Part shown: positions 1 to 64,000 of the stretch, piece after piece | How positions within the stretch are numbered: the stretch's first letter is position 1 | Layout of the letters: each line of letters opens with the position of its first letter | Virus record (IMG/VR): IMGVR_UViG_3300014208_000023 | Span: 64,001-128,000 of that record | DNA from: a virus | Lineage: Duplodnaviria; Caudoviricetes | Strand: one strand, 5' to 3' | DNA length: 64,000 bases | Translations under genes and position numbers: made by a program | Notes under the pieces: generated by a model | What the model was told of the DNA's origin: nothing | Seen by the model: the letters and a program-made list of their open reading frames with translations, nothing else | Database searches by the model: none

Positions 1-89
1 TTGGAACAATCAGGGATTCGGTTATTGTGGAGAACCGATCGAGCCATTGCGGCGATCAGTAGGTCTCCAATCGTGGACGAGCACATCAT
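1..89 (-). CDS. hypothetical protein, runs off left edge
   Basis: ATG 89-87 overlaps the TGA of 86..283 (ATGA coupling); frame open to window edge (MMCSSTIGDLLIAAM...). Confidence 0.4.
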   Translation of the reverse strand, partial: MMCSSTIGDLLIAAMARSVLHNNRIPDCS

Positions 90-283
90 GCTAGCATCCA
101 CGATAGCAGTTTGTCAACCAAGAAGTCACTCTTGGACCTACAGCGCGGATCGTACTGAGGCTTGTAAACCACAACCAATCCGCACGGGTCTTCCAAGCAA
201 CCCTCGGGAATCCACGCCCACGACCAGCAGCGGCGAATGTCAGGTGTGGTTGAACATTCGCCGGCTTCGACTAGGGAAGCCAA
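86..283 (-). CDS. small hypothetical protein
   Basis: TTG start after GAGGA; overlaps neighbours at both ends like an operon. Confidence 0.4.
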   Translation of the reverse strand: MASLVEAGECSTTPDIRRCWSWAWIPEGCLEDPCGLVVVYKPQYDPRCRSKSDFLVDKLLSWMLA

Positions 284-456
284 TTCGTCCTCGGAAGGAA
301 GACGACGTTGGGGGAATGGGGGAAACCCATACCCTCACGCTGGAAGGGGTCGGCGGCAACAAGAGCCGCTTTCAGATCCTTGACCTTGACCATACCAAGC
401 TCTGCCTTGTGCTGAGCGTGGAACGGGCAAGTGTGCTGTCTGCAATCGTGATCCAT
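271..456 (-). CDS. small hypothetical protein
   Basis: GGAGGAGG SD upstream of ATG. Confidence 0.6.
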   Translation of the reverse strand: MDHDCRQHTCPFHAQHKAELGMVKVKDLKAALVAADPFQREGMGFPHSPNVVFLPRTNWLP

Positions 457-470
457 ATGTGTGGATCCTC

Positions 471-584
471 CTCCGTCTCAACTAGATACGACCGGGAGCC
501 TTTCTAGAATGCTCCTAATACTGGGGGAAAGTCTGGCAGTTGGGTTAGTGTCCAGTAAGTCCCCTGTATGTAGTTGAGACGGAG
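471..584. repeat. perfect 14-bp inverted repeat CTCCGTCTCAACTA / TAGTTGAGACGGAG
   Basis: Arms at 471-484 and 571-584; 12-bp core recurs at 2724-2735. Confidence 0.85.
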
Positions 585-620
585 AGGGATGAGGGATTGG
601 TTAGATCCCTCCTCACCTAC

Positions 621-800
621 TCACGGCTTCGGAATCTCCAATGACTTGATCCTCTCACCAGAGGTAGTCATGGAATGAGAAGTGTCAACCTTGCCGTTCT
701 CGATTACCCTAGACACCCAAAGATCCGCATCCGGGTAATAAGGACAGTGAGAAACAACGACGTAGACCGTGGAGTGTTCCCGAAAGAACTTCCCGATCAT
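621..800 (-). CDS. 59-aa hypothetical protein (not in ORF track)
   Basis: MIGKFFREHSTVYVVVSHCPYY...EIPKP; ATG overlaps stop of 797..994. Confidence 0.55.
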   Translation of the reverse strand: MIGKFFREHSTVYVVVSHCPYYPDADLWVSRVIENGKVDTSHSMTTSGERIKSLEIPKP

Positions 801-994
801 TCGACGTGCGCGATCTGAAAGACCTCTTCGGTCTCTCCGTCAACAAGCAACTCCTTCACCTTGTACGTGTGAAAGAGATGCTCACACTGAATAGCCGGGA
901 GAAAGTCTCTCTCGACTTCAGCAAGATCCTTGGCCCGTACGATCCTGACTTCCAGGGCGCACGGACCTTTGGCAGTGAGAACGAACAACGCCAT
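797..994 (-). CDS. small hypothetical protein
   Basis: GAGGAGG SD upstream of ATG. Confidence 0.65.
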   Translation of the reverse strand: MALFVLTAKGPCALEVRIVRAKDLAEVERDFLPAIQCEHLFHTYKVKELLVDGETEEVFQIAHVE

Positions 995-1005
995 GATGTT
1001 ACCTC

Positions 1006-1095
1006 CTCGCTATTACCTCTATCCGCAAGGGGTATTAGCTACCCCATCACCGCCCAGCTTTCTAGGACATAGTGGCATCTAGAAGTAATAGCGAG
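1006..1095 (-). promoter_or_regulatory. long leader stem-loop overlapping the SD of 797..994
   Basis: CTCGCTATTAC (1006-1016) pairs perfectly with GTAATAGCGAG (1085-1095); 5 further bp with a U-G wobble on minus; inner GGGGTA/TACCCC hairpin. Confidence 0.6.
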
Positions 1096-1184
1096 AAGGT
1101 AGAAAGGCTATGGCCCTTCCACCTATCTCCGAATGAGAGTAGGGCCGCGTTGGTTAGCGGGCGGTCTCATTCCCTGGTAGTGAG

Positions 1185-1212
1185 AGTGTAGGGAGCGGCG
1201 GCCCCCTACACT
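1185..1212. terminator. GC-rich hairpin downstream of 1228..1797
   Basis: AGTGTAGGG/CCCTACACT stem; no clear U-tract on minus, so role uncertain. Confidence 0.35.
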
Positions 1213-1227
1213 TTAGGCTGCGATGAT

Positions 1228-1797
1228 TCACGCCGACTTCCTCTTCTGAGAATTGCTCTCAGTGAGCCAAGCCGGACGGGGCTTCGACTTGTAGGCTTCC
1301 AACCTCGCAAGTCTGGCTTTGCGGGTCTCCTCGCTTTCCATCTTGGCGAAAGCTTCCGCTTCCAAGGTCGGAGAGACCGGGGGCGGGGTCATGGGCTTGT
1401 CGAGAGCAGGCGGCGGAATGAACCGCGCTTGCTCCCGAACAACCGGAACGAACGTGTGAGGAGCGCGAACAACCTCGCGCTCCTTCTTCGCGAGCTTGGT
1501 AGCCTCGCGCTTCGCCGTGGCCGATGCTTTCTTGGCATCGACCTTGGAACGCTCCTCCGGCGAGAGAGCGTTGTAAGCGGCGACCTTGGCTCGCTTCCGA
1601 GTCTTGATCGCTCGCTTCTCGGCGTACTCGGCCGCCAGCGCCTTCCGCTCCTCGTGAGAGAGGCGGATCTGCTGGCCGGTTGCGAAGTCCCGTCGGTAGT
1701 ACGGGATTCCCATCGGCAACTTCGGCTCGCTCGGTCCCTCGGGCACGACTGCAACCGCGAACGGTAGCTGAAACCTCGGATGCGTTCCGATATTCAC
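1228..1797 (-). CDS. basic Lys/Arg/Ala-rich protein with Pro-rich linker, possible nucleic-acid binder
   Basis: AGGAGG SD before GTG; 189 aa; no recognised family. Confidence 0.75.
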   Translation of the reverse strand: MNIGTHPRFQLPFAVAVVPEGPSEPKLPMGIPYYRRDFATGQQIRLSHEERKALAAEYAEKRAIKTRKRAKVAAYNALSPEERSKVDAKKASATAKREATKLAKKEREVVRAPHTFVPVVREQARFIPPPALDKPMTPPPVSPTLEAEAFAKMESEETRKARLARLEAYKSKPRPAWLTESNSQKRKSA

Positions 1798-1827
1798 TTG
1801 AGCCTCCTAGCAATTAGGTTTGACCAC

Positions 1828-1905
1828 CTATCTCTACCGGTAATAGAGGAGAATTGACTTATTGCCGCTACAAGAGACGGCATCCTTTATTACCAGTAGA
1901 GATAG
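1828..1905 (-). promoter_or_regulatory. long leader stem-loop upstream of 1228..1797
   Basis: CTATCTCTAC/GTAGAGATAG, CGGTAATA/TATTACCA, GAGGA/TCCTT and TGCCG/CGGCA stacked stems. Confidence 0.6.
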
Positions 1906-1909
1906 AAGG

Positions 1910-2729
1910 GAGAGTCACACTGCCAATGTGACCCTCACCTCCTACCCTTCGGGACCACTTATCTACGACGCCTTACGTCTCTCGCACCTCAGTCTCACCG
2001 AACCTAACGACTAGCCTGTAAAGCCAATCTGTCAGCTATCGCCTCACGTCTTCCCGGTACTAGATTAGCCATCCCAAGGGCGGCCCACCATTCCCAGGCA
2101 TGTAGACATTACTACGATTGCCTTTCTTAGATTCAGGAAACCTTGGATAGAAAGCACGTTGCCTCCGTCCTTAGCATCCCAGCGTAATCCGGCTCCAATC
2201 CTCCTATTGAAGCCTACGTATGGCGGTTTCTTAGACCTAGACCATCCCACTAGCTTGCTACTCATCCCTTGATTGTCCTATCGGATTGACTATTCAGCGC
2301 GGTACCTCTAAGGCCAGCGAGCTTGTCAGGCTCACACTCCAAAGACGCACGTTGCTTAGGCGATCCACCTTTCGGTGGCTGTCGAAAGTCTCCTCAGTCT
2401 AGCTACTCCTCTAGTCGCGCCGGCCGTTCCCTTGGAAACGGTTAGCACCTATTGGAGCCTTTGAAAGATTCAACTTTCCTGGCCTTAGTTCGCGATAGGA
2501 TCGAAAGGACCCCTTGCTTACTAGCGTTCGGTGCCGGGAACGGTTCCGGCGCAGTTTCATTGCTTGCTAGTAGGAAGCCCCTACTAGTCCGAGCGATATA
2601 TCCTCCGCTACCCGACTTTACGGGTAGTTACGGATTATGGCTGTATCGGGATAAACCCCACTACCCGTTAGGGTAGCCGCCACCGCTAGCAATGCTTTTC
2701 ACGGGAGTTTCGGCCCCGTGTTCCCGTCT
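1910..2729 (-). ncRNA. putative large structured ncRNA (GOLLD-like candidate); ends approximate
   Basis: No credible ORF; hairpins at 2700-2720, 2661-2676 (UAAC loop on minus), 2608-2627, 2567-2587, 2533-2550, 2365-2378 (GAAA loop on minus), 1914-1932; starts just below a sigma70 promoter. Confidence 0.6.
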
Positions 2730-2734
2730 CAACT

Positions 2735-2763
2735 AACCTAGCACCTACGCGCTAGGCTGTCAA
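2735..2763 (-). promoter_or_regulatory. sigma70-type promoter TTGACA-N17-TAGGTT with extended TG
   Basis: -35 at 2763-2758, -10 at 2740-2735, read directly. Confidence 0.75.
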
Positions 2764-2798
2764 GGTATGTTTAGACGTTTGAAAGTGTCGCCTTACGC

Positions 2799-2961
2799 GC
2801 TTTCCCTTTCTTCCGTCTCGCCGTTCACTCTAGCAGTGTTTGCTTTAGTGTCCAGCGGGTTTCGGAAGATTGTTTCGGCGCTACCTGCTTTCCTTTCTTC
2901 CGTCTCGCCGTTCACTCTAGCAGTGTTTGCTTTAGCGTCCAGCGGTTTCGGAAGATTGTTT
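2799..2961 (-). repeat. tandem duplication of a ~76-nt unit, likely a structured RNA module
   Basis: Copies 2799-2875 and 2887-2961 differ by one substitution and two 1-nt indels; each closed by TCTTCCG/CGGAAGA. Confidence 0.85.
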
Positions 2962-3217
2962 AGCAGGTTTCGGCTTTGGTTCCTTTCTGGTAGCGACTCG
3001 ATAGCAGGTAATGCACGACCCTTGCCAACCTTGACCGGCCCTATCAATCTGCTAACTATGCGACATTGCTAGGCTATTCGGTTTCCGCTGCTACTGGAAT
3101 TGGGGTGGTGGGGATTACTGCCACGGAAGTTTTTTTTATTATCTGTAACCTATTAGAATCATTACGGAAAAGTATCTTGTGTCAGAATTGTATCATTGGG
3201 ATCAATTGCTACAGTCG

Positions 3218-3249
3218 ATTACAGTGCCAGCGGATAATTACAGTGCCAA
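3218..3249. repeat. 12-bp direct repeat ATTACAGTGCCA x2
   Basis: 3218-3229 and 3238-3249, next to an AT-rich poly-T stretch. Confidence 0.7.
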
Positions 3250-3327
3250 CGGAATTCGCCGTTCCCGTAGGGTGTGAGGGCTGCCGCCCCCAGGCGGCCT
3301 CCCCTACTCACAGAAACGAACAAGAAT

Positions 3328-3374
3328 GATACGGTTAGGATACGGTTAGGATACGGTTGGACGGTTGGATGGTT
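3328..3374. repeat. decaying tandem repeat of GATACGGTTAG
   Basis: Two perfect 11-mers then three shortened copies, at the GC/AT transition. Confidence 0.85.
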
Positions 3375-3393
3375 CGTATGCGGCTGGGATAGA

Positions 3394-3672
3394 CTATCTC
3401 AACCTATAAGACCCAAACTGCTTAATCGTCTTTCTTCTATGACAATTAGCACATCTCATCTGACATTGAGCTATTTCTGCCACTAACCTATCTAACGAAC
3501 AGTTATTGGTTATAAGCCTATTGATACCATAGGACTTCCTGCCTACGTGGTCAAACTCTAATACTACCGGATCATTCTCTCCGCAATCTACACATGGATT
3601 ACTTAATAGATATCGATATACGTATTCTCTTTTTATATCAGTTCTTCTTTTATCACCAATCTTGTCAGCCAT
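3394..3672 (-). CDS. HNH endonuclease
   Basis: CVDCG...LEFDHV...RCANCHRRKT. Confidence 0.8.
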   Translation of the reverse strand: MADKIGDKRRTDIKREYVYRYLLSNPCVDCGENDPVVLEFDHVGRKSYGINRLITNNCSLDRLVAEIAQCQMRCANCHRRKTIKQFGSYRLR

Positions 3673-3693
3673 ACGTTAGATATATCCTATCCT

Positions 3694-4323
3694 ATGCAAC
3701 ACCAACTACTAGACATATTCCAGTTCGATAATGTAGATCCAGGACTGACTCCAAAGTATTACTCCGCCGATAATAAGAAACACGACATTCTAGTTATGAA
3801 CGGAGATGGTTCATTTCAAAAAGGAAAGCTTGGAGTAACACCTGACACTGGTATTCAGATTCCTCTCTTTCCTATGAGCGAACCCTGGAAACTATCTCAC
3901 AAGACTCCTCAGGGAATGCAATCACTACTTGAAACCTTCATTAGTTCTTTTCTTGGTCAGATAGAGCCTATAATGATAGACTCAATATTAGAGATTAAGA
4001 GCTACATTAACAATAACGGCCATATAGTAGCTGGAACTGCCATTAGGAATGCTGAGGGTATGGAACAGATATGTCGTGGCTACACCAATATCTATGAGCT
4101 CGTTAATAAGGCAGAGGCTAGCAATACCATTAATGACAGAAGATGTGTCTTTCTTAAGTCTATGGACCCCTATACAATAATGATTTGCCCGGAACCAGAA
4201 GAAACCGGGATATTCAGCTATATGGGCCATGTTCAACCAGGAACCAATAATGTTACTAATAGAGAAATTGGCTTCTTTTTATTACCGAAAGATATTAAAG
4301 TATTTAAACTCCAGGTAGCGTGA
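3694..4323 (+). CDS. hypothetical protein, possible miniature major-capsid paralog
   Basis: Shares P-x-Y, GxG, IPLF and ICPEP..G blocks with 7389..7991. Confidence 0.6.
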   Translation: MQHQLLDIFQFDNVDPGLTPKYYSADNKKHDILVMNGDGSFQKGKLGVTPDTGIQIPLFPMSEPWKLSHKTPQGMQSLLETFISSFLGQIEPIMIDSILEIKSYINNNGHIVAGTAIRNAEGMEQICRGYTNIYELVNKAEASNTINDRRCVFLKSMDPYTIMICPEPEETGIFSYMGHVQPGTNNVTNREIGFFLLPKDIKVFKLQVA

Positions 4324-5026
4324 GTTGTCTTGGATCTGGAATAGGCATTAGGTTAAGTTTCTGCTTAATCTTCTGAACTTGATCTTGCCAAAAAACGATA
4401 CCCTTCTCTATTTCATTTTGAGTAAGCTCTCTGGTGTTATCCTCATTAAAAATTGGCTTCTTAAGAGACAAAGCCTGGCGATGTTCTAAAAGCTTCTGTT
4501 CTGCTTCCTTAAGAGAGAATTTGAGATAAAGAGTTCTATTATGCTCCTTCTTATCGCTTGGAGATAGAAGATTAACCCTATTATATTCGAAATGGTCAGA
4601 AGGCTCATAGGTATATCCCAAAGACTCACCATACTTAATAGCCTCGGCCTTAAGAAGAGATCCAAAATTAAAACGCCGATAATTAGGATCGACGAATAAA
4701 TCTACCATAAACAAAGGATCGGGCTTATCTGTTTCCTTTCCTAATAGAGCCCATCCAACGATCTTGGGCTTATTGCTCTTACCTTCTATAGTTAAAACTA
4801 CGGCAGAAAAGGAATAATCGAACTTATGGCCATCATTGGAAGAATCTCTCAGCCTTGAGATGGCTATATCCATATCCGATCCAGACCCCTTACCATTAGA
4901 AAGGGCGTGAAGTCTAGGCAGTATGACCTTAGGAATCTCTATATAGTAATGAAGCTTATGCTTAGGGGCGAATAGGTTAGTTTGCTGGGATAGCCTGAGA
5001 AAAGTATCTGCTAGTTTATTAAGCAT
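4304..5026 (-). CDS. GNAT acetyltransferase-domain protein with LxxLAxxF leader
   Basis: LFVDPNYRRFNFGSLL resembles GNAT motif A. Confidence 0.6.
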   Translation of the reverse strand: MLNKLADTFLRLSQQTNLFAPKHKLHYYIEIPKVILPRLHALSNGKGSGSDMDIAISRLRDSSNDGHKFDYSFSAVVLTIEGKSNKPKIVGWALLGKETDKPDPLFMVDLFVDPNYRRFNFGSLLKAEAIKYGESLGYTYEPSDHFEYNRVNLLSPSDKKEHNRTLYLKFSLKEAEQKLLEHRQALSLKKPIFNEDNTRELTQNEIEKGIVFWQDQVQKIKQKLNLMPIPDPRQLTLPGV

Positions 5027-5041
5027 TTTTATTAAGCATTT

Positions 5042-5674
5042 TTATTTGGTTATAACTTTTCTGCTCTTACCCGGCCCAACTATAACTAGTATATCACCCA
5101 TCATTGTTTGCTTAAGATTAACGAACAGATCCTTTATTCTCCAATGAGTTTCGTGCTTGGTATCATTATGCATTACCGGGAAAGACTTAGTATAATTAGA
5201 TAGTATCTTCTTGATTTCATTATAATCCGCGGAAAGAACATCAGTGATTGAAATATCGTAATCTCCATTGGTTTCCGTAAGATCGTTAATCTCTGAAGGA
5301 GCATAATCTATTAACAATGACCTAATATCTTCTATTACCTTCCTGCTTCTTATGAAAGGATCCTGGGGGTCTCTTTTAGGCGGCGGAACCAGAGAAAGAT
5401 GCCTCGGCTTATCATCGGCATCCATATCATCAACATCATTTTCAATAGCCTCAAGCTTATCATAATACTTCGGATCCTCGGTAAGATGATCCATAGCTAT
5501 TTCAAGCTGCATATGAGGATTATTGGTGTGCTCGGATTCTATCTTCTGACCCTTAAGTAGTGAGTGGCTATCGAACTCGGATGGGTCTCTCTTATCTGCT
5601 AAGCCACCAGGAATCTTATCTTTCCAAGATAGAGTCTCCAATTCAAAAAGAGTTGCTAGTGTAAATAGTCTCAT
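5042..5674 (-). CDS. DUF5661-like protein with LxxLAxxF leader
   Basis: DKIPGGLAD...EHT...IAMDHLTEDPKYYDKL, recalled as DUF5661. Confidence 0.65.
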   Translation of the reverse strand: MRLFTLATLFELETLSWKDKIPGGLADKRDPSEFDSHSLLKGQKIESEHTNNPHMQLEIAMDHLTEDPKYYDKLEAIENDVDDMDADDKPRHLSLVPPPKRDPQDPFIRSRKVIEDIRSLLIDYAPSEINDLTETNGDYDISITDVLSADYNEIKKILSNYTKSFPVMHNDTKHETHWRIKDLFVNLKQTMMGDILVIVGPGKSRKVITK

Positions 5675-6141
5675 AGCGAAGTTGTTTCCTTATGTTTCTT
5701 GGATTCGGAATGAGAAGTAGTTATATGAACCTTAATCTCTTTATTGGCCATAACCAGAGAAATGGCGTGATCTGGGTAATAGAATACCATCTTCTCTCCG
5801 GTATCTATCTTATGTTTTGTATTGAAGGTAGATTGGATAAACTGGGCTAATTTGCGATAAAGATGAAAGGAATTGGCGGAAGCGGTAATGATTGAAAACT
5901 GGTAATCAAACCGGCCTTGCTTGTGTAGCTTGGAAACATCATCTCCAAAGTTACGATCTATTATTTGATAAGCAAAAGTATAGATTGAGTTTATTATAGC
6001 CTTTGTCTCCGGGAACTTCGGTAATATGGCCGTAGGAGATTTTTCAGTCTCTGGGAACCTTTCCGTAGTTGCGGGTTGATCCTTGTTCTCCGCTTCCTTA
6101 GCGAAGGATTCTGCCAGAGCAATAAGATCCATAATCTTCAT
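5671..6141 (-). CDS. hypothetical protein with LxxLAxxF leader
   Basis: Coupled to 5042..5674; TATAAT upstream. Confidence 0.7.
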   Translation of the reverse strand: MKIMDLIALAESFAKEAENKDQPATTERFPETEKSPTAILPKFPETKAIINSIYTFAYQIIDRNFGDDVSKLHKQGRFDYQFSIITASANSFHLYRKLAQFIQSTFNTKHKIDTGEKMVFYYPDHAISLVMANKEIKVHITTSHSESKKHKETTSL

Positions 6142-6250
6142 ATAGATATGCTAAATTATAATCAATCCTGACAATCATTTAACAACCTATTGATTCCTGT
6201 TATAATAGCAGCCAGAAAGAACAATCCAATGGAGATAAAGATTAATATAT

Positions 6251-6472
6251 TCATAGTGTAGTTATATCGGGAAATCTAGTCCAAAGCCAATCTTTATCCC
6301 AAGTTTCTATTGAGCTATGGTCAGTGAATGAAGTATCGATAGACCAATCATTCTTTGTTTCAACATGTCCAGTGCCGGCTTCGTATTGAAAGCGACCAAG
6401 TATAGACGGCCTGAGGATTATTATATTGGCCCTCTTATATATTAAATGTCGGGGATCGGTTTTAATCCACAT
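6251..6472 (-). CDS. small hypothetical protein
   Basis: GAGG SD; ATG start. Confidence 0.6.
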   Translation of the reverse strand: MWIKTDPRHLIYKRANIIILRPSILGRFQYEAGTGHVETKNDWSIDTSFTDHSSIETWDKDWLWTRFPDITTL

Positions 6473-6558
6473 TATCTTCTTTCCTCTCTTGAGATATATC
6501 TAATCAGCAAACCAATGGCTATCATAATACATAGTCCGGCAACCTCTCCAATACTCAT
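6472..6558 (-). CDS. 28-aa single-pass membrane peptide
   Basis: MSIGEVAGLCIMIAIGLLIRYISREERR; stop overlaps next start. Confidence 0.45.
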   Translation of the reverse strand: MSIGEVAGLCIMIAIGLLIRYISREERR

Positions 6559-6745
6559 AAATCAGTCTATATCATAGGTCTTTCTAGTTTGAATTCAGAA
6601 GAGATTATGATTAGATTGAGGGGAATGGCAAAGAGGTTATAGTCTAATTGTAGGCTTTATACTGTCAGGGTCTGGAGGGCATATAAAATGGGGTCCGATC
6701 GGAAATCTACAACGGTAATGTCCGTATTCAGCGGTATCTATCAGA

Positions 6746-7309
6746 TCACTTATAATCTTCAAGCTTAATGTTCTTAAGCTTTCCTACAACATCCTCAAGC
6801 TGGCCAACCCTATCCTTATCCTTGAAGCTGGCCGGCCCTTCATCCGAAGCCTTGCGCGTAAAATCTAAAGTTTTATTAACACGAACATCATATTCATAAT
6901 CATCATTTGGTGGTGCCGTCTTAAGCTTACTATAGCTGGACACATCTTCCTGATGAAGCGTATCGTATTTAAAACTTTCCAAAGTTTCGGCGCCTGATTG
7001 AGTAATGACAAAACGCTCCGGAAACTTGCGTTTAGATGGTACATGTGTTCTCTCGCGTAGTCTGGTCGGATCTCCGAGCCTATTTCTTTCGACATCTTGC
7101 GTAACTCCATGATTCTCTGGAACCAAGTCCAATTCTCCCCAACGCTGTAGTCTTGAGGCAATATTCCATTCTTCATCAGTTAAATCGCTAGTGGCCACAT
7201 ATCCCATTGGACTGTTATTGATTTTATTAAGCAACTTAAGCTCTGCCTTGGGGTCTCTGGTAGATTGGGAAACCACATAAAATTGGTGAGCAAGCTTGTA
7301 TAGGTTCAT
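6746..7309 (-). CDS. hypothetical protein with LxxLAxxF leader
   Basis: MNLYKLAHQFYVVSQ; 187-aa ORF. Confidence 0.7.
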   Translation of the reverse strand: MNLYKLAHQFYVVSQSTRDPKAELKLLNKINNSPMGYVATSDLTDEEWNIASRLQRWGELDLVPENHGVTQDVERNRLGDPTRLRERTHVPSKRKFPERFVITQSGAETLESFKYDTLHQEDVSSYSKLKTAPPNDDYEYDVRVNKTLDFTRKASDEGPASFKDKDRVGQLEDVVGKLKNIKLEDYK

Positions 7310-7388
7310 AGTATAATGCCATTAGAGGAATTGATTATTTGATATTTTTTATGGCCATCATAGTGAGCTTCTTGATATATAAAGAGTT

Positions 7389-7991
7389 ATGCCTGCCGAA
7401 ATTATAGAAATTCTCCATAAGGATATTTTGCCTATAAACCTACCTCCCATTTATGAGATGAGGGATGGTAATGGTAACGCGGCGGGCTTCGAAGGTCTTT
7501 TCTATCGCAGAGGGCTTACTCCAAGAGAGTATAAGTCATTGCCGGGCGAACAACTTGAAGTGCCACTAGTCAATTTAACCAGACCGGCCCATGGCTATGA
7601 GTCATATCTTCCAGAAGTTAAAGATGAAATTGAAACGTTTGTTAATGAATGTGTTTCAATTCTTCCCTATGCTCAATTGAGTATTAAGGAGGCCCTAACT
7701 AGCGCAGACGTTTTCTTTCAGGATAGGGGAACGTTCATAAAACATATCCTATATTCATCCGACCTTACGGAAGAGCTTTCTCCAGTTTTTAGTTATGTCC
7801 TTAAGTCCCAGTGCATAAAGCTTAAAGACAAGAAGCGAACATTGGTTATATTGCCGGAGCCCGTTTGTGCTGGCACCATAGCCATTAAGGAGGCCCTGGC
7901 TAGTTATGGTCCAACTTCTGAACCACTAGACAAAACTAGATTTGGAATGATGATATCCAGTGTGTATTGGTGCGTCAATGAAGTCCCCTAA
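7389..7991 (+). CDS. hypothetical protein, possible miniature major-capsid paralog
   Basis: LPINLPPIYE...GFEG...VPLVNL...VILPEP..G; related to 3694..4323. Confidence 0.6.
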   Translation: MPAEIIEILHKDILPINLPPIYEMRDGNGNAAGFEGLFYRRGLTPREYKSLPGEQLEVPLVNLTRPAHGYESYLPEVKDEIETFVNECVSILPYAQLSIKEALTSADVFFQDRGTFIKHILYSSDLTEELSPVFSYVLKSQCIKLKDKKRTLVILPEPVCAGTIAIKEALASYGPTSEPLDKTRFGMMISSVYWCVNEVP

Positions 7992-8037
7992 TTTTGCAGT
8001 TAAAGAGTTCGTTAAAGAAGTAGGCGCAATAAGGTAG

Positions 8038-8604
8038 TTATTTTTTAACTTTCTCAATATAAGAATGGACCTTACGAATCCAAACCTTAAACTCTCGTAA
8101 CGACATTTTACCCTTGGCCCAATTACAAGTTCGGCAGCAAGGAACAACATTTTTTTCGTTATGGGGCAGCGAATTGTCTTTTCTGTCTAGCCCATTATAT
8201 TTGAATGTTCCGTGTAGGATAGCAAAATCAGATACACCTTCTTTTTTGCACTTAAAAATATTAATTGAATTTGATGACTCTATTCCGCAGTAATGACATT
8301 CTTTTTGAGAAAGCTTAAGGAACTTATCAAATGATAAGTCGCCATCGCTATAGCCGCTTCTATAAATGAATTTGGCAGAGGCAAGCTTGGCGGTAGCTGG
8401 ATCGGAATGTGATTGAGAACAACCGCAAGATCTGCTTGGTCTATCATTTTTTGTGAGACGGTCCTTGGTAAAAATTCTCTTACTGCCACATTCACACTTA
8501 CATAGGTAGGCCAATCTTGCGCGCCCAGAAACTATAACACACTCTTCTTTTTTAAGAACAGTGAGCTTTCCAAATACTTTTCCAATAAAATCATCAACAG
8601 TCAT
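8038..8604 (-). CDS. HNH-type homing endonuclease-like protein
   Basis: GKVFGKLTV..CKCECG N-terminus; CHYCG...NGLDRKDN...NVVPCCRTCN. Confidence 0.75.
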   Translation of the reverse strand: MTVDDFIGKVFGKLTVLKKEECVIVSGRARLAYLCKCECGSKRIFTKDRLTKNDRPSRSCGCSQSHSDPATAKLASAKFIYRSGYSDGDLSFDKFLKLSQKECHYCGIESSNSINIFKCKKEGVSDFAILHGTFKYNGLDRKDNSLPHNEKNVVPCCRTCNWAKGKMSLREFKVWIRKVHSYIEKVKK

Positions 8605-8611
8605 TGATTCC

Positions 8612-8953
8612 TTAAATTAAAATCAGATACTTTTCGATTTGACCAGGCCTCTTGAAAAGTTTAATCATAGTGGATTCGTCGCATTCAAACTCCATTAGGT
8701 TATCGGCTGATGATTCTTGAAATATCACCATAGTTTGGTTCGAACATATAAATTGGCAGCAAATGTTTTTATCGCTTATTTGTTTATAGAGCCTTATATC
8801 CCTAACTTCCGTTTGGTCATCATACCTAATGGTGCATACTAGATCATAGCACTCAATGCAACCAATAGCATTGTTCAAAGGATACTCAATGCCAATTTTT
8901 GATTTGCAGCCTGGGCACTTCTTGAATGTTTTAAGAAACTTATCTACCGTCAT
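8612..8953 (-). CDS. hypothetical Zn-ribbon protein
   Basis: CPGC and CIEC pairs. Confidence 0.6.
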   Translation of the reverse strand: MTVDKFLKTFKKCPGCKSKIGIEYPLNNAIGCIECYDLVCTIRYDDQTEVRDIRLYKQISDKNICCQFICSNQTMVIFQESSADNLMEFECDESTMIKLFKRPGQIEKYLILI

Positions 8954-8990
8954 TGGTGTGGCTTGTTCCCGTGCAATCGCATATACCGGG

Positions 8991-9596
8991 CTACAGCTTT
9001 AAATACTTGGCATCGATTTTTTTATTTGGAGTGACGATAATAAGGTGTGGAACGTCAGAAGCATAGTGAGTTGTATGCGTAACGTCATATCCCTTCCAAA
9101 GCTCAGCTGGCTCCTTAAGCGTATAAGGCATAACCTCGCCTAATGACAGCTCTTTTTGTCTTTTATCAAACTCCTCGTCTGACATATTATCCTTGTAGAT
9201 AGCCAACTCTACTCCAATAAGTTTAGTCTTCGGCTCACCACTCATTAGCTTGGATAGGTTTATAGTTATCGGAATAAGATCTAGCTTATGGATATTGTGT
9301 TTTTTAGTTATCTTGGTCCAATCTGGCAAAGTAAAGAAGGCACTAATTCCTCCAACCAACCCTTTCATTTCTGGATCTTCTAATTTTTCTTCAACTTTTT
9401 TCTTGAAACTTTTGCCGTCATCTGGTCTTGCTAGATTTAAAGCCTTCTTGTCTTTGACCAATTCTTCTGCTGACAAAAGGCCCTTAGTCTTAATGGAATC
9501 TATTGCATTTTTAGGAACAAAAGTAAATAAGGTAATTTCGCTAGCTAGTATATGAAAAGATTGAGATAGTTTTATAAGGCGACTTATATTACTCAT
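8991..9596 (-). CDS. hypothetical protein with LxxL[AS]xxF leader, weak ADP-ribosyltransferase-like pattern
   Basis: TLFTFVPKNAIDSIKTKGLLS resembles the ART/KptA start; start could be 9611. Confidence 0.6.
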   Translation of the reverse strand: MSNISRLIKLSQSFHILASEITLFTFVPKNAIDSIKTKGLLSAEELVKDKKALNLARPDDGKSFKKKVEEKLEDPEMKGLVGGISAFFTLPDWTKITKKHNIHKLDLIPITINLSKLMSGEPKTKLIGVELAIYKDNMSDEEFDKRQKELSLGEVMPYTLKEPAELWKGYDVTHTTHYASDVPHLIIVTPNKKIDAKYLKL

Positions 9597-9664
9597 ATGT
9601 AAATGCGACAAAATCCTTGCGCCTATTATTTTTGCATAAATATGTGGTAATATCGCGATCGGAC

Positions 9665-11188
9665 ATGGAGTTTCTGTATTCTGTGGCGGCTAGTCTTTTT
9701 GAAGGAAAAGATATTCCCGAATGGATTTCGCAGCATCCAGCAATCAAAAACCGTAAAATTAAAAAAGTATTCCCTAGTATTGGTCTTCCCAATTTTAAAG
9801 AAAAAGTAGAATTGCAAGAAGAATCATTTGCACCAGATTACTATACCCCATTTGTTAATGGAGCAATTTCCGGAATAAAACATGAGTTATTAAGAACTAA
9901 CGATATCATATCGGATGCATTTGAAGCTTTTCGTTCGGCCTATCTTTCTGGTGTTACAGACGAAAATGATAGAAATGATATTATAGAAGAAATGAGTGGT
10001 CTCCAAAAAGAAGGCAATATTTTAATAAATATAAACAAATCGTTTAATGACAGTATAGGTGCAGAATGCATTGTTCCTATGCCTGATGGTAGGGTTAAAT
10101 TAATTTTATCCAAAACTTTAAGTGCTAATGGCAAAGATATTGTTAAAGAAGGAACTTCTATATTTAGGGCCTTTAATACTATTAAAGTTCTTGTTGATAA
10201 TTTTTTTAAAAAATGTGGAACTAATAATAAAATGATTGATTTAGATCAAAAAGAATCAATGAAAACGTTTCATAAATTAAATGTTCCGATCGGCAAGCAA
10301 GAAAATTATATATCTTTTTCTTCTAGCGGAGAAGAGGGCGCGTGGGATATTGCCACTATGAGTATGAGGGGGATATCATCTTGCCAATCTTGGGATTCTA
10401 GTGTTGGAAATGGAGAGCATCGTCCATGTATAATAGGAAGTATTGCTAGCAATTATGTAGGAATTATATATCTAACTTCCGGCAAAGATTTTGAAGGCAA
10501 GGGAAGCAAAATGATTCGCCGTTGTATAGTGAGGTTTGGAATAGATATGTCGAAACCTAAAAAAGAACGGCATCCAGTCATTATAGTAGATAAGATGTAT
10601 GATAGCTATCATCCAGTAATAGCTAAATTATTTTTAGAAGCAATTAAAAAAAGATCTGAAGTTCCAGTTTTAGATTTTACTAATAGTGAGGCTAGCACGG
10701 AAAATATTAAATTGCCTGAGCAATATTTGCCAAATATTATAAATCAAAATGAAAAAAATCAACAATTAGCTGGTAAGCCAGGATTTCCAAGCTATCAAGA
10801 CTCGGATTTTGAATATATAAAAAAGCAAAAAAATAATGACAATAAAGATCTTATAAAACAAAATAGAAAATCAGTGCAGGAGATAACTGATAAATTAGTT
10901 ACTTATTTTCACAGCTCGTTTAATTTGTTTGATAAAAGCACCGATACTAGAGAGATATCAGAAGTATTTAATCGCGCCCTCAGTGACTTAATTTTTAAAA
11001 TAACAACCAAAAATGATATTATGTCAAGGCCTTCTTCATTTGTAAAGAAGTATTTTCTTATAAAAGCAAAAAAACTACGATTGAATGGGGTAAGATATGA
11101 TTTTGATAACCATACCTTAAAAGTAATTGATAAGATCATGGGAGATTTTAGAAAATATGTGGGCACTCTATTTACAATAGATGACTGA
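9665..11188 (+). CDS. conserved phage protein with WDIATMSMRGISSCQSW motif
   Basis: Long intact ORF (track start 9617); function unknown. Confidence 0.7.
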   Translation: MEFLYSVAASLFEGKDIPEWISQHPAIKNRKIKKVFPSIGLPNFKEKVELQEESFAPDYYTPFVNGAISGIKHELLRTNDIISDAFEAFRSAYLSGVTDENDRNDIIEEMSGLQKEGNILININKSFNDSIGAECIVPMPDGRVKLILSKTLSANGKDIVKEGTSIFRAFNTIKVLVDNFFKKCGTNNKMIDLDQKESMKTFHKLNVPIGKQENYISFSSSGEEGAWDIATMSMRGISSCQSWDSSVGNGEHRPCIIGSIASNYVGIIYLTSGKDFEGKGSKMIRRCIVRFGIDMSKPKKERHPVIIVDKMYDSYHPVIAKLFLEAIKKRSEVPVLDFTNSEASTENIKLPEQYLPNIINQNEKNQQLAGKPGFPSYQDSDFEYIKKQKNNDNKDLIKQNRKSVQEITDKLVTYFHSSFNLFDKSTDTREISEVFNRALSDLIFKITTKNDIMSRPSSFVKKYFLIKAKKLRLNGVRYDFDNHTLKVIDKIMGDFRKYVGTLFTIDD

Positions 11189-11189
11189 T

Positions 11190-11771
11190 TTATGATACTA
11201 AAAGCTGTTTTTTGATTTTAAGAATGAGTCCTTTTATGTTCTTAAGCCCTAACTCTTTTAGTGGGCCCACGAACGGTAGTTGAAAGTGATTCTTACCATC
11301 AGGGGTATGAGCGAAAAGCTCTTCTTTTTTAAAACTATTCGATAAAATTAAGTGATCAGAACTATGCTTTAGTTCTGCCCGCTCTGATCGCACCTCTATT
11401 GGGCCCATAGTTTCAGAATCACGATCCATCGTTATGTGGGTCGAGTAATACTTAAAGTTTCCGCAATTTATACATGACGACTCTAACTGTATCGTGTCAT
11501 ATGTGTCTGGTGGAGTGGAGGATAGGTGCCGACGAAGAACATGATAAGGAGTAGATAAGATAAACGGCCGATTACTATTTATTATATTTGAGTAATTCAG
11601 CAGTAATTCTAGAGGCTCTTTTTCATCCTCATATACTGTAATGAGGAGGCCATCTTTTGTTTTATCGACGGTTGATGGTATTGATAAGTCAGTATCTATA
11701 ACTAGATTGCCATCGCATATCGGGCAGCAACTATAATGATTAACGAAATTGATAAGTGTTTTTTGTTTCAT
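11190..11771 (-). CDS. hypothetical protein with two CxxC pairs
   Basis: CPIC, CINC; has its own promoter. Confidence 0.65.
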   Translation of the reverse strand: MKQKTLINFVNHYSCCPICDGNLVIDTDLSIPSTVDKTKDGLLITVYEDEKEPLELLLNYSNIINSNRPFILSTPYHVLRRHLSSTPPDTYDTIQLESSCINCGNFKYYSTHITMDRDSETMGPIEVRSERAELKHSSDHLILSNSFKKEELFAHTPDGKNHFQLPFVGPLKELGLKNIKGLILKIKKQLLVS

Positions 11772-11774
11772 GGT

Positions 11775-11808
11775 AACGATAAGTTAGCCACTACTTATCG
11801 TTTGTCAA
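11775..11808 (-). promoter_or_regulatory. TTGACA-N16-TAACTT promoter overlapped by a 10-bp inverted repeat (operator-like)
   Basis: AACGATAAGT 11775-11784 / ACTTATCGTT 11793-11802. Confidence 0.6.
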
Positions 11809-11865
11809 GCCCAAAGATAGTTGTCGAGAAAGATGGTATAGAGAGTATATATTGATGGCTACTGA

Positions 11866-12330
11866 TTAGCGGCCTACAGTAAAGTTATCACTTTTTGGAT
11901 TCACGAATGTCGAAGTATCTCTTAATCCCTTGACATCTGCAATAGGTCTGGTTACTTTTTGTGCCGGCTGATTAACTGGCTGTTCTGAAGGTTTCTTTCC
12001 TTCGTATTTGGAGGCTTCATCTAAAATTCTTGAATAGAGAGCATCTGGGCTGGAATTTGGTCCTGGAAATTTAGTTTTAAATGCTTGTATCGCATCCTTC
12101 GTTTCCTTACCAAGAAGGCCATCAGCACCGTGTTTTGGAAGAGGAAATCCTAAACTCATAAGGGCAAATTGAACTGATTTTGGTATAGCTGCCGACACTG
12201 GAGCGGCAGGAGCTTTGGCAGGTATCGCCCCACCAAAAGGCCCTTTATCAGAAATGCCTCTAATCTGCTCTATAGACGGAACTTGGGAAGCCTTTTCAAA
12301 CGCAACAGCAAATTTATATAGACCCTTCAT
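11866..12330 (-). CDS. peptidoglycan-binding domain protein with LxxFAxxF leader
   Basis: VQFALMSLGF...ADGLLGKETKDAIQAF matches PG_binding_1. Confidence 0.7.
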   Translation of the reverse strand: MKGLYKFAVAFEKASQVPSIEQIRGISDKGPFGGAIPAKAPAAPVSAAIPKSVQFALMSLGFPLPKHGADGLLGKETKDAIQAFKTKFPGPNSSPDALYSRILDEASKYEGKKPSEQPVNQPAQKVTRPIADVKGLRDTSTFVNPKSDNFTVGR

Positions 12331-12385
12331 AAAATTATCCTTTTCAGATAAATATCTCATTATTACTACATAGAAAACTAATAAA

Positions 12386-13459
12386 ATGCACCAAAACAAT
12401 AAACATTCATTTGAGAGCTTCATAATACAATGCTGCAAAGCTAAAGAGTGGGACCTTCGACGCTTTTTAAAGAAAAGGCTTGTCAGCGAAGGATTTACAA
12501 TTCAGGAAGATAATTATCGTTCTGACCGCTGCGATTATCTTGGAAAATACAATAAGGTTCATAACTTATTGGCTATCCGTGGAAATCCTCGTGTATGTCT
12601 GGTCGCTCATACCGATGTTTGTAGAGATCACGGCTGGGCTGGTGCGCCACAACCACCAGACGTTTTCCCGGTACTCAAAAATTGGGGAACTCCAAAAGAG
12701 CCAAGAATGGTTATACAGGATAAGGAATGTAAGTTTCAGACAGGTGGAGATGACCGCCTAGGTGTGGCTATAAATATGTGGCTGGCTCTTAATACCGGAT
12801 ATGATGTCGCACTTCTATTTACCACTGATGAAGAGATTGGCCTTTGTTCTGCGAGTGAGGTTAGGTTTCCAGAGCTTAATGAGTTTGATCTTCTATGTCA
12901 GGTTGATAGGGGCAATAAAAGCAATCAGCTAGTAACCCGCATAGGTGGAACGCAGTTATGTTCGGCTACAACTGCAAAGAGACTATTGAAAATAGCAGAA
13001 GACATGGGAAGGCCACGAGATGAAGTGAGCGGCCTATGCACTGATGTTCAGGTAATAGTAAGAAATGGCATAGCTAAAGAGGCCGTTAATATGACTTGTG
13101 GATATCATAATTCCTTCGGAGATAGTGCCAAGGAATATATAGATGTTGAAGAGGCCAGAAGCACAATGAAGTTTGTTTCTAACATAATTCAATACTATGA
13201 CTTGCAACGAGACATGCAAGAGGAGCATGAGTATGAAGGAGAGGAAGAGACCGACGATGATGTTGAAATCATAGATGGCGAATTTGATATTGAAAATTAT
13301 ATCAAAGTTATTTCTCAAGCCCGGTCTGAAACAAGACCATCTTTTAAAGGCCTTCCAAAAGAGAAAAACTATAAAAGATTAAATCGCAATAAAAAAAGAA
13401 AATATATAGAGGCCATCTTTGATGAAGATCTTTATAATAAAGAGAGTAGAACAATATGA
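12386..13459 (+). CDS. M20/M28-like zinc peptidase with acidic tail
   Basis: AHTD, GGDDRLG, TTDEEIG, QVDR, GYH metal-ligand pattern. Confidence 0.75.
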   Translation: MHQNNKHSFESFIIQCCKAKEWDLRRFLKKRLVSEGFTIQEDNYRSDRCDYLGKYNKVHNLLAIRGNPRVCLVAHTDVCRDHGWAGAPQPPDVFPVLKNWGTPKEPRMVIQDKECKFQTGGDDRLGVAINMWLALNTGYDVALLFTTDEEIGLCSASEVRFPELNEFDLLCQVDRGNKSNQLVTRIGGTQLCSATTAKRLLKIAEDMGRPRDEVSGLCTDVQVIVRNGIAKEAVNMTCGYHNSFGDSAKEYIDVEEARSTMKFVSNIIQYYDLQRDMQEEHEYEGEEETDDDVEIIDGEFDIENYIKVISQARSETRPSFKGLPKEKNYKRLNRNKKRKYIEAIFDEDLYNKESRTI

Positions 13460-13791
13460 AATCAATAATATGTTCTAGCTGTAGAGGAGCTTTTACTGCC
13501 CATGAAAGCGATAAATGCAATATGTGTCGCCCAATTGATGCTTGTAGTGGGGGAGGATGTTGGGAAGGCTGTCCCCATTCTATTAGTGGAAAAGCGTGGA
13601 ATGAAGGATTCCGTGCCGCAATTAAAAAAGCGGCTTACATATGTGATGCTATGGTTATAGGCGGAAGAGCATGGACTGAGGGGCAGGCGATTGCTGCTGA
13701 TGCGCTATTTGCTGCTTCCAAAAATATTAGAACATTGGGCGAGGTTCAGAATCCTTTAGAAGAGCTTAAAAAAGAAAATAACTCAAGATGA
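13456..13791 (+). CDS. hypothetical Cys-rich protein
   Basis: Coupled ORF. Confidence 0.6.
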   Translation: MKSIICSSCRGAFTAHESDKCNMCRPIDACSGGGCWEGCPHSISGKAWNEGFRAAIKKAAYICDAMVIGGRAWTEGQAIAADALFAASKNIRTLGEVQNPLEELKKENNSR

Positions 13792-13982
13792 AAAAAGTAA
13801 ATATAATTTATGCTATTATTGGGTTTATGATCGCAGTCGTTCTTATGCCGCCAGTAGTATTTTCTATTCTCTATATTAATAGGGCTGGTTGTAGATGGAT
13901 TGAGACACCATTAGAATTGCCTGGGTGGTCAGTAATTGATCCAGATAAAGATAATCCTATTTGGTGTCCAGAAAATAGATAA
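13788..13982 (+). CDS. small membrane protein
   Basis: Hydrophobic N-terminal helix. Confidence 0.6.
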   Translation: MKKVNIIYAIIGFMIAVVLMPPVVFSILYINRAGCRWIETPLELPGWSVIDPDKDNPIWCPENR

Positions 13983-13983
13983 G

Positions 13984-14382
13984 CTAAATCATTAGTGATC
14001 GTAAATAAACGCGCTGTAATTGAAGACATTTACCTGGCGGACCATATTTGCTTTCTTCAACATACACTAGGCCATTACGATAACACAAAACAATATCAGC
14101 CTCACTTCTATTGGTAAAATCTAATAAGTTACGCAAAACAAGAATACGGCGATCGAGACCATGCTCTCTTTCAACGTAATATCCGTCCGAAATATATCCA
14201 TCACCCAAGTAGTCGTAACCATCCATATAACCATCTTGGTAGCCATCAATATGCTTGTCGAACACTTCGGCAGTCTGGACCTCGGTTATGTATAGCTGCT
14301 GCACCAACTGTGCCAGAACCCCAGAAGAGATATTGGAGTTGATAAAAATAACTGACGGTGGGTTAAGTAGATTGCTCACCAT
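13984..14382 (-). CDS. hypothetical protein with five DGY repeats
   Basis: Fills the intergenic gap; likely start MVSNLL. Confidence 0.6.
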   Translation of the reverse strand: MVSNLLNPPSVIFINSNISSGVLAQLVQQLYITEVQTAEVFDKHIDGYQDGYMDGYDYLGDGYISDGYYVEREHGLDRRILVLRNLLDFTNRSEADIVLCYRNGLVYVEESKYGPPGKCLQLQRVYLRSLMI

Positions 14383-14435
14383 GATATATGAAAATAGGAA
14401 GATACTAAAGAAAAACATAGGAAAGAAAGAACACA

Positions 14436-14960
14436 ATGAGAGAAGCTCCAGGATTTATTTTTGCACTACGAGAAGACCTTAAAGAAGATAAGCGGTTTTT
14501 GCCAGAGAGAGCAGAGCCGCTAGCAACCGGATATGATTGTAGAGCCGCCCAGCAAGATCGTAAAGATATAGTAGTTAGTCCGGGGGAGATGGTGAAAATA
14601 CCACTAGGATTTAGGGCATTTTGTCCTCCAGGTTGGTGGTATCTTCTTCACCCAAGATCAAGCTTCTTCGTTAAAAAGAACATGCATACTCTTACTGGAA
14701 TAATAGATGAGGCATTTCCACTAGAAACCTGTTTGGTCGCCCAGTATCTTCCTGACACTAAAGGCGTTACCCAAAACCTAGTGATTAAATTTGGAGATGC
14801 TATCGGGCAAATAATTCCAGTTAGACGTGAAGACATGTATCGCATAGAAGTATCCAATGAAGACATGGACAAACTATACGCCAATAGAGGAGCAATTAGA
14901 ACTGGTGGGATCGGTAGCACTGATAAGATGGGTTTCTATAAAACCGGCGGCAATAGATGA
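14436..14960 (+). CDS. dut: trimeric dUTPase
   Basis: GYD, PRSS, GIID, GQI and RTGGIGST motifs. Confidence 0.9.
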   Translation: MREAPGFIFALREDLKEDKRFLPERAEPLATGYDCRAAQQDRKDIVVSPGEMVKIPLGFRAFCPPGWWYLLHPRSSFFVKKNMHTLTGIIDEAFPLETCLVAQYLPDTKGVTQNLVIKFGDAIGQIIPVRREDMYRIEVSNEDMDKLYANRGAIRTGGIGSTDKMGFYKTGGNR

Positions 14961-15070
14961 TTGATTTATCTATATTAGCCATAATCATGTTAATTATGAT
15001 TCCGTCATTTCCAATTTTATTTATATTGGTAGCATGTTTGCTCCCAAAGAGGGAAAGCTTAAATGAGTGA
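14957..15070 (+). CDS. 37-aa membrane peptide
   Basis: MIDLSILAIIMLIMIPSF...; coupled to dut. Confidence 0.45.
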   Translation: MIDLSILAIIMLIMIPSFPILFILVACLLPKRESLNE

Positions 15071-15158
15071 TCTTGCAATTATTTTGATTTCGATACTTTC
15101 TACTATATGCGTTTTAGCGGTATTAGAAATTCTTTTTGTTTATAGGAAGCACAGATGA
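15063..15158 (+). CDS. 31-aa membrane peptide
   Basis: MSDLAIILISILSTICVLAVLEILFVYRKHR; coupled on both sides. Confidence 0.45.
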   Translation: MSDLAIILISILSTICVLAVLEILFVYRKHR

Positions 15159-15400
15159 AAGAAGAAGCCAAGAAAAATGTTACGCCCGTATTTGAAATGT
15201 ATGAGATTAAAGTAGAGGCTATGGTTCCCTGCTCTTTTGTATATAGAATACGCGCAGAAACTCCTGAAGATGCAATCAAGAAGCTTGATAAGCACCACCC
15301 AACTCAATTCGTTCCACACAACACAAGGAAGAAGATGACAAAGGCTACGGTATATAATTCTGGAACATTAACAATAAGAGCGACGAAGAATTTCAGGTAA
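15155..15400 (+). CDS. hypothetical protein
   Basis: AGGA SD; operon context. Confidence 0.6.
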   Translation: MKEEAKKNVTPVFEMYEIKVEAMVPCSFVYRIRAETPEDAIKKLDKHHPTQFVPHNTRKKMTKATVYNSGTLTIRATKNFR

Positions 15401-15405
15401 TTTTA

Positions 15406-15699
15406 ATGAATAAAGAATCAATAAATACAATTTTACCGTACCCAAAAAGTTGCGGAAGTTTTGGGTGTGAAGAATGCTATGGAACATCATCGGCCGAGTG
15501 CAAATCATTGCAGCGTAAACTTGCAAAATGGGCAAAGACTCAGTTAAGTATAGTCGGTACCTCTTCGGCTTCTTACGAAGAAACTTATGATATAAACGAG
15601 AATTGTCCGTATTGTCTTGATGCAACTGCCAAGACCCTATTTATTGATCTGCAGCAGGCGCGAAATCAGATAGTTGCATTGCTTAAAGAGATAAAATGA
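15406..15699 (+). CDS. hypothetical Cys-rich protein
   Basis: Operon context. Confidence 0.6.
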   Translation: MNKESINTILPYPKSCGSFGCEECYGTSSAECKSLQRKLAKWAKTQLSIVGTSSASYEETYDINENCPYCLDATAKTLFIDLQQARNQIVALLKEIK

Positions 15700-16283
15700 G
15701 CGAAATACAGTTCTATGTGGTGGATACTGAAACAAATGGGTTATCACTGTCATTTCACGAAGTATATCAAATATCGATCATCAGATGTTCTGATAAAATG
15801 CAATTTACTAGAAACATAAGGGTTGACAGGCCAGAAAACAGTTCTTATGATGCATTGAAGATAACGGGCAAGACAATGAATGACCTACGTAGCGGCGTAG
15901 AAAAACAGGAGCTTATGCGAGAGGTAGAATACTTCTTATCAGAAGACGGCGCTCCTTCTACTCATCGATGCATGATTGCTCATAATGCCGCTTTTGACAG
16001 AAAGTTTCTATGCGCCTTATGGGAAAAGTTTAATAAAAAATTGCCTTTCGATTTATATTTAGACACGATACATATGTTCAAGGCATATTGTAAGAAACAA
16101 GGGATTGTTAAAGCAAAATCAAATCTAACGGCCGCATGTGATTTAATAGGAATCCGTAAGATGGGCAGCGCTCACGATGCCAAGATAGATACTCAACATA
16201 CATTTCTTTTGTGGCAAGAACTAGCGCAAACAGAAGACTTTTTAGACCACGTTAAATGTTTGCCCCATAATCTTGAATTATAA
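15696..16283 (+). CDS. DEDDh 3'-5' exonuclease (DnaQ-like)
   Basis: VVDTETNG, AHNAAFD, HDAKID. Confidence 0.85.
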   Translation: MSEIQFYVVDTETNGLSLSFHEVYQISIIRCSDKMQFTRNIRVDRPENSSYDALKITGKTMNDLRSGVEKQELMREVEYFLSEDGAPSTHRCMIAHNAAFDRKFLCALWEKFNKKLPFDLYLDTIHMFKAYCKKQGIVKAKSNLTAACDLIGIRKMGSAHDAKIDTQHTFLLWQELAQTEDFLDHVKCLPHNLEL

Positions 16284-16563
16284 GATGAGACTATTTGAAA
16301 TCGAAGAGGCACACGATATAATCAAACATATCAACGGTATGCTGCTCATGTTTAGCGCAACACCTAAAACCAGCAAACTTCTTATAGAATACCTGCAATC
16401 CTTAATTCTTGAGCTTCAGGACCAAGACCTAATTGATGAGGCGCAAGACCAATCTGGAGAAGAAATCAATCTAGATGGCCAGGTTAATTTTCTAAAATCC
16501 TTATTAAAAACTTTAGAGGAGAGAGAACTTCCTAAAGTTATTGTGGATAAAAATAGTAACTGA
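16273..16563 (+). CDS. hypothetical protein
   Basis: Operon context. Confidence 0.6.
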   Translation: MNYKMRLFEIEEAHDIIKHINGMLLMFSATPKTSKLLIEYLQSLILELQDQDLIDEAQDQSGEEINLDGQVNFLKSLLKTLEERELPKVIVDKNSN

Positions 16564-16577
16564 AACGAATTATGTAA

Positions 16578-17102
16578 GTGAAAAATATCGATTTAGAAAC
16601 TTTCTATAGTAGAGCTAGAACCTCTCTTGAGATCGCTAGCTCATATGTTGGTAACAAGGCCTTTAAAAAGCTAGTAGTTTCTTGCCGACTAAAACCCATT
16701 ACCATATTTGATGATTCTTTTAGAGCGGGCAGATTAGAGTATTGGTGGGTAGATGAGTTTGGTAATTCGTTATTGCTTGCCGATAATAAAATAAAAATAG
16801 TTAAGAACGATCAGAATATAAAAATAAACACTAAAATAAGTACTGATTTATTTTATGGAAAATCTATTCTTGCAACTTCAAGAATAAGCAAATCAATTGC
16901 CCTATCCGGCGATCATTTAGTTTTCTATGGTAATGACGAATACTTTAGATGTTTTGATGTTACAAACGGTGAGAAAATTTCTCCATTAGAAATAGATATT
17001 AATGAGTTAATTGATGTGCAGAGAGGTCTTGGCGGCTCCTATAGATTGCCAAGTAATGAAATTGAAATGATGTTAATAAAGGAATATTCTAGATATGAGT
17101 GA
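16578..17102 (+). CDS. hypothetical protein
   Basis: Operon context. Confidence 0.6.
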   Translation: MKNIDLETFYSRARTSLEIASSYVGNKAFKKLVVSCRLKPITIFDDSFRAGRLEYWWVDEFGNSLLLADNKIKIVKNDQNIKINTKISTDLFYGKSILATSRISKSIALSGDHLVFYGNDEYFRCFDVTNGEKISPLEIDINELIDVQRGLGGSYRLPSNEIEMMLIKEYSRYE

Positions 17103-17325
17103 TGAAAATTATATGGAGATGGAAGGCGTTGTCGATTCCATTTGCAGAGACAAATTTACGGTAGTGGTTAATGACACTAATGATATGGTCGTTATATGCA
17201 CCGTAAGTGGCAAGATAAGAACATCCGGTATAAAGATATTGGCCGGCGACTCGGTTAAGCTTCTAGTGTCTGCACACGATGTTACGAAGGGCAGAATCGT
17301 TTATAGAATGAAGGCAAGTCAGTAG
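17095..17325 (+). CDS. infA: translation initiation factor IF-1
   Basis: MEGVV...F.V...SGKIR...IKILAGDSV...DVTKGRIVYR. Confidence 0.85.
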   Translation: MSDENYMEMEGVVDSICRDKFTVVVNDTNDMVVICTVSGKIRTSGIKILAGDSVKLLVSAHDVTKGRIVYRMKASQ

Positions 17326-17333
17326 GTTTATCA

Positions 17334-19259
17334 ATGAGTAAGAAATCAGTTGAAGTCAAAAATCTTGAAAAACAAATCAAGAAGGCTAGTAACGCATATT
17401 ATAATAAAAAAGATGGTAGCAACGAAGAGGTTGCTATGTCTGATGCGGCCTATGATCTTCTTATAGATAGGCTTGCCGAATTGGATCCAAAAAATCTAAT
17501 GGTAACTTCTATTGGTGCGCCAGTTGAAGAAGATGGCTGGAAAAAAGCCAAACACCAAGTAATGATGGGCTCTTTGAATAAAGCCGCCGAGGCAGAAGAA
17601 ATTAATGTCTGGCTAGATAAATACATCAAAGAAACTGACGAAGTATTTATAATTGACAAGGTTGATGGTCTTTCTATTGAATGTCTTTATGAGGACGGAA
17701 AATTAATTAGCGCCATCTCAAGAGGAGATGGTAAAATTGGCGATGAGATTTTTGATAACGTATCAAAGATGGGCGGAGTTAAATTAGTTTTACCGCTACT
17801 ATTTACTGGAAGTCTTCGTGGCGAGATCATTCTTACCAAAGAAAACCACAAAAAACACTTCGCCGATAAGGCTAACGTTCGCAATACTGCCGCTGGAGTA
17901 GCCAGAAGACTTGATGGTGAGGGCTGTGAGCATCTAGATGTTATATTCTATCAGGCCGTAGGCAATGTGGAGTTAGCTACCGAAGTAGAGCAAATGGAGT
18001 TTCTAACTAAAAATCTTGGATTAAACACTCCAAAGTGGAGTTGCTCATTTGGAACATTAGATAAGAAATCATATGTAGATAGCGCTTATAACTCTTATAA
18101 GGATGAGATTCGTGCTGGCCTAAACTATGAAATTGACGGTCTAGTTGTTAAGGTAAATAATCTGCAAGAGCAGCAAGACCACGGAGAAAGAGACGGCCGA
18201 CCAAAAGGAGCCATTGCGTATAAGTTTCCTGTTGAAAGAGCCAATACGGTAATAACCAACATAGTTATTCAAACTGGCAACTCTGGGAGACTAACTCCCG
18301 TAGCTGAATTTGACCAGGTGCTGTTAGCCGGAGCTATGATTGGTAGGGCCACGCTGCACAACTTTAAACGAGTTCAAGAGCTAGGAATTGATGTTGGCGC
18401 TGAAGTGGTAATCACAAGACGTGGAGATGTTATTCCAGCAGTTGAAGCTGTGCTAAAATCAACTGGCAGTATATTTCAAACACCAACAGAATGTCCTGTC
18501 TGTGGTGGTGATGTTGAGATGCAAGGAGAGAATCTTATGTGCCTCTCTACTGACACCTGCCCAGCACAAGTAAAGGGAAGAATTTCTAATTGGATTAATG
18601 CTATTGGAGTTCTTGAGTGGGGAGATAAGATTGTAGACAAGCTAGTTGAAAGCGGATTGGTTAAAACCATTGCTGATATTTATAAGCTGTCTATAAAAGA
18701 CCTTATGAGCATAGAGCGAATGGGCGAGATTTCTGCTAAAAAATGTCACGCCATTCTGTGGTCACACAAAGTTATTCCTCTAGATATCTTTATTGGCGGA
18801 TTAAGCATTCCAACGGCAGCATCATCAACTATTAGAATGCTAATGGAGGCCGGATATGATTCTATGGATAAGATTCTAGATCTTCGCAATACAGATGGTT
18901 CTGAAGTTATGAAGGTCAAAGGAATTGGGGCTGCCAAAGCCAAACTGCTTATTGATGGACTTAAAAGAAACAATAAAATCATAAATGAAATCCTAAAATC
19001 AGGAATCACTATACGTCCCAACGTAGAAGGCAATCTTACTGGCAAAAAAATTGCCATTACTGGAGCAACAAACTTAAAGCGATCGGTATTGCAGGGCCTT
19101 ATTTCAGACAACGGCGGATCATATAAATCAAGCATCAGTAAAGACTGCACGTTTCTTGTTATATCAGATCCGAACAGCGCCTCCATCAAGGCAGTAAGCG
19201 CTCGTGGAATGGGAATTAAGCTAATAAGCGAAGATGAGTTATTGGAGATGATAAAGTGA
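17334..19259 (+). CDS. ligA: NAD-dependent DNA ligase
   Basis: KVDG, RGDG, RGE, DGLVVK, OB fold, CPVCG zinc finger, HhH, C-terminal BRCT. Confidence 0.95.
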   Translation: MSKKSVEVKNLEKQIKKASNAYYNKKDGSNEEVAMSDAAYDLLIDRLAELDPKNLMVTSIGAPVEEDGWKKAKHQVMMGSLNKAAEAEEINVWLDKYIKETDEVFIIDKVDGLSIECLYEDGKLISAISRGDGKIGDEIFDNVSKMGGVKLVLPLLFTGSLRGEIILTKENHKKHFADKANVRNTAAGVARRLDGEGCEHLDVIFYQAVGNVELATEVEQMEFLTKNLGLNTPKWSCSFGTLDKKSYVDSAYNSYKDEIRAGLNYEIDGLVVKVNNLQEQQDHGERDGRPKGAIAYKFPVERANTVITNIVIQTGNSGRLTPVAEFDQVLLAGAMIGRATLHNFKRVQELGIDVGAEVVITRRGDVIPAVEAVLKSTGSIFQTPTECPVCGGDVEMQGENLMCLSTDTCPAQVKGRISNWINAIGVLEWGDKIVDKLVESGLVKTIADIYKLSIKDLMSIERMGEISAKKCHAILWSHKVIPLDIFIGGLSIPTAASSTIRMLMEAGYDSMDKILDLRNTDGSEVMKVKGIGAAKAKLLIDGLKRNNKIINEILKSGITIRPNVEGNLTGKKIAITGATNLKRSVLQGLISDNGGSYKSSISKDCTFLVISDPNSASIKAVSARGMGIKLISEDELLEMIK

Positions 19260-19708
19260 AAAAAGATCATAAATTCGTTAAGTCAGACATAGTTATCCAT
19301 CCTGATGGGTGGCAAGGAGAAATAACTAACATTAGCGCCAGTGGCAGGCTTGGGTTTGTTGGTCGTTGGGTTAGTCTGGATGACTTGGAATTTTGCTATA
19401 ATGCAGACGAGGCCGATGAAGAAGCTGGTCGCAAAAGCACCGGCTCATTACCATCTACTCCTCATGAAAATTCCACGATAGATCATGAGTCTATTACTGC
19501 CTTATTAAGTTGGCGAGATAGTAGTACCGATCATTATGGGGATGATTTAATAGCTCTTCTAATGGCAGAGTTTAGCTCTGATCCATATACATTACATCAT
19601 AACAGAAAGGATATTCCTGGTGAATACCTAAAAGGATTAGAAGAAATTAAAAAATTATCTTATGATGATCAACATAAAATAATTGAGGCTTTTGTAGAAA
19701 AACAATGA
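19256..19708 (+). CDS. hypothetical protein
   Basis: Coupled ORF. Confidence 0.6.
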   Translation: MKKDHKFVKSDIVIHPDGWQGEITNISASGRLGFVGRWVSLDDLEFCYNADEADEEAGRKSTGSLPSTPHENSTIDHESITALLSWRDSSTDHYGDDLIALLMAEFSSDPYTLHHNRKDIPGEYLKGLEEIKKLSYDDQHKIIEAFVEKQ

Positions 19709-19875
19709 AAAAAGTAGAATCAGACGGCAAATGCCCTATGACTGGTCATCAGTGCACGTGCATTCCACGCACAACAGGCCATTGGTGTTGTTGGAGCATT
19801 CCTAGAACAGAGATGGAAGCGTATCGTGCAACTCTAGAAATAGAGCAGTCTGATGATTCGGATGATAAGAAATGA
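19705..19875 (+). CDS. 56-aa Cys-containing protein (not in ORF track)
   Basis: MKKVESDGKCPMTGHQCTC...; coupled at both ends. Confidence 0.5.
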   Translation: MKKVESDGKCPMTGHQCTCIPRTTGHWCCWSIPRTEMEAYRATLEIEQSDDSDDKK

Positions 19876-20060
19876 GTCGTTCGCGTAGAAAAAAGAAACG
19901 CGACAAGGTGTTTCCAATATTTGAGACAGGTTGTCCGCTATGTGATCCCGAAGCTAGACGTCAGATTGGACGCGAAGCAGAAGATCGTGATGAGACCAAG
20001 TTTATTCATAAAACTATTGCTGAAGACCTGGCTGACTATAAAGATAAGGAAGATAAATGA
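19872..20060 (+). CDS. small hypothetical protein
   Basis: Coupled ORF. Confidence 0.55.
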   Translation: MSRSRRKKKRDKVFPIFETGCPLCDPEARRQIGREAEDRDETKFIHKTIAEDLADYKDKEDK

Positions 20061-20479
20061 AAAGAGTTGTAATTGAATCGCCATATGCAGGTGAAGTAGA
20101 AGAGAATGTTGCATATGCTAAACGTTGTGTAGGAGATTGTTTAAAGCGTGGGGAATCGCCTTATGCATCTCATTTGTTTTTTACGCAACCCGGAATGCTA
20201 GATGATTTGAAACCAGAAGAAAGAGAGCTTGGAATATTGGCCGGTTTTGCTTGGGGAAAAGCTGCCGATACAATAGTTTTCTATATTGATCGCGGAATAT
20301 CTGGAGGAATGCTTCGTGGAGTTACATCGGCACTTGAAAATAATAAAAACATAGAAGTCCGCTCTCTTGAGCGCAAAGTAACACAAGAAGACATTGGCAA
20401 ATTAGGACTTATTACTTATTTCAATAGAATTGAGGATGTGGCGCGAGAACAAACAGAGTTGGACTTACTTATTAGCTAG
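20057..20479 (+). CDS. nucleoside 2-deoxyribosyltransferase-fold phage protein
   Basis: VVIESPYAG...ENVAYA...PYASHL. Confidence 0.6.
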   Translation: MKRVVIESPYAGEVEENVAYAKRCVGDCLKRGESPYASHLFFTQPGMLDDLKPEERELGILAGFAWGKAADTIVFYIDRGISGGMLRGVTSALENNKNIEVRSLERKVTQEDIGKLGLITYFNRIEDVAREQTELDLLIS

Positions 20480-20979
20480 TAGCCCGGCTCGTCTCTTTTA
20501 ATTTCCGGCTCATCTAACTCTATAGTTTCTTTTGGTGCTCCTGGTGGCCCAATATAATAATGACGATACGCTGCAAAATTAACTGCATCACGAAGAATTT
20601 CTAAATTAGTTTCAAGTATATCTATGGATGTTGAGGAGATGTTTTGCACTCCCTTCTTCTTTAGAACTTCTGCTGGATCTAGCCCTAATCCTTTTAATTT
20701 TTCTTTGCTTAACGTAAGAGCGGCCAATAGTGATTCTATTGTTTTAAGAGCAGACGCATCTCCATAGGCAGGCGCTTTTTTATAGGCAGCAATACCATCG
20801 AATATCTTTTTGGCTACGGCCGGCGAATAAAGATAGGTTCCGGTCCCTCTAAACGCAGAAAGAAGCGTATTTGACCACAAATCAATTTCTTTTTTCTGTG
20901 CCGGATTCATTTTTGTATTTAGCTGCTGAGCTAATTTAGCAAATATTTCACAGGCTAAAGATAGTTTTGGCGTATTCAT
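20476..20979 (-). CDS. hypothetical protein with degenerate leader motif
   Basis: KLSLACEIFAKLAQQ; TATAAT 8 nt before ATG. Confidence 0.7.
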   Translation of the reverse strand: MNTPKLSLACEIFAKLAQQLNTKMNPAQKKEIDLWSNTLLSAFRGTGTYLYSPAVAKKIFDGIAAYKKAPAYGDASALKTIESLLAALTLSKEKLKGLGLDPAEVLKKKGVQNISSTSIDILETNLEILRDAVNFAAYRHYYIGPPGAPKETIELDEPEIKRDEPGY

Positions 20980-21035
20980 TATGTATAATTATACTTTTTT
21001 AGTAGTCTAGGATATATGAAGAATAGGAGTTTATA

Positions 21036-21251
21036 ATGAAAGAGGATAATAAAAAAATTGAGCAACTTGAAAAAATTAATGCTCAATTAACGCAAAGAGT
21101 CAAAGAGCTTGAAGAAATAGTCCTATCGCCACAAGAAAACGAAGCGCTATATAATTATCAAAATTTTGGTATTGGTGCCGGAACCGATGAGATGGATAGA
21201 ATAGTTAAAAAAATTATGAAATTTTCAGTAGCGAGTAAGCCTAATGTTTAA
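21036..21251 (+). CDS. small coiled-coil protein
   Basis: AGGAG SD. Confidence 0.65.
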   Translation: MKEDNKKIEQLEKINAQLTQRVKELEEIVLSPQENEALYNYQNFGIGAGTDEMDRIVKKIMKFSVASKPNV

Positions 21252-21582
21252 AAAAGAATGTGAATGTAGAACGTTATTTAGAACCATAGAAGATTATAGA
21301 GATCATTTGCCATGTGATGCTTATAGTGAGAAAGATGCGTTAAAGATGGAGGTAGCCGCACTTAAAAAGTCAGCACAAGCAATGTCTGGAGCATTAAATC
21401 TTATCGATTACTATCTAGGCAATACTGAAGGCATGGGCTTTAACTATGAAATGAATTGCGATCCTCATGAAATTGCTGCCAGAGTAAAAATAGCCCTTAA
21501 ACCATTTGAATGTCATTGTGGATGTATGACAATTGGCAGATCTAATTATGGAATTTGCGTTCATAGAAATCAAATTAAATGA
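21244..21582 (+). CDS. hypothetical protein
   Basis: Coupled ORF. Confidence 0.6.
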   Translation: MFKKECECRTLFRTIEDYRDHLPCDAYSEKDALKMEVAALKKSAQAMSGALNLIDYYLGNTEGMGFNYEMNCDPHEIAARVKIALKPFECHCGCMTIGRSNYGICVHRNQIK

Positions 21583-21812
21583 ATTTAGAAATTGCGGGTT
21601 ACTGTGTGTATCTAGAAAATGACAAAATTGATCCGTCTCTTTTTGGAGATCGTAGAGCTAGACATGTTGGCAATACTCACGTGGTCTATTGTGAAAACAT
21701 AGAAGATGCTCAAGAGTTACAAAATAAAGTAAAAGGATCTAGTTACGGACCCTATTATCATCTCCGCAATAATAGTGGTATTCCTGATGAAAATGGAACT
21801 GTTTTATATTAG
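21579..21812 (+). CDS. hypothetical protein
   Basis: Coupled ORF. Confidence 0.6.
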   Translation: MNLEIAGYCVYLENDKIDPSLFGDRRARHVGNTHVVYCENIEDAQELQNKVKGSSYGPYYHLRNNSGIPDENGTVLY

Positions 21813-22040
21813 TTTTGCGCGGGCTGTATTTTACAATTGGTTTTATCGCTAGCTAGATTTAATATGGTTTTCTCAAGAATTTTTATTAGAGTTTCGGCAT
21901 CCTCATAAAAATATACATTTTTCACGTTAGTTTTAATGTTAGGGAAATCTTTTTTAGCAGTATATGCTATTAGGGCAAATAAGGCAAGCTCATCGCCATC
22001 ATTAAGGCCAAAATCTTTTTTAAGACCATATATCCACCCA

Positions 22041-22199
22041 TTAAATAATGTTATGGTATTTATTTTTAGCTATTTCAAGATGTTTTTTCCAGCGATCAGG
22101 TGCTGCATTACTAGACTTGCCAAAATAAAGCTTGCCATTTACTGTATTTGTTATTTTATATACTAAAAATTCTTTAACTATAGATACTTCTCGCGTCAT
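22041..22199 (-). pseudogene. truncated GIY-YIG endonuclease (52 aa)
   Basis: LVYKITNTVNGKLYFGKS...RWKKH followed by an early stop. Confidence 0.6.
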
Positions 22200-22980
22200 A
22201 GCCCCCCTGCTCACTTACCAAATAACATAAACTATCATCTAACAATATATCGAATAAATCTACGGGCTTATCATTTAATGTGGCATTTCTTAAGCAAATC
22301 CGTATTGAGGATGAATAATCCTGATAGTCTATTGAGTGGCTCGTACAGTTTGGTTGAGGCCCTTGGATTGCGACCCCAGTGTTTGGATTAAACCACCCAT
22401 ATATACCTACGTTATTTTTATGAGTAAGTAACGCCTTATCTATCACAGTATCTTTTTTTGTTCCAGTCAATAATGTGAATGGTCTTCCCGCAATCTGCTT
22501 ATTAATTTCCGCATTATGATTGACCAATATTTGCGTGCCCATCATATTTAAGCTGGCCCCCATTGGTCTTGGGTTTAATTTAAGATCGGCCAATCTCCAA
22601 ATATCGTCACACATCTTTTTTGTCGGCATAGTGCAGTTGATTTGATCTAACAGTCTCTTGGCCGATCTGCCGTTTAAAGAAATCCGTAAATAATCATCAT
22701 TACTTCCAACGCTCAACACGTCTGGAGACACATAGTATTTCAGTAAATTACCCTGGGCCAAAACGGTGACTGGAGTAAAGTTCCTTACTGAATCAGGAAT
22801 ATTGCCCGAAAGTATTTCTTTAATAAAGTAATCATCTCTAGGCTGGCCGGAAAGACCTAATAGTGTCTGGCCTATTTGCGACCCTGTTTTGGCGCCGCCT
22901 TCTCTTTCTGGTAGATTTATCATTGATTTGCCTAATGTTGGAGATACTAACTCATTAACTTCAGGAATATAATTATTCAT
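22174..22980 (-). CDS. conserved hypothetical protein
   Basis: 268-aa intact ORF with TGTKKD, IYGW, H...YQDYS motifs. Confidence 0.7.
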   Translation of the reverse strand: MNNYIPEVNELVSPTLGKSMINLPEREGGAKTGSQIGQTLLGLSGQPRDDYFIKEILSGNIPDSVRNFTPVTVLAQGNLLKYYVSPDVLSVGSNDDYLRISLNGRSAKRLLDQINCTMPTKKMCDDIWRLADLKLNPRPMGASLNMMGTQILVNHNAEINKQIAGRPFTLLTGTKKDTVIDKALLTHKNNVGIYGWFNPNTGVAIQGPQPNCTSHSIDYQDYSSSIRICLRNATLNDKPVDLFDILLDDSLCYLVSEQGGYDARSIYS

Positions 22981-23786
22981 ACTAACAATACGTTCATTGC
23001 TTCAGCAACGAAAAAGTCTGCGCTATTTGAATCTAAAAGATAATCGCTAGATACCCAGGCGAACCCAGGCTTACCATTAATTGTCTTGCCCCAATCTCCC
23101 CAAGAGTTTAAGAGGCAAAATTCTTTCTTGCCACCATTATCACGAACGCCAACTAAAACCGTTGCGTGAAGACCGATGGTTTCAGATTTGGAAGGTGGAG
23201 TAAAAACAATATTGTCACCCATGTAGCTTTGGAACTTTGAGCTAACTGCGGTTCCCCATACTACTGGTAGCCCAGCCCTAATATTCATTTCAACATCCTC
23301 AAGTCTTTTTTGTCCAGAGCTGGATATTTGATGAAAGCTGCTTACCGTATTATCATTGGCCTGTTTGTATGCTAGGATAGATGGGGTATCAGCAAATCTT
23401 TTTGGATCCGTTTTCCACATACTTAACGAGCATGTGCCAAGAGACTCTAAGGAGTAGAAGTTGTTGTGTATGTAGCTGCCGTCATCCATTCCAATGTTAT
23501 TGTCGGCAACTCTCGCGTTGTAGTAAGTAAACATAGGGCTAAGAGGTTCAAAATTGGCCAGATCGCTGCTATTGGCTTTTACAATTTCTAGTGCAGTTGT
23601 GGTAGCGAATGCCGCACAAGCACTTAATGATCCTTGATTTTTAGTGGGAACTTTATCGCTTGGAATTACGTAGTGGTCTGCCGTATTAGCAGCCGCAGCC
23701 CGTTGTAGAGCGGCTGTTTGATTGAAGTCTTTAACATTTACGCTTCCGAAATTATTATTCGAAGGTTTATATCCAAATTTATTCAT
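22977..23786 (-). CDS. papain-like C1 cysteine peptidase
   Basis: QGSLSACAAFA (Cys), GLHAT (His), LNSWG (Asn). Confidence 0.85.
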   Translation of the reverse strand: MNKFGYKPSNNNFGSVNVKDFNQTAALQRAAAANTADHYVIPSDKVPTKNQGSLSACAAFATTTALEIVKANSSDLANFEPLSPMFTYYNARVADNNIGMDDGSYIHNNFYSLESLGTCSLSMWKTDPKRFADTPSILAYKQANDNTVSSFHQISSSGQKRLEDVEMNIRAGLPVVWGTAVSSKFQSYMGDNIVFTPPSKSETIGLHATVLVGVRDNGGKKEFCLLNSWGDWGKTINGKPGFAWVSSDYLLDSNSADFFVAEAMNVLLV

Positions 23787-24115
23787 CGTGTTGTTCCTAC
23801 GCATTTATCAATTTCAGAGCAGCTTATGATTTTTGATAAGCATTCTGGGCCTAAAGAAATGCCGGCTGATTGCGTCTCTTCACAAAACTGGGTAAAGGTT
23901 TTGCCCTTTTTAGTTAGAGCTACTGTCTGGCAACAATACATATTTTCATTAGGGCTTATCCTGCATAAATCGGTCATGTGGCGCTCGGCCGATCCACAGT
24001 ATTGTGAGCCTACCGGTTTTGGAGTTTCTCTATAATCAATTGGCTTTGGTTTGCTTCCAGGTTGGCAGCCAATTATCAGGGCTATTACTGCCATTATAAC
24101 TGATATTTTTTTCAT
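23783..24115 (-). CDS. Cys-rich lipoprotein
   Basis: MKKISVIMAVIALIIGC lipobox-type signal. Confidence 0.7.
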   Translation of the reverse strand: MKKISVIMAVIALIIGCQPGSKPKPIDYRETPKPVGSQYCGSAERHMTDLCRISPNENMYCCQTVALTKKGKTFTQFCEETQSAGISLGPECLSKIISCSEIDKCVGTTR

Positions 24116-24211
24116 ACTACATCTCCGTTTATAATTGTCGAGAGATGCAATTATGTCGATATATCTCTCGTGGGAATGCCAAAAAATAGCCACGGCCACG
24201 CGGAGAAATTA

Positions 24212-25249
24212 ATGTTTTTTAAAGAGAAAATATCCTTTGATGATGTTTTATTAGAACCAAAGTATTCAGAAATCAGATCCAGATCTGAAGTAGATTTATC
24301 TATTAATTTATGTAAGGGCTTCAGTTTTAGAATACCATTTATTCCCGCTAATATGCAAAGCATTATTAGTAAGCAAATGATTGATAGGATAGTGGAAAGA
24401 TCCGGGCTTATCTTTATGCATCGTTTTGGCAGTACTGAAGAGCAATTAAAATTAATTACTAAACTAACCGACTCATGGGGAGATAAGTTATTTAATTTCC
24501 TGGGCGTTTCAATTGGTGTCAAAAAACAAGACTATGATAATCTAAAATTCTTTAGCGAATTGGGAATAAAAATATTCTGCGTAGATATAGCGCACCTAGA
24601 TTCCGCACATGGCCTAGAAATGGTCAAGTATATTTCCACGAATTATCCTAAAGCCCTTTTGGTGGCCGGTAACGTTGCTACTGGAGAAGCGGCGGCAAGA
24701 GCATGGCGGGCCGGTGCCGATGTCGTAAAGGTAGGCATAGGATCAGGGTCTATTTGTAGCACTCGTATTGAGGCGGCAGCAGGAGTCCCCCAGCTGTCTG
24801 CCATTATTGATGTGGCCGAAGCTAAAAGGAAACTAGAGCCGGAGCTAGGAAGAAAAATTTACTCTATTTCAGATGGCTCAGCTAGAGAGGCTGGAGATTG
24901 TGTAAAGAGCTTATGTTTTAGTGATATGGTAATGCTGGGCTCATACTTTGCCGGAGCAGTTGAAACTCCTGGCGATGAGATTGAGATTAACGGCCAAAGA
25001 CTTAAGCCATATCACGGAAGCTCTACTCACAAGGACTCTAGGGTAGAGGGAGTTAAGGCGGCGGTTCATAGTAAGGGGCATGTAGGAGATTTAATAACCA
25101 AATTGTATGAGGGAGTTCAGAGCGGCTGTAGCTATCAAGGAGCCAGAAATCTAGAGCAACTTAAAAATGAGCCGGCCTTCATAAAAATAACTGGAGCAGG
25201 ACTTACCGAAAGTCGCATACACGACGTAATCATTCCTTTGCACTACTAG
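24212..25249 (+). CDS. IMP dehydrogenase / GMP reductase family, no CBS domain
   Basis: FDDVLLEP, GNVATG, KVGIGSGSICSTR, VPQLSA, DGS, YHGSST. Confidence 0.85.
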   Translation: MFFKEKISFDDVLLEPKYSEIRSRSEVDLSINLCKGFSFRIPFIPANMQSIISKQMIDRIVERSGLIFMHRFGSTEEQLKLITKLTDSWGDKLFNFLGVSIGVKKQDYDNLKFFSELGIKIFCVDIAHLDSAHGLEMVKYISTNYPKALLVAGNVATGEAAARAWRAGADVVKVGIGSGSICSTRIEAAAGVPQLSAIIDVAEAKRKLEPELGRKIYSISDGSAREAGDCVKSLCFSDMVMLGSYFAGAVETPGDEIEINGQRLKPYHGSSTHKDSRVEGVKAAVHSKGHVGDLITKLYEGVQSGCSYQGARNLEQLKNEPAFIKITGAGLTESRIHDVIIPLHY

Positions 25250-25257
25250 GATTTATA

Positions 25258-25806
25258 ATGAGCAATAACAACATTAATTTAGAATTCCTTTTGAAAGTTT
25301 TGTCACTAACTGCTAACATATCATATATGGATATTTGGTGGAGAACCGATGGCGATTATGCTCCAGTAAGTATTTTTATAAACTGCCATAATGTTTTTAG
25401 TGAAGGGTTTGCGGATTTTGAATCAATAACTCCTGATAACATCCACATCCTTGAAAAGGCATCGGAAGATATAAAGGCAATTGGAGCGTCAGACGAATTC
25501 ATTCCTATGTTATTCTGCGCAAGAATACGAAAACAAAGGCCTAGAGACGAAATGATTCCTGATAACAATAAGGTCATGAAGCTTTTTCATGAGTGCGGCC
25601 CATATATTTTATATCCAGATTTATTTGTTCCAAAATGTGCAGAGACAAATGAAGATATTGCTGATGACCCTGATACTAGCGGTAGTTGGTGGCAGAGGCT
25701 ATTAGAGTTCATTTCAAATATCTTAAAAAGAATTAGCCAAACTATTGGTAATGCAACTGAAACCGTTACTGGTTTTGTTAAGGAGAAAATTGAAGGTTTG
25801 GTATAA
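25258..25806 (+). CDS. hypothetical protein
   Basis: AGGA SD. Confidence 0.65.
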   Translation: MSNNNINLEFLLKVLSLTANISYMDIWWRTDGDYAPVSIFINCHNVFSEGFADFESITPDNIHILEKASEDIKAIGASDEFIPMLFCARIRKQRPRDEMIPDNNKVMKLFHECGPYILYPDLFVPKCAETNEDIADDPDTSGSWWQRLLEFISNILKRISQTIGNATETVTGFVKEKIEGLV

Positions 25807-26041
25807 AGCCGTTTGTGATAAACACAAAGAGATGATTGATATTTTCGTTAGTAACGTAGCGACAACGTATCATTATTTTCATGGACCACAAGGCGAGCGA
25901 TCACACGAAGATATGTTGATAAATGATTGGCTCGCCAAACATTATGATTGTAGTTTGCGGCTTATACATAACGATATTGATATGGACAAGTGTTTCAATG
26001 ATGGCTATATAGTTATCAAGTGTAAAAAACTTAAAATATAA
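25745..26041 (+). CDS. hypothetical protein, start uncertain
   Basis: Fills gap; true start probably downstream. Confidence 0.45.
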   Translation: MVMQLKPLLVLLRRKLKVWYKAVCDKHKEMIDIFVSNVATTYHYFHGPQGERSHEDMLINDWLAKHYDCSLRLIHNDIDMDKCFNDGYIVIKCKKLKI

Positions 26042-26050
26042 TAGGAACGA

Positions 26051-26239
26051 ATGGCTTTTATAGAAGTAAAAACTTATAAGTTTATATGCGATTCATGTGG
26101 CATAGAAGAAATTTTCCAGGCACCCATGTTCAGACGCCCAGATAATTGGGTCGCTGGTAAAACAAATAATCCATATGCAAAATTTGAATATGAAAAAGAT
26201 ATTTGTCCGGACTGCAAAGACATTCAAAGAGGTAAGTGA
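26051..26239 (+). CDS. small Zn-ribbon protein
   Basis: CDSCG and CPDC. Confidence 0.6.
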   Translation: MAFIEVKTYKFICDSCGIEEIFQAPMFRRPDNWVAGKTNNPYAKFEYEKDICPDCKDIQRGK

Positions 26240-26421
26240 TGCATAAATATACTGTAGGACAAGAAGTAAGTTTGCAAGTAGATGACTATGGCAGTTGGGG
26301 AAACGGAAGCTGGGCAATAGGAAACGTAGTTGCCTGCATATTTGTTAATGGAAAGCCAGCATATGATATACAGGATCGTCAGGGATATATAATTCGAAAT
26401 GTTATGGAAGAATTCAAATGA
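26236..26421 (+). CDS. small SH3/KOW-like protein
   Basis: KYTVGQEV...G.V...YDI pattern. Confidence 0.55.
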   Translation: MMHKYTVGQEVSLQVDDYGSWGNGSWAIGNVVACIFVNGKPAYDIQDRQGYIIRNVMEEFK

Positions 26422-26681
26422 TGATTAATATATCAGATCTAAATATTGAAAATTTTGAAAATAAATTAATAGATTTATCTAAAAATTATAGTAAAGCAAT
26501 AGTTAATTTAAATGGATATTTAAAATTACTTAAAAGTGCAAAATATTTAGGAAATGATTCTGTTATTGATATCGTAGTTTTGCGAGAATCATTAAGTGCC
26601 GGACATTACGCCAATATTGGTGAAATGCAAATTTACTGTAGTCCGTTCATAGCTGATGACGAAATGGAAATAGAAAAATAA
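26418..26681 (+). CDS. hypothetical protein
   Basis: Coupled ORF. Confidence 0.55.
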   Translation: MMINISDLNIENFENKLIDLSKNYSKAIVNLNGYLKLLKSAKYLGNDSVIDIVVLRESLSAGHYANIGEMQIYCSPFIADDEMEIEK

Positions 26682-26683
26682 AT

Positions 26684-26893
26684 ATGCATAAATATACGAT
26701 TTGGGGTGCCGATATTAGTTCCGACCAAGAACTAGATTTAGATAATGAAGATGTTAAGCGTCAGCTTATAGAGGCTAAAGTTGAAATAGATAAAGAGGGA
26801 GTAGTTACTACCAGATTTATTATAATAGACGGAATGCTATACGCTCATTGCGATGATGATGGATCCGTATTTGCTACAATTTTTAAAGGATAA
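26684..26893 (+). CDS. hypothetical protein
   Basis: Operon context. Confidence 0.55.
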   Translation: MHKYTIWGADISSDQELDLDNEDVKRQLIEAKVEIDKEGVVTTRFIIIDGMLYAHCDDDGSVFATIFKG

Positions 26894-26894
26894 A

Positions 26895-27062
26895 ATGATT
26901 GAGTCAGATGAGGAAATTAAGAATCCTATTTGTCATAAATGTCAGAAAAAAGAGGGAGCTCTTTTTACATACAACCCATACATATGGGCTATAATGAATA
27001 AAAAAACAGAAGAAAAATGGTGGTGCATAGGATGCCACATGGACGCATCGGAGTCAATATGA
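26895..27062 (+). CDS. small Zn-finger protein
   Basis: CHKC and CIGC; AAGGA SD. Confidence 0.55.
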   Translation: MIESDEEIKNPICHKCQKKEGALFTYNPYIWAIMNKKTEEKWWCIGCHMDASESI

Positions 27063-27244
27063 ATGAGGCTTTGCATAATTTCATCCAGCGCACATTAATT
27101 CAGCCAGAATATCGCAACCGTAATTCAGCTAGAGATTATGAATTTCGTCTTCATTCTGGTGAAGAAGAGTTTAAACCAATGGAAATGAGTTATGTAGTTA
27201 ATCAAGCTATTCCAATGTATAGAATAAAGGAAATTATAAAATGA
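27059..27244 (+). CDS. hypothetical protein
   Basis: GGAG SD before MNEALH. Confidence 0.55.
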   Translation: MNEALHNFIQRTLIQPEYRNRNSARDYEFRLHSGEEEFKPMEMSYVVNQAIPMYRIKEIIK

Positions 27245-27546
27245 AAGAAAAGAAAAGTCCAAGTCTGCCATATCAAGGATTTTCTAGTCCAAATAGAATA
27301 ATGGGCCTATTGGTTCCAGCTTGGACTCTTGGTTTTGAAAAAGGCGGGTGGCGATGCAGGGATTGCTTTATGAGAGTTGAGCCTAATTCTTATTTGCCTG
27401 GTCCAAAAGAAAGAATGGTAGCGCCTTTTGATGAAGAGGTCCTATGTCCAGTTTGCAGTTCTTTTGTTAAGGAGCCTACCAAGAAAATGACTAAAGAAGA
27501 AATAGGGAATAAAAAAGAAGAAATAAGAAATAGGATTGGTAAATGA
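27241..27546 (+). CDS. Zn-finger protein
   Basis: CRDC and CPVC. Confidence 0.6.
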   Translation: MKEKKSPSLPYQGFSSPNRIMGLLVPAWTLGFEKGGWRCRDCFMRVEPNSYLPGPKERMVAPFDEEVLCPVCSSFVKEPTKKMTKEEIGNKKEEIRNRIGK

Positions 27547-27992
27547 TTTTATTAGACATTAAAGATATGAATGTTGATGGGCCAGACAATGAAGGAAAAT
27601 ATACAGTATCTTACGGGCCGATATCTATGTTTTTCTATCCGTCACAGTTTAAAAACAAAACTACTATGGAAGCCACAGGATTTATAGCCGACGCTCTAAC
27701 TAGAATGATTGAAAAAAATAAAATAGAGGTGGCCTCAGAATTGCTTACAAGTAAAATGTCTGGATTACTGCAGGAGCCAAATAAAACTGCCGCGAATATA
27801 ACGCCAAGACAGGCAATAGAAAATATGTCGGTAGGACACTCTATGTCGGTAAATGATTTTGTTGCGCTATTTTTCAAAAACCCATACGGGCCAAGCGAAT
27901 CTCGACGAGCAATTCTTGAGATGAAAGAAGAAGGGTTTTTAGATTTAGATAATATTGGCATGATGACCAGATGCGATAGGTTTAAAAAATGA
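27543..27992 (+). CDS. hypothetical protein
   Basis: Coupled ORF. Confidence 0.6.
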   Translation: MILLDIKDMNVDGPDNEGKYTVSYGPISMFFYPSQFKNKTTMEATGFIADALTRMIEKNKIEVASELLTSKMSGLLQEPNKTAANITPRQAIENMSVGHSMSVNDFVALFFKNPYGPSESRRAILEMKEEGFLDLDNIGMMTRCDRFKK

Positions 27993-28222
27993 TAGGCAAT
28001 GAGATTAAAGATGATGAATATTATGATCTAGTTCCAGATGCAAAATCTGGCATTGAAGGTTATTGGGAAGGCAAAATAAAACAAGCCGGTATATTTGCGG
28101 ATTGCGTTGAAGCCAAAGATGTTTGGTATGAATGGAATATGGCGATAGGATGTGAGCACGCTGACGATGAGGCGGACGAATGTATTAACGAAAATACTGA
28201 TTTAAGTGGTTGGACCATATGA
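27989..28222 (+). CDS. acidic hypothetical protein
   Basis: Coupled ORF. Confidence 0.55.
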   Translation: MIGNEIKDDEYYDLVPDAKSGIEGYWEGKIKQAGIFADCVEAKDVWYEWNMAIGCEHADDEADECINENTDLSGWTI

Positions 28223-28491
28223 GCATAATGATTGAGCAGAAAATAAAAAGATTTAGCGTTTATGTTACGTCATTATCATGTGGCTTTCATATGAATTGCT
28301 GTAGCCTATTAACTCTTGAGGATGCTAAGAAAATTCTTTGTCATTATGGTAAAATGATCGGTGTTCAGTGGGTAATGGATTCAAAAATTAAAAAAGATAA
28401 TAAATGTTGCATAGCATATTTAGGATCGGCCACTTCCAAATGTTGGCCTGACTACGGATATACAGCATCCATATATGAGAATATATTATGA
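28219..28491 (+). CDS. hypothetical protein
   Basis: Coupled ORF. Confidence 0.5.
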   Translation: MSIMIEQKIKRFSVYVTSLSCGFHMNCCSLLTLEDAKKILCHYGKMIGVQWVMDSKIKKDNKCCIAYLGSATSKCWPDYGYTASIYENIL

Positions 28492-28550
28492 ATGAGTAAG
28501 GGCAATAGAAGTTAAGATAGAACTATAGGCCAATATTTTTGTATATAGTT

Positions 28551-29699
28551 ATGAGACTAAAAGACATTAGTAACCAAAAGTTTGGAAAATTGACAGCAAT
28601 TGAACGCGTTGTGAAAAATAACACAACATATTGGAAATGTTTATGTGATTGTGGAGCTTGGACTACGGTTAGGATGTCTGATTTAACTAGAACCAAAAGA
28701 GCCGGAACAAAATCTTGTGGATGTTTTTCTTCACCAGATTTAGTTGGAAAAAAATTTGGCAGATTAACTGTATTAAATCAAACAGAAAAACCCAACAAAA
28801 AACTAACTGGAAGTAGTTTTTGGTGGTCTTGCAAATGTGATTGTGGAAAAATTATTGCTACAAATACTAACTCTTTAAATCGAGGACATACGCTATCTTG
28901 TGGGTGTTATAATCGAGAAAAAGTATCTCAAGCAAACTCACATACAAATCGTGATAATAGCATAAAAGCTTCGGCGGCTGATTGTTATCAGTCATATAAA
29001 ACAAACAACAAAAATGACAGCATATCATTTGCAAATTTTATAAAAATAAGCCAACGGCCTTGTTTTTATTGTGGAGTTACTGGATACAATAGATTCAATA
29101 AATTTCTAAATAGAGAAAAATACGGTTTTTGGGCCAGTAAGTTTTCCAAAGAAAACGGATATTTTATCTATAATGGATTAGATAGGGTAGATAATAGTAA
29201 GGACCATACAATCGATAATATTGTTTCTTGTTGCAAAATATGTAATATATTTAAATTGGACAGAAAACTGGAAGAAGTAAATTTACATTTCGACAAATTA
29301 ATACTGCGACCAAAATTCGCTACCGTCAGCATTTCAACTGAAATTCCAAATAGCGAAATGGGTGCGAAAATAAAAAATAAAATTAATAATTACAAACAAA
29401 AATCCAAAGAAAGAAAAATACAGCTATCACTGACTGATAGTCAAATTATCGTTCTAATTAAAAGTAATTGCAACTATTGTGATCGGCCGGCCGATCTCGA
29501 TCAAGGAAAATTCAATGGAATTGATAGGGTAAATAATGAAATACATTATACTCTAGATAATTGCGTTTCTTGTTGTAAATATTGTAACGCTGCTAAAAAC
29601 AATCTACCTATTAATGAATTCATTAGTTGGATTGAAAAAATTCATAACTTTAAACAAACAAGATTAAAAAATATAGAAGATTTTTTGAAAGCAAAATAA
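28551..29699 (+). CDS. double-module HNH homing endonuclease-like protein
   Basis: Two FGKL/FGRL..CxCxCG units and two CxYC..NG[LI]DRV[DN]N..NxVSCCxxCN units; abuts thyA. Confidence 0.75.
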   Translation: MRLKDISNQKFGKLTAIERVVKNNTTYWKCLCDCGAWTTVRMSDLTRTKRAGTKSCGCFSSPDLVGKKFGRLTVLNQTEKPNKKLTGSSFWWSCKCDCGKIIATNTNSLNRGHTLSCGCYNREKVSQANSHTNRDNSIKASAADCYQSYKTNNKNDSISFANFIKISQRPCFYCGVTGYNRFNKFLNREKYGFWASKFSKENGYFIYNGLDRVDNSKDHTIDNIVSCCKICNIFKLDRKLEEVNLHFDKLILRPKFATVSISTEIPNSEMGAKIKNKINNYKQKSKERKIQLSLTDSQIIVLIKSNCNYCDRPADLDQGKFNGIDRVNNEIHYTLDNCVSCCKYCNAAKNNLPINEFISWIEKIHNFKQTRLKNIEDFLKAK

Positions 29700-30569
29700 A
29701 TGTATATTCTTCAAGATTACGATAAAACATTAGAAAAAATAATTACTGAAGGAGTTAGACTGCCTAACCGCACGGGAACAGACTGCCTGGCTATTCACGG
29801 TATGACTTGCCGCTATCGTATCGACGAGCGTTTTCCTATTCCAACAAAAAGAAAAGCGTTTTACAAATCTATCTTTGCAGAACTTCTTTGGATGCTTTCA
29901 GGCTCTACCAATGCGAATGAGCTAAATGCGCTTGGATCCAAGATTTGGGATTTCTGGAAAGATCCAGAATTTGAGAAGAAAAATGGATATCGTGATGGCG
30001 ATCTTGGCCCTATATATGGTCACTCTTTTCGACATTATGGGGCCCCCTATTGGTTGAAGGCTAACTATGGCGACCCAGGAATTGATATGGGATTTGATCA
30101 AATTAGTTATTTGATTAATGAGTTGAAAATAAATAAGTTTTCTAGAAGAGCACTTATTAATTTATGGGACCCTCGCGTAATGACGACTAATGAAGTAAAG
30201 TTACCGACTTGTCATTATGCCTTCCAAATACTGGTCGATAATGAAAATAGAATGACAGGCATATTGACGCAAAGAAGTGGTGACTGGCTTCCTGGCGTTA
30301 GTGCTAATATATTTTTCTATTCAGCTTTTATGTATATGATTGGTCAGCAAACAGGATATATTCCGTATGAATTGGTTCATAATGTTGGATCGGCTCATGT
30401 TTATGTTAATCAAATTGATGCTGCAAAGGAGTATCTCGCCCGCCCGGAAATTGATTCGCCAAAACTAAATTTGAAAATGGCTAATAATATTTTTGAATAT
30501 GGGCTTGATAATTTCGTGGTGGAAAACTATAATCATGGGGATCCAATCAAGGTCCCCATAGCAATTTAG
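29700..30569 (+). CDS. thyA: thymidylate synthase
   Basis: NRTG, ELLWMLSG, DLGPIYG, LPTCH, QRSGD, Asn in SANI, HVY. Confidence 0.92.
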   Translation: MYILQDYDKTLEKIITEGVRLPNRTGTDCLAIHGMTCRYRIDERFPIPTKRKAFYKSIFAELLWMLSGSTNANELNALGSKIWDFWKDPEFEKKNGYRDGDLGPIYGHSFRHYGAPYWLKANYGDPGIDMGFDQISYLINELKINKFSRRALINLWDPRVMTTNEVKLPTCHYAFQILVDNENRMTGILTQRSGDWLPGVSANIFFYSAFMYMIGQQTGYIPYELVHNVGSAHVYVNQIDAAKEYLARPEIDSPKLNLKMANNIFEYGLDNFVVENYNHGDPIKVPIAI

Positions 30570-30579
30570 GAGATATAAT

Positions 30580-30831
30580 ATGAATGAAAATATTTGGTTA
30601 CAAAATGTAAATTGTAAAATTTGTGGAAAAGAATATAAAATACCTACTTCCAAAATAAAACCACACTGGATAACTACACTTCAAGGCTATGAGAAAAGAC
30701 AACAAAAGGCATTAAAAAATTTTTATATTGAATGCGAAACAGAAGGGTGCGAGGCGCATAATGAAATTATGTTAGAAGATGTGCCTAAAGAATTATGGGA
30801 TGCTATAAAAAATAAACAAGGCAAAGGATGA
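30580..30831 (+). CDS. small Zn-binding protein
   Basis: CKICG and CETEGC; AGGAG SD. Confidence 0.6.
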   Translation: MNENIWLQNVNCKICGKEYKIPTSKIKPHWITTLQGYEKRQQKALKNFYIECETEGCEAHNEIMLEDVPKELWDAIKNKQGKG

Positions 30832-31043
30832 TTATGTATGTAATAATGGAAAAGAAAAATAACGGTAAATGCTTATCATTCACAAAAGAAGATTTAAAAC
30901 AAGAAAACGCAATATGGGTTATGGGTGATATGTTACAAAATATAGATATTATTCGCAATGAATCTCCACAAATATTACAGCCTTTTATTGAAAAATTTGG
31001 CGGAGTATTACATAAAGTTCCTGATATAATGGTAAAAATGTAA
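30828..31043 (+). CDS. hypothetical protein
   Basis: Coupled ORF. Confidence 0.55.
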   Translation: MIMYVIMEKKNNGKCLSFTKEDLKQENAIWVMGDMLQNIDIIRNESPQILQPFIEKFGGVLHKVPDIMVKM

Positions 31044-31237
31044 TGATTTACAGTGATCCTTTTGAACTGCCAGAGGCATCATATCGTTTCGCGTCCCATA
31101 AAGAATGTTTTGATATACATGGCCAAGCAGCTGTTCATGTAGAAAGATTAGTCGATAATGTTTGGGTTGGCATTGGTTATAGCGAATCAATAAGGGTTTA
31201 TAATACTCATTTGGATATAGTCAAGAAAAACTCTTGA
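31043..31237 (+). CDS. hypothetical protein
   Basis: Coupled ORF. Confidence 0.55.
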   Translation: MIYSDPFELPEASYRFASHKECFDIHGQAAVHVERLVDNVWVGIGYSESIRVYNTHLDIVKKNS

Positions 31238-31261
31238 CAGCGTGCCTCCGAGTGTTATATT
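31234..31261 (+). promoter_or_regulatory. sigma70 promoter TTGACA-N16-TATATT with extended TG
   Basis: Read directly; 16 nt upstream of ATG 31278. Confidence 0.7.
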
Positions 31262-31277
31262 GCACTCGAAGGTCCAA

Positions 31278-31589
31278 ATGAGTAAGTCTGAACTTCTAAA
31301 ATCGATAGCGGATAACGTTCGCAGAAAACATCCTTGGAAAATTTCTCAGGAAAAATACGTTAAATCCTTTGGAGAATTGCCAAAGGAATATCTGCAAGAA
31401 CGTCAAGCATATGATAGTCTTTTAGAAAAATCTAAAGGATACGTATTGCTTAATCTTGTTCTATCCGAAGTTAAGCTAGAGATAAGGCTAAACCTTGACC
31501 AACTTATAGCGTGGGAAATAGCGCGTAATGAAGAAGCTGGGCCACATAACATTTTACCAAACGATATAAAGAAATTATTAAATGATTGA
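31278..31589 (+). CDS. hypothetical protein
   Basis: Start MSKSELL after promoter and AAGG. Confidence 0.65.
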   Translation: MSKSELLKSIADNVRRKHPWKISQEKYVKSFGELPKEYLQERQAYDSLLEKSKGYVLLNLVLSEVKLEIRLNLDQLIAWEIARNEEAGPHNILPNDIKKLLND

Positions 31590-31815
31590 AAAACCAATAG
31601 TTAAAATATCTAGTAAAAATTTCAAGTGCCATTACTATGTTGATGGCAGTGGAGAATTTGAAATAAAACACAAATCCAAATACTTCTATTATAGAGAGGA
31701 TGCTTTGCTTAAACATCATATAGAAGATTTGAAAGAAGAAATTGCTTTAAGAAAAGAGCAACTTTCACTAATGAAGAGTGGTCTTTCTACACTAAAGAAA
31801 ATCAAATTAAAATGA
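31582..31815 (+). CDS. hypothetical protein
   Basis: Coupled ORF. Confidence 0.55.
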   Translation: MIEKPIVKISSKNFKCHYYVDGSGEFEIKHKSKYFYYREDALLKHHIEDLKEEIALRKEQLSLMKSGLSTLKKIKLK

Positions 31816-32141
31816 ATAATAATATCAAAATTTATCATCAAGACGCAGATGATTTATCCAAAAACAATATTAAAGTAATTAATAATATTCGCTCAAATAC
31901 GGATATTGATTTAGCCAACCAATTGCTAGCTCAATCATATTTATTTCTTAATGCTTATAGGCGCAACTGCCTGAACTTTGATGAAGGAGTTTCATTCTCG
32001 TGTCTTTGGTGCAAAGGATGTGAAGGCTGTAAATCAGATGATGGTTATTGTAGCCAATATTGCCTACATGCCAACGATTGTAAATTTAGTGAATTTTTCG
32101 TAGAAAAACTTGAAAAGAATTTTAAAAATAAGGATAAATAA
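31812..32141 (+). CDS. Cys-rich hypothetical protein
   Basis: Coupled ORF. Confidence 0.55.
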   Translation: MNNNIKIYHQDADDLSKNNIKVINNIRSNTDIDLANQLLAQSYLFLNAYRRNCLNFDEGVSFSCLWCKGCEGCKSDDGYCSQYCLHANDCKFSEFFVEKLEKNFKNKDK

Positions 32142-32142
32142 A

Positions 32143-32418
32143 ATGAATCATAACATAGGCGATGTAGTTAGATTAAAAAGTGGCGGACCAAAGATGACGA
32201 TAGATACCGTTAATTATGCGGGTCATAGCGGACTCGTAAGATGCGTATGGTTTTCCGAAAATGAGGTTCGTTATGATAATTTCTCAAAAGAATCATTAGA
32301 ACTAGTTGTTCCAGAAAAAATACATGTAATTCCTTATAGGGGAAATTCTTATGGCGGGCATCCTGTTGGGTGCAATATGATCTTTCCAGATTATGATGAT
32401 AGAAATGATTTGTTATGA
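32143..32418 (+). CDS. YodC/DUF2158-like protein
   Basis: IGDVVRLKSGGPKMTI...CVWF. Confidence 0.75.
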   Translation: MNHNIGDVVRLKSGGPKMTIDTVNYAGHSGLVRCVWFSENEVRYDNFSKESLELVVPEKIHVIPYRGNSYGGHPVGCNMIFPDYDDRNDLL

Positions 32419-32747
32419 CATACAAAATTAAAGAAATATATGATCCAAAAGTATTGGATATGTTTGCGGAGGACAAATTGAATTGGCTAGATAAATACAA
32501 TGAAATTATGGCAGATGAATATAGAGATAATTTTGGGCACAATACCGAATTTGATTTCCTTCCGCAATTCAAAAAGATAGAGAAGCTTGGTGGAGAAATT
32601 ACTATAGTTGATGGTGACACGATTAAAATTCATTTGCCGAAGAAGGCCGAAGAACTATTACTATTCATAATCAATAATCTTCCTGGAGCAACTAACGCAA
32701 AGTTCAATAAGAAAAAGCAGGAATTAACCTTGGAGTGGCATTACTGA
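32415..32747 (+). CDS. hypothetical protein
   Basis: Coupled ORF. Confidence 0.6.
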   Translation: MTYKIKEIYDPKVLDMFAEDKLNWLDKYNEIMADEYRDNFGHNTEFDFLPQFKKIEKLGGEITIVDGDTIKIHLPKKAEELLLFIINNLPGATNAKFNKKKQELTLEWHY

Positions 32748-32950
32748 TGAGACATATAGACGTATTGATAAACACAAAGCCTGAACTATATATTGGTAGC
32801 AAAGCTATTCTTTGCGAAAATAACTCATCTGTATTCGTAACTATTTTAGGAGCAACGAGACACTCTGCCACTATACGTCATTCAAATGGTCAGCTTCAGA
32901 AAACCTCTTGGGGCAAGTTATTAGTTGATAATGATTTAAAGGATAAATGA
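32747..32950 (+). CDS. hypothetical protein
   Basis: Coupled ORF. Confidence 0.5.
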   Translation: MRHIDVLINTKPELYIGSKAILCENNSSVFVTILGATRHSATIRHSNGQLQKTSWGKLLVDNDLKDK

Positions 32951-33120
32951 ATAACGAGCATTCAAAAGAAAATAAGGAATCACAAGTACCTTTAATTTAC
33001 TACGTAAGATTGGCAGACCATGTTGCTGAATTAATGCAACAAGGTCTTCTTGATGGCGGAGAGTTTTATGGATTATACAGCGCTATGGAAGAAGTGGATC
33101 CATATTGGAGAACAAGATGA
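32947..33120 (+). CDS. 57-aa protein (not in ORF track)
   Basis: MNNEHSKENKESQVPLIYY...; coupled at both ends. Confidence 0.5.
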   Translation: MNNEHSKENKESQVPLIYYVRLADHVAELMQQGLLDGGEFYGLYSAMEEVDPYWRTR

Positions 33121-33443
33121 CCGAACGTGACCAGACTTCAGGTATAGACCGAAGCATAAGGTGTGATATATGCGGAGTATCAAGTGGATACGGTGATTCA
33201 AGAGAGCCATGGGAATGCTTTAACAATGTCAATCCGAAACCTTTCCGTTGTGAGACTTGTGTTAAGGCCGTTAAGGACGCTACTGAGCAAAGGGCCAACT
33301 CCTTATATCCAACTATAACGTTTCCTACCAAAGCAGCGGCCGAAGAATATGATAGACATATGAAAAGCATTGGATTTTATAAAATGTATGGCGGCCCAAC
33401 GTTAAGCCATGATGAAGTGAAAAAACGAAGATTTAAAAAATGA
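33117..33443 (+). CDS. Zn-finger protein, paralog of 59675..59875
   Basis: CDIC...RCETCVKAVKDATEQR. Confidence 0.6.
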   Translation: MTERDQTSGIDRSIRCDICGVSSGYGDSREPWECFNNVNPKPFRCETCVKAVKDATEQRANSLYPTITFPTKAAAEEYDRHMKSIGFYKMYGGPTLSHDEVKKRRFKK

Positions 33444-34327
33444 TCAATATCATATACAACATGGAGACTGCAGATCCAGACGATGCATTTACACTATGTA
33501 TGCTATATAGTCATCCCAAAGTAAATCTTGTTGGGGTTACAATCACTCCAGGATCATTACAGCAAGTCAATCTGGTAGAAGATCTTTTAGCGAGACTTGG
33601 AAAAAATATTCCTATTGGGGTGAAAAATTTTAATCATCCTAAGTCATGTGTTTCAGAGTTTCATTATAAATGGCTTCGTGATTATCTGTCGCTAAAAGAA
33701 TACTATGAAGCTCCTCCTGATGGAGGAGATCTAATCGCCGCCGCCATCAAGCAACATGGAGATACTAAAATTGTGTCTGGAGCAGGCCTAGGCTGTGTTG
33801 CTCAATATCTTACAAAATACAATACAGAACTTGATGAGGTAGTTATTCAGGGTGGCTTTGCTGGCGACAATGTTGTTCCAGAAGAATTGCGTCTAGCCAA
33901 GTTCAATGGCAAGACTACATGTCCCACATTCAACCTTAATGCCGATGTTGAGGCAGCGAAACTAATTGCATCTACCAAGCAAATTAAGAAGAAGCTATTT
34001 GTTTCCAAGAATGTTTGCCACGGTATCATATACGATAATGAAATGCACGAACGCATTAAACCTCATCGTCATAACAATGTTGGGTTAGACTTGTTGGTTG
34101 ATGGTATGGATTTTTATCTCAATAAAAATAAGCACGGAAAAGCTTTTCACGATCCTCTAGCGGCCTGTGTTGCTATTGATCAAAGCATTGTTACGTTTAA
34201 AGAAGTTGAGATATATAGGGAACGAGGCGAGTGGGGAGCTAGGCTGGCTGACGGCACTAATACGTTTATTAGTATTGCCGTTGATAGGCCGGCATTTGAA
34301 AACATTCTAATTGGTAAGGGAAGATAA
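33440..34327 (+). CDS. inosine/uridine-preferring nucleoside hydrolase family
   Basis: METADPDD N-terminal motif, IQGG, TFNL, HDPLA. Confidence 0.75.
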   Translation: MINIIYNMETADPDDAFTLCMLYSHPKVNLVGVTITPGSLQQVNLVEDLLARLGKNIPIGVKNFNHPKSCVSEFHYKWLRDYLSLKEYYEAPPDGGDLIAAAIKQHGDTKIVSGAGLGCVAQYLTKYNTELDEVVIQGGFAGDNVVPEELRLAKFNGKTTCPTFNLNADVEAAKLIASTKQIKKKLFVSKNVCHGIIYDNEMHERIKPHRHNNVGLDLLVDGMDFYLNKNKHGKAFHDPLAACVAIDQSIVTFKEVEIYRERGEWGARLADGTNTFISIAVDRPAFENILIGKGR

Positions 34328-34328
34328 A

Positions 34329-34700
34329 ATGATTGAAATATATGACGGGCCAAAACAATATTATCATACAATCAAATCCGGAATAGATTTGAAAGTTGGA
34401 GAAATTGTTCAATTAGCAGTTGAAAATAATAAGATTGTAATAGATAGATCTGACGGCTCCGTGCCATTAGGATACATTTGTAGAATATTTGATGACGGAC
34501 GAGCCTACGTTGAGTTCCAAAGAAGCATGTTAAGAACTGATATGTATGAACCATCAGAACTTTATGCTATAAATGCAAACCTATATGTATCTAACGGACT
34601 ACTTACCACGCGACGGATAGATAACAATAGGCCAGCAATAGCTATAGTTACGAAACCACCAAGCCCAACCGATCCTAACCTTGGCTGTCTTTGGTTCTAA
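34329..34700 (+). CDS. hypothetical protein, capsid cement/decoration-like
   Basis: RTDMYE...NANLYVS.GLLTTR...RPAIAIVTKPP, recalled similarity only. Confidence 0.5.
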   Translation: MIEIYDGPKQYYHTIKSGIDLKVGEIVQLAVENNKIVIDRSDGSVPLGYICRIFDDGRAYVEFQRSMLRTDMYEPSELYAINANLYVSNGLLTTRRIDNNRPAIAIVTKPPSPTDPNLGCLWF

Positions 34701-34702
34701 AA

Positions 34703-35164
34703 ATGAAAAAAATTATTATTAAATGTAATAGCAAAACAGTTGGGGCTATTGATTCTGCAAACTTTACGGAAACTAGGCCGGCTGATTTTTTTGGGCCCGC
34801 AACAATTAACGGATCGGTAGGTCAGATAAAATTCGATAGCATAAACCTATCTAATACATTTATTAGAGATATTGCTAATCATAATGCCCCATTGCAATTA
34901 GAGTTCGAATATAATAACGCCATACATCAAGTAAAGAATGCTTGGGTTTCTAGCTATACAGTAAATGAAGAACCTAATGGCATTATGGTTGTAGAAAATT
35001 TACGATTTGATTGCGAATCAATGTTTGTTATGAACAAAGAGCAAGACGTATCTATGAGCCGCAAAAACGTTGTTCAGGATATAAAAACAGTTGCCGATAA
35101 AGAACTAGAAATGATAAATAAATTCTCGGCTGCCGTATCAAATCATTATAAGGAAAGTAAATGA
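34703..35164 (+). CDS. hypothetical protein, tail-tube-like
   Basis: IIIKCNSKTVGAI...VKNAWVSSY...VVENLRFDCE, recalled similarity only. Confidence 0.5.
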   Translation: MKKIIIKCNSKTVGAIDSANFTETRPADFFGPATINGSVGQIKFDSINLSNTFIRDIANHNAPLQLEFEYNNAIHQVKNAWVSSYTVNEEPNGIMVVENLRFDCESMFVMNKEQDVSMSRKNVVQDIKTVADKELEMINKFSAAVSNHYKESK

Positions 35165-35646
35165 GCTCAAGAGAAGAAATAAGAAAGTTTATGGACACTG
35201 AGCAATCAATAGTTCAAAAGGCTAAGCGGTATAATCAAGATGTAAAATATCTTCTTGATCAACTGTGGCGTGATGAGCATACTCATGCAGAATGTGAGGC
35301 AAGAATGTATTCGTCTGCCAACGTATCAAACACATTGCAAATAGAATTACTCAGCAAAATTATGGATATTGTAAAAAATGAACGATCTGATGTCTTCGAA
35401 TCTATGGGTGATATGGTAAAGTTAGCCGAATCCAGTCACGAATATACTCACGGCCCTTGGGTTCCGGGACCATTTGATCGAACTGCTGACGGATGGCCAA
35501 AAAATGATATGTGCAAGCGATGTGGTTATACTATTGGATCCGAAGAGTATGGGCTTGATGCTCCTCTATGCCTTAAATCTAGTCTGGCTTTTAGTAAAAT
35601 ACTAAAGTTAGTTGTAGAATACTATATGAGACCATCTGCTTGTTAG
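35161..35646 (+). CDS. hypothetical protein
   Basis: Coupled ORF. Confidence 0.6.
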   Translation: MSSREEIRKFMDTEQSIVQKAKRYNQDVKYLLDQLWRDEHTHAECEARMYSSANVSNTLQIELLSKIMDIVKNERSDVFESMGDMVKLAESSHEYTHGPWVPGPFDRTADGWPKNDMCKRCGYTIGSEEYGLDAPLCLKSSLAFSKILKLVVEYYMRPSAC

Positions 35647-35653
35647 GAACAAA

Positions 35654-36046
35654 ATGAACGAAAAAAATAAAAGAGTAGAATTTCCCACATTTGAATGCTA
35701 TTGGTGTAGAGGGGATGTTGGCGATGGGTCGGTGACTCATGATTGCAAAGAGACGCCAAAACTAAATCTTAAAGAAACGCTAGAAATTCTAAAAGATATG
35801 GCTGAAGATAATCCACTTACTGAGGTGGGAAAAATAGCTAAAGAATTTACTAAAGTTTCTTGGATTAAGATGGATGGCGAATCTGACACGTGCCCAACAT
35901 GCAAAATGGCCACCCTTGAACGCTCGCATGGAGTGGTTATGGGACCGTGGGGAGGATCGGTCCGATGCACCACATGTGACTATAAAGATAGTTTTATGGC
36001 CTACGTTGGACGCAAATGCATAATAGTGGAGCCGATGGATAAATAA
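35654..36046 (+). CDS. multi-CxxC Zn-ribbon protein
   Basis: CYWC, CPTC, CTTC. Confidence 0.6.
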   Translation: MNEKNKRVEFPTFECYWCRGDVGDGSVTHDCKETPKLNLKETLEILKDMAEDNPLTEVGKIAKEFTKVSWIKMDGESDTCPTCKMATLERSHGVVMGPWGGSVRCTTCDYKDSFMAYVGRKCIIVEPMDK

Positions 36047-36148
36047 TGATAACACTTACTGTAATAATAATATCATGTATTCTATTTACGACGGCATATG
36101 GAATATGGGCACAAGAAGAAATTAAGAAATTAAGAAGGGCAATAATAA

Positions 36149-36391
36149 ATGAGCGACAAAACAATAGATGAGGTTCTAGATTTTATACAAGAAAAAATAG
36201 ATAATGCTCATGGTCATAAATGGGATGAATATGAAACCCTAATAACCATTAAAGACTATATAGAAAGCCGTAGGCCAGAGCTTACAAAAGAAGAATTAAA
36301 GCAAATGATGCCTAAAGTAACAATTAAGCCAATTGAAAATACTGGCGTATTTTATGATGACTATCCAGAAGAAGAGACCAATAATGAGTGA
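36149..36391 (+). CDS. hypothetical protein
   Basis: Operon context. Confidence 0.55.
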   Translation: MSDKTIDEVLDFIQEKIDNAHGHKWDEYETLITIKDYIESRRPELTKEELKQMMPKVTIKPIENTGVFYDDYPEEETNNE

Positions 36392-36755
36392 TGAAGATTT
36401 CGTCGGTAAAATACCGGCAATACAAAAGTTAGAAGTCCTACCAGCTGACAACACAAACCAAGTAAAACTAAATTGGACCGTTAGAGAGTATATAGGCTGT
36501 GAAGTTTATATGGAAGGCGACCAAGATAAAAAACCAATCACAACGAAGAGCGATATAAAAATTGGAGACCGGCTTGTAGCTTGGGGTTATATAATAGTAG
36601 TTACTGAACTAGATCCTCCTAGCGCCGAAACAACTAGCGGTAGCACTCTAGTCATATTAGAGTTTGATAAAGATGATCGACATTGCTGGGTTGCCGGTGG
36701 AATGATAAACAAGAGAGCTCTTAAGCAGCTCTGCAAAACAACTGTAATGGTATAA
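36384..36755 (+). CDS. hypothetical protein
   Basis: Start MSDEDF overlaps previous stop. Confidence 0.55.
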   Translation: MSDEDFVGKIPAIQKLEVLPADNTNQVKLNWTVREYIGCEVYMEGDQDKKPITTKSDIKIGDRLVAWGYIIVVTELDPPSAETTSGSTLVILEFDKDDRHCWVAGGMINKRALKQLCKTTVMV

Positions 36756-36759
36756 TAAA

Positions 36760-37083
36760 ATGCAAGATGTAATAGACCCTCTTCCACATGGCGCCACTCC
36801 TAGATATGATCTGTCAAAAAATGACATGGTCTTTTACTTAGAAACAATATGTGATTGTCATGGAAAATCATTAGGACAATACGATGGTTGTGAGGCGCTT
36901 CGGCATATAGAATGTCCGCTTCATAAAATTTCTATTGATGAATTATTTAAAATTAGAGAAAAAGTAAGTAATAGTGTGATGGATGGAAAAATATATGCTT
37001 CATGCATTTGTGATGGCGGAAATGAGCGGGGACGAGGCATATTTTTTGTGGCCACAAAAGGAACCATATTGGGATATAAATGA
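36760..37083 (+). CDS. hypothetical protein
   Basis: Coupled to folA. Confidence 0.55.
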   Translation: MQDVIDPLPHGATPRYDLSKNDMVFYLETICDCHGKSLGQYDGCEALRHIECPLHKISIDELFKIREKVSNSVMDGKIYASCICDGGNERGRGIFFVATKGTILGYK

Positions 37084-37571
37084 TAATTAAGATGATAGCT
37101 GCCGTCTCCCAAAATGGAGTAATTGGGTGTGACAATGACATTCCGTGGAAAACAAAATATCCGGAAGACTTCAAATTTTTCCGCCAAATGACTGCCGGAG
37201 GCGAAGTAATTTTTGGACGCAAGACGTTTGAAAGCATAGGAAAGCCTCTGCCGAAAAGAAATAACATAGTTATAACCAGACAAGAAAAGATTGATGGCGT
37301 AACTTGCTTTCCATCACTAGGGGCCTGGCATAGATCGCGGTCTGTAATTCTAGAAGATGTTGCAGTTATCAAATGGATGTGCGGAGGCTCGGAAGTATAT
37401 CGTGAAGGCATGAAATATGCTTCAGAGATTTATCTTACACTAATACCAGAGACTGTTACTGGCAGCAGTCTAGCCCTCTTCCCCTGGATTAACCCTTCGC
37501 TCTTCTCTGTTGCCGAGACCATTGCTATTGAAAATTCCGATCTTAAAGTGGTGAAATATGTTAGGGCCTAG
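37080..37571 (+). CDS. folA: dihydrofolate reductase
   Basis: IAAVSQNGVIG...IPW, GRKTFESIGKPLPKRNNIV, GGSEVY. Confidence 0.92.
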   Translation: MIIKMIAAVSQNGVIGCDNDIPWKTKYPEDFKFFRQMTAGGEVIFGRKTFESIGKPLPKRNNIVITRQEKIDGVTCFPSLGAWHRSRSVILEDVAVIKWMCGGSEVYREGMKYASEIYLTLIPETVTGSSLALFPWINPSLFSVAETIAIENSDLKVVKYVRA

Positions 37572-37595
37572 ATAGCATAATCAACACACAAACGA

Positions 37596-37627
37596 AAAAC
37601 CGTCCCAAAATAAATTGTGACGGTTTT
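37596..37627. terminator. bidirectional terminator between convergent genes
   Basis: AAAACCGTC / GACGGTTTT stem with A and T flanks. Confidence 0.6.
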
Positions 37628-37649
37628 CTTTTATCTAAAGAGCTGATCG

Positions 37650-38120
37650 CTATAGGGTAGTAACGTTTGCAGTTCCCCTAATATTTGCTGGGCGCACTGT
37701 TCCAGCGGCCAAACGTTCTTGAAGCTGAACTGACGGAGATTTACCATACATTGCAGTATAATCGGCAACCAAGGCTGCCTCAATGGCTGCTTTTACCTGA
37801 GGTTTAACCGCAGCCTTAACTATGAAAATAGCTCTTTTAGCTGGAGCATCTACCATTATGTCTATAACAATTTGTCCAGATACATCTTGTGTTGCTTTGG
37901 TAAAATTACTTTCCGGAGTTCCAAGCTTTTTAACAAACTCTGGATGTCCTAACCCAGGGCTTGGAGGACCAAAAAAAGCATCTTGAACTGCCGGTCCAAG
38001 ATTAGATTCCTGTGTTTGTGGGACCTGAGCAAGCTTAACATTTACCTCTTTTTCATTATAGGTATTTTCTAAAAATTGATTAGCCAAGCTTTCAAGTAAT
38101 TTTGTTTTTGATCTCATCAT
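37650..38120 (-). CDS. hypothetical protein with LxxLAxxF leader
   Basis: LLESLANQFLE. Confidence 0.7.
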   Translation of the reverse strand: MMRSKTKLLESLANQFLENTYNEKEVNVKLAQVPQTQESNLGPAVQDAFFGPPSPGLGHPEFVKKLGTPESNFTKATQDVSGQIVIDIMVDAPAKRAIFIVKAAVKPQVKAAIEAALVADYTAMYGKSPSVQLQERLAAGTVRPANIRGTANVTTL

Positions 38121-38140
38121 TTAATTCCCTATTCTTAAGA

Positions 38141-38554
38141 CTATGTGACTGGCGCAGCAAACTCATATACGGCCACATATGGCCCAGGACTTATATTATT
38201 AATAGTTTCTCCAAATTTAGAGAAATAATTTGGAATGCCGGACTTAAGACCGCTCACAATGGCGGCTATGTCACTGGTGGATGCGGTGGAATCTTTTGCC
38301 GGAGTAACATCTACTGACTTTACCTCAACTTCACTTGAGGATTTGACATTAAGCGTTATGGTTAATGCCTTTATTTCTTTTGCCGCGCCTTTTGCGTTAT
38401 TCTCAGCAATCAGTTTTCTAAAATTTGGAATATTATATATCGGCCATGTCGAGGCGTGCTCAATTGTTCCCGTCAAATCAGCATTAACGTTTTGGGCGGT
38501 AATGCGTAGAAATTGACCGGCTAAATTTTCTAGTATGTTTATTTTTGGCATCAT
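38141..38554 (-). CDS. hypothetical protein with LxxLAxxF leader
   Basis: LENLAGQFLRITAQ. Confidence 0.7.
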   Translation of the reverse strand: MMPKINILENLAGQFLRITAQNVNADLTGTIEHASTWPIYNIPNFRKLIAENNAKGAAKEIKALTITLNVKSSSEVEVKSVDVTPAKDSTASTSDIAAIVSGLKSGIPNYFSKFGETINNISPGPYVAVYEFAAPVT

Positions 38555-38935
38555 CTAAAAGGATAGACCCTACATAAAAAGCATTTGAATGACCCATCTT
38601 CAGCTTTGACCGCATAAGGAAAAAATTCTTTACAACGGTCACAGCATTCTCCATCTTTTCTGGATTTTATTCCGGAAATATGTGAGTCAGTTATAAGATG
38701 CGCATTTACACCCATAAAATTTTTAGGAATAGAATATTCTTTACTTTTTTTCTAGGGTAGCTTCAAATGAATTCGCCAAATAAAGTCGAACAGGAACTTT
38801 TATAAGATATCCGCCTTCTAATATAGAAATAACTTCAAAAACCTCAATGATTTCATACTTATCTATATAAGCATAAACGATATGGCCATCATTAACCTTG
38901 CAGCAAACGTTGTCACCTGGAAGTGGTTTTGTCAC
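38551..38935 (-). pseudogene. Zn-finger gene apparently split by one extra A in an A7 run
   Basis: Removing one base at 38745-38751 joins 38741..38935 to an open frame ending CDRC..CFLCRVYPFR (127 aa). Confidence 0.55.
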
Positions 38936-38956
38936 ATAAGCATGCAGGATTATACA

Positions 38957-39091
38957 TTATTGATAGCCATCATCTTCATCGTCCCAGTCCCAATCATCTT
39001 CGCCAAGATTACGGAATACAGAGTATCCAATCATAGTTAATGCAGTAACTACTACCAACAAAAATATTACAAATATAATTACAGTAATCAT
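38957..39091 (-). CDS. 44-aa membrane peptide with acidic tail
   Basis: MITVIIFVIFLLVVV...DDWDWDDEDD. Confidence 0.55.
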   Translation of the reverse strand: MITVIIFVIFLLVVVTALTMIGYSVFRNLGEDDWDWDDEDDGYQ

Positions 39092-39216
39092 TTATTGCCC
39101 TTTTCTTCATAAGTAAAACCTGAAATCCATCCCACCATAAAAACAATAACTAGTATAGATAACATTACCGTTACTACGCCAATACCTGTAAGTAAGAAGG
39201 CGAATTCTTCTAGCAT
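39088..39216 (-). CDS. 42-aa membrane peptide
   Basis: MLEEFAFLLTGIGVVTVMLSILVIV...; coupled. Confidence 0.55.
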   Translation of the reverse strand: MLEEFAFLLTGIGVVTVMLSILVIVFMVGWISGFTYEEKGNK

Positions 39217-39717
39217 TTATTTCTTATCAGGAGGCGCGTCGTAGAAATAGCAATGAATTCCAGTTTCAGCTATATGCTTTTTAATAAGCTCTTTGAGAGC
39301 TGGAACTTCTTCTACTAGAAGTTCTGATACGTGAATTGAGCCCTTCTCATATTTAGCAAAAGCGGCAAGTTTTTGTAGAGCCTTTTCAAGGGCGGCGGCA
39401 TCAACGATTCCTTCTTTGTTTCTAACGAGCAATGAAAGAATCATAATATCAGAATTAACTAACGTGTCCTTTATATTGCCGAGCTTGAAATTCATAATCT
39501 CACCGCTCCATGAGAAGTAATCCTGACGAACCTTGTTCCAAATGCGCTCAAGCATTTTATCTAGCTTCTGGTCAAACTTGGAAGGCCCTAAGGATACGAA
39601 GTTCATGACCATTCTGGTTCCAGCATTGACTGGAGCAAGAATACTAGCCCCAGCTGGGGCCTGCTGCATTTTTCCCATTGGTGTAAATCTATTTGATGAT
39701 GGCGGTAACTGATTCAT
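39217..39717 (-). CDS. degenerate macrodomain-like protein
   Basis: FKLGNI...ILSLLVR...VDAAALEKALQKL pattern of Poa1/TARG1-type macrodomains. Confidence 0.45.
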   Translation of the reverse strand: MNQLPPSSNRFTPMGKMQQAPAGASILAPVNAGTRMVMNFVSLGPSKFDQKLDKMLERIWNKVRQDYFSWSGEIMNFKLGNIKDTLVNSDIMILSLLVRNKEGIVDAAALEKALQKLAAFAKYEKGSIHVSELLVEEVPALKELIKKHIAETGIHCYFYDAPPDKK

Positions 39718-39741
39718 GTATTTTCCTTAAAATCTAATATA

Positions 39742-40374
39742 TCACCATTCAAAAGTGCTTGTGTAGATTTCCTTAGAAATCTCTGAAAGCTTAGCAGATA
39801 TCTCATTATCATCTGCCATCTTGGATAAATCAAAAGGTATGCTCTTGAAGCCGAACAAATTTCCAGTAGCTATGTTGTCCATATTATCATCAAGATATAC
39901 ACATCCACTGAATAGTGGATACATGGTCAAAAATGTTTGATAATAAACATATGTTGGTTTTCTAGCTCCAACTTCGCAGCTGAAAAACTTAATTACATTA
40001 TCATATATTGGGGCAAGTAAAGTTTTCATAGTGTCGGCGTGCTCATACCCAATGTTACTTACTAGGGCGACTTCGACCCCATCAAGCAAAAGGTACTCAA
40101 GCCACTTAACTACGATTGGATTAGGCCTAACCGTCTGATGCCAGAGCTTTATTATTTCATTAATTTGCTCCGTGCCAAGATTAAGATTATAGAATTTATT
40201 ATTCAAATCTTTCTCAAGAACGGAGAATCCCAAATCGTGAGATTTTTGCGAATTAAACAAGAAAGCATCAGCCTCCTCTTCAGTTATGTTTGCGTATTCG
40301 GCAAGCTTTTTATTAAATTTGGTAAAATCAATGTGACAGATTACCTGCCCTATATCTATAGCTAATTTTTTCAT
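39742..40374 (-). CDS. HAD-family hydrolase
   Basis: LAIDIGQV, VSN, RKP, YLDD..DN. Confidence 0.8.
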   Translation of the reverse strand: MKKLAIDIGQVICHIDFTKFNKKLAEYANITEEEADAFLFNSQKSHDLGFSVLEKDLNNKFYNLNLGTEQINEIIKLWHQTVRPNPIVVKWLEYLLLDGVEVALVSNIGYEHADTMKTLLAPIYDNVIKFFSCEVGARKPTYVYYQTFLTMYPLFSGCVYLDDNMDNIATGNLFGFKSIPFDLSKMADDNEISAKLSEISKEIYTSTFEW

Positions 40375-41147
40375 TTTATGAGTTCCATTAAGAATTTTGT
40401 ATTATTATTTATATTTATGTTTATCGTATTAGATAATTTATTGCTTTGCTCTAGTTGCCCTAATTCAAAATGAATGTTGCAATATATTCCAGTTATAGTC
40501 TCAATATCTAATTGAGATAGTTTCATTGATGCGCATTTTCCATTATAGAATGCATCTGATAGCGATGTCTCTGTCCCATTACTTTCTGCGCCACATAAAT
40601 CACTTAATTCAAATTCAGGGCGACACCACTCATATCCATATGATAATTCTGGCGGATGATTTATATCACACAAATGAGATATTACTAATTTTCTTTGTGA
40701 GTTTAGCAGAATGCTTTTTATGTATTGGTGTCTCGCCCGATCTCCACTAATAAGATTAGAGTTGTATTTATGAATACCGGCCGTTCTTTTTAATGACTCG
40801 GACATTCCATAGTATAGAAGGGCCGGGCTTGCTTGCCAAAGAGGTATTCCCTTATCTATGGCATAGATGGATGTATGAATGTCGAAATCGCTTATAATAA
40901 GATCTGGATTGAACTTACTAATCTCTTTTCCATAGTAGGCAAAATTTCCATTAAATGAAATTGGGCCATTTGGATTTGTAAAGTTCAATAATGCATCTAG
41001 GCAATAGTCTGCGTTTATTTCTTTTAAAGAGTTCTTATAGCCGGCAATTTTAAATTGATGTTGAGATCCTTTAAAGAGACGAAGGTATCTCTTTAGCTGC
41101 TCATAAGAGCCTTCTCTATTACCGGCTACATATAGAAAGCGAGACAT
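40371..41147 (-). CDS. degenerate GT-B glycosyltransferase-like protein
   Basis: FNPDLIISDFD resembles MJ1255-type GTs. Confidence 0.45.
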   Translation of the reverse strand: MSRFLYVAGNREGSYEQLKRYLRLFKGSQHQFKIAGYKNSLKEINADYCLDALLNFTNPNGPISFNGNFAYYGKEISKFNPDLIISDFDIHTSIYAIDKGIPLWQASPALLYYGMSESLKRTAGIHKYNSNLISGDRARHQYIKSILLNSQRKLVISHLCDINHPPELSYGYEWCRPEFELSDLCGAESNGTETSLSDAFYNGKCASMKLSQLDIETITGIYCNIHFELGQLEQSNKLSNTINININNNTKFLMELIK

Positions 41148-41244
41148 TAACGCCTATAGTTTGACAGCAGAACTAAATTTGCTGAAAGATAAATAAATAA
41201 TAATGATATTACAAATACGACGGCTATAACAATTGAATCGGCAA

Positions 41245-41838
41245 TCATTTTTTACCAGTAAAAACTTCTATTTGTTTAAGAAGAACATCTTTAGTCATTA
41301 TGGTATCAGCATCAGCCCTGTGAGACTTTAGTTTTTTAACTCCATATTTCTCAACTAAACTTCCTAGATTGTAATACTCATTTCTTTTGCCTTGAATTAA
41401 ATTAATGAATATCTCTATCTGACGAGTATCAAGAACGAATGGCCTATTTCCAAATGGAAAAGTTTCCTTTGCACCATTGGACTCCCATAGAACACGAATA
41501 AAGTCTTCGTCAAAACCTATGTTCTGGCCGCACAATACTTTTTCTTCTGGGCTAGCTCCATCTTCTAGCATCCAGTTTTCTATGCTTACTAGAACGTCTT
41601 TTGGTTCCTGATAAGACGCGCGGCCTTCAGCCGTCTTATGAGAGATGTCCTCAAGCTTGTGCCCATTTATACGAAGAGCATCTGGCTGAGCGGATTCTGG
41701 CCTAGGCGACTTAAGCAACCAGGTTTTCTGGCGATCTTGATTAAGGTGATATAAAGAAAGCTCGACTATATCGTGCTTAAGATAATCTAGCCCAGTAGTC
41801 TCGGTGTCTGCTACGTAAATCTGAAACGGGTAATCCAT
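41245..41838 (-). CDS. DEDDh 3'-5' exonuclease
   Basis: VADTETTG, GQNIGFD, HRADAD. Confidence 0.85.
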   Translation of the reverse strand: MDYPFQIYVADTETTGLDYLKHDIVELSLYHLNQDRQKTWLLKSPRPESAQPDALRINGHKLEDISHKTAEGRASYQEPKDVLVSIENWMLEDGASPEEKVLCGQNIGFDEDFIRVLWESNGAKETFPFGNRPFVLDTRQIEIFINLIQGKRNEYYNLGSLVEKYGVKKLKSHRADADTIMTKDVLLKQIEVFTGKK

Positions 41839-41859
41839 GTAAAATCCTTTCTTACATGT

Positions 41860-42315
41860 TTATCTTGTGCTAGATTTGCCTTTTCCCGACAACTGAATTA
41901 ATTTCGCCTTAATTTCTTTCTTCAAACCGTTTATGGTTAAGTCTCCAGCTTTGCTTTGCGCCAATAAGAATTGAGCCCCCTCTACTGAATGTAGAAACTC
42001 CCTTTCCTTTTTAGAGATTTTTGTTCCATCAAGAGTAAATACGTTTTTGCTGTTTTCAAAAACTCGCCATTTTTCAGTCTTGTTGGGAGAGCGAACACAT
42101 CTAACTCTAATGAGTGGAGTAACTACAGCGTCCTCCTCTTTGTATAAATCAAAAGCATACTTTGAGGCTACCGGGTTAGCTTTGAACTCTCTCTCTTCTC
42201 CAAAAGAGAAGTTCTCTCCAGATGTATATCCTATATAGCTCCTATCATTTGGAACCTCTGGCAATATAATTGGCTCATCTTTAATGATTTTTTTGACTAA
42301 TTTTGGCTTCTTCAT
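41860..42315 (-). CDS. basic hypothetical protein
   Basis: AGGGA SD. Confidence 0.65.
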   Translation of the reverse strand: MKKPKLVKKIIKDEPIILPEVPNDRSYIGYTSGENFSFGEEREFKANPVASKYAFDLYKEEDAVVTPLIRVRCVRSPNKTEKWRVFENSKNVFTLDGTKISKKEREFLHSVEGAQFLLAQSKAGDLTINGLKKEIKAKLIQLSGKGKSSTR

Positions 42316-42325
42316 TTAATCCCTA

Positions 42326-43537
42326 TTATTTGCAAAGATTTTCGCCGGCAATGATTCCGGAAGTAATTGCCCCTAGTATCCCAGGAACTCTAGCGCTTTC
42401 ACCAGCTACATATAACCCATCTAATTCGCTTGAGAAGTTAGTTCCCAATTTAATTTTTGAAGCCATCGGCATCATTGTTGGAAAATGGAAATATCCTTTA
42501 GTAGCTATCTCTGGTATAAAGTTAGAAATTTCTGATACGCTATCCCTTAACCAATCATACTCGTGCATAATGGATAATTTACTTTTTTTAGATAGTAACG
42601 TTGAGATTTTTTCTTTAGCAACTCTATCATTGGTAAGAATAAATGTTAGCTGACCTATTCTGCTGGCCTGCTCAACTCCAAGATTTTTAAACAATCTTTT
42701 GCCAAGAAGATTAAATGAAACTTTATTAGAGTGCCATCTATTTTCGTTTCCTCTAAAAGCGGAGATTACCATATCAAAATGATCTTCTGGTATAACAGTT
42801 CCGTTCCACGATAGAGGACCAATACTTAAATCATCACGTGATATTGAGCAGTTTGAATGATTAAAGTCTCTCATTACGGTATCAGTAGTCTCTACTCTTA
42901 TGCCGATATCAGCATAATCATTATCCTCTACAAGTCCAAGTCCTTGAAATAGTTCTGATACCCATCTCCAACCAGACCTTCCAACCGCCACAAGAACGCG
43001 CTTGCACTTGTATTGCTCCGTCTCTGTAGTTATTACGAAGTGCCCTTTTTCTTTTACTACCTTCTGAACTTCTACATCAAATACTGATGTAATATTTTCT
43101 TTTTCCTCAATCTGATCCGATATGAATTTTGAAAGATTATGTATCTCTTGCGGAAAAAGCTGAATGTGGTTATTCAGCTTTACTTTGAATCCAGCTTTCT
43201 TAATTCTTTTTTCAGTATTAATGGATGGAGATTTGTCCTTAATAACGGAAAAATTCAAAACCTCTTCAGTAGAGCTTTTGAACCAGTTGAATGCATTCGC
43301 AGTTTTTATTTTAGTTGTGACTTCAGCAACGTCCAGCATATCATTTAGATAAAGCTTACCATCGCTATTAGGTAATAATCCTATAAACCCTTGCATCTGG
43401 GTTCGGCGCTTACGCGATGGCCTGCCAGCTTCTATAATTAGTGTTTTAAGTCCTTTGTGACTGTGAGCAATTTTGAGGGCCGCGAACGCACCGGCAACCC
43501 CGGCTCCAACAATGCCGATGTCGTAAATTTGTGTCAT
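42326..43537 (-). CDS. FAD-dependent oxidoreductase
   Basis: IVGAGVAG..E dinucleotide fold, AVGRSG, GLYVAGE. Confidence 0.8.
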   Translation of the reverse strand: MTQIYDIGIVGAGVAGAFAALKIAHSHKGLKTLIIEAGRPSRKRRTQMQGFIGLLPNSDGKLYLNDMLDVAEVTTKIKTANAFNWFKSSTEEVLNFSVIKDKSPSINTEKRIKKAGFKVKLNNHIQLFPQEIHNLSKFISDQIEEKENITSVFDVEVQKVVKEKGHFVITTETEQYKCKRVLVAVGRSGWRWVSELFQGLGLVEDNDYADIGIRVETTDTVMRDFNHSNCSISRDDLSIGPLSWNGTVIPEDHFDMVISAFRGNENRWHSNKVSFNLLGKRLFKNLGVEQASRIGQLTFILTNDRVAKEKISTLLSKKSKLSIMHEYDWLRDSVSEISNFIPEIATKGYFHFPTMMPMASKIKLGTNFSSELDGLYVAGESARVPGILGAITSGIIAGENLCK

Positions 43538-43554
43538 TACCGACTAATATATCA

Positions 43555-44229
43555 CTACTCAAGAATATTATCTATTATTTCATATAGGTTGCTGTCTGAA
43601 TCCGGCCTACCACCAGCTTTGATTTCACCAAGCGAATTATTGAAATGATCTTTGATTCCTGGGAACGGCCACATATAGTAGTATGATGAATCTAAAAAGT
43701 TATCAATAAAAACATCTCTATGCTTCTCAAGGTCTATATGGAAATTAGATGTATTATTAAGTCGATTCATAACATATAGAGACATCGTATATGCTCTTCG
43801 CTCTTCTCTCATTCTAAAATAGGCAGGAATTGGAAGTAGAAATAATAAGAAGGCTAGCGCTATATACCAGTGAAATAGAAAAAATGCTGGTATTGCTAGA
43901 AGGGCTAGTACTTGTGGAAATAGATATAGAAGCTTGAAAAGAATTCCGTTTTTACTATTCTCATAAATATGAGCGACTTCATGCATAAAAATTATAGTAA
44001 AACTGACGGGGCTTGTTTTTAGTTTTGCAGCTGATGGCAAATAAACAGTCGATCCAAAAGTTGTGGTAAAATTCATAAAATCACCGTTAAAAAACACAAC
44101 TTTATCTATTACCTTCATTAAAAGGGATTCATCCTTAAATTTGATTGTTATTCCAGGGAAGTGCTGTTGGGCACGCGAGACGACATTGGTAAACATACCC
44201 ATAGGATCTCCTGTAGTAATGGTTTGCAT
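43555..44229 (-). CDS. membrane-associated HExxH zinc metallopeptidase
   Basis: FMHEVAH, hydrophobic hairpin, REERRAY. Confidence 0.7.
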   Translation of the reverse strand: MQTITTGDPMGMFTNVVSRAQQHFPGITIKFKDESLLMKVIDKVVFFNGDFMNFTTTFGSTVYLPSAAKLKTSPVSFTIIFMHEVAHIYENSKNGILFKLLYLFPQVLALLAIPAFFLFHWYIALAFLLFLLPIPAYFRMREERRAYTMSLYVMNRLNNTSNFHIDLEKHRDVFIDNFLDSSYYYMWPFPGIKDHFNNSLGEIKAGGRPDSDSNLYEIIDNILE

Positions 44230-44258
44230 TATACAGATGCGGGATATTTAATAGAACA

Positions 44259-44423
44259 TCATAAATTCAATATAAGTTTATCGAATTCTTCTCTAGATAG
44301 CTCTACCGTATTTACCACCATGGAAAGGGGATCATCTTGACTAGCGGCACCAATACTTATAATTACCTTGTCTTCTTTAGACTCCGCGGCTACATAGCTT
44401 TTGTCTTGAAAATCTACTCTCAT
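44259..44423 (-). CDS. 54-aa protein (not in ORF track)
   Basis: MRVDFQDKSYVAAESKEDKVIISIG...; coupled. Confidence 0.55.
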   Translation of the reverse strand: MRVDFQDKSYVAAESKEDKVIISIGAASQDDPLSMVVNTVELSREEFDKLILNL

Positions 44424-44743
44424 TTAACAGGTTCCCATTTATTTCCATCTTTCAGGCATAAAAGTTCAAACTTAATTAGTTGAGATCCTTCATATGTAGC
44501 GCATATACGATATTTATCGTTATCTTCAATAAGACCATTTAAAACACCAATAAATCCTGCCACGGACTTGCCGTCTTGTTCTGTATAAACAAAATTTGAA
44601 TCAGCATACTTATCATTTACCGGAAATCTTGTATCAATAATTTTTTGAGTAAATGATGGATCTATTTCGAGAAGATAGTTTAATTTGAAAACCATATCTA
44701 TATTATTCTGATAAGCTAATGCTTCCCAATCTATAAATGCCAT
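44420..44743 (-). CDS. hypothetical protein
   Basis: GGAG SD before MAFIDW. Confidence 0.6.
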   Translation of the reverse strand: MAFIDWEALAYQNNIDMVFKLNYLLEIDPSFTQKIIDTRFPVNDKYADSNFVYTEQDGKSVAGFIGVLNGLIEDNDKYRICATYEGSQLIKFELLCLKDGNKWEPVK

Positions 44744-44744
44744 A

Positions 44745-45587
44745 TCACTCCTTTTTATTAAAGAAAATTCTATTTGAGATTTTATGCTCATCATCTCTCC
44801 AAGTTAAAATTTCTATGCCATCATTCAAAACTAATATGCTATGTTCGAAATGAGCTGATAATCCGTCACTTAATACCGTCCATTTGTCGTCTGCGGTTCT
44901 AGTATTAGTTGATGAGTTACCAAAAACTAGAAGTGGCTCTATTGCTATTACCATTCCTGCCCTAAACCTTGGGCCAGTGTTTGGCTCTGCTTTGTTTAAA
45001 ACTACTGGGTCTGAATGAACCTGGTCTAAACTTATTCCATGACCGGTATAAGTTTCAATTACCTTATATCCCTTACCTTTGGCGCACCTAAAAATAGCAT
45101 TGCCAACCGCTCCAACCCTACCATTTAGGGATATGGCTTTTATGCCTGAATATAAAGATTCTTGTGTTGCCTCCACAAGCTCTTTGCTTGCCGATGTTTT
45201 AGGTTCTCCAAAAATACAAGTCATAGCCGAATCCGTTATGGATCGCCTGTAATTACATCCAGTGTCAAACGTAACTATATCGCCCTCTTGTAGGATATAA
45301 TCGCTCGGAATACCATGCACAAGCTGGTGATTAACGGAAATGCATACGCTCGCCGGGAATCCGTGATATCCTTTAAATACCGGTATAGTATTTTTAGACA
45401 AAAAGAACTCTTCGGCAGCGGCATCTAATTCCACTAGGCTTTTGGTTGTTTTATCGGCAACCATTTTGCCAAGCATAGATAAGCACTCGGACGTTATCTT
45501 TCCAGAATAACGGTAATTATCAAAATCAGATTCGTCTTGAATTTTTACAAAGCCGAGAGATGTTGAATGATTATTTGGCCATTTCAT
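44745..45587 (-). CDS. map: type I methionine aminopeptidase
   Basis: GFPASVCISVN..VHGIP, D, TDSA, GHGI, IEP, SAHFEH. Confidence 0.92.
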   Translation of the reverse strand: MKWPNNHSTSLGFVKIQDESDFDNYRYSGKITSECLSMLGKMVADKTTKSLVELDAAAEEFFLSKNTIPVFKGYHGFPASVCISVNHQLVHGIPSDYILQEGDIVTFDTGCNYRRSITDSAMTCIFGEPKTSASKELVEATQESLYSGIKAISLNGRVGAVGNAIFRCAKGKGYKVIETYTGHGISLDQVHSDPVVLNKAEPNTGPRFRAGMVIAIEPLLVFGNSSTNTRTADDKWTVLSDGLSAHFEHSILVLNDGIEILTWRDDEHKISNRIFFNKKE

Positions 45588-45891
45588 TTGACTTAGCTTT
45601 GCTCTTTGCTTTTGATTTGCTAGACATAGCGGCTAATGCGGATAGCTTATCTAGCTCATCTACTGTCTTGACTTCCATAGTAGAATAAATTGGTGTTCCA
45701 ATATTTTGAGCGTCAGCCACAATTTTTTCAACATCTAACTCTAGAGCCATATTAAGAATCTGTTTATTTAGAACGACTATTTTTTTAGATATGGCGTTTG
45801 ATTTTTCAGAAGTCATCTGAACAGATAAATCATTGATTGATAAGTTTAAAAAATTACGTATATTTATTAGCGAATTAAGTTCTTCTAGCAT
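45571..45891 (-). CDS. hypothetical protein
   Basis: Operon context. Confidence 0.6.
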   Translation of the reverse strand: MLEELNSLINIRNFLNLSINDLSVQMTSEKSNAISKKIVVLNKQILNMALELDVEKIVADAQNIGTPIYSTMEVKTVDELDKLSALAAMSSKSKAKSKAKSNEMAK

Positions 45892-45899
45892 TTTCTTCC

Positions 45900-46196
45900 T
45901 TATTGTGTTCTTTTAATGGTTCCATCTTCAGTAATGATGTCGCCTTCTTTTAGCTTATATTTCATAGCCAGTTGAAATATAATATTGTTGTATGATAGCT
46001 CGGCATTCTCGCTTTGAGAAAGAGCATTCTTAACTCTTTCAAGAGCTAACTCTCTCTTGAGTTTAGTGTTATCTATTAGGCCCTTATCTAATTCTGATAA
46101 GAATTCTGGCAAAACTTCTGGCTTCTGCGAATTATCAATAGAAGCTTCTGGCGCCAGCTCTTCTTTTCTAGGAGGCATCTTTCGTTTTTCTTTCAT
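45900..46196 (-). CDS. hypothetical coiled-coil protein
   Basis: AAGGA SD. Confidence 0.65.
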   Translation of the reverse strand: MKEKRKMPPRKEELAPEASIDNSQKPEVLPEFLSELDKGLIDNTKLKRELALERVKNALSQSENAELSYNNIIFQLAMKYKLKEGDIITEDGTIKRTQ

Positions 46197-46206
46197 CGTT
46201 TCCTTT

Positions 46207-46255
46207 ATTGCGGCAGGACATATCCCTGCAAACGGAGATATATCCTGCCCGACAA
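46207..46255. promoter_or_regulatory. intergenic hairpin after phoH
   Basis: GGCAGGACATATC / GATATATCCTGCC. Confidence 0.5.
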
Positions 46256-46261
46256 TATTGA

Positions 46262-47602
46262 TTAAAGAAGTTCTGCGGCTTCAGTTGCTAGCAAGCTTCT
46301 TTCGCCTTTGCTTAGCGTAATGTGACCAGATAGGTGTGATTTTTGAAACTTATCAATTAGATATGATAATCCGTTTGAAGTGGCATCCAGATGAGGATTA
46401 TCTATCTGCGAAGGATCTCCGGTTAAAACAATTTTTGATCCCTGACCAACTCTAGTAATTATTGTTTTAACCTCTTCTTTTGAAAGATTCTGAACCTCAT
46501 CAATAAGTATAAATGAATTGGCAATGCTTCTTCCACGTATATAAGATAGAGCCTCTTTAGTTATAGTTCCATTATCAATATACTGATGAAGCTTCTCTCT
46601 CCACGAGTCTTTGCCTTTACCCTTACCACTTGCGCTTTCAGAGAGCAAGAACTGGAATCCGTCATCTATTGACGCATAGTGTGGCGAAAGTTTATCATCC
46701 ATACTTCCTGGTAGATATCCAATGTCATTTCCCATTGACTCGGTAGGGCGATAGATAGCAAATGTTCCATATTTTCTAGCATTAAGAACTAGTTCTAATC
46801 CGCAAGCCAATGCACAAAGAGATTTTCCTCCTCCTGCTGGTCCAACTATACTTACTAGTGGAAGCTTTGGATCTAGAATCATATCTATTGCTAGTTGCTG
46901 CTCTGGGTTCTTCGCCATTAATCCCCAAGGATCTTTATCGCGAATTATTTTTACAAGGTTTTTTGTTTTTCTTCCAAGAGCAATAACTCTGCCATCATCT
47001 GCGGTTATGATTATGCATTCATTTGGATAAAGCTCGCCAACAATTGGAAATTCAGTTGCCATCAAATCACCGTTAGTGATAAGCGCGGCCCCCATTTCCT
47101 CGTCGTTAATTCTCTGAACGCCTGGGTAAAGATCCAAATCAGGGGCGCGATCATGATTGTAGTCTTCAGCTGAAATGCCGTTGGCTCTTGCTCTAATTCT
47201 GAGGTTTATATCTCGCGATATTAGAGTGACATGACCATCAACTGGCGCTGCCATTTGATGTTTTTTAGCGCAAGCCAAAATTTGATTGTCGCCATATGAT
47301 GGATCGGATCCCATTTTGAATTCAGACCCATCAGTGTCTATTCTAATTAGACAATCATTTTCAATTTCAATACCTAAATGTATCTCTCCAGTATTAGAGA
47401 TCTCATCTAAATATCTAGTAGCAACTCTAGCATTTTTGCCGCTCTCGTTTGGATTCTTCTTAACCTTATCAAGCTCCTCTAGAACTATAATTGGAATAAT
47501 TAATTCGCAATTAGTAAAAGCTCTAAAAGCAGTAGCATCATATACCAACACGCTTGTATCAAGAACGAAAATCTTACGATTTTTTTTATTTTTCATTATC
47601 AA
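46262..47602 (-). CDS. phoH: PIN-PhoH ATPase (PhoH2/YlaK type)
   Basis: FVLDTSV PIN domain; GPAGGGKS; RGRS; IDEVQN; GDPSQID. Confidence 0.9.
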   Translation of the reverse strand: MIMKNKKNRKIFVLDTSVLVYDATAFRAFTNCELIIPIIVLEELDKVKKNPNESGKNARVATRYLDEISNTGEIHLGIEIENDCLIRIDTDGSEFKMGSDPSYGDNQILACAKKHQMAAPVDGHVTLISRDINLRIRARANGISAEDYNHDRAPDLDLYPGVQRINDEEMGAALITNGDLMATEFPIVGELYPNECIIITADDGRVIALGRKTKNLVKIIRDKDPWGLMAKNPEQQLAIDMILDPKLPLVSIVGPAGGGKSLCALACGLELVLNARKYGTFAIYRPTESMGNDIGYLPGSMDDKLSPHYASIDDGFQFLLSESASGKGKGKDSWREKLHQYIDNGTITKEALSYIRGRSIANSFILIDEVQNLSKEEVKTIITRVGQGSKIVLTGDPSQIDNPHLDATSNGLSYLIDKFQKSHLSGHITLSKGERSLLATEAAELL

Positions 47603-47648
47603 AGGTCCCTATAGAAAGAGAGTAAAAAATTGAGTGGCAAAACTAAAA

Positions 47649-48035
47649 TTACTGCTGCATTTCGCTCCCGTCTTCTTTTTCAAAATCTTCAAAAACAGTC
47701 CAAAAATTAACTATCATTTCAAGATATAGCCTATCTTGAGGATCCTTTTGTGAAAGGTCTTGTTTTAATTTATAAGTGGATTTATACCATTCAGCTATTA
47801 GGTCATCTCCTACGCTTATTTTTAAGCCGCCATCCATGTCGTTAATTACGTGGATATTAAACTCTTTGAATGATTGTCGAAGTTTTTGGTGCATTTCAAT
47901 AGTAAGAGGCTCATCGGGGTCATACTCAATTGGGACCTCAAGAGCCTCTAAAACTGATTTGATAAAGCGTGACTGTTCCTGCCATTCAATGGCTTTCGTA
48001 TCTTCAGAACGGCTTAACAGGATCGAATATTGCAC
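47649..48035 (-). CDS. hypothetical protein
   Basis: 128-aa ORF, GTG start. Confidence 0.6.
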   Translation of the reverse strand: MQYSILLSRSEDTKAIEWQEQSRFIKSVLEALEVPIEYDPDEPLTIEMHQKLRQSFKEFNIHVINDMDGGLKISVGDDLIAEWYKSTYKLKQDLSQKDPQDRLYLEMIVNFWTVFEDFEKEDGSEMQQ

Positions 48036-48106
48036 TTGACTACAAACTAATGCGGAAAAATTAGTCAGGTCAATCTAGAGCAATATTCTATATAATTATA
48101 CCGATA

Positions 48107-50590
48107 TTAACACTTGGAATATCCACACACGCAACTAACACAGCCACTCTGATACACGAGTCCGTCAGACTTCTTGCAATCTGGACAAACTTTCTCGCTA
48201 GTCGGAATGGTTCCATCTGAAATATAGTGCTTCAATACCCTAGCCATTACTTTTGAAAAAGATGTAATATCAGAATATTTATCTTTTTGTAATTGCTCGA
48301 CGATAAACTGGATTGGAACACCATGTCTTAATGATAAGGATATTGTTCTACTGAAAGCGCCGTAGATTGGATTTTCAAATATATTGGCAATATCTTTTAT
48401 TATCATCTTATCATCGCCATCACCTACTTCTAAATTATAGATGCTAGAACTATTTTGTTTTTCTTTCTTAATGATCTTTCCAATTTTATATTTATTTGGA
48501 ATATCAATATATCTTGATAGGCCTCCGAATATCTCGTAAGGCATTCCTTTATGAATGCCAACAAATATTGTCCATTGTTCTCCGCTAATTTTTACCTTAT
48601 TTATTTCGCAAGAAAGTTCTTCTGGTCGCTTTGGTGATTGAGAGCTAGTTATGATTGCTGGTCTTCCAGAATAATCCGTCTTATCATCACCACTAATTAG
48701 AACTCCAGATCTGCAGCCGTCCCTATAGACGGTGAATCCTTTGCATCCGTTTTCCCAGGCGCTCATATAGACCTTATCCACTAACTCCTTGGATGCGGTA
48801 GATGGAAGATTGCACGTTTTGCTTATTGCGTGACAAGTCCATTTTTGAGCTACTGCTTGTAGATTGACTGACGCTTCCCAATTGATCTCGTTTGAGGTGG
48901 CGCCGTCATATGGTGATTTAGAGATATCAGTCTCTCCAGTTGCATCCATCCATCTTTTTACTCCATGGTGATAAACCTGAAACTCTTGCCACTTATCTCC
49001 TAATGCATCAGTAAAATCTACTTTTGCATTCTTGTCTGATGGGTTTATTTTTTTTCTTCTTTTGTATGAAAGAAGATAGGCCGGCTCAATACCAGAAGTG
49101 GTTTGAGTTTGGGTAGATACGGAACCAGCGGGAGCCGTTGTTGTTAGGGCAATATTTCTGCGGCCATTTTTTTTGTATAGCTCATATATTTCCTTGTCTT
49201 CTTTCCAAATCTGCTCAAGGAATGGGTGGCCTTTTTCTTTCTTAAAATCGAAGACTGGGAATGTTCCGCGTTCGCCAGCTAATACGCAAGTAGAGCGATA
49301 GCATGCAAGCGAAAGTGTTTTATACATCTCTTCGGTAATTTCTATTGATCTCTTTGATCCATATACAACACCTAGCGAAGCAATGGCGTCACCTAGACCA
49401 GTTACTCCAGTTCCGGTCCTTCTTCCATTTAAGCAGGCTTGACGTATATTCTTCCAAAGAGAAAGCTGAACTACCTTAATGTTTTCTGGGTCGGGGTCTT
49501 TAGTTACTTTATCAATTATTCTATCAATTGATTCAATTTCAAGATCAATCATATCATCCATAAGGCGCTGTGCTTTTTGGGCATGATCAAAAAATAGATC
49601 TCTATCGAATGCCGCGTTCTTTGTAAATGGCTCTTTAATATAAGAGTTTAGATTTAGAAGAAGTAGTCGGCAACTATCATAAGCAGATAGTATTAGCTCT
49701 GCACAAGGATTTACGCATATAGAATTGAAGCCAACGTCAGAATAGATATCGGCTGGGCTTCTGTTTAAAGTAGTGTCCCAAAATAGAATTCCAGGCTCGG
49801 CAGTTGAGTGAGCGGCATCTATAATCTGCTTCCAAATGCTTCTTGCGCTAACCTGTTTTGTTATGGTTGGGTTCTTGGCATCTACTGGCCAACGAAGCTG
49901 ATAGTCTTTGTTTTCTTTAACCGCCTTCATAAACTCATCAGATAGCTGTAGTGATATATTTGCTCCAGTTACTTTAGTTAAGTTTTTCTTTATGTTAATG
50001 AATGCTTCAACTTCGGGATGATGAACGCTACAAGTAATCATAAGCGCGCCACGGCGGCCATTCTGGCCGACCTCCCTAATCGTGTTAGAATAGCGCTCCA
50101 TAAAAACGCCTATTCCATCAGTAGTTTTGGCAGCATTAGCTGTACGAACGCCTTTTGGCCGTAACGTAGAAATATTAATTCCTACTCCGCCTCTGCGTTT
50201 CGAGATTTGAGCTAGCTCTTCATCGGCCTTAAATATTCCGGAATAAGAATCATATGGGCTTTCTACGACGAAACAATTTGAAAGTGATTGTATCTGATAC
50301 GGATTACCTATTGCGCTCATAGGGCTGCCTTGGGGTACTATGTATTTATAGTTATCAAACAAACCAAATATCTCATCTTCACTTAATGGGTTTGGATAAT
50401 TACTTTCTATCCTAGCAAATTCTTTTGCTAATCTCTTATGCATATTTTTAGGAGTTAATTCCAGATACTCTCCGTGCTGATTTTGCAACGCATATTTATC
50501 TACGAATACCTTTGCAGCCAAGTCATCGCCGTTAAAATAATTTGTGGATGCAGATAATACTTCTTCATAGGCAAACTTTTTCATACACAA
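48107..50590 (-). CDS. nrdJ: class II (B12-dependent) ribonucleotide reductase
   Basis: SNCF, GGVG, NPCAE, RRTGTG, TTAPAGS, KGFTVYRDG; C-terminal Zn ribbon. Confidence 0.9.
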   Translation of the reverse strand: MCMKKFAYEEVLSASTNYFNGDDLAAKVFVDKYALQNQHGEYLELTPKNMHKRLAKEFARIESNYPNPLSEDEIFGLFDNYKYIVPQGSPMSAIGNPYQIQSLSNCFVVESPYDSYSGIFKADEELAQISKRRGGVGINISTLRPKGVRTANAAKTTDGIGVFMERYSNTIREVGQNGRRGALMITCSVHHPEVEAFINIKKNLTKVTGANISLQLSDEFMKAVKENKDYQLRWPVDAKNPTITKQVSARSIWKQIIDAAHSTAEPGILFWDTTLNRSPADIYSDVGFNSICVNPCAELILSAYDSCRLLLLNLNSYIKEPFTKNAAFDRDLFFDHAQKAQRLMDDMIDLEIESIDRIIDKVTKDPDPENIKVVQLSLWKNIRQACLNGRRTGTGVTGLGDAIASLGVVYGSKRSIEITEEMYKTLSLACYRSTCVLAGERGTFPVFDFKKEKGHPFLEQIWKEDKEIYELYKKNGRRNIALTTTAPAGSVSTQTQTTSGIEPAYLLSYKRRKKINPSDKNAKVDFTDALGDKWQEFQVYHHGVKRWMDATGETDISKSPYDGATSNEINWEASVNLQAVAQKWTCHAISKTCNLPSTASKELVDKVYMSAWENGCKGFTVYRDGCRSGVLISGDDKTDYSGRPAIITSSQSPKRPEELSCEINKVKISGEQWTIFVGIHKGMPYEIFGGLSRYIDIPNKYKIGKIIKKEKQNSSSIYNLEVGDGDDKMIIKDIANIFENPIYGAFSRTISLSLRHGVPIQFIVEQLQKDKYSDITSFSKVMARVLKHYISDGTIPTSEKVCPDCKKSDGLVYQSGCVSCVCGYSKC

Positions 50591-50626
50591 TCTCCGTTCA
50601 TAATTAAAATAAATTCTAGTGTATTA

Positions 50627-51274
50627 TCACACTTCAATTTTGCTACGAAGAATATCAAGAGCCCCATTAAGAGTCTTGATGCAATTCGCGCGACTAATCT
50701 TTTTCTTTTCACACACTTTGGTAATAGATAGCGGCTTGTCACCATCGAACCCATATACTAAATTAACTAACTCTCTCTGATCATTAGAGAGAGTACCCAA
50801 TGCCTCTTGCACTGCAATATTTAATTCAGACTGTTCACAGGCTTTTTCAGGCGAATGTTTTGAATCCAAAAGAACCGGGAATACGCTTTCTTTGTGCGGC
50901 TTTGTTTTCTTCGCTATGTGCATAGGGTAGCGAATAACGGTATGATTGTTTGCGCTACGAACAAGTCTTGTATTTACGAATAGTCCGGCCCAAAAGAAAA
51001 AGCTTCCTTTGTTATTCTTGAATGTTTTCATTGCCTTAAGAAGAGCTTCAAGGCCCTCCTGATTAAGGTCTTCATAATTGGCAAATTTTCTATATTTGCC
51101 AGTCTTCATCTGAACGAAATACTTGAGCGTATCTAGGCACTCGGATTCGTATTGATGGTATGCTATTTTGTCACTTTCGGATTTCGATTTAGCGTAAGCC
51201 TTACGTAGCTCCGATAGCTGTTTCATCATCTTTCTGGCGGTCTCTTCCGTAATCATTGTTTTCCTAAAATTCAT
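50627..51274 (-). CDS. sigma-70 family RNA polymerase sigma factor
   Basis: EDLNQEGLEALLKA..F....GSF..WA region 2; C-terminal region-4 HTH. Confidence 0.8.
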   Translation of the reverse strand: MNFRKTMITEETARKMMKQLSELRKAYAKSKSESDKIAYHQYESECLDTLKYFVQMKTGKYRKFANYEDLNQEGLEALLKAMKTFKNNKGSFFFWAGLFVNTRLVRSANNHTVIRYPMHIAKKTKPHKESVFPVLLDSKHSPEKACEQSELNIAVQEALGTLSNDQRELVNLVYGFDGDKPLSITKVCEKKKISRANCIKTLNGALDILRSKIEV

Positions 51275-51354
51275 GGTAGCGCGTCCTCGATCTTTCTTAT
51301 CGGGTTAAATTAAGTTCTCGACAACTCAATTCACGCGCTACCTTTGAATTTTAG
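51264..51354 (-). promoter_or_regulatory. three-way-junction leader covering the sigma factor initiation region
   Basis: Two 10-bp arms (51264-51273/51345-51354 and 51275-51284/51333-51342) plus two inner hairpins. Confidence 0.6.
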
Positions 51355-51440
51355 AAATGGATTTTGGCAATTTTCAACTATCATTATTTCCTTTTAAGTT
51401 TAGAAGTAAAATAATGTTTTGTTATTCCCATTCTGAAAAA

Positions 51441-51713
51441 TTATTTTATATTTTCATCAGGCCTATATGTGCTTAATAGTTCTGCCGCAAATTCATTATC
51501 AATTTCTTGATGCACTAACTGCTGCATTATATGCATTTCATCATCTCTAATCTTAAGCTCCTCATCGGTGAGTCGGATTGTAGAAATTAAATTCTGCTCA
51601 AAAGACGGAACTTTTAATTGATTGCATTGCGGCAATTGTTCTCTCAATTCTTCTGCTCGTTTTATGCCCTGTTTGAGATATTCTTTTAATTCTAAATATT
51701 CTTCTTCAGTCAT
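51441..51713 (-). CDS. hypothetical protein
   Basis: Operon context. Confidence 0.6.
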   Translation of the reverse strand: MTEEEYLELKEYLKQGIKRAEELREQLPQCNQLKVPSFEQNLISTIRLTDEELKIRDDEMHIMQQLVHQEIDNEFAAELLSTYRPDENIK

Positions 51714-51862
51714 TTTATTATCCTTGGAACTGAACGTAATTGAGAAACATTAATTCCTGCCCGTTTCCAGTCTGGCCAAGATCTAACAATAGCAGCGGCC
51801 TCTTTTGCTTTTTTCCAGAAAATTCTATTTTCTTCGGTGGCCATATTACGAATTATTTTCAT
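51710..51862 (-). CDS. 50-aa protein (not in ORF track)
   Basis: FWKKAKEAAAIVRSWPDWKR; coupled. Confidence 0.55.
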   Translation of the reverse strand: MKIIRNMATEENRIFWKKAKEAAAIVRSWPDWKRAGINVSQLRSVPRIIK

Positions 51863-51925
51863 TTTACTGTTACCAACATTATTCCCCATATAATAAAAAT
51901 TATAGCCATAACTGCTAAGGCAAAA

Positions 51926-52090
51926 TTACTTGTTCGATCCATTGTTTTTTCTTCTTCTTTCACATTCTTCTATAAAAATAAAATCATTTATAATTTGATC
52001 ATCAATAAGTTTGGCGCAACTTTCTGCGGCTAATCTCACCAATTCTTCTCTTTCTTCATCAGAAAGATCGTCTAGAGTTTTTTCATTCAT
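51926..52090 (-). CDS. 54-aa acidic protein (not in ORF track)
   Basis: MNEKTLDDLSDEEREEL... Confidence 0.5.
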   Translation of the reverse strand: MNEKTLDDLSDEEREELVRLAAESCAKLIDDQIINDFIFIEECERRRKNNGSNK

Positions 52091-52349
52091 TTATTAATGC
52101 TCGTTTTTTGCTTTTTTCAACTTGTGCTTTCCACGCATCACGCCACTCTGAAGGCCATGGTGACGCTGGAACTAATGGCTCATTGCACCAACGAAAACGA
52201 TATAGGCCATTAAGAATGGCATCACTGTATGGTGACTTCTCTAATTTAGCCATAATTTCTAATTGCTCAGCAATCCAATTACGATCTTCTTTAGAAATGC
52301 GAACTAAATTTTCTGGCGACCAATCTTGACCAAAAATTATATTTTTCAT
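52083..52349 (-). CDS. hypothetical protein
   Basis: Coupled ORF. Confidence 0.6.
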   Translation of the reverse strand: MKNIIFGQDWSPENLVRISKEDRNWIAEQLEIMAKLEKSPYSDAILNGLYRFRWCNEPLVPASPWPSEWRDAWKAQVEKSKKRALINE

Positions 52350-52543
52350 TTGTTACCATATCCACTAGATGCCCAACCGCCGCCCTTTAAACTAAAAGCG
52401 GAAAGACTTATTAGTCTCTTGGGCTTGGGACTATCTTTGCCTTCCTCGCGACATAGAGGACATTCTTCTAGAGGATCATCAGTTATTTTTTGAGTTGCTT
52501 CAAATTGTTTTTCACATTGTTCGCAAGCGTATTCGTAAATCAT
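52346..52543 (-). CDS. FmdB-family zinc ribbon protein
   Basis: IYEYACEQC..F..TQKITD.PL..CPLC...FSLKGGGW. Confidence 0.8.
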   Translation of the reverse strand: MIYEYACEQCEKQFEATQKITDDPLEECPLCREEGKDSPKPKRLISLSAFSLKGGGWASSGYGNK

Positions 52544-52776
52544 ATTCCTCCTTTTAATTTCTCCACTTCTTCGGCCATTTTTTTCTGCAGCTCCTCATCG
52601 GTAATTTCATTGTTTGATCTCTTCTTTTCCGCTTCTGAAAGAGCATTATAAACTTGCTTTAGCTTATCAAATGAAGACGTTGGGGCTCGTCCCTGCTTTG
52701 CCTCACTAATAGCTTTTGAAAATTCAGCAAAAGCTAAATGGATAAGTTCTTTTTGATTTTTTTCTTGATCTGACAT
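52540..52776 (-). CDS. hypothetical helical protein
   Basis: Coupled ORF. Confidence 0.6.
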   Translation of the reverse strand: MSDQEKNQKELIHLAFAEFSKAISEAKQGRAPTSSFDKLKQVYNALSEAEKKRSNNEITDEELQKKMAEEVEKLKGGI

Positions 52777-52882
52777 TTATTTTCCTTAATTATTTTATAA
52801 GATCGCCATTCATCATCAATTCCTACGACAATTATTAATACCATAAAAATAAATGATAACAACAAGTCCAATCTTGGATCCA

Positions 52883-53218
52883 TCATCTTCTATTTTTATC
52901 CATCTGTTGTTGTAATGATTGGTATTTAGATTCGCCTAACACATTTGCATATAGGCTTTCTTTTTGATGAACCTCTCTTTTAAAGACGGCCGCATCCGCC
53001 TTGGTCTTATCGATTAGATCTCTACCAGTCAGCTCTACTATTCCACGACCAGACCCTCCAGAAATTAATCTGGTTACCTTGGTTGAGATGTCCTTGTCTT
53101 TTCTACAATGTGGGCATTCAGTTAGCTTGGCATCTTCTGATATTGAATGAAACTCCTCAAACTCTCCATGGCCTTGCTCTTCTGGTACCAATTCGCACTT
53201 ATAAACATATGTTGGCAT
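52883..53218 (-). CDS. FmdB-family zinc ribbon protein
   Basis: MPTYVYKC...FEEFHSI...CPHC...RLIS. Confidence 0.75.
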   Translation of the reverse strand: MPTYVYKCELVPEEQGHGEFEEFHSISEDAKLTECPHCRKDKDISTKVTRLISGGSGRGIVELTGRDLIDKTKADAAVFKREVHQKESLYANVLGESKYQSLQQQMDKNRR

Positions 53219-53219
53219 T

Positions 53220-54614
53220 TTATTCCTCGTTATCGGTTTCGAACTTCTCTAATTGTAGAGATATATCTTGATCATTTTGAGTTTCCTCAGAAAACCCAAC
53301 GTCGTTTAAAAACGCACAAGTTTCAAAGCTCTTGCGTAGTGAAAACTGCCCCTTGGGGCCACGACGATTCTTAATGATATGGCAGTTCATTGTTGGATAG
53401 TTTTGCTCTTCTGGCTTCGTCTCAAGCATAAGGCAAAGTGTAGATGGATTGATAATTGCCTTGGCTCTGGCTAGTCGAAAAACTCCCATCTGACTATCCT
53501 GCTTGCCTTGTTGAGTTTCGTTAAGCTGGACTCCGGTTAATAGGATTAAGTCATGGACCCTACAAAACTTGTATAGGTCTTCAGATATAGCCGTTTGTTT
53601 TAAATGGTCCTGATCTATCTCTTTATCGTCACAATCCATAATTCCGAGATAATCTACAACTACTACCTTGCTTTTGTGTTTGCGCTCAACGAAGTCACCA
53701 TATATAGCTTCCATTTGTGAAGCGGTGGCTCCCTTTGGAATATCTACAATAAGGAATTCGTGCTCGTAGTTCTTGATAAACTTTAGAGTTTTATCTAGCC
53801 TTACTTTTTGCTCATCAGTTAGGTTGGTGCTCTCAATTGCGCGAAGTGGTATCTGTGATATGTATGATATTAGTTTATCGAAACATTCCTCATATGGAAT
53901 TTCGAGTGAGTAATAAATGACCGAATGTCCTTCGCCGTGAAACTTATCATTATCAATAGAGTTATTTTGCATAAACATATTGACGGCCATGCTTAAAAGC
54001 AGGGTAGATTTTCCAGAACCAGACGATCCGCAGCATAGAACATATGAAGGAGATTTTAGGCCATTAGTGATAAAATCTAATGACGTGAATCCTGTGAACA
54101 TGCCCTTGGCTAGATCAGGATTCTCATGTCTTGCCTTAAAACGATCAACGAAGTTTTCTATTCCTTCACGTAATGTATGTTGGGCATAAACTTTTTGAGT
54201 ATCAACTTCTTTAATCGACATAAGGGCCGACTGTATGTTCGCATAGTTTTTGGCGAAGTCGGAATCCTTATCGAGGAGGCCCTTCAATCTGGCCACTGCA
54301 TTTTCCTGATAACGCTTCTTTAGTTTTTCGAGATCAAGATTAAACTCTTTCTCGTCATACTTAATTGCATTAATCTTCTCATAAGTCTTTTCTATATAAG
54401 CAAGAAATGTTTCATTCTTTCCAGCCTTATCTAGAAGGGCTCGCTTGGTTGGAATTTCTTTATAGATTTTAAGATAGTCAATAACTAATTTTGCAAATCT
54501 CCAAAGATCTGGATGCAACAATTTTTCGGAAGAATCCTGACTGAATTCCATCCCGTATTTTCGATTAGAAATAATCGTCTTGAGTATATCTAGGTCTAAC
54601 TTTTCAACGTCCAT
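53220..54614 (-). CDS. dnaB: DnaB-like replicative helicase
   Basis: TGF.SLD, GSSGSGKS, YSLE, VVVDYL, VQLN, KNRRGP. Confidence 0.85.
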   Translation of the reverse strand: MDVEKLDLDILKTIISNRKYGMEFSQDSSEKLLHPDLWRFAKLVIDYLKIYKEIPTKRALLDKAGKNETFLAYIEKTYEKINAIKYDEKEFNLDLEKLKKRYQENAVARLKGLLDKDSDFAKNYANIQSALMSIKEVDTQKVYAQHTLREGIENFVDRFKARHENPDLAKGMFTGFTSLDFITNGLKSPSYVLCCGSSGSGKSTLLLSMAVNMFMQNNSIDNDKFHGEGHSVIYYSLEIPYEECFDKLISYISQIPLRAIESTNLTDEQKVRLDKTLKFIKNYEHEFLIVDIPKGATASQMEAIYGDFVERKHKSKVVVVDYLGIMDCDDKEIDQDHLKQTAISEDLYKFCRVHDLILLTGVQLNETQQGKQDSQMGVFRLARAKAIINPSTLCLMLETKPEEQNYPTMNCHIIKNRRGPKGQFSLRKSFETCAFLNDVGFSEETQNDQDISLQLEKFETDNEE

Positions 54615-55362
54615 TGTCTTCCTTTACATTCTTTCTAAAATCAGGGCCTCTTGCCGCAAACTCTTTTACATTAGCCATTAAGCTTCCCAGGCTTTCTTTG
54701 AAGGCCCCATTAAATCCCTCTAACATATTTGGACTGTTAGATATAAAGATATTTGGTAGTTTATTTGCAAATCTGGTTCGTATGATATTTTCTAAAGCCT
54801 TAGCGAATAGATCTGCCGTGTTCTCTGAGGCAGTAAAGAACCTGCTATCCAACTCATCTATAACGAGCATATCTACCTGCACCAATTCTTTCTTGGCTGC
54901 ATACTTCTCTTCAAAGGGCGCCTCGATAATTACATTAACCATATCGGTCAGCGTAGTATATAGGCAGTTATAATTCTTCTCTGCCATCTTACGAAGTATG
55001 GACGTTGCAACCATAGTTTTACCTAGGCCATGCGTTCCTAATAAGGCGCAGTTAAGTCCCTTACTATAAACATTCTGCAGGTTGCTTATAGACCCAGAAT
55101 AAACAGTTTTAAATACTTCTGGGCCCTTAAAATCTTTCATAGAAAGATTCCAATATTCTATTGGAATATTGGATTCGTAATAACGATGAAGAGCGATTGT
55201 CCTTACAGAACATCGCTCACATATACCATCCATAGTCTCTGCCGACTTAATGTTTTTTAGAGAACATTCCTTGCAGTCCTGCACTAAAGCTAGTATCTGC
55301 TCGAACAGTTTTCTTTTGGGTATGTTCGATAGTGCGCGGGAACGATTGATTGAGTGGGACAT
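54604..55362 (-). CDS. DnaC/IstB-like helicase loader ATPase
   Basis: CxxC..CxxC; GTHGLGKT; LVIDEL; ISN. Confidence 0.8.
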   Translation of the reverse strand: MSHSINRSRALSNIPKRKLFEQILALVQDCKECSLKNIKSAETMDGICERCSVRTIALHRYYESNIPIEYWNLSMKDFKGPEVFKTVYSGSISNLQNVYSKGLNCALLGTHGLGKTMVATSILRKMAEKNYNCLYTTLTDMVNVIIEAPFEEKYAAKKELVQVDMLVIDELDSRFFTASENTADLFAKALENIIRTRFANKLPNIFISNSPNMLEGFNGAFKESLGSLMANVKEFAARGPDFRKNVKEDNGR

Positions 55363-55678
55363 AAGGGTCTTTCTTTGTTGCGGTAACTGGTAGCTGCATC
55401 TTATCTTTTAATGAGGATCTTTCTATGGCATTCATATCGCCACGCGCTTGAACTAGTTTTTCAAGATCTTCTTTTGTTTTATTTGGTTTCTCGGCAAGAT
55501 AAGAAAATACTTCTTGTGCCGTATTTACTTTGTAAAAGAGAACGCTTTCTTTAATATCTGGAATAACCGTAGATGAGAATCCATCCAAAGACTGTAGAAC
55601 CATCTCGTTGTTATCTAGTGAGATAAGGCTTCCTTCGACTTGAATTGCATTTTTGAATACTACTGTAATATGCTTCAT
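55247..55678 (-). CDS. hypothetical protein, Sm-like N-terminus
   Basis: ITVVFKN...VEGSL...MVL; 3' end overlaps the loader gene by 116 nt. Confidence 0.55.
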   Translation of the reverse strand: MKHITVVFKNAIQVEGSLISLDNNEMVLQSLDGFSSTVIPDIKESVLFYKVNTAQEVFSYLAEKPNKTKEDLEKLVQARGDMNAIERSSLKDKMQLPVTATKKDPYVPLNQSFPRTIEHTQKKTVRADTSFSAGLQGMFSKKH

Positions 55679-55688
55679 TGTTTAGCCA

Positions 55689-56228
55689 TTATAAATTGAT
55701 GTTAATGTATGCCACTGGATAAGCCACATTTATGGTGGTGGTGGTGGTTGCCGTTGAAGTTGTGTATCCTGCAATCGCTCCAGCATAACCAACGGTAGCG
55801 GTAGAAAATGTGTCGTAATAATTATTAGAAACTGGAGATATTGCGATTGGCGTAATTATCTTGTCCATAATTTTCTTATATTTTTCATAAAATTGAGTGG
55901 CTCTTACTACGCTATTTGGATAGATAAATCCATAGCTATCATATAGCTGTTCGATATTTCTAAATGGGCATTCTGAAGTAAAACGATATGTATCATATAT
56001 GAATTTCAATACGCCATTCATTATAATGACACGCTGTTCCTCGTTAATAGAGGATGAGGGCGCTACAATCTCAAATTTTCTAAAAAAATTCCTATCCCAT
56101 AATTTATATTTGAAAGTAAAAAAATCGGCGCCTACTAGAGTAGTTATATATTCAATATTTAATAACATTTTTTTACTTTCATTACCATCTAAATGATGGT
56201 TTATGTCTTGGCTTCTCAATAACGCCAT
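55689..56228 (-). CDS. hypothetical protein with Thr-rich tail
   Basis: Operon context. Confidence 0.55.
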   Translation of the reverse strand: MALLRSQDINHHLDGNESKKMLLNIEYITTLVGADFFTFKYKLWDRNFFRKFEIVAPSSSINEEQRVIIMNGVLKFIYDTYRFTSECPFRNIEQLYDSYGFIYPNSVVRATQFYEKYKKIMDKIITPIAISPVSNNYYDTFSTATVGYAGAIAGYTTSTATTTTTINVAYPVAYININL

Positions 56229-56538
56229 CTATTAATTGCCTATGCTCCTTGTAGAATGGCGTAGTTCTAATTTGTGCTATTGATGACGAGAACGTTTTAC
56301 TCATTACTAGCTTAAAGTTTTTACACAATGATTGGTTTGAAAATTTATAAGCATAATATATGCTGTATAGCAATTCATTTATATGATCTTCATTATTAAG
56401 ATCGCCACTTTCTTTTCTCTTATACCTTGCGGCAAAATCGTGTTTAAATGCAGTGTCATTTAATCTATAATACTGTATTACGTCTTTAGGATTTTCCCGG
56501 TCAAACGTAGTAAATTTTGTAGCCAATCCTACATACAT
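56182..56538 (-). CDS. hypothetical protein
   Basis: GGAG SD. Confidence 0.55.
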   Translation of the reverse strand: MYVGLATKFTTFDRENPKDVIQYYRLNDTAFKHDFAARYKRKESGDLNNEDHINELLYSIYYAYKFSNQSLCKNFKLVMSKTFSSSIAQIRTTPFYKEHRQLIDGVIEKPRHKPSFRW

Positions 56539-56551
56539 AATGTTCTCCGAA

Positions 56552-57151
56552 TCATTTTACCTTTTCTAGCATTGAAAGATCAAATCCTGACTGTTGTATC
56601 CAAATCAGTAAGGTCTTATCATTATTATCGGCAGATCCAGTATCCACCATTCTTTTGATGAATGCTAGATCTCCATACGTTTTACAATCAACCTTAAGTC
56701 TTAAGGCCATGTCTAGGAAGTTTGCTGGCAATTCCGTCGTGCGATCAACATTTTGTGTCTTATCCATAGCTAGCTTCTTAAACTTATATTCATTAGTAAT
56801 ATTCAAATCAGTAACGAAAGCTAGACTAGTAATTCTCTTCTTCTTTAGAATTATTTTGTGCTCAAAAAACCAATCAATATAGTCTTTTAATATTTCTGGG
56901 TCCGAACTAATCATCTGCCCAAGTTTTCTTATTTGAAAGACTTCATATGATTTAGATGGACTGTTTGCATTAAATCTAAAAGAGAATTTAGTTCCGTAGT
57001 GATCCAGATATCGTTTTGAAAAATACGATAATAGATGAACAACTTGCCAATCTTTAATTGGCAATGCTTCGATCTCTGAAAATCTTTTGAAGAACTTTTC
57101 CCAGTATATAGAGGGATATTCTTCTATCCTTAGATTATTGCTTGGAGTCAT
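56552..57151 (-). CDS. hypothetical protein in replication cluster
   Basis: 199-aa intact ORF. Confidence 0.65.
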   Translation of the reverse strand: MTPSNNLRIEEYPSIYWEKFFKRFSEIEALPIKDWQVVHLLSYFSKRYLDHYGTKFSFRFNANSPSKSYEVFQIRKLGQMISSDPEILKDYIDWFFEHKIILKKKRITSLAFVTDLNITNEYKFKKLAMDKTQNVDRTTELPANFLDMALRLKVDCKTYGDLAFIKRMVDTGSADNNDKTLLIWIQQSGFDLSMLEKVK

Positions 57152-57455
57152 TTTTATCCATATTGGTTTTTATATATTCATCTACGGCATTCTTTAATAT
57201 TGCTGGTGGCCATGTAGCCATAGTTCCGTGCTCTCTACACAAATATAATCCCATTGGATCGTTTAATGCTACATCACATTCTTCACATATTTTAATAGCT
57301 CTCATATCTATATTGCCATCATATCTAAAAGATATTTTGTTTTTAGGCATCCACCCGCCAACATAAAAACTTTCTTCATCCTTGCTTATCTCAAGGATTC
57401 TTCCTTGGGCACCGTCGCCACAATTAACTATGTGTCCAACCTCTAACTTTTTCAT
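57135..57455 (-). CDS. hypothetical protein
   Basis: Coupled ORF. Confidence 0.55.
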   Translation of the reverse strand: MKKLEVGHIVNCGDGAQGRILEISKDEESFYVGGWMPKNKISFRYDGNIDMRAIKICEECDVALNDPMGLYLCREHGTMATWPPAILKNAVDEYIKTNMDKNDSKQ

Positions 57456-58927
57456 ACCTTAATTCCTTTAGGGACATGAACTTCAAATCCCTTTTCCTGA
57501 CAATATATATGATATCTTCTCTTGCTGTGGTTTTTCAAGAACAATGCGTTGTCCCAAAAATCTACAACACGAACTTCCGTTTTGCCTGGGTGAATACGAA
57601 TCACGCGACCTATTCTCTGCAATGCTCTTACTAAACTTTTGTTTGGACTAGCTAACACCAAAGCATTTAAGCTGCTGATATCGACTCCGGTGTCGTAGAT
57701 GCTGCTTGATATAACACAACGTAGCTCGCCTGAAAGCAGTCTTGCTTTTATTTCTTCACGACGTTCTAATTTGTCTTTGCCGCTCAGCATCTCGACCTTT
57801 ATGCCCTCTTTACGAAGCATCTCAAGAAGTTTTTTGCCATGAGTAATTTGCCTAAACAAAACAAGAGTTTGAAATCCGTTCTCTACAAGTTTTTTTGTAG
57901 AGGTAACGATCATTCTATTTCTAGTGGTGTTCTCCACAATATATTCTTTATATATTCCTAGATAAGTTCTACTTTCTAAATACTCTTTTGGAACCTCAAA
58001 AAATTTGATTACTGGTTTTATTAGGAACCCTTTGTCTATTAATTCTGATGCTGGGATATCTACAATAATATCTCCAAGCAGCGCTTTAATTAGCAAATCG
58101 GTTTCTTCTAGCTTATGAGGGGTTCCAGACATTCCGTATATGTATTCTGGATTGATGCTTGAGTAGATTTTCTTGAAGCTATCTGTGGATGCTCCGTGAC
58201 ACTCATCAAAAACAATAACCTTAGCGGATTTAATCATTGCCTGGATTTTACCAGCATCACTTTCATTGAACTTTTCTTTTTCGTCGTCGTCATCGGATAC
58301 CTTTATCTTTTTCTTTGGTGATAAAGATTTAGCGGCGGTCCAAAGACTTACTATATTGATTCTTCGTATTTCACAAACCCCATTGCCTACGTAACCAATT
58401 TCTTCTTGAAAGATTTCAGAGAATAGATCGTGAAACTGCTGCAACAAATCTAGCCCTACAACAAAAATATTGGTAGGCTTATTAAGTGCGGCAACTATAA
58501 TGGCCGAAATTAATGTCTTACCAGAACCGGTGCAAGACTTTATAATGCCCTGCCTATGGTTGAGGGCTGCCTTGACTGCATTGATTTGATAATACCGAGG
58601 CACTTTTTTTAGTTCTACCAGCCTCTTACTTATATCTATAGGCTCAGCGTTCTCGACAACCGGCCTGCGATCTATAACTTCAAAAGTAATTTGATTTTCT
58701 GTCAAAAACTTCCGCGTCATATCTAGCAGTCCAATAGGAAATTGCCCCTTCTTGTTCAGAAGGTGATTGATGCCGTTCCATCCGAACCTCTGGTATTGAG
58801 GGGAAAACTCAATACCAGGCTCTTTATAAGAAAGAAGCTTGTCCAATTTTTTAAGGATATCTTCATCTTCAAGGGTGACTTGAGCGTATTTGTTGTTGGG
58901 GAGTATTACGATTTCGGTTTGAGCCAT
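57452..58927 (-). CDS. superfamily II helicase (UvsW/XPB-like)
   Basis: PRYYQ, CTGSGKT, DECH, GMSGTP, TGVD, QRIGRVIR. Confidence 0.9.
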   Translation of the reverse strand: MAQTEIVILPNNKYAQVTLEDEDILKKLDKLLSYKEPGIEFSPQYQRFGWNGINHLLNKKGQFPIGLLDMTRKFLTENQITFEVIDRRPVVENAEPIDISKRLVELKKVPRYYQINAVKAALNHRQGIIKSCTGSGKTLISAIIVAALNKPTNIFVVGLDLLQQFHDLFSEIFQEEIGYVGNGVCEIRRINIVSLWTAAKSLSPKKKIKVSDDDDEKEKFNESDAGKIQAMIKSAKVIVFDECHGASTDSFKKIYSSINPEYIYGMSGTPHKLEETDLLIKALLGDIIVDIPASELIDKGFLIKPVIKFFEVPKEYLESRTYLGIYKEYIVENTTRNRMIVTSTKKLVENGFQTLVLFRQITHGKKLLEMLRKEGIKVEMLSGKDKLERREEIKARLLSGELRCVISSSIYDTGVDISSLNALVLASPNKSLVRALQRIGRVIRIHPGKTEVRVVDFWDNALFLKNHSKRRYHIYCQEKGFEVHVPKGIKV

Positions 58928-59691
58928 TCAGATACCATTCCAAAAAAACTAACCAGCATAGACGCTATCCCTACGCCTGCCTTTTCAACTTCAGCCTGGA
59001 GGACTTGCTGTGCTTCTCCTATACCCTGCTTCGTTGTAGTTTGATTGGAATTATCTAAATGTAACGGTTCTGGTAAAACTGTAAGCTCCCCCATTGGGGC
59101 TGGCTCTGGATCTATAGTTACCCATGGTTGTAATGGTGGGGCCTCATCTAAATTAAGTGAGGCGAGGGCATGTTCATAGTCAGTGCTTTTCATATATGGA
59201 TTATAGAATCTCGTCATTCCGGCAATATAATCTTTAAGTGGTGCCGTATAGTATCCGTGAGCACGAATGATAGTTGCGAATCCAACTAAATTGCCAGATT
59301 CTATTGCTGGCCAAGCTGAAGCATATCTTTTATTTTTTAAAAGACCAAGATGGAATACTGCTCCGGCATGAAGATCGTGAAAAGATCTAAACCACGAACC
59401 AGGATTAGATGCTGGCAAATTAACCCTAACGCCATTGATTATTTCCCACACCCCGTTAAGCGCCATATACTCTATGGTTTGACCAGGAATATCTACCGCT
59501 TTAACATTTCCTAAATTATTGTTCCATGCAAAATTACCTCCACCAGTCTCAATACCGTGCTGGGCAACTATAACTCCTATTGAGGCCTTACTTGGAATAT
59601 CTCCAAGCAATTCGTGCCAAGCGCCTATAAGAGCTGCGCATAACTCTATTTGAGAATATTTCGTCTTAACAGTATCAACTCTTACTAGCAT
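58906..59691 (-). CDS. glucosaminidase/lysozyme-like peptidoglycan hydrolase (GH73-like)
   Basis: AQHGIETG...NNLGNVK...FRSF...GYYTA; AAGGGG SD before MLVRVD. Confidence 0.7.
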   Translation of the reverse strand: MLVRVDTVKTKYSQIELCAALIGAWHELLGDIPSKASIGVIVAQHGIETGGGNFAWNNNLGNVKAVDIPGQTIEYMALNGVWEIINGVRVNLPASNPGSWFRSFHDLHAGAVFHLGLLKNKRYASAWPAIESGNLVGFATIIRAHGYYTAPLKDYIAGMTRFYNPYMKSTDYEHALASLNLDEAPPLQPWVTIDPEPAPMGELTVLPEPLHLDNSNQTTTKQGIGEAQQVLQAEVEKAGVGIASMLVSFFGMVSEWLKPKS

Positions 59692-59875
59692 TAGTTCCCC
59701 TTCTTTGTTCGGTGGCGTCATGAACTGCTTTGATGCAGTGATTGCATCTCCACTCAACATCTCGTGGCGGATCGCTACATAACGATAATGTTACCACTAA
59801 ATCTTTAGTTGTAGCACAAATATCACAATGGGCCCCATACCAACCTCTAGTTGATGGCGGAAGTGGTAATGTCAT
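59675..59875 (-). CDS. Zn-finger protein, paralog of 33117..33443
   Basis: CDIC...RCNHCIKAVHDATEQR. Confidence 0.6.
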   Translation of the reverse strand: MTLPLPPSTRGWYGAHCDICATTKDLVVTLSLCSDPPRDVEWRCNHCIKAVHDATEQRRGTNASKS

Positions 59876-60174
59876 TCTTTTACTTTACTTTTTGTAAGAG
59901 AATCTTTTACAGATACCGCGACGCCTAATCCTTTGATATCGTATTCGGTCATCTCATCTTCGGGAACCTCAATCAGATGAACATATCCAGCTATATCAAA
60001 AAACTTATTGCAAGACATACACTTATAGTGATAAGCAAAGTCCTGATCGATATGGCCGCTTGCTCCACAAGAACAAACTATATCCATACAAACATCAGTA
60101 CCTTTCCATTGAATCCATCCATGTGGTCCATCTGGTCGCTTGGTTTCTTGACGCTCATATCGTTTGTTAATCAT
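59872..60174 (-). CDS. hypothetical Zn-binding phage protein
   Basis: WIQWKGTDVCMDIVCSCG...HID...CMSC. Confidence 0.65.
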   Translation of the reverse strand: MINKRYERQETKRPDGPHGWIQWKGTDVCMDIVCSCGASGHIDQDFAYHYKCMSCNKFFDIAGYVHLIEVPEDEMTEYDIKGLGVAVSVKDSLTKSKVKE

Positions 60175-60350
60175 TTTTACCTATCATTCTAAATTAGAAT
60201 TGCCATATGCAACAGTGTCAGGATCTATTTTTTTATTTTTGGACATATGTATATTGCAATCATCACATAAATATTCTGGATTTTCGCCTTCTAATTTAAT
60301 GGCCGCAAAACTTCCACACAAATCACAATTTGGTATCCAATCGCTTGTGC

Positions 60351-61706
60351 TCATTTCTTTCGCCTATCTATGGTGTTATTATTGGCTAGAAACTTACCAA
60401 AACCCGATTGGCTTTTTGCGATCTTTGCTTTTACTTCATCAATTTTACTTATGTGTTTTTCTTTCTGATTTGACGCCTGATCTAAAGCCTTCGTGCGCTC
60501 TGCTTCTTTAACTTTAGTTACTTCCGCCATTTGCGCAGTCTCTACTCTCAAAAAGTCTAGGCGCTGATGTGGCATGCTGAGACCTGAGAAGATTGAGAAA
60601 ATATTAATTACTCCATCCTCAACCGTATTATCAACATAATATCCCTTGAATACAGCAATAGCTCCCTCACACTTCGCGGTGAATTGTGCCGAAGCATAGT
60701 TGATATGAGTAGATGGTATTGTTTCCCAAGTTTTTTCTGAGGCAACAACTACAAGGCTGGCTAGGTGAGCATTCTTAATATCAAGATTTGATAGTAAGTT
60801 AGCCTCTAGTGAGCCTTCGATGGCGGTGGCTATGCTGAGTGGGTTCTCATCTTCTCCGAATGGCATAGTGATCTTTGAATAAGAAACGCAGCCACGGCCC
60901 TCAAGCAGTAGTCTCGTAAATTCTGCTCCGTCGAATGCCTGATTTTTCGATGGCATAGCAGATAGCTTATTGATTTCACATAGAGGCTCAACTATAGCCT
61001 TATTGGCTAGCTCGAAAAACTTCATATATGAAACGTCAGAATACATTTCTTCAATCTTGGCATTATCAACACAAATTACGTTGGCGATAGACCCAGACTT
61101 TAACATGTCTGATAGTGCTTCTAGGCTATTCACTGAATTTGATTTAATGGAAGCATCGTCACTTGTCATTGGAAGTAATGCGAGGACTAGCACGGGCTTC
61201 TGTGTGGCATTAAGGATATCAATTACGACTGGTAGGGATCCTGAACCAGTTCCGCCCCCTAAAGATGAGCAGACAATGAAGGCCTGACAATCACCAAGCT
61301 GACGCTTAACGGCCGTTGCGATTGTATCATAATATACTTCAGCAACTTCTTTGCCTACAGACTGGTCCTTGGCACAACCTGAAACACCAGTATCTAGAAA
61401 AATCTTTTGAGTGTCAGGTATGTCAAGCAAATCAAGATCTTGACGTGCAGTATTAACGACTATAGTTGGGTATGCGTTTGGTAGCTTGAAAAACTCAACT
61501 GCAACCGAGGAGCCGCCTTGACCAAGGCCTATAATGCCCAGCTTAAGCGCGCGGTCGGCCTTTGGCTTTTCTGCGTCCTTGGCTTTTGCAGCAAGTTTGG
61601 CCTTTAGTTCGGCCAATTTGTCTTGATTAACTACTGGAGCAGCGTTACTAATATCATCGTGAATTTCTTCTTTTGTCATTTCTATTTTTTCCGATTTAGC
61701 TGTCAT
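60351..61706 (-). CDS. tubulin/FtsZ-family GTPase (PhuZ/TubZ-like)
   Basis: GLGQGG, VNT, GCAKD..GKE, SLGGGTGSG, VDN, N..I, FDGAEF. Confidence 0.85.
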   Translation of the reverse strand: MTAKSEKIEMTKEEIHDDISNAAPVVNQDKLAELKAKLAAKAKDAEKPKADRALKLGIIGLGQGGSSVAVEFFKLPNAYPTIVVNTARQDLDLLDIPDTQKIFLDTGVSGCAKDQSVGKEVAEVYYDTIATAVKRQLGDCQAFIVCSSLGGGTGSGSLPVVIDILNATQKPVLVLALLPMTSDDASIKSNSVNSLEALSDMLKSGSIANVICVDNAKIEEMYSDVSYMKFFELANKAIVEPLCEINKLSAMPSKNQAFDGAEFTRLLLEGRGCVSYSKITMPFGEDENPLSIATAIEGSLEANLLSNLDIKNAHLASLVVVASEKTWETIPSTHINYASAQFTAKCEGAIAVFKGYYVDNTVEDGVINIFSIFSGLSMPHQRLDFLRVETAQMAEVTKVKEAERTKALDQASNQKEKHISKIDEVKAKIAKSQSGFGKFLANNNTIDRRKK

Positions 61707-62671
61707 TGTTTTATCCAATATTTATTTAATAGGAACCATTCTATGGTATTTTGAATACCATCTTTGAACTTAATCTTTGGTTCCCATCCTAGTTTTTTAG
61801 TTTTATCACTTGAGAGACTATATCTGAAATCATGCCCTGGTCTATCTGCAACGAATTCTATCTGTAAATCTTTCTGCATAGTCTTGCAAATTAGTTGAGC
61901 AACTTCAATATTAGAGAATTCTTGTCCAGCGCCTATATTGTAAGCTTCTCCTGGAGCCCCACGTTCCATTATAGCCTTAATAGCGGTATAGCTATCTCTA
62001 ACATGAAGCCAGTCTCTTATCTGCTGCCCTTGACCATATATTTTTATCTTCTGACCATTAATCAGAGATTGAATAACTCTTGGAATAAACTTATTTGCAG
62101 TTTGTCTTGGTCCGTAGTTGTTGGCCATTCTAACAATATTGTAGTTTAGCCCTTCTGAATTACCAAGCGCTACAACCAAATGCTCTCCAGCAGCCTTCGT
62201 TGCTGAATAGGTGTTTCTAGGAGCAAGCGGTGCAGATTCTGACCAGCTAGCGTCATTCTCTGACTCTAGATGGCCATATACTTCATCCGTTGAAATATAA
62301 ATGAATTTTGAAACCTTGAACTTGCTGGCAACTTTAGCTACTATTTGTGTTCCAATAACGTTATTATGAACATAATCAATAGGAGAACTAATTGATTCAT
62401 CTACCGATGTAAGTGCTGCCGCATGAATGATAACATCTGGCTGCTCGTATTCTACGATGCGGCTAAATATATGCTCGTCAGTAATGTCAGCAATATAGTT
62501 AAAGCTATTTTTATTTATGTAAATACTGTTTAAAGCCAACGGACTTAATAGCTTATCAACGGTCACGATAGAATATTGCTTCTTCTCATACATAAGATTT
62601 CGTATGAAGTTAGAGAAAATGAAGCCGCTCGCCCCAGTAATTAGTATCTTTTGTCTTTCATTACTCATCAC
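61703..62671 (-). CDS. rfbB: dTDP-glucose 4,6-dehydratase-like
   Basis: HAAALTSVD.SI, NVIGT, ISTDEVYG, YSATK, NNYGP, DRPGHDFRY. Confidence 0.85.
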   Translation of the reverse strand: MMSNERQKILITGASGFIFSNFIRNLMYEKKQYSIVTVDKLLSPLALNSIYINKNSFNYIADITDEHIFSRIVEYEQPDVIIHAAALTSVDESISSPIDYVHNNVIGTQIVAKVASKFKVSKFIYISTDEVYGHLESENDASWSESAPLAPRNTYSATKAAGEHLVVALGNSEGLNYNIVRMANNYGPRQTANKFIPRVIQSLINGQKIKIYGQGQQIRDWLHVRDSYTAIKAIMERGAPGEAYNIGAGQEFSNIEVAQLICKTMQKDLQIEFVADRPGHDFRYSLSSDKTKKLGWEPKIKFKDGIQNTIEWFLLNKYWIKQ

Positions 62672-63486
62672 TGCCTATATAGCATGAAGTTAGGGTCTTT
62701 ATCGTATTTTTGAACTAATTCTTTGTCGATTTTATTCTTCCAACGATCAATGAATATTTGTAGATTTTGTTTAAAATATAGCTTATTAACTGGATTCTTT
62801 TTTAGAGAAGCGCTTTCGGCATGTAGTATATTTGTTTCTCCACAATAAACTACCTTCTTATTTTTATTCTGAACCTCCATACAATAAAAACTATCATCCC
62901 AACACCAATGTAGTTTCTCATTTAAGCCACCAATCTCTTTAAAAAGATTAAATGGAGTTAATATGACTGCTCCAGTAACTATTGGGTAAAGACGATTAAG
63001 TCGATCGCGTGGCTCTTCCTTAGCTCCTGCTCTAAAATGAAATGGCGTTCCTATATTACCGGGGTGAAACAAAACTCCTACGTGCTGAACCTTTGTTGGG
63101 TCATCCTCATAGTTTAGCTTGCAACCAACCACTCCAACGCTATTGTCATTATCTATGATCGATATCATTTTTTTAATCGACTCTGAATCTTTAAAAACAA
63201 TATCGTTATTAAGCATTAATATATAGTCGCCCTCTTCTGGAGCCATTTGTTGGCAAAGCCAATTATTTCCTTGCGAATAATTTTGAAGATTATTCTTATA
63301 TGCAAAGACGGTTACTCTATCATTTTTCCAAGATTCAACTATCTCAACAGTGTTGTCATTGGAACCATTATCCTTGATGCCCCAACGCCAATCAATTCCT
63401 TCTAATGCCGGAAGGATAGAATCGTAAAGGGCCTGAAGTTTTTCTTTGGCATTCCAGGTCAAAGTAAGTATTACTAATTTTTTCAT
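62668..63486 (-). CDS. GT2 glycosyltransferase
   Basis: TLTWN, DNGSND, LNNDI, TGAV, WDD. Confidence 0.8.
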   Translation of the reverse strand: MKKLVILTLTWNAKEKLQALYDSILPALEGIDWRWGIKDNGSNDNTVEIVESWKNDRVTVFAYKNNLQNYSQGNNWLCQQMAPEEGDYILMLNNDIVFKDSESIKKMISIIDNDNSVGVVGCKLNYEDDPTKVQHVGVLFHPGNIGTPFHFRAGAKEEPRDRLNRLYPIVTGAVILTPFNLFKEIGGLNEKLHWCWDDSFYCMEVQNKNKKVVYCGETNILHAESASLKKNPVNKLYFKQNLQIFIDRWKNKIDKELVQKYDKDPNFMLYRQ

Positions 63487-63659
63487 TGATTACTTTCTGG
63501 CCTCTTTGTCCATTCAGAAACTATATTCATATCTTGATAATCCGCCAAGCTCATCCACTCATACATTACATGTTTTGAGTAGTTCTTTTTGATGCAAAAG
63601 ATTTTCCATCTTGAGGTGCGTTCATTTTCAAATACTATTATTTCTTCTTTAGTCATCAT
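63483..63659 (-). CDS. 58-aa protein (not in ORF track)
   Basis: MMTKEEIIVFENER...; coupled at both ends. Confidence 0.5.
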   Translation of the reverse strand: MMTKEEIIVFENERTSRWKIFCIKKNYSKHVMYEWMSLADYQDMNIVSEWTKRPESNQ

Positions 63660-64000
63660 AATCCTACTTGCATTCCTACTCCGGCCTGAAATGATCCTGC
63701 CGTATTAATTCCTAGAACGGGGCCAATATAAAGATTGTTTAATAGTGTTCCGGAAATTGCCTTGCCAACATTAAATTGAATTGGGCTTAACTCTGCTGCC
63801 GGCCTCTGCTCAATCATATTATATCCGGCGCCTATACTCAACACTCGTATGTCTGGGCTTGTTTTTGTTTTACCGTAACTCATAATGCTCAAGCTTAAGC
63901 TTGGAGTTGCCTCTGCCTTTACTGTAGAACCAGATAAACTTGCTGCTCCTGAAAATCCAAGCGCAATGCGAGGGTTCCACCAAGAAAAGGAACTAGAGGG
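63656..64000 (-). CDS. C-terminal part of a gene extending past the right edge
   Basis: Frame of 63656..63892 stays open to the edge; alternating hydrophobic beta-strand pattern. Confidence 0.55.
   Translation of the reverse strand, partial: PSSSFSWWNPRIALGFSGAASLSGSTVKAEATPSLSLSIMSYGKTKTSPDIRVLSIGAGYNMIEQRPAAELSPIQFNVGKAISGTLLNNLYIGPVLGINTAGSFQAGVGMQVGL

Follow-up and report, generated by a model that had tools for sequence, protein, structure and literature searches.

What is encoded in a stretch of phage DNA that carries no credible open reading frame (ORF) over about 1.6 kb, and is the product a large structured RNA? The question is raised by a locus near the start of a 64-kb stretch of DNA (referred to here as the window), which corresponds to bases 64,001-128,000 of a 428,320-bp IMG/VR virus record with terminal repeats. 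The original prediction, made from the letters of the window, placed an ornate non-coding RNA of about 800 nt in this gap, resembling GOLLD and preceded by a near-consensus promoter. Our analysis indicates that the minus strand of the locus very probably specifies a conserved, structured, non-coding RNA element.

Genomic setting of the gene-free gap

Between positions 1798 and 3393 of the window only short, unconserved ORFs of at most 101 amino acids are found, so that the gap of about 1.6 kb is confirmed. It is flanked by the gene for a 189-aa protein (1228-1797) and by an ORF at 3394-3672, both on the minus strand. The initial 3.4 kb or so of the window has a GC content of 50-63%, compared to about 40% in the remaining genome. 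This segment belongs to a GC-rich island of 22 kb (45-67.4 kb of the genome, 50-58% GC versus 40% overall), in which nearly all ORFs are on the minus strand. The structured stretch forms the right-hand end of the island. On one side it adjoins the 189-aa ORF, the first minus-strand ORF in the island, and on the other side the AT-rich rest of the genome; base composition and gene orientation switch exactly here. The genome had been described as otherwise free of such gaps. The gap itself is real, but its surroundings are not uniform, as it lies at the edge of an island that contains at least one other ORF-free structured stretch.

An AAA+ ATPase is encoded within the GC-rich island (phrog_8638, E value 2e-142), and its nearest cultured relatives are mycobacteriophage ATPases, with 37% identity. 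No tRNA or tmRNA was detected in the 64-kb window with the program ARAGORN, in agreement with the expectation that no tRNA adjoins the gap. The nearest tRNAs of the genome are at 28 kb and 370 kb.

Homologs and sequence conservation

Relatives of the locus were obtained solely by way of protein homologs and the contigs that encode them, DNA and pattern searches being unsuccessful. A blastn search with window positions 1-3500 against 50,697 phage records gave no match, and neither did a tblastn search with the neighboring 189-aa protein. Searches for related loci in IMG/VR found no relatives with the 189-aa protein or with a 240-aa protein from the other side of the gap, and with the AAA ATPase they found only distant phages (41-47% identity), all of which are without a homolog of the RNA. 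The conserved 23-mer CAATCCGATRGKACAATCAAGGG has no matches in IMG/VR and the JGI metagenome contigs. For an invariant 18-mer there are 120 metagenome matches, 98 matches in GTDB genomes and 2 in IMG/VR. On the basis of nhmmer all of these were rejected as relatives: some belong to a conserved Ruminococcus gene or a Cytophagales repeat, and the others arose by chance.

The 189-aa protein has seven homologs, with 53-99% identity, and the ATPase belongs to a tight clade with 61-91% identity. Eight lineages with full upstream DNA were assembled in this way, from sources that include a 430,963-bp NCBI contig as well as JGI, ENA and Logan contigs. The phages come from groundwater or soil, the samples including JGI 3300055517, 3300063172 and 3300035582 as well as SRR29078125, SRR13838945 and SRR28062857. 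The RNA is known so far only in this one clade of uncultured phages of about 430 kb. All eight lineages have 1.3-2.2 kb without called genes in the same place, directly before the first early gene, and these gaps are homologous to that of the window (alignments A1 and A2, with nhmmer E values between 1e-11 and 1e-119). The junction with the AT-rich part of the genome is identical across independent assemblies, and therefore the island is not an assembly chimera.

The stretch is under selection. The sequence identity of the RNA core to those of lineages L009 and L019 is 62-68% over about 800 nt, whereas the identity between the window and its relatives is only 32-46% at the four-fold synonymous sites of the nearby ATPase gene. 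The differences in length among the lineages are due to whole hairpins that have been inserted, as in other large RNAs.

Absence of coding potential

A decayed or unusually coded protein gene was considered as an explanation, and stop-to-stop frames of roughly 100-130 codons are found on the antisense strand in several lineages. These frames are positioned differently between lineages, however, and a long ORF that keeps its place is not found in any lineage, whether the standard code is applied or one of TGA, TAG and TAA is translated, so that no recoding yields a shared long frame. In addition, the substitutions are spread evenly over the three phases, without a three-base periodicity, and only 10-22% of the insertions and deletions are multiples of three (78-90% are not). 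With these observations the protein-gene reading is already refuted, short of a conserved micro-ORF, and we consider it hardly credible.

Overall fold and strand

The predicted folding energy for positions 2740-1800 is -375.5 kcal/mol on the minus strand (z score of -5.5 relative to dinucleotide shuffles) and -312.7 kcal/mol on the plus strand (z score of -6.6). For the 866-nt core on the minus strand (2761-1896) the z score is -7.0. The expectation that the stretch folds better than dinucleotide-shuffled controls is thus borne out, and the strand, the approximate size and the approximate coordinates that had been proposed for the RNA (minus strand, about 2761-1900) hold as well. The core has a length of 817-1153 nt depending on the lineage, and the z scores of its minimum free energy (MFE) are between -3.2 and -10.5 in all eight.

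The sense strand is more stable than the antisense strand by 34-127 kcal/mol in each of the eight lineages, as expected if G-U pairs matter for the structure. It is also G-rich, with a G/C ratio of 1.26-1.41 in all lineages.

The structured core is located at positions 1947-2728 on the minus strand. It is homologous in the eight lineages and contains at least 12 helices, and it would be read from 2728 to about 1947 if the third copy of the promoter-like module (see below) fires. The stems change in sequence across the lineages while many of the apical loops stay fixed. The hairpins with GAAA and UAAC tetraloops that had been noticed on the minus strand are found both in the sequence and in the fold, as CCACC-GAAA-GGUGG (2367-2380) and CUACCC-UAAC-GGGUAG (2661-2676).

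Individual hairpins and covariation

Compensatory base changes are present among the homologs, and several helices are supported by them, with counts that come from eight lineages and are hence not formal statistics. The clearest example is hairpin HP2 (2424-2441, minus strand), in which an invariant 8-nt loop, UCCAAGGG (2436-2429), is carried by a stem of 5-8 base pairs that has a different sequence in each lineage (for example CCGUU/AACGG, GUGAUAU/GUAUCAU, CUGUAU/AUACAG and GCUAU/AUAGC). In a plain MAFFT alignment 89% of the cells of this stem are paired, as compared to 52% after shuffling, and none of 500 shuffles reaches the observed value, although such shuffle counts should not be equated with probabilities. 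Six of the seven pairs are compensatory, with both sides changed, while the slid controls give 25-50%.

The plain MAFFT alignment sets hairpins with loops or bulges of unequal size out of register. Because of this shift, RNAalifold reports nothing for hairpin HP8 and undercounts hairpin HP3. A loop-anchored test was used in addition, in which only the flanks of a fixed loop are folded and compared with shuffled flanks over the eight lineages. The Stouffer Z values from this test are -10.3 for HP2, -7.8 for HP8 and -3.8 for HP3. HP8 (2053-2098, minus strand) has a long covarying stem with CCCUUGGG (2080-2073) at its apex, and HP3 (2220-2245, minus strand) has the loop CUAAGAA on an inner GGU/ACC stem, followed by an outer stem that covaries.

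Hairpin Hb is located near the 5′ end of the core (2700-2720, minus strand). Its 6-bp stem covaries in all lineages, and its loop has the consensus C(C)UAACU. It corresponds to pairs 86-104 of the alignment and to helix 4 of the model-fitted alignment A9, where five of the six pairs are compensatory and 100% are paired. Another hairpin, GCGCCGG-AACCGUUC-CCGGCAC (2531-2552, minus strand), is nearly invariant.

Hairpin HP4 (2191-2214, minus strand) has a 9-bp stem and a Shine-Dalgarno-like AGGAGG loop. This loop is confined to a subclade that comprises the window, L009, L013 and L019, and three of its pairs are compensatory among these four lineages. A candidate long-range helix, CAAUCC/GGAUUG, was rejected, as the changes in L013 compensate within the local HP4.

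In the covariance-model alignment of the 5′ domain 93% of the positions are paired, compared to 32-53% in the slid controls, and 12 pairs have changed on both sides where 4.9 are expected. These figures lean towards structure, because the alignment was fitted to the model and four of its five lineages were seeds. The covariance model for this domain (R1) recovered five of the eight lineages and missed the window, L013 and L017. The misses are explained in part by the fact that the window and L013 are without the first hairpin.

A candidate kissing contact between two invariant loops

Two of the invariant apical loops, UCCAAGGG and CCCUUGGGA, are perfectly complementary to each other. The motif CCCUUGGG is located at the apex of the long covarying hairpin in all eight lineages, and, extended by the next A, it is exactly complementary to the loop of HP2. 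The two would form an 8-bp duplex with a predicted energy of -12.7 kcal/mol. The only change in the complementary loops is a C to U substitution in L019, with which a G-U pair is kept. As both motifs are invariant, there is no covariation that could prove the loop-loop pairing. Since the motifs occupy two apical loops, the simplest reading is a kissing contact, and the complementarity suggests that UCCAAGGG and CCCUUGGGA may form such a contact, within one molecule or between molecules. On the DNA level, the complementary loops are an inverted CCWWGG repeat.

The 3′ boundary and the separator

The 3′ boundary of the core is marked by the hairpin GGUAGGAGGUGAGGGUCACA...UGUGACUCUCCCUUCUAUC (1901-1946, minus strand), which corresponds to helix 163-246 and is present in all lineages. 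It was flagged as terminator-like in a scan for promoters and terminators, and it forms the first half of a separator element. The second long stem of the separator (1825-1910, minus strand) is followed by AGGAGG (1809-1804) and by the GTG start codon of the 189-aa gene at 1797. The same separator element is seen at 470-600 and 1000-1110 in the window. There is no strong intrinsic terminator between the RNA stretch and the first early ORF on the same strand.

In L016, L017 and L011 an extra conserved non-coding module of about 300 nt is found between the separator and the first gene. This module has no copy in the 428-kb genome. The presence of the gene-junction separator at the 3′ end, together with the possibility of inserting a non-coding module after it, suggests that the stretch behaves like a cistron.

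Promoter-like modules and the 5′ end

The sequence TTGACA-N17-TAGGTT that had been proposed as a near-consensus promoter is real and is located at 2763-2735 on the minus strand, but it is the third copy of a hairpin-forming module repeated in tandem with a unit of about 87 nt, and this copy is absent or degenerate in L009 and L013. The spacer of this copy, together with its -10-like hexamer, also folds into a hairpin of 9 bp. The second copy is TGGACA-N16-TAGAGT (2827-2854, minus strand), with a TG before the -10 element, and the first copy is TGGACG-N16-TAGAGT (2914-2941, minus strand). Thirteen modules were collected from seven lineages, each with a TTGACA-like hexamer, a spacer of 16-17 nt and a TAnnnT hexamer. 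The -10-like hexamers include TAGATT, TAGAGT, TAGGGT, TACAGT and TACAAT, and the best module is TTGACA-17-TACAAT in L017. Judged by sequence, this pattern of conservation is that of sigma-70 promoters.

A simple sigma-70 scan of positions 1600-3500 finds two sites, not above the 1.1 ± 1.1 expected by chance. The scan omits the copy at 2763-2735 because TAGGTT matches TATAAT at only three of the six positions. A Pfam search for phage RNA polymerases found none, with only a weak sigma-like match, and it is uninformative as the control family PF00940 was also without a match.

In every module the -10-like hexamer is part of a stem-loop. The spacer hairpins of the 13 modules have a mean MFE of -7.65, compared to -2.16 after shuffling (z score of -11), and the module region overall has z scores between -2.1 and -7.9 in the eight lineages. 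The predicted folds suggest that, in the window, a change in the -10-like hexamer is matched by one in the opposing arm. The modules may therefore be part of the RNA instead of its promoters. The transcription start is probably at the modules or slightly ahead of them. The position of the 5′ end is uncertain, between about 2907 and about 2728, because the third copy is not universal and every copy forms a stem-loop; the RNA may begin near 2907 or near 2728.

The conserved non-coding block extends further upstream. Its upstream edge is marked by an invariant 19-mer, ATTCTTGTTCGTTTCTGTG (3309-3327, minus strand), which is identical in the eight lineages save for one G/A position. A GC hairpin comes after the 19-mer, which probably serves as a signal in the DNA. 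The motif GTTACAGATAATAAAA (3134-3149, minus strand) is exact in five lineages and is present as a single copy in the 428-kb genome. Ahead of the modules, the conserved DNA of most lineages folds little or no better than shuffled sequence (z scores of about -3 to +2). DNA-level signals thus probably exist at this locus, but upstream of the RNA, at 3327-2950.

Comparison with known large RNAs

A search of the 64-kb window against Rfam 15 finds no family at the gathering score. For positions 1-4000, with the threshold relaxed to an E value of 10, the only result is a chance match of 14.8 bits to a 46-nt sRNA model. The eight homologous loci also give nothing at the gathering level, and the divergent homologs L016 and L021, searched with E values up to 5, give only microRNA and lncRNA noise. 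The models for GOLLD (RF01998) and ROOL (RF03087) have no match in the window or in the homologous loci, and none was found in Rfam 15 for OLE, HEARO, raiA, group I and II introns, RNase P, tmRNA or 6S RNA. The proposed likeness to GOLLD is thus not supported. The two motifs that had been likened to the GOLLD 3′ half (2244-2268 and 2123-2135) lie in or near conserved parts of the hairpins of the stretch itself. As no Rfam family is matched, the stretch becomes a candidate for a new class of RNA, the outcome that the original prediction had foreseen for this case.

There are several similarities to GOLLD and ROOL in general character. The stretch is phage-borne and non-coding, has a length of 0.6-0.9 kb or more and contains many helices with conserved loops. 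Its peripheral helices vary between lineages, and its complementary loops could kiss. The GOLLD, ROOL and OLE assemblies are held together by kissing loops (PMC12286853). On the other hand, neither model is matched in sequence or structure. GOLLD is frequent in or beside the tRNA islands of phages and prophages, whereas the stretch described here has no tRNA beside it and opens an early operon, with promoter-like modules preceding it. The expression of GOLLD rises at lysis (PMC12286853).

The size, the phage origin, the ornate appearance with multiple hairpins and the GOLLD-like motifs named in the original prediction would all be compatible with a very divergent member of GOLLD, ROOL, OLE, HEARO or the group I/II introns, beyond the reach of the Rfam models. 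Against this stand the lack of any relevant match, even at the relaxed thresholds for positions 1-4000 and the two homologs, and the location at the head of an early operon with no adjacent tRNA, instead of in a tRNA island. This reading is largely refuted, and we regard it as very improbable.

Interpretation of the locus

The organization of the stretch is consistent with a gene for a new family of large RNAs, about 0.8-1.0 kb here and up to about 1.2 kb in relatives, the product of which would be a discrete first 'cistron' of the early transcript and would act in trans. We give this reading an even chance. It is favored because of the size, the many invariant loops, the modularity bounded by separators and the lineage-specific peripheral helices.

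Ranking second to the discrete RNA is a 5′ leader that remains part of the polycistronic early mRNA and acts in cis, on the transcript or its polymerase, a reading that we consider less likely but quite possible. Such a leader could serve in processive antitermination through the many GC hairpins of the 22-kb operon, in the manner of the HK022 put RNAs, in protection from Rho or from 5′ decay, or in the control of translation of the first gene. The first early ORF follows the RNA immediately and has the same orientation, with no strong intrinsic terminator in between, and the RNA is G-rich, C-poor and tightly folded, as expected of an untranslated stretch that has to escape Rho. However, with 0.8-1.2 kb, a dozen helices and many invariant loops it is much larger than known antitermination or stabilizer elements. 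It is also bounded by the separator of the cistrons, after which extra non-coding modules can be inserted, and this suggests an independent unit.

The conserved signals could instead belong to the DNA, as the end that is injected first, a packaging site, a replication origin or a promoter array, with the hairpins being inverted repeats bound by proteins. The location exactly at the switch of composition and orientation is suggestive of such a control region, and so are the decaying tandem repeats upstream, the invariant 19-mer with its GC hairpin, the AT-rich motif that is unique in the genome, the tandem promoter-like modules and the inverted CCWWGG repeat. We nonetheless find a DNA-level explanation of the stretch quite improbable. 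The stems covary while the loops are fixed, many positions hold G-U pairs, which on the opposite strand would turn into A-C mismatches, and in all lineages it is the sense strand that is the more stable. Moreover, the excess folding is found in the module region and the core, with little or none upstream in most lineages.

Returning to the discrete RNA, transcription of the minus strand would yield it as the leading unit of the early operon, the 22-kb GC-rich island. The host RNA polymerase would start at one of the two or three tandem TTGACA-N16/17-TAnnnT modules, and the RNA would be released, or the transcription partly terminated, at the hairpin separator, an element found between the early genes as well. 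Pairing of UCCAAGGG with CCCUUGGGA would then make one molecule compact or join molecules together. In view of the position of the stretch, we would guess that it acts as an RNA in the first minutes of infection, in the take-over of the host, in protection from anti-phage defence or in a role related to the ribosome. A bolder version is that the first product of the phage upon infection is, in place of a protein, an ornate RNA of about 1 kb that self-associates through the complementary loops into a particle, to serve as a decoy, a shield or a scaffold in the take-over; we think that this is unlikely.

To our knowledge, only a handful of RNAs longer than 500 nt and with an elaborate conserved fold have been described in bacteria and phages, and none has an established function. 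The locus would add a new large-RNA family with a clear genomic place, as the opening unit of an early operon that is preceded by promoter-like modules, and this position gives a time and a place in which to seek a function, which are lacking for GOLLD and ROOL. Kissing or multimerization is a simple prediction that can be tested: changing UCCAAGGG to UCCUUGGG should break the contact, and the matching change in the partner should restore it.

Comparison with other early regions

In phage HK022 the put RNAs, with two stem-loops in about 70 nt, act in cis in antitermination, as do the nut sites of phage lambda, which consist of boxA and one hairpin. The stretch resembles them in that a folded RNA is encoded between early promoters and a long operon, but it is ten times larger.

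At the head of the early region of phage T7, the promoters A1, A2 and A3 for the host polymerase are followed by the RNase III site R0.3. There as here, two or three tandem promoters or promoter-like modules of the sigma-70 type stand at the start of a long one-directional early operon, and conserved hairpins separate the cistrons. In T7 there are only about 150 nt from A3 to the first gene, and there is no large folded RNA. In comparison, a conserved structure of about 800 nt is interposed in the phages described here, and the promoter-like modules themselves form hairpins.

Other candidate structured elements in the early island

The large RNA, a candidate structured non-coding RNA, is located in a 22-kb island (window 1-3400; genome 45,000-67,400) with a GC content of 50-58%, inside a genome of 40% GC. 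The island has a single direction of transcription and contains many long intergenic hairpins. Its junction with the AT-rich phage DNA is the same in independent assemblies of relatives.

A second ORF-free stretch, 635 nt in length, is found on the minus strand of the same island, 7.3-7.9 kb before the start of the window (genome 56,094-56,728; L002:12094-12728). It is predicted to be highly structured, with a minimum free energy of -253 kcal/mol and a z score of -6.5, and it contains the sequence TTGACA-N16-TACAAT. A search of Rfam with this stretch gave no match.

An additional conserved non-coding module, roughly 300 nt long, is present in three relatives (L016:8470-8800, L017:6750-7049 and L011:215-540), with the conserved sequence GGUAGUUCUUACAUAUAGUAAGAGCG...GGGGAAGUAAU.AGUACCC...GAUGGUUGGCAAGUAGGCUC. 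In all three it is positioned after the separator, the two-part hairpin element that closes the large RNA, and before the first early gene. The module has no match in Rfam and no copy in the 428-kb genome; possibly it represents an optional second cistron for a structured RNA.

Conserved motifs upstream of the large RNA

Two conserved motifs are located on the minus strand upstream of the tandem modules, the promoter-like copies that precede the large RNA. The motif GTTACAGATAATAAAA(AAAA) (window 3134-3149) is exact in five lineages, is found at just one place in the 428-kb genome, and is followed by a small covarying hairpin. Its role could be that of a unique promoter or of some other single-copy signal. 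The 19-mer ATTCTTGTTCGTTTCTGTG (window 3309-3327) is preceded by a decaying tandem repeat (window ~3330-3372) and followed by a GC hairpin. It is identical in 8/8 lineages except for one G/A position, and the DNA around it has diverged to ~50%. The 19-mer could serve as a genome-end, packaging or regulatory signal.

More than 30 contigs of a single Cytophagales MAG (L146-L241; contigs JAAFHK010000xxx) also contain the same 18-19-mer, there as the core of a palindromic repeat, GAACATTCTTGTTCG TTTCTGTGG CGAACAAGAATGTTC. Such a match could be read as a clue to the phage host. The second arm of the palindrome is missing from the phage, however, and the promoter-like boxes of the phage are not of the Bacteroidota type. 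The match is therefore probably a coincidence, and the host reading is the less likely of the two.

Associated proteins

The first early protein (189 aa; window 1228-1797, minus strand) is rich in Lys, Arg, Glu and Ala and has Pro-rich stretches. It has seven homologues, with 53-99% identity, and no match in Pfam or PHROG. This protein could bind nucleic acid and act as a partner of the large RNA.

No phage RNA polymerase was found with Pfam models, among which the control model PF00940 likewise matched nowhere. On the minus strand, positions 50987-51091 of the window (genome 114,987-115,091), within a 225-aa frame, match sigma-70 region 2 weakly, with a score of 22.2 bits that falls below the cut-off. 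The phage may use a sigma-like factor of its own to redirect the host polymerase.

A close homologue of the island AAA+ ATPase (P0021, 67% identity) is found in EukProt, a collection of eukaryote transcriptomes, under the sample label Spiro4. This places RNA of a related phage in a protist culture, and the sample is a possible lead to a host and to expression data.

Follow-up and report, generated by a model that had tools for sequence, protein, structure and literature searches.

The window analysed here is a 64,000-nucleotide stretch (bases 64,001-128,000) of the 428,320-bp record of an uncultured phage, whose 'direct terminal repeat' label has as its sole basis an overlap of only 22 bp between the two ends of the record. 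Positions 1-3400 of the window form the right-hand edge of a GC-rich early island of ~22 kb (genome 45-67.4 kb, 50-60% GC, genome mean 40% GC), which is densely filled with small minus-strand genes and has many RNA hairpins sitting between them, and the rest of the window codes for functions typical of jumbo phages (ribonucleotide reductase, NAD-dependent ligase, UvsW-like and DnaB-like helicases, PhoH and a tubulin-like protein). Some ~1.6 kb without a credible gene separate an HNH-like ORF (3672-3394, minus) from the first gene of the island (1797-1228, minus). This interval contains a large structured non-coding RNA, for which the minus-strand minimum free energy (MFE) was 9-20 kcal/mol lower than that of the plus strand in most 120-nt windows across 1861-2420, and, directly upstream of this RNA and of a strong promoter-like site (P1), the tandem repeat that is the subject of this analysis (Table 1). 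The HNH-like ORF (92 aa) gave a weak Pfam HNH-endonuclease match (E 0.004, below the cut-off) and, judged by its sequence, may be a homing endonuclease placed between the early island and the rightward genes. A search for tRNAs and tmRNA found nothing. None of the RNA-polymerase Pfam families PF00940, PF00562 and PF00623 was detected in the genome, which fits dependence on the host polymerase, with the limits that the PF00940 positive control also gave no match and that Pfam RNA-polymerase models can overlook very diverged phage polymerases, as in phiKZ-like phages. The tetranucleotide CTAG is 2.6-fold over-represented in window 1800-3400 (16 versus 6.1 expected), and five of the early island's eight minus-strand TGCTAG sites fall in this interval. 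Another GC-rich patch, at genome 140.5-142.5 kb, was considered as an RNA and rejected, as it is a 734-aa gene.

Table 1. Positions of the repeat, its units and the neighbouring elements in the window
Feature	Position	Strand	Description
Large structured non-coding RNA, ~0.8 kb (neighbour)	1900-2730	-	ORF-poor; strand-biased MFE; without Rfam match
P1, strong promoter-like site outside the repeat	2735-2763	-	TTGACA, 17-nt spacer ending TGC, TAGGTT; predicted start ~2728
Unit B, proximal	2795-2881	-	Core hairpin 2869-2809 and 4-bp basal stem
Tandem duplication, head-to-tail	2799-2961		TRF and repeat search
P2, promoter-like site inside unit B	2827-2854	-	TGGACA, 16-nt spacer ending TGC, TAGAGT; predicted start ~2820
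Unit A, distal	2882-2969	-	Core hairpin 2955-2896 and 7-bp basal stem
P3, promoter-like site inside unit A	2914-2941	-	TGGACG, 16-nt spacer ending TGC, TAGAGT; predicted start ~2907

A sequence-only reading of this region had proposed a tandemly duplicated RNA module, and the duplication itself was borne out by TRF (period 87, 1.9 copies, 96% matches, 2% indels) as well as by a repeat search of the window, which returned a duplicated core of 60 nt with 95% identity and a spacing of 87/86. The copy size of ~76 nt given in that reading was revised to 86-87 nt per unit, with a hairpin of 59-60 nt, and its span of 2770-3090 proved too wide: repeat and structure are confined to 2795-2969, and 2970-3260 showed z-scores of ~0 on both strands. 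The hexamer CUGCUA does occur four times on the minus strand, as had been stated (2831, 2918, 2961 and 3002); CTGCTA is also found twice on the plus strand (3049 and 3088), and 6 of the 26 matches in the window lie within 263 nt. The unit was found in two copies at this place alone in the 428-kb genome, both by BLAST and with a covariance model of the unit. Covariance-model and DNA searches of five jumbo phages whose UvsW-like helicases are ~45% identical recovered neither the module, nor the 1.6-kb DNA, nor the neighbouring protein. No match was obtained for an exact 25-mer in viral contigs or by blastn and tblastn against GenBank phages, the 14 matches of an 18-mer in metagenome contigs did not extend past the word itself, and the neighbouring proteins and a 189-aa neighbour alignment found nothing in viral, metagenome and genome contigs. 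The neighbouring gene (1228-1797) has six protein relatives that are 53-90% identical (P0004-P0009). A third, decayed copy upstream was rejected (alignment z = 0.01), and the P1 region did not qualify as a diverged copy of the unit under either of two scoring schemes (P = 0.26 and 0.056). The repeat is real but fairly ordinary: a non-coding, structured, recently duplicated cassette.

On the minus strand, the MFE structure of each unit is one long interrupted hairpin of 59-60 nt with four helices and 20 bp. Upward from its base, a 7-bp stem (UCUUCCG/CGGAAGA) is followed by a 4-5x3 loop, a 5-bp helix with one U.G (CGCUG/CGGCG), a 2x2 GA/AA loop, a 4-bp helix (CRCU/AGUG), a 2x2 AA/AG loop, a second 4-bp helix (AGCA/UGCU) and the apical loop AACAC, in which no known protein-binding motif was found. 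The closing stem had been predicted from the letters and is present in both copies (2955-2949/2902-2896 and 2869-2863/2815-2809) with pair probabilities of 0.89-1.0; the mini-stems predicted inside it (CGC/GCG, GC-UAAA-GC and CAC-UGCUAGA-GUG) gave way to the single long hairpin. When each unit was compared with 200 dinucleotide shuffles, it folded better than all 200, with whole-unit MFEs of -39.2 kcal/mol (z -8.0) for unit A and -35.1 kcal/mol (z -6.0) for unit B, and core hairpin energies of -27.5 and -28.0 kcal/mol (z -6.7 and -8.0). Although their flanks have diverged, both units are closed by a basal stem of their own, a perfect 7-bp one in unit A, formed by ACCUGCU (2968-2962) and AGCAGGU (2889-2883), and a 4-bp one in unit B, formed by GCGC (2881-2878) and GCGC (2800-2797). 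In a fold of 3100-1900 (minus) as one 1.2-kb RNA, both units remained independent of the large RNA, with pair probabilities of 0.97-1.0 for unit A and 0.89-0.96 for unit B, so that the self-contained fold claimed for them stands. Three differences separate the two cores, and all are structure-neutral on the minus strand: A/G at 2849/2936 gives G-U versus A-U in helix 3, an additional base at 2856-2858 is a 1-nt indel within an internal loop, and a single base differs in the 3' linker. These fold-sparing differences, together with the unit-specific basal stems, are the sole hint of selection, and as the copies are 96% alike, comparing them yields almost no evolutionary evidence. A kink-turn was considered and rejected from the sequence, as loops are present on both strands of the stem.

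The plus-strand units also fold, with energies of -34.1 and -35.6 kcal/mol (z -6.1 and -5.7), and the strand signal is much clearer for the large RNA than for the units. The helix-2 U.G, the helix-3 G-U of unit A and the two G.U pairs over P1 would be A.C mismatches on the plus strand; on the minus strand, which is purine-rich anyway, every one of the transition-type mismatches is a G.U (4/4, P ~0.06). The internal-loop residues are all purines on the minus strand, except the C's of AAAC(C), and the purine-purine internal loops of this strand become pyrimidine-pyrimidine mismatches on the other. The fold mildly favours the minus strand, a preference that is suggestive only.

To evaluate promoter likeness, ~856,000 genome positions were scored with a sigma70 matrix of our own, which gives approximate scores. 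By its sequence, P1 is a strong promoter candidate (score 13.55, with 37 genome positions as high), and P2 (10.74, 420 positions) and P3 (9.44, 1064 positions) are at chance level, as scores of this height are expected ~1 per 2 kb per strand, or with a chance of ~8% per 160-nt stretch. P2 and P3 share a TGGACR -35-like element and TGCTAGAGT, giving TGGAC(A/G)-N13-TGC-TAGAGT, and have the form of a sigma70 extended -10 promoter (a TAnnnT -10 preceded by TG at -15/-14, a spacer of 16 nt, and -35-like matches of 5/6 and 4/6), which they match no better than chance, with a G at the well-conserved second position of the -35. Both sites lie at the top of their copies. They rank third and fourth among the minus-strand sites in 2650-3750; no better minus-strand promoter-like site was found between 2960 and 3500, and no sigma70-like promoter that would transcribe both copies was found within ~500 nt upstream. 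A consensus scan listed P2 with the TG before its -10, and returned seven promoter-like sites in 1-4000 compared to 3.3 ± 2.1 in shuffles, which is not significant. In a regular-expression search of the genome, three such sites followed one another on one strand (genome 66941, 66854 and 66763, that is, window 2941, 2854 and 2763), with a P3-P2-P1 spacing of 87 and 91 bp and TGC-TAG at the -10 of all three; P2 and P3 thus precede P1 by 91 and 178 bp and are oriented like it. In P1, a 10-bp inverted repeat, AGCCUAGCGC / GUGCUAGGUU, takes up the spacer and the -10 and would form a hairpin with two G.U pairs in a transcript coming from upstream. The layout matches that of the repeat units, where the -10 region likewise supplies the 3' arm of the hairpin.

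The GC-TAG form of the -10 recurs in other high-scoring promoters of the island, at window 117 and, as AGC-TAG, at genome 48101. The island's best promoter match lies at genome 56364 (minus, TTGACA-16-TACAAT, score 14.8) and is followed by ~480 nt without an ORF, possibly another structured leader. In the AT-rich part of the genome, a strong promoter-like family with GC-rich spacers, (c)cTTGACR-N11-GTGSTTAYRWT, was observed at genome 418510, 412603, 396817, 395103 and 346123 (minus) and 95234 (plus), the last being one base shorter (GTGTTATATT). A sigma54 reading of TGGAC/TGGCAC was rejected from the sequence on account of the wrong GG-GC spacing.

The explanation that we regard as best, tentatively and as possible rather than probable, is that the repeat is a duplicated leader cassette which provides auxiliary upstream promoters, the read-through RNA of which would carry the next cassette as a stable 5' hairpin. 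An 87-bp non-coding cassette would recently have been duplicated in tandem at the head of the leftward (minus) early transcription unit. As DNA, each cassette carries an extended -10 promoter-like site of the host sigma70 type that faces the large RNA, and as minus-strand RNA it folds alone into a hairpin of about two helical turns. P2 and P3 would then act as auxiliary upstream promoters of P1, and a transcript begun at the distal cassette would have, as stable hairpins in its 5' leader, the complete proximal cassette and the hairpin of P1. These might protect the leader, or a double-strand RNase might cut them to give the same mature 5' end on all early transcripts, and the duplication would simply have raised the dosage of promoter and hairpin. 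Against the explanation stand the similar energies with which the hairpins fold on both strands and the lack of significant similarity between the unit and the P1 region.

It is somewhat unlikely that the units act only as RNA, being transcribed from farther upstream by read-through from the HNH-like gene or from an unrecognised phage promoter, and serve as a tandem protein docking site, as a small RNA in its own right or as an extra domain at the 5' end of the large RNA, with the promoter likeness of P2 and P3 due to chance. The strong autonomous hairpins, the unit-specific basal stems, the G.U pairs and purine-purine 2x2 loops that fit a minus-strand RNA, the chance-level promoter scores and the many intergenic RNA hairpins of the early island all agree with such a role, which is opposed by the want of a good minus-strand promoter in 2960-3500 and by the unstructured stretch 2970-3260, as a result of which the units are not continuous with structure farther upstream. 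It is also opposed by the AACAC loop, free of any known protein motif, by the lack of further copies in the genome or in the five distant jumbo relatives, and by the silence of Rfam: cmscan, which had been suggested along with the sequence-only reading, matched no family of Rfam 15 at the gathering cut-off in the 64-kb window or the upstream 20 kb, and a search at E <= 10 of window 1-4000 gave a single 14.8-bit chance match (2737-2766). The specific functions first suggested for the repeat, namely a second non-coding RNA, a sponge or a domain at the 5' end of the large RNA, found no support; neither an upstream sigma70-like promoter, nor a loop motif, nor an Rfam match was detected. That the units are a new, self-contained RNA module of variable copy number, transcribed together with the large early RNA of this jumbo-phage lineage or just ahead of it and resembling promoters only incidentally, is in our estimate unlikely; such a module might serve as a peripheral domain that can be expanded, or as a tandem platform on which a host or phage protein docks.

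We consider it distinctly unlikely that the repeat is a neutral product of recent slippage, with a second copy that has no role of its own and at most one ancestral copy, or neither, functional. The 96% identity of only two copies, the short CCGAAAC repeats at the unit borders, which could have mediated slippage, and the presence of the element in this genome alone among the collections searched would be expected from such an event. A hairpin quality far beyond that of the shuffles, the sparing of the fold by all of the few differences, and diverged flanks that still close their own stems argue the other way.

The palindromes might instead be protein-binding sites at the DNA level, serving P1 as operators or activator sites or belonging to a start of replication or packaging, which we judge quite improbable. 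The junction where the early island meets the AT-rich rest of the genome is indeed rich in repeats, with three other repeat families (a 17-mer and arrays of an 11-mer and an 8-mer) within 450 bp. The 17-nt motif TCCGCTGGCACTGTAAT occurs three times with <=3 mismatches (3084-3100, plus; 3218-3234 and 3237-3253, minus), as two direct copies and one inverted that bracket a 117-bp AT-rich stretch with a T8 run (0.09 expected by chance), a layout that on sequence looks like the protein-binding architecture of a regulatory region or an origin. Tandem arrays of GATACGGTTAG (x2.8) and ACGGTTGG (x2.8) lie at 3328-3374, exactly at the switch from GC-rich island to AT-rich genome. Moreover, in P2 and P3 the palindrome spans both spacer and -10, as does a comparable 10-bp inverted repeat in P1. 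Conversely, at 59 bp and with three internal loops, the palindrome exceeds in length and irregularity what would suit one dimer, and RNA is suggested by the four transition-type mismatches, each of which is a G.U pair on the minus strand (P ~0.06). No clean turning point of the cumulative GC skew lies here, which led us to reject a replication origin by this measure and also weighs against the DNA-level account.

That the region is non-coding, as the sequence-only reading had held, is very likely and is supported by codon log-odds and the lack of homologues. The argument given there, that 1-nt indels shift every frame, is wrong as stated: 87 nt equal 29 codons, and therefore two ORFs stay open across both copies, one of 101 aa (plus, 2767-3072) and one of 84 aa (minus, 3047-2793). 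For the plus and minus ORFs, codon log-odds trained on 13 island genes came to -0.39 and -0.01, respectively, compared to +0.18 to +0.66 for those genes themselves. No homologue of either ORF was found among 5.8 billion proteins, and a search of 1.84 billion representative proteins returned the minus ORF itself, listed there as a called gene, and two unrelated repeat proteins but no homologue of either ORF, although the same libraries contain the six relatives of the adjacent gene. A protein-coding origin, with the hydrophobic plus ORF or the minus ORF as a gene with an internal 29-residue repeat, is extremely unlikely, since its open frames, called gene and terminator-like hairpin with T8 run behind the plus ORF (3105-3137) are outweighed by codon usage unlike that of island genes, the lack of homologues, the absence from the sequence of a properly spaced Shine-Dalgarno for either ORF, a plus-ORF hydrophobicity that follows from T-richness, a Pfam F-box match (22.3 bits) that is a sum over the duplicated segment with no stretch passing alone, and terminator-like sites at shuffle level (4 versus 4.0).

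If the cassettes are real promoters or leader hairpins, they would help define the start of the early programme of a 428-kb phage, a programme that appears to lack a recognisable phage polymerase, and the layout would consist of tandem host-type promoters, a large structured RNA and a 22-kb run of small genes split by processing hairpins. This would be T7-like logic at a much larger scale, and the true 5' boundary of the large RNA would be fixed. Should the repeat be nothing more than a product of recent slippage, its importance would hardly go beyond that of a strain marker.

Within the genome itself, close counterparts of the units are the 'punctuation' hairpins of the early island, which lie on the same strand of the same island and likewise have arms that start pyrimidine-rich (CUUC-type) and finish purine-rich (GAAG/GGAGG-type). 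Both groups include a promoter-bearing case: genome 61840-61807 (window about -2160) is a near-consensus TTGACA-17-TACAGT inside an intergenic long stem of the CCUUCU...AGGAGG type, with a score of 14.2 that ranks in the top ~25 of the genome and an estimated chance of ~1.4% inside ~500 nt of intergenic stems, so that a promoter within a hairpin is not unique to the repeat units. The units differ from these hairpins in having no GC hairpin in front and no gene or start codon behind, and in their interrupted stem and tandem arrangement, compared with a near-perfect 22-bp stem.

Among known systems, N4-type early promoters have a 5-7-bp stem and a 3-nt loop and are read by a virion T7-like RNA polymerase; the units have an apical stem of 4 bp and a loop of 5 nt, and do not conform to this type. 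Nor do they resemble sponges of the CsrB/RsmZ type, which show many GGA motifs in hairpin loops, as the loop here is AACAC and each unit has its three GGA either at the ends of helices or in the linker and internal loop. With the large ornate phage RNAs GOLLD (RF01998) and ROOL (RF03087), the point in common is that the units lie beside a large structured phage RNA, of which they might in principle form a peripheral domain; the differences are that no Rfam family matches at gathering or at E <= 10 and that the units fold apart from the large RNA. Close parallels are found in phage T7, in which the tandem host-type early promoters A1, A2 and A3 are followed by RNase III sites, with R0.3 and R1.1 among the RNase III substrates. 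The units have the size of an RNase III site (a mostly double-stranded hairpin of ~20-22 bp), with 20 bp in four coaxial helices in addition to the basal stem. Like R0.3 and R1.1, they would give a phage early transcript a hairpin of 20 bp, about two helical turns, broken up by internal loops, but they are built of four short helices with two 2x2 purine loops, whereas the T7 sites have two long helices and one asymmetric loop. Compared to A1-A3, the upstream sites here are weak, statistically unproven, near-identical and located inside hairpins, and what is made first is a large non-coding RNA instead of the product of a protein gene; the two systems have no sequence similarity. The likeness to T7 lies in the arrangement: host-type promoter-like sites ~90-125 bp apart are all aimed into a long early transcription unit, its genes are parted by double-stranded RNA processing hairpins, and the leader hairpin could equalise the 5' ends of the transcripts.

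Follow-up and report, generated by a model that had tools for sequence, protein, structure and literature searches.

A short N-terminal helix on otherwise unrelated proteins of an uncultured 428-kb phage: a putative capsid-targeting and processing sequence

Introduction

In phage T4, the capsid-targeting sequence (CTS) MKTYQEFIAE is present on the internal proteins IPI-III and on Alt, which is a CTS-bearing ADP-ribosyltransferase, and it is removed by the gp21 prohead protease. The internal proteins of T4 are a diverse set that shares only the conserved CTS (PMC3012670). For the P1 protein DarB, the N-terminal 30 residues are sufficient for packaging, including that of a foreign reporter, and for delivery into the cell (PMC9024508). 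N-terminal propeptides of head and ejection proteins are also cut by the prohead protease in SPN3US (gp245, with an A-x-E motif), phiKZ and 201phi2-1, and these giant-phage propeptides, some of them only 20-24 residues long, end at a protease motif found repeatedly in head proteins (PMC10052503).

Here, we followed up a window of 64,000 nucleotides, the whole stretch of DNA that was analysed, which is part of a complete virus record of 428,320 bp with terminal repeats from an uncultured phage. TerL of this phage is less than 25% identical to that of any phage in the collection, and no cultured relative was found. About a dozen small proteins of this phage and its relatives, which are otherwise unrelated, carry the same short tag. 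With a probability of roughly 45%, we interpret this tag as a putative lineage-specific capsid-targeting and processing sequence, a variant of the T4 CTS type.

Results

The tag is an amphipathic N-terminal helix of about 13 residues and consists of two heptads with the pattern phi-x-K-phi-[A/S]-x-x-phi-x-[K/R]-phi-[A/S]-Q. Along the helix, L, A and F residues line up in an invariant stripe, and the consensus is L-x-K-L-A-x-x-F-x-K-I-S-Q, also computed as x-L-x-K-L-A-x-x-F-x-x-x-S. The tag terminates in K-x-[A/S]-Q, and K.[AS]Q indeed closes many of the individual tags. A sequence-only reading of the window had assigned such a leader to nine minus-strand proteins, with a core beginning within the first nine residues. 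All nine peptides are found at the starts of minus-strand genes (Table 1), with a core that starts between residues 2 and 9. The strand that they have in common is uninformative, because 578 of the 672 genes called genome-wide are encoded on the minus strand. Seven of these proteins match the tag well, whereas the protein encoded at 20476..20979 is degenerate, with the K-x-A-Q tetrapeptide present, and the DUF5661 protein (Pfam, E 1.9e-8) is a doubtful member, since residues 3-79, which include its supposed leader, align with an internal segment (residues 173-258) of a head-module protein of 262 aa in the relative G001 (E 6e-17), and since it scores negatively when left out of the model. The count of nine was also too low for the genome as a whole, which encodes at least four additional members, namely a CheY-type receiver protein (genome positions 13805-14245) and genes at 37.7 kb (37701-38090), 186.1 kb (186146-186949) and 207.7 kb (207664-208371).

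Table 1. Proteins of the window with a complete, doubtful or degenerate N-terminal tag (LOO, leave-one-out; positions are those of the window)
Gene	Position	Strand	Length (aa)	N-terminal peptide	Peptide position	HMM (bits)	LOO result	Remainder of the protein
Tagged gene 1	4304..5026	-	240	MLNKLADTFLRLSQQ	4982-5026	16.8	first	GNAT acetyltransferase domain
Doubtful member	5042..5674	-	210	MRLFTLATLFELETLS	5627-5674		-3.2 bits	DUF5661 domain
Tagged gene 3	5671..6141	-	156	MKIMDLIALAESFAKEAEN	6085-6141	14.0	rank 5	Orphan; Pro/Thr/Glu-rich linker after the tag
Tagged gene 4	6746..7309	-	187	MNLYKLAHQFYVVSQS (best tag match)	7262-7309	19.3	first	Weakly winged-helix-like body
Tagged gene 5	8991..9596	-	201	MSNISRLIKLSQSFHILAS	9537-9596			DarT/Tpt1-like ADP-ribosyltransferase fold from residue 22
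Tagged gene 6	11866..12330	-	154	MKGLYKFAVAFEKASQV	12280-12330			Pro/Ala linker, peptidoglycan-binding-like domain
Degenerate case	20476..20979	-	167	MNTPKLSLACEIFAKLAQQ (second tag half F-A-K-L-A-Q only)	20923-20979	0.5
Tagged gene 8	37650..38120	-	156	MMRSKTKLLESLANQFLENTY	38055-38120	14.4	rank 9	Orphan
Tagged gene 9	38141..38554	-	137	MMPKINILENLAGQFLRITAQ	38492-38554	14.8	rank 4	Orphan

A search of the 672-gene call with L..[LFIM][AS]..F, in which internal positions are about 9 times as numerous as N-terminal ones, returned 13 N-terminal and 13 internal matches, and 11 of the 13 N-terminal matches belong to one family. When all patterns of the form a..bc..d were counted without bias, L..LA..F came out on top, with nine N-terminal and two internal occurrences (p 8e-11). 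In a six-frame scan, all 11 matches of at least 10 bits begin no more than 8 residues from the first or nearly first in-frame ATG, and the remaining matches all score 8.4 bits or less. In leave-one-out models, five of the 11 members rank first and eight are placed in the top 10 against 661 other proteins, and three score poorly. The comparison with internal positions, set in advance as a refutation test, therefore found a strongly N-terminal motif that is not equally common internally. A single heptad unit is only 1.9-fold enriched at N-termini and 4 of 11 tags are without K at the first-heptad position, and both observations count against head targeting. The tagged genes use different codons for the conserved L, A and F residues, and neither common upstream DNA nor, in a search for one, a shared upstream motif of the tagged genes was found. 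The codon variation at conserved residues indicates that the tag is maintained by selection at the level of the peptide.

N-terminal amphipathic helices can act as membrane anchors or protease-recognition tags, and the tag might accordingly act only inside the infected cell, as a regulatory or localisation element such as a degradation signal, a membrane-surface helix or a timing device. The hydrophobic moment of 1.0-2.1 for 10 of the 11 tags, where the median of other N-termini is 1.17, would fit such an element, but the hydrophobic stripe is a narrow, sequence-specific one in which position 5 is always a small residue, and the mean hydropathy of the tags is near zero, unlike that of general membrane-binding helices. 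In addition, a variable number of 1-8 residues precedes the motif, which argues against recognition of the N-terminal residue, and the links to the protease-scaffold helix and to K-x-A-Q described below would be left unexplained. We consider an intracellular element improbable.

Beyond the tag, the proteins are unrelated, as BLASTP between them found no similarity outside it, and the GNAT, DUF5661, ART-like and peptidoglycan-binding domains named earlier were borne out. The GNAT domain of tagged gene 1 matches Pfam Acetyltransf_1 (E 3.7e-6, residues 86-139). The match of tagged gene 6 to PG_binding_1 is weak and below the Pfam cut-off (E 0.0088); the same protein matches PHROG endolysin families (E 4e-4). 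Pfam and PHROG searches with tagged gene 3 gave no match. The body of tagged gene 4 matches wHTH families in the Atlas structures at TM 0.36-0.45, and its winged-helix identity is for this reason a lead only. Tagged gene 8 has a K-L-A-Q site at residues 29-32, downstream of the tag. For tagged gene 5, the ten best Foldseek matches in the PDB are all DarT or Tpt1, in agreement with the Atlas, and in its AF2 model (pLDDT 87) a helix formed by residues 2-18 (pLDDT 60-66) is detached from the predicted ART-fold core (above 88). Homologues with 49-96% identity to tagged gene 5 retain the tag, one distant homologue without it starts just past the tag position, and another bears a different N-terminal module instead.

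These observations bear on the idea that the tags have no common function and reflect shared descent, an N-terminal helix shuffled in an exon-like manner, or the ordinary first helices of several domains. Short helical motifs easily recur, three members score poorly in leave-one-out, and the leader of the DUF5661 member corresponds in alignment to a helix inside a longer homologue, all of which would be expected under this explanation. However, no pattern of this kind is more enriched at N-termini than the tag, which lies detached from the domain core in the model of tagged gene 5, is absent or replaced in distant homologues and recurs on different proteins in relatives. It is also the best-conserved segment of the peptidoglycan-binding orthologues, the one in contig L051 being 36% identical overall to tagged gene 6 with 14 of 17 tag residues identical. 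A lack of common function is thus decidedly improbable, and the tag is a separable module ahead of unrelated, fast-turning-over small proteins.

The tagged genes lie mostly outside the structural modules and adjoin the early region, a location that speaks against head targeting and would suit an intracellular element. A recognition leader of the RiPP type, read by one modifying enzyme, would call for such an enzyme nearby, but no enzyme gene consistently adjoins the tagged genes, and radical-SAM (PF04055) had no match in the whole genome, whereas the controls were matched in 14 of 14 genomes; we give this explanation hardly any weight. Homologues in the genomes G001-G005 were found for only one of the 11 tagged proteins, as compared to 40% of size-matched proteins. 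On sequence comparison, the tagged set belongs to the flexible genome and is diverse, predicted enzymes included. The tag itself is conserved within the clade, and new N-terminal instances of it (10-14 bits) are found in contigs L051, L052 and L054. In G001, whose TerL is 53% identical, [LIM].[KR]-phi-A..[FY] occurs four times N-terminally, twice C-terminally and once internally, and the C-terminal copies are carried by an M23 peptidase and a CCA-type nucleotidyltransferase.

Such C-terminal copies are more easily explained by a docking helix than by an N-terminal propeptide. One might speculate that the tag stays uncut and binds a common partner outside the head interior, which could be a virion part (tail, baseplate or fibre), a chaperone or adaptor encoded by the phage, or a hub protein of the host, so that effectors are gathered at one place. 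Helices that dock in a groove are typically short and amphipathic, as is the tag with its invariant L, A and F stripe, and the tagged gene at 186146 lies among fibre-like genes. Yet the K-x-[A/S]-Q ending, which head-module proteins share, and the similarity to the N-terminal helix of the protease-scaffold protein both point to the head, and the tagged genes are not linked to any gene for a candidate partner, their neighbours being without informative families. Docking elsewhere is in our view unlikely, although it deserves to be kept in mind.

The reading of the tag as a head targeting or processing signal is supported in part by several indirect links, which are its ending, its likeness to the scaffold helix, the K-x-A N-terminus of a conserved internal-virion-type protein, the presence of some tagged genes in structural modules and the position of the DUF5661 domain next to the protease gene in a relative. 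Per 1000 residues, K.AQ occurs 1.18 times within the head module (204-241 kb) and 0.14 times elsewhere, an 8-fold difference. For K.A, the head module has 9.8 per 1000 as compared to 7.4 expected from composition, and part of the K-x-A signal could be due to the Lys/Ala-rich helical composition of head proteins. In orthologues, K-x-A sites are conserved only slightly more often than control tripeptides (31% versus 16-26%), and some of them, such as portal K72 and the site at the scaffold C-terminus, are kept in all relatives. A conserved K-[T/E]-A-[G/S] is located about 35 residues from the C-terminus of the scaffold. The protease-scaffold protein has 1121 aa, and its protease domain (about residues 90-350) was matched by PHROG 18299 'head maturation protease'. 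Seven sites in the genome fit the strict two-heptad pattern, namely four tags, one segment of the protease-scaffold protein (residues 33-44, RFEKFAGELKKIAPKA) and two others. In G001, G003 and G004, the sole strict matches are the N-termini of the orthologous protease-scaffold proteins, so that besides the tags this N-terminal helix is the only conserved two-heptad match. A protein matching the PHROG 'internal virion protein with endolysin domain' has a conserved [FY]-A-K-[IL]-A-[EQ] start in four of five genomes. Within the structural modules, tagged or tag-like genes are found at 186146, 207664 and 223311, and the orthologues of the last in G001 and G004 retain the tag-like start. In G001, the DUF5661 domain is encoded immediately after the protease-scaffold gene.

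Discussion

If the tag is a capsid-targeting and processing sequence, the helix would dock cargo into the assembling prohead core, perhaps by co-assembly with the similar conserved N-terminal helix of the protease-scaffold protein or by use of the same site. The head maturation protease would then trim the tag at its terminal K-x-[A/S] site, and the cargo would be retained in the head and enter the host alongside the DNA. The cargo might comprise the protein with the DarT-like ADP-ribosyltransferase fold, the GNAT protein, the receiver domain and the peptidoglycan-binding-like protein. A more far-reaching version, which we regard as possible but doubtful, is that an entire clade of groundwater megaphages uses a protease-coupled head-loading code, in which the cargo helix imitates the scaffold helix, co-assembles with it, is trimmed at K-x-[A/S] and the cargo is injected. 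Under such a code, any gene gaining the 13-residue tag would become a delivered effector, which would explain the rapid turnover of the tagged set, with its DarT-like, GNAT, receiver, winged-helix-like and wall-binding members.

A head-loading signal would allow the proteins injected with the DNA by an uncultured phage of 428 kb to be listed purely from its genome, and these would be its first-strike, counter-defence and takeover tools. The portable 13-residue tag together with the matching protease site could also be put to practical use in loading heads with foreign proteins. From its likeness to the protease-scaffold N-terminal helix, one can derive a concrete and testable idea of how the tag is recognised; to our knowledge, the mechanism of CTS recognition is still unclear even in T4.

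Encapsulation peptides of bacterial microcompartments (BMC) and cargo-loading peptides of encapsulins are short terminal amphipathic helices that are joined by a linker to unrelated enzymes, dock inside the shell and can be located at either terminus. The tag is similar in combining a terminal amphipathic helix with unrelated proteins, but the shell would here be a DNA-packaging phage capsid, and the BMC shell gene (PF00936) had no match in the genome, while 9 control genomes had one. In herpesviruses, cleavage in the assemblin-scaffold system takes place after Ala at the M and R sites, of which the M site is near the scaffold C-terminus. In the phage, the protease is likewise fused to the scaffold, the candidate sites have Ala before the cut, and the conserved K-[T/E]-A-[G/S] is placed like the M site, but Lys is found at P3. 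We know of no herpesvirus that loads cargo via a shared N-terminal tag, and Peptidase_S21 (PF00716) had no match in the genome and none in the controls either.

Like the giant-phage propeptides, the tag is a short N-terminal segment ending at a putative protease motif that recurs in head proteins, whereas those propeptides, which have a different cut motif and belong to another lineage, have not been reported with a common targeting helix. As in P1 DarB, an N-terminal segment would here direct the protein into the capsid, but the DarB signal was described for one protein in the stepwise Dar assembly and not for many unrelated proteins, and a sequence relationship between the two signals is not expected. 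The T4 CTS differs from the tag in several respects. The tag has no resemblance to MKTYQEFIAE, is longer (two heptads, about 13 residues) and clearly helical, and its putative cut motif is K-x-[A/S]-Q instead of [L/I]-x-E. The protease is fused to the scaffold, and a T4 gp21-type Peptidase_S77 protease (PF03420) had no match in the genome. There are at least a dozen carriers as compared to four in T4, and C-terminal copies are present in relatives. As in T4, however, a short N-terminal peptide is the sole thing common to diverse, fast-evolving small proteins, it ends in a presumed head-protease cutting motif, the cargo would include a protein with an ADP-ribosyltransferase fold, and most of the genes are found in a variable locus away from the head gene cluster. 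The signal had been called previously unnamed, which is true of its sequence, but tags of this kind are already known from T4 and P1.

Genome and relatives of the phage

The record represents a single virus genome of 428,320 bp with direct terminal repeats, which is rated complete and of which the window comprises bases 64001-128000. The genome has a GC content of approximately 37% and codes for 16 tRNAs. Our own simple gene call gave 672 genes, 578 of which (86%) are located on the minus strand. A head module at approximately 204-241 kb encodes the large terminase subunit (TerL), the portal and a 1121-aa protease-scaffold fusion with its protease domain at approximately residues 90-350; these three were the only head-module proteins that could be placed by Pfam, PHROG and PDB sequence searches, and the major capsid protein, a candidate receptor, was not found by them. 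No cultured relative was matched in a megablast search with 20 kb, and in a tblastn search with TerL every match among the phages of the collection was below 25% identity. The uncultured relatives are G001 (354 kb, TerL 53% identical), G002-G005, which are fragments, and the contigs L051, L052 and L054. Window positions 1-4000 have a GC content of 51%, compared to 35-39% in the remaining window, and few ORFs in this part score as coding. The window also encodes a papain-family cysteine protease, the gene of which lies in a minus-strand island within a block of plus-strand genes.

An N-terminal tag under selection as a peptide

Nine proteins of the window had been read from the sequence alone as sharing an N-terminal leader, here termed tag, and all nine quoted peptides (9/9) are present at the respective gene starts. 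In the aligned tags, L and F are invariant and A is nearly so, with the consensus x-L-x-K-L-A-x-x-F-x-x-x-S. Read in heptads, the tag becomes phi-x-K-phi-[A/S]-x-x-phi-x-[K/R]-phi-[A/S]-Q, which forms an amphipathic stripe of two turns in which one small residue is fixed. The regular expression L..[LFIM][AS]..F has 13 N-terminal and 13 internal matches in the whole genome, with internal positions being approximately nine times more numerous; 11 of the 13 N-terminal matches form one family and the remaining two are membrane leaders. In an unbiased count of all a..bc..d patterns, L..LA..F showed the highest N-terminal enrichment (9 vs 2 internal, p = 8e-11). When approximately 860,000 residues translated in six frames were scanned with a profile built from the 11 members, every match of at least 10 bits lay no more than 8 residues from an ATG, this ATG being the first of its frame or nearly so, and the best of all other matches did not exceed 8.4 bits. 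As the profile was trained on the members themselves, a leave-one-out test against 661 other proteins was run, in which 5 of the 11 members ranked first and 8 were among the top ten, always at the N-terminal position. By regular expression, pattern count and profile, the motif is clearly N-terminal and not as frequent internally.

The shared leader was confirmed for most of the nine proteins, but the gene ending at 20979 is a weak member (0.5 bits) and the DUF5661 gene ending at 5674 is doubtful, since it scored -3.2 bits when left out and its 'leader' aligns within the interior of a longer homologue. Low leave-one-out ranks were also obtained for the ART-like and PG-binding members, but the tag is kept in their orthologues. 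The shared minus strand was rejected as a clue because 86% of all genes lie on this strand. The pattern ranked second for N-terminal enrichment, an S-C-x-x-N-I-K-x-G-D block common to six small proteins (75-153 aa), appears to mark a family of paralogous proteins with a small beta domain and not to be a tag.

Selection acts on the tag peptide and on neither RNA nor DNA elements, as codons vary at the conserved positions (CTC, CTT, CTA and TTA for leucine, all four codons for alanine) and the DNA upstream of tagged genes is not shared; no common promoter or 5' element was seen there. A leader recognized by a modifying enzyme is highly improbable, as a radical-SAM gene is absent from the genome (no match to the family). 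A microcompartment system was likewise excluded because the genome lacks BMC shell genes. An enriched motif, TGATATAT, is found 7-9 nt upstream of the ATG in other genes, among them that of the portal, and is not a mark of the tagged ones. In at least 16 genes, [T]GATATAT ends at this distance and a Shine-Dalgarno sequence is lacking; their transcripts may thus form a leaderless or near-leaderless class driven by an extended -10-like promoter.

Coordinates of tagged genes and other features (positions refer to the window or to the whole genome; L003 and L049 are stretches of this genome, L017 and L021 of G001)
Feature	Coordinates	Strand	Remark
Tagged	window 4304-5026	-	GNAT
Tagged, doubtful	window 5042-5674	-	DUF5661
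Tagged	window 5671-6141	-	156 aa
Tagged	window 6746-7309	-	187 aa
Tagged	window 8991-9596	-	ART fold
Tagged	window 11866-12330	-	PG-binding-like
Tagged, weak	window 20476-20979	-	
Tagged	window 37650-38120; 38141-38554	-	orphans
Tagged	genome 13805-14245 (L049:305-745)	-	146 aa, CheY-type receiver domain (Pfam Response_reg, E 4e-11)
Tagged	genome 37701-38090		
Tagged	genome 186146-186949		
Tagged	genome 207664-208371		head module
Tag-like start	genome 223311-223994; 204223-204990		
Protease-scaffold	genome 218434-221799 (L003:14434-17799)	-	
GATATAT gene (example)	window 3394-3672	-	
GATATAT gene (example)	window 3694-4323	+	
GATATAT gene (example)	window 7389-7991	+	
GATATAT gene (example)	window 42326-43537	-	
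GATATAT gene	genome 227626-229500		portal
S-C-x-x-N-I-K-x-G-D proteins	genome 342136, 372616, 403047, 403498, 404114, 424418	-	
Papain-family protease	window 22977-23786	-	269 aa (Peptidase_C1, E 2e-7)
CCA-type nucleotidyltransferase of G001	L017:6185-7531	+	
M23 peptidase of G001	L021:11308-12039	-	

The tag as a module on unrelated proteins

The bodies behind the tags are unrelated, as had been claimed; BLASTP found no kinship among the members. The GNAT and DUF5661 domains could be verified, whereas the PG_binding_1 match is weak. For the ART-like protein, an AF2 model (pLDDT 87) has a confident core from residue 22, while the helix spanning residues 2-18 reaches a pLDDT of 60-66. The ten best PDB matches of this model are all DarT or Tpt1 (top E 3e-3, TM 0.45) and an ESM Atlas search agrees, so that the label stands as a fold assignment. 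The gene of the tagged receiver protein (MRLEVLASEFLAMSIK) is absent from our gene call; for a phage to carry, and possibly package, a response-regulator receiver is unusual.

In homologues of the ART-fold protein with 49-96% identity, the tag is retained and its L, [A/S] and F do not vary, an NCBI homologue with 57% identity starts two residues past the tag, and in another homologue a 145-residue Cys-rich module replaces it. Over their full length, the PG-binding orthologues have 36% identity, but 14 of 17 tag residues are shared, and the linker behind the tag has wholly diverged. New N-terminal tags are found on other proteins of related contigs, such as MDTNKILKLAAQFEKQSQ on a 79-aa protein of L054. 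That the tags have no common function is unlikely, given the N-terminal enrichment of the tag, its conservation and a helix that is detached from the core.

In G001, the pattern [LIM].[KR]-phi-A..[FY] occurs four times N-terminally, once internally and twice C-terminally, the latter on an M23 peptidase and a small protein. The M23 peptidase carries the tag-like helix IEKIADEYYRITKNI at its extreme C-terminus, and a CCA-type nucleotidyltransferase has KLLELAKQFEKIS near its C-terminus. As both proteins end in tag-like helices, the tag may work from either end in G001. C-terminal copies suit docking to another partner rather better than a propeptide; a docking helix of this kind is a possible, if somewhat doubtful, explanation. 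An intracellular regulatory or localisation helix seems improbable, only slightly less so than tags without a common function.

Only one of 11 tagged proteins has a homologue in G001-G005, compared to 40% of size-matched proteins, and the tagged genes are thus part of the flexible genome. Window positions 3694-12330 are syntenic with L051, with ligase, 357-aa and 501-aa genes as well as the PG-binding and ART-fold tagged genes; the GNAT, DUF5661, 156-aa and 187-aa tagged genes are lacking in L051 and other genes are found in their place. By this comparison, the region is a hypervariable locus of putative cargo genes.

Indirect links between the tag and the head module

The last residues of the tag are K-x-[A/S]-Q. 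K.AQ occurs 1.18 times per 1000 residues in 35 head-module proteins vs 0.14 elsewhere, and K.A is 2.8-fold enriched within the first 40 residues of head proteins. K-x-A sites conserved in every relative are portal residue 72, two scaffold sites and a K-[T/E]-A-[G/S] approximately 35 residues from the protease-scaffold C-terminus, the last being kept in 5/5 relatives in a C-terminal alignment. A conserved P-Q-V-G follows immediately, and the position of the site resembles that of the herpesvirus scaffold M site. Overall, K-x-A conservation is 31% vs 16-26% for control tripeptides, only modestly above these controls, and a strongly conserved code was rejected.

A single heptad shows only a weak preference for N-termini. 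The strict two-heptad pattern matches seven times in the genome; four of the matches are tags and one is formed by residues 33-44 of the protease-scaffold; in G001, G003 and G004 it matches only at the orthologous protease-scaffold N-termini. This stretch, F-x-K-[FI]-A-x-x-L-K-x-I-A-P-K-A, is among the best conserved of the protein. A match to the PHROG 'internal virion protein with endolysin domain' has a conserved [FY]-A-K-[IL]-A-[EQ] start in 4/5 genomes. At 186, 207 and 223 kb, tagged or tag-like genes interrupt runs of structural genes that are conserved. Tag-like starts are found in 2/5 orthologues of the 223-kb gene (G001, G004), and for the tagged 207-kb gene there were neither relatives in viral contigs nor a usable Atlas match. 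In G001, the gene immediately following that of the protease-scaffold codes for the DUF5661 domain. Complex prediction of a tag fragment with the N-terminal 350 or C-terminal 200 residues of the protease-scaffold gave a score of 0.00, with a poorly folded partner, and thus counts neither for nor against docking. The analysis thus shows the tag, its N-terminal position, its modularity, its conservation and, at the level of sequence, its kinship with head-module motifs.

We propose, with a probability of roughly 45%, that the tag docks cargo into the prohead core and is cut off, and that the cargo is retained for ejection. Docking might work by mimicry of the protease-scaffold's own N-terminal helix; the tag would then be removed at its terminal K-x-[A/S] site, and the cargo would thereby be left in the head to be ejected.

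Comparison with known systems

The T4 internal proteins are a diverse set in which only the capsid targeting sequence (CTS) is conserved, and through it they enter the scaffolding core (PMC3012670). For P1 DarB, the first 30 residues suffice for packaging (PMC9024508), and propeptides of giant-phage head proteins can be as short as 20-24 residues (PMC10052503). A tag such as the one presented here is not described in papers on giant-phage head proteolysis or in a jumbo-phage review. No match to the S77 family was found in the genome, and none to S21, for which control genomes gave none either in the same search. The mode of action proposed for the tag is that of the T4 CTS, but the tag lies outside the T4 system: it has no sequence likeness to the CTS, its putative cut motif is a different one, the genome gave no match to an S77 protease, and the protease present is fused to the scaffold.
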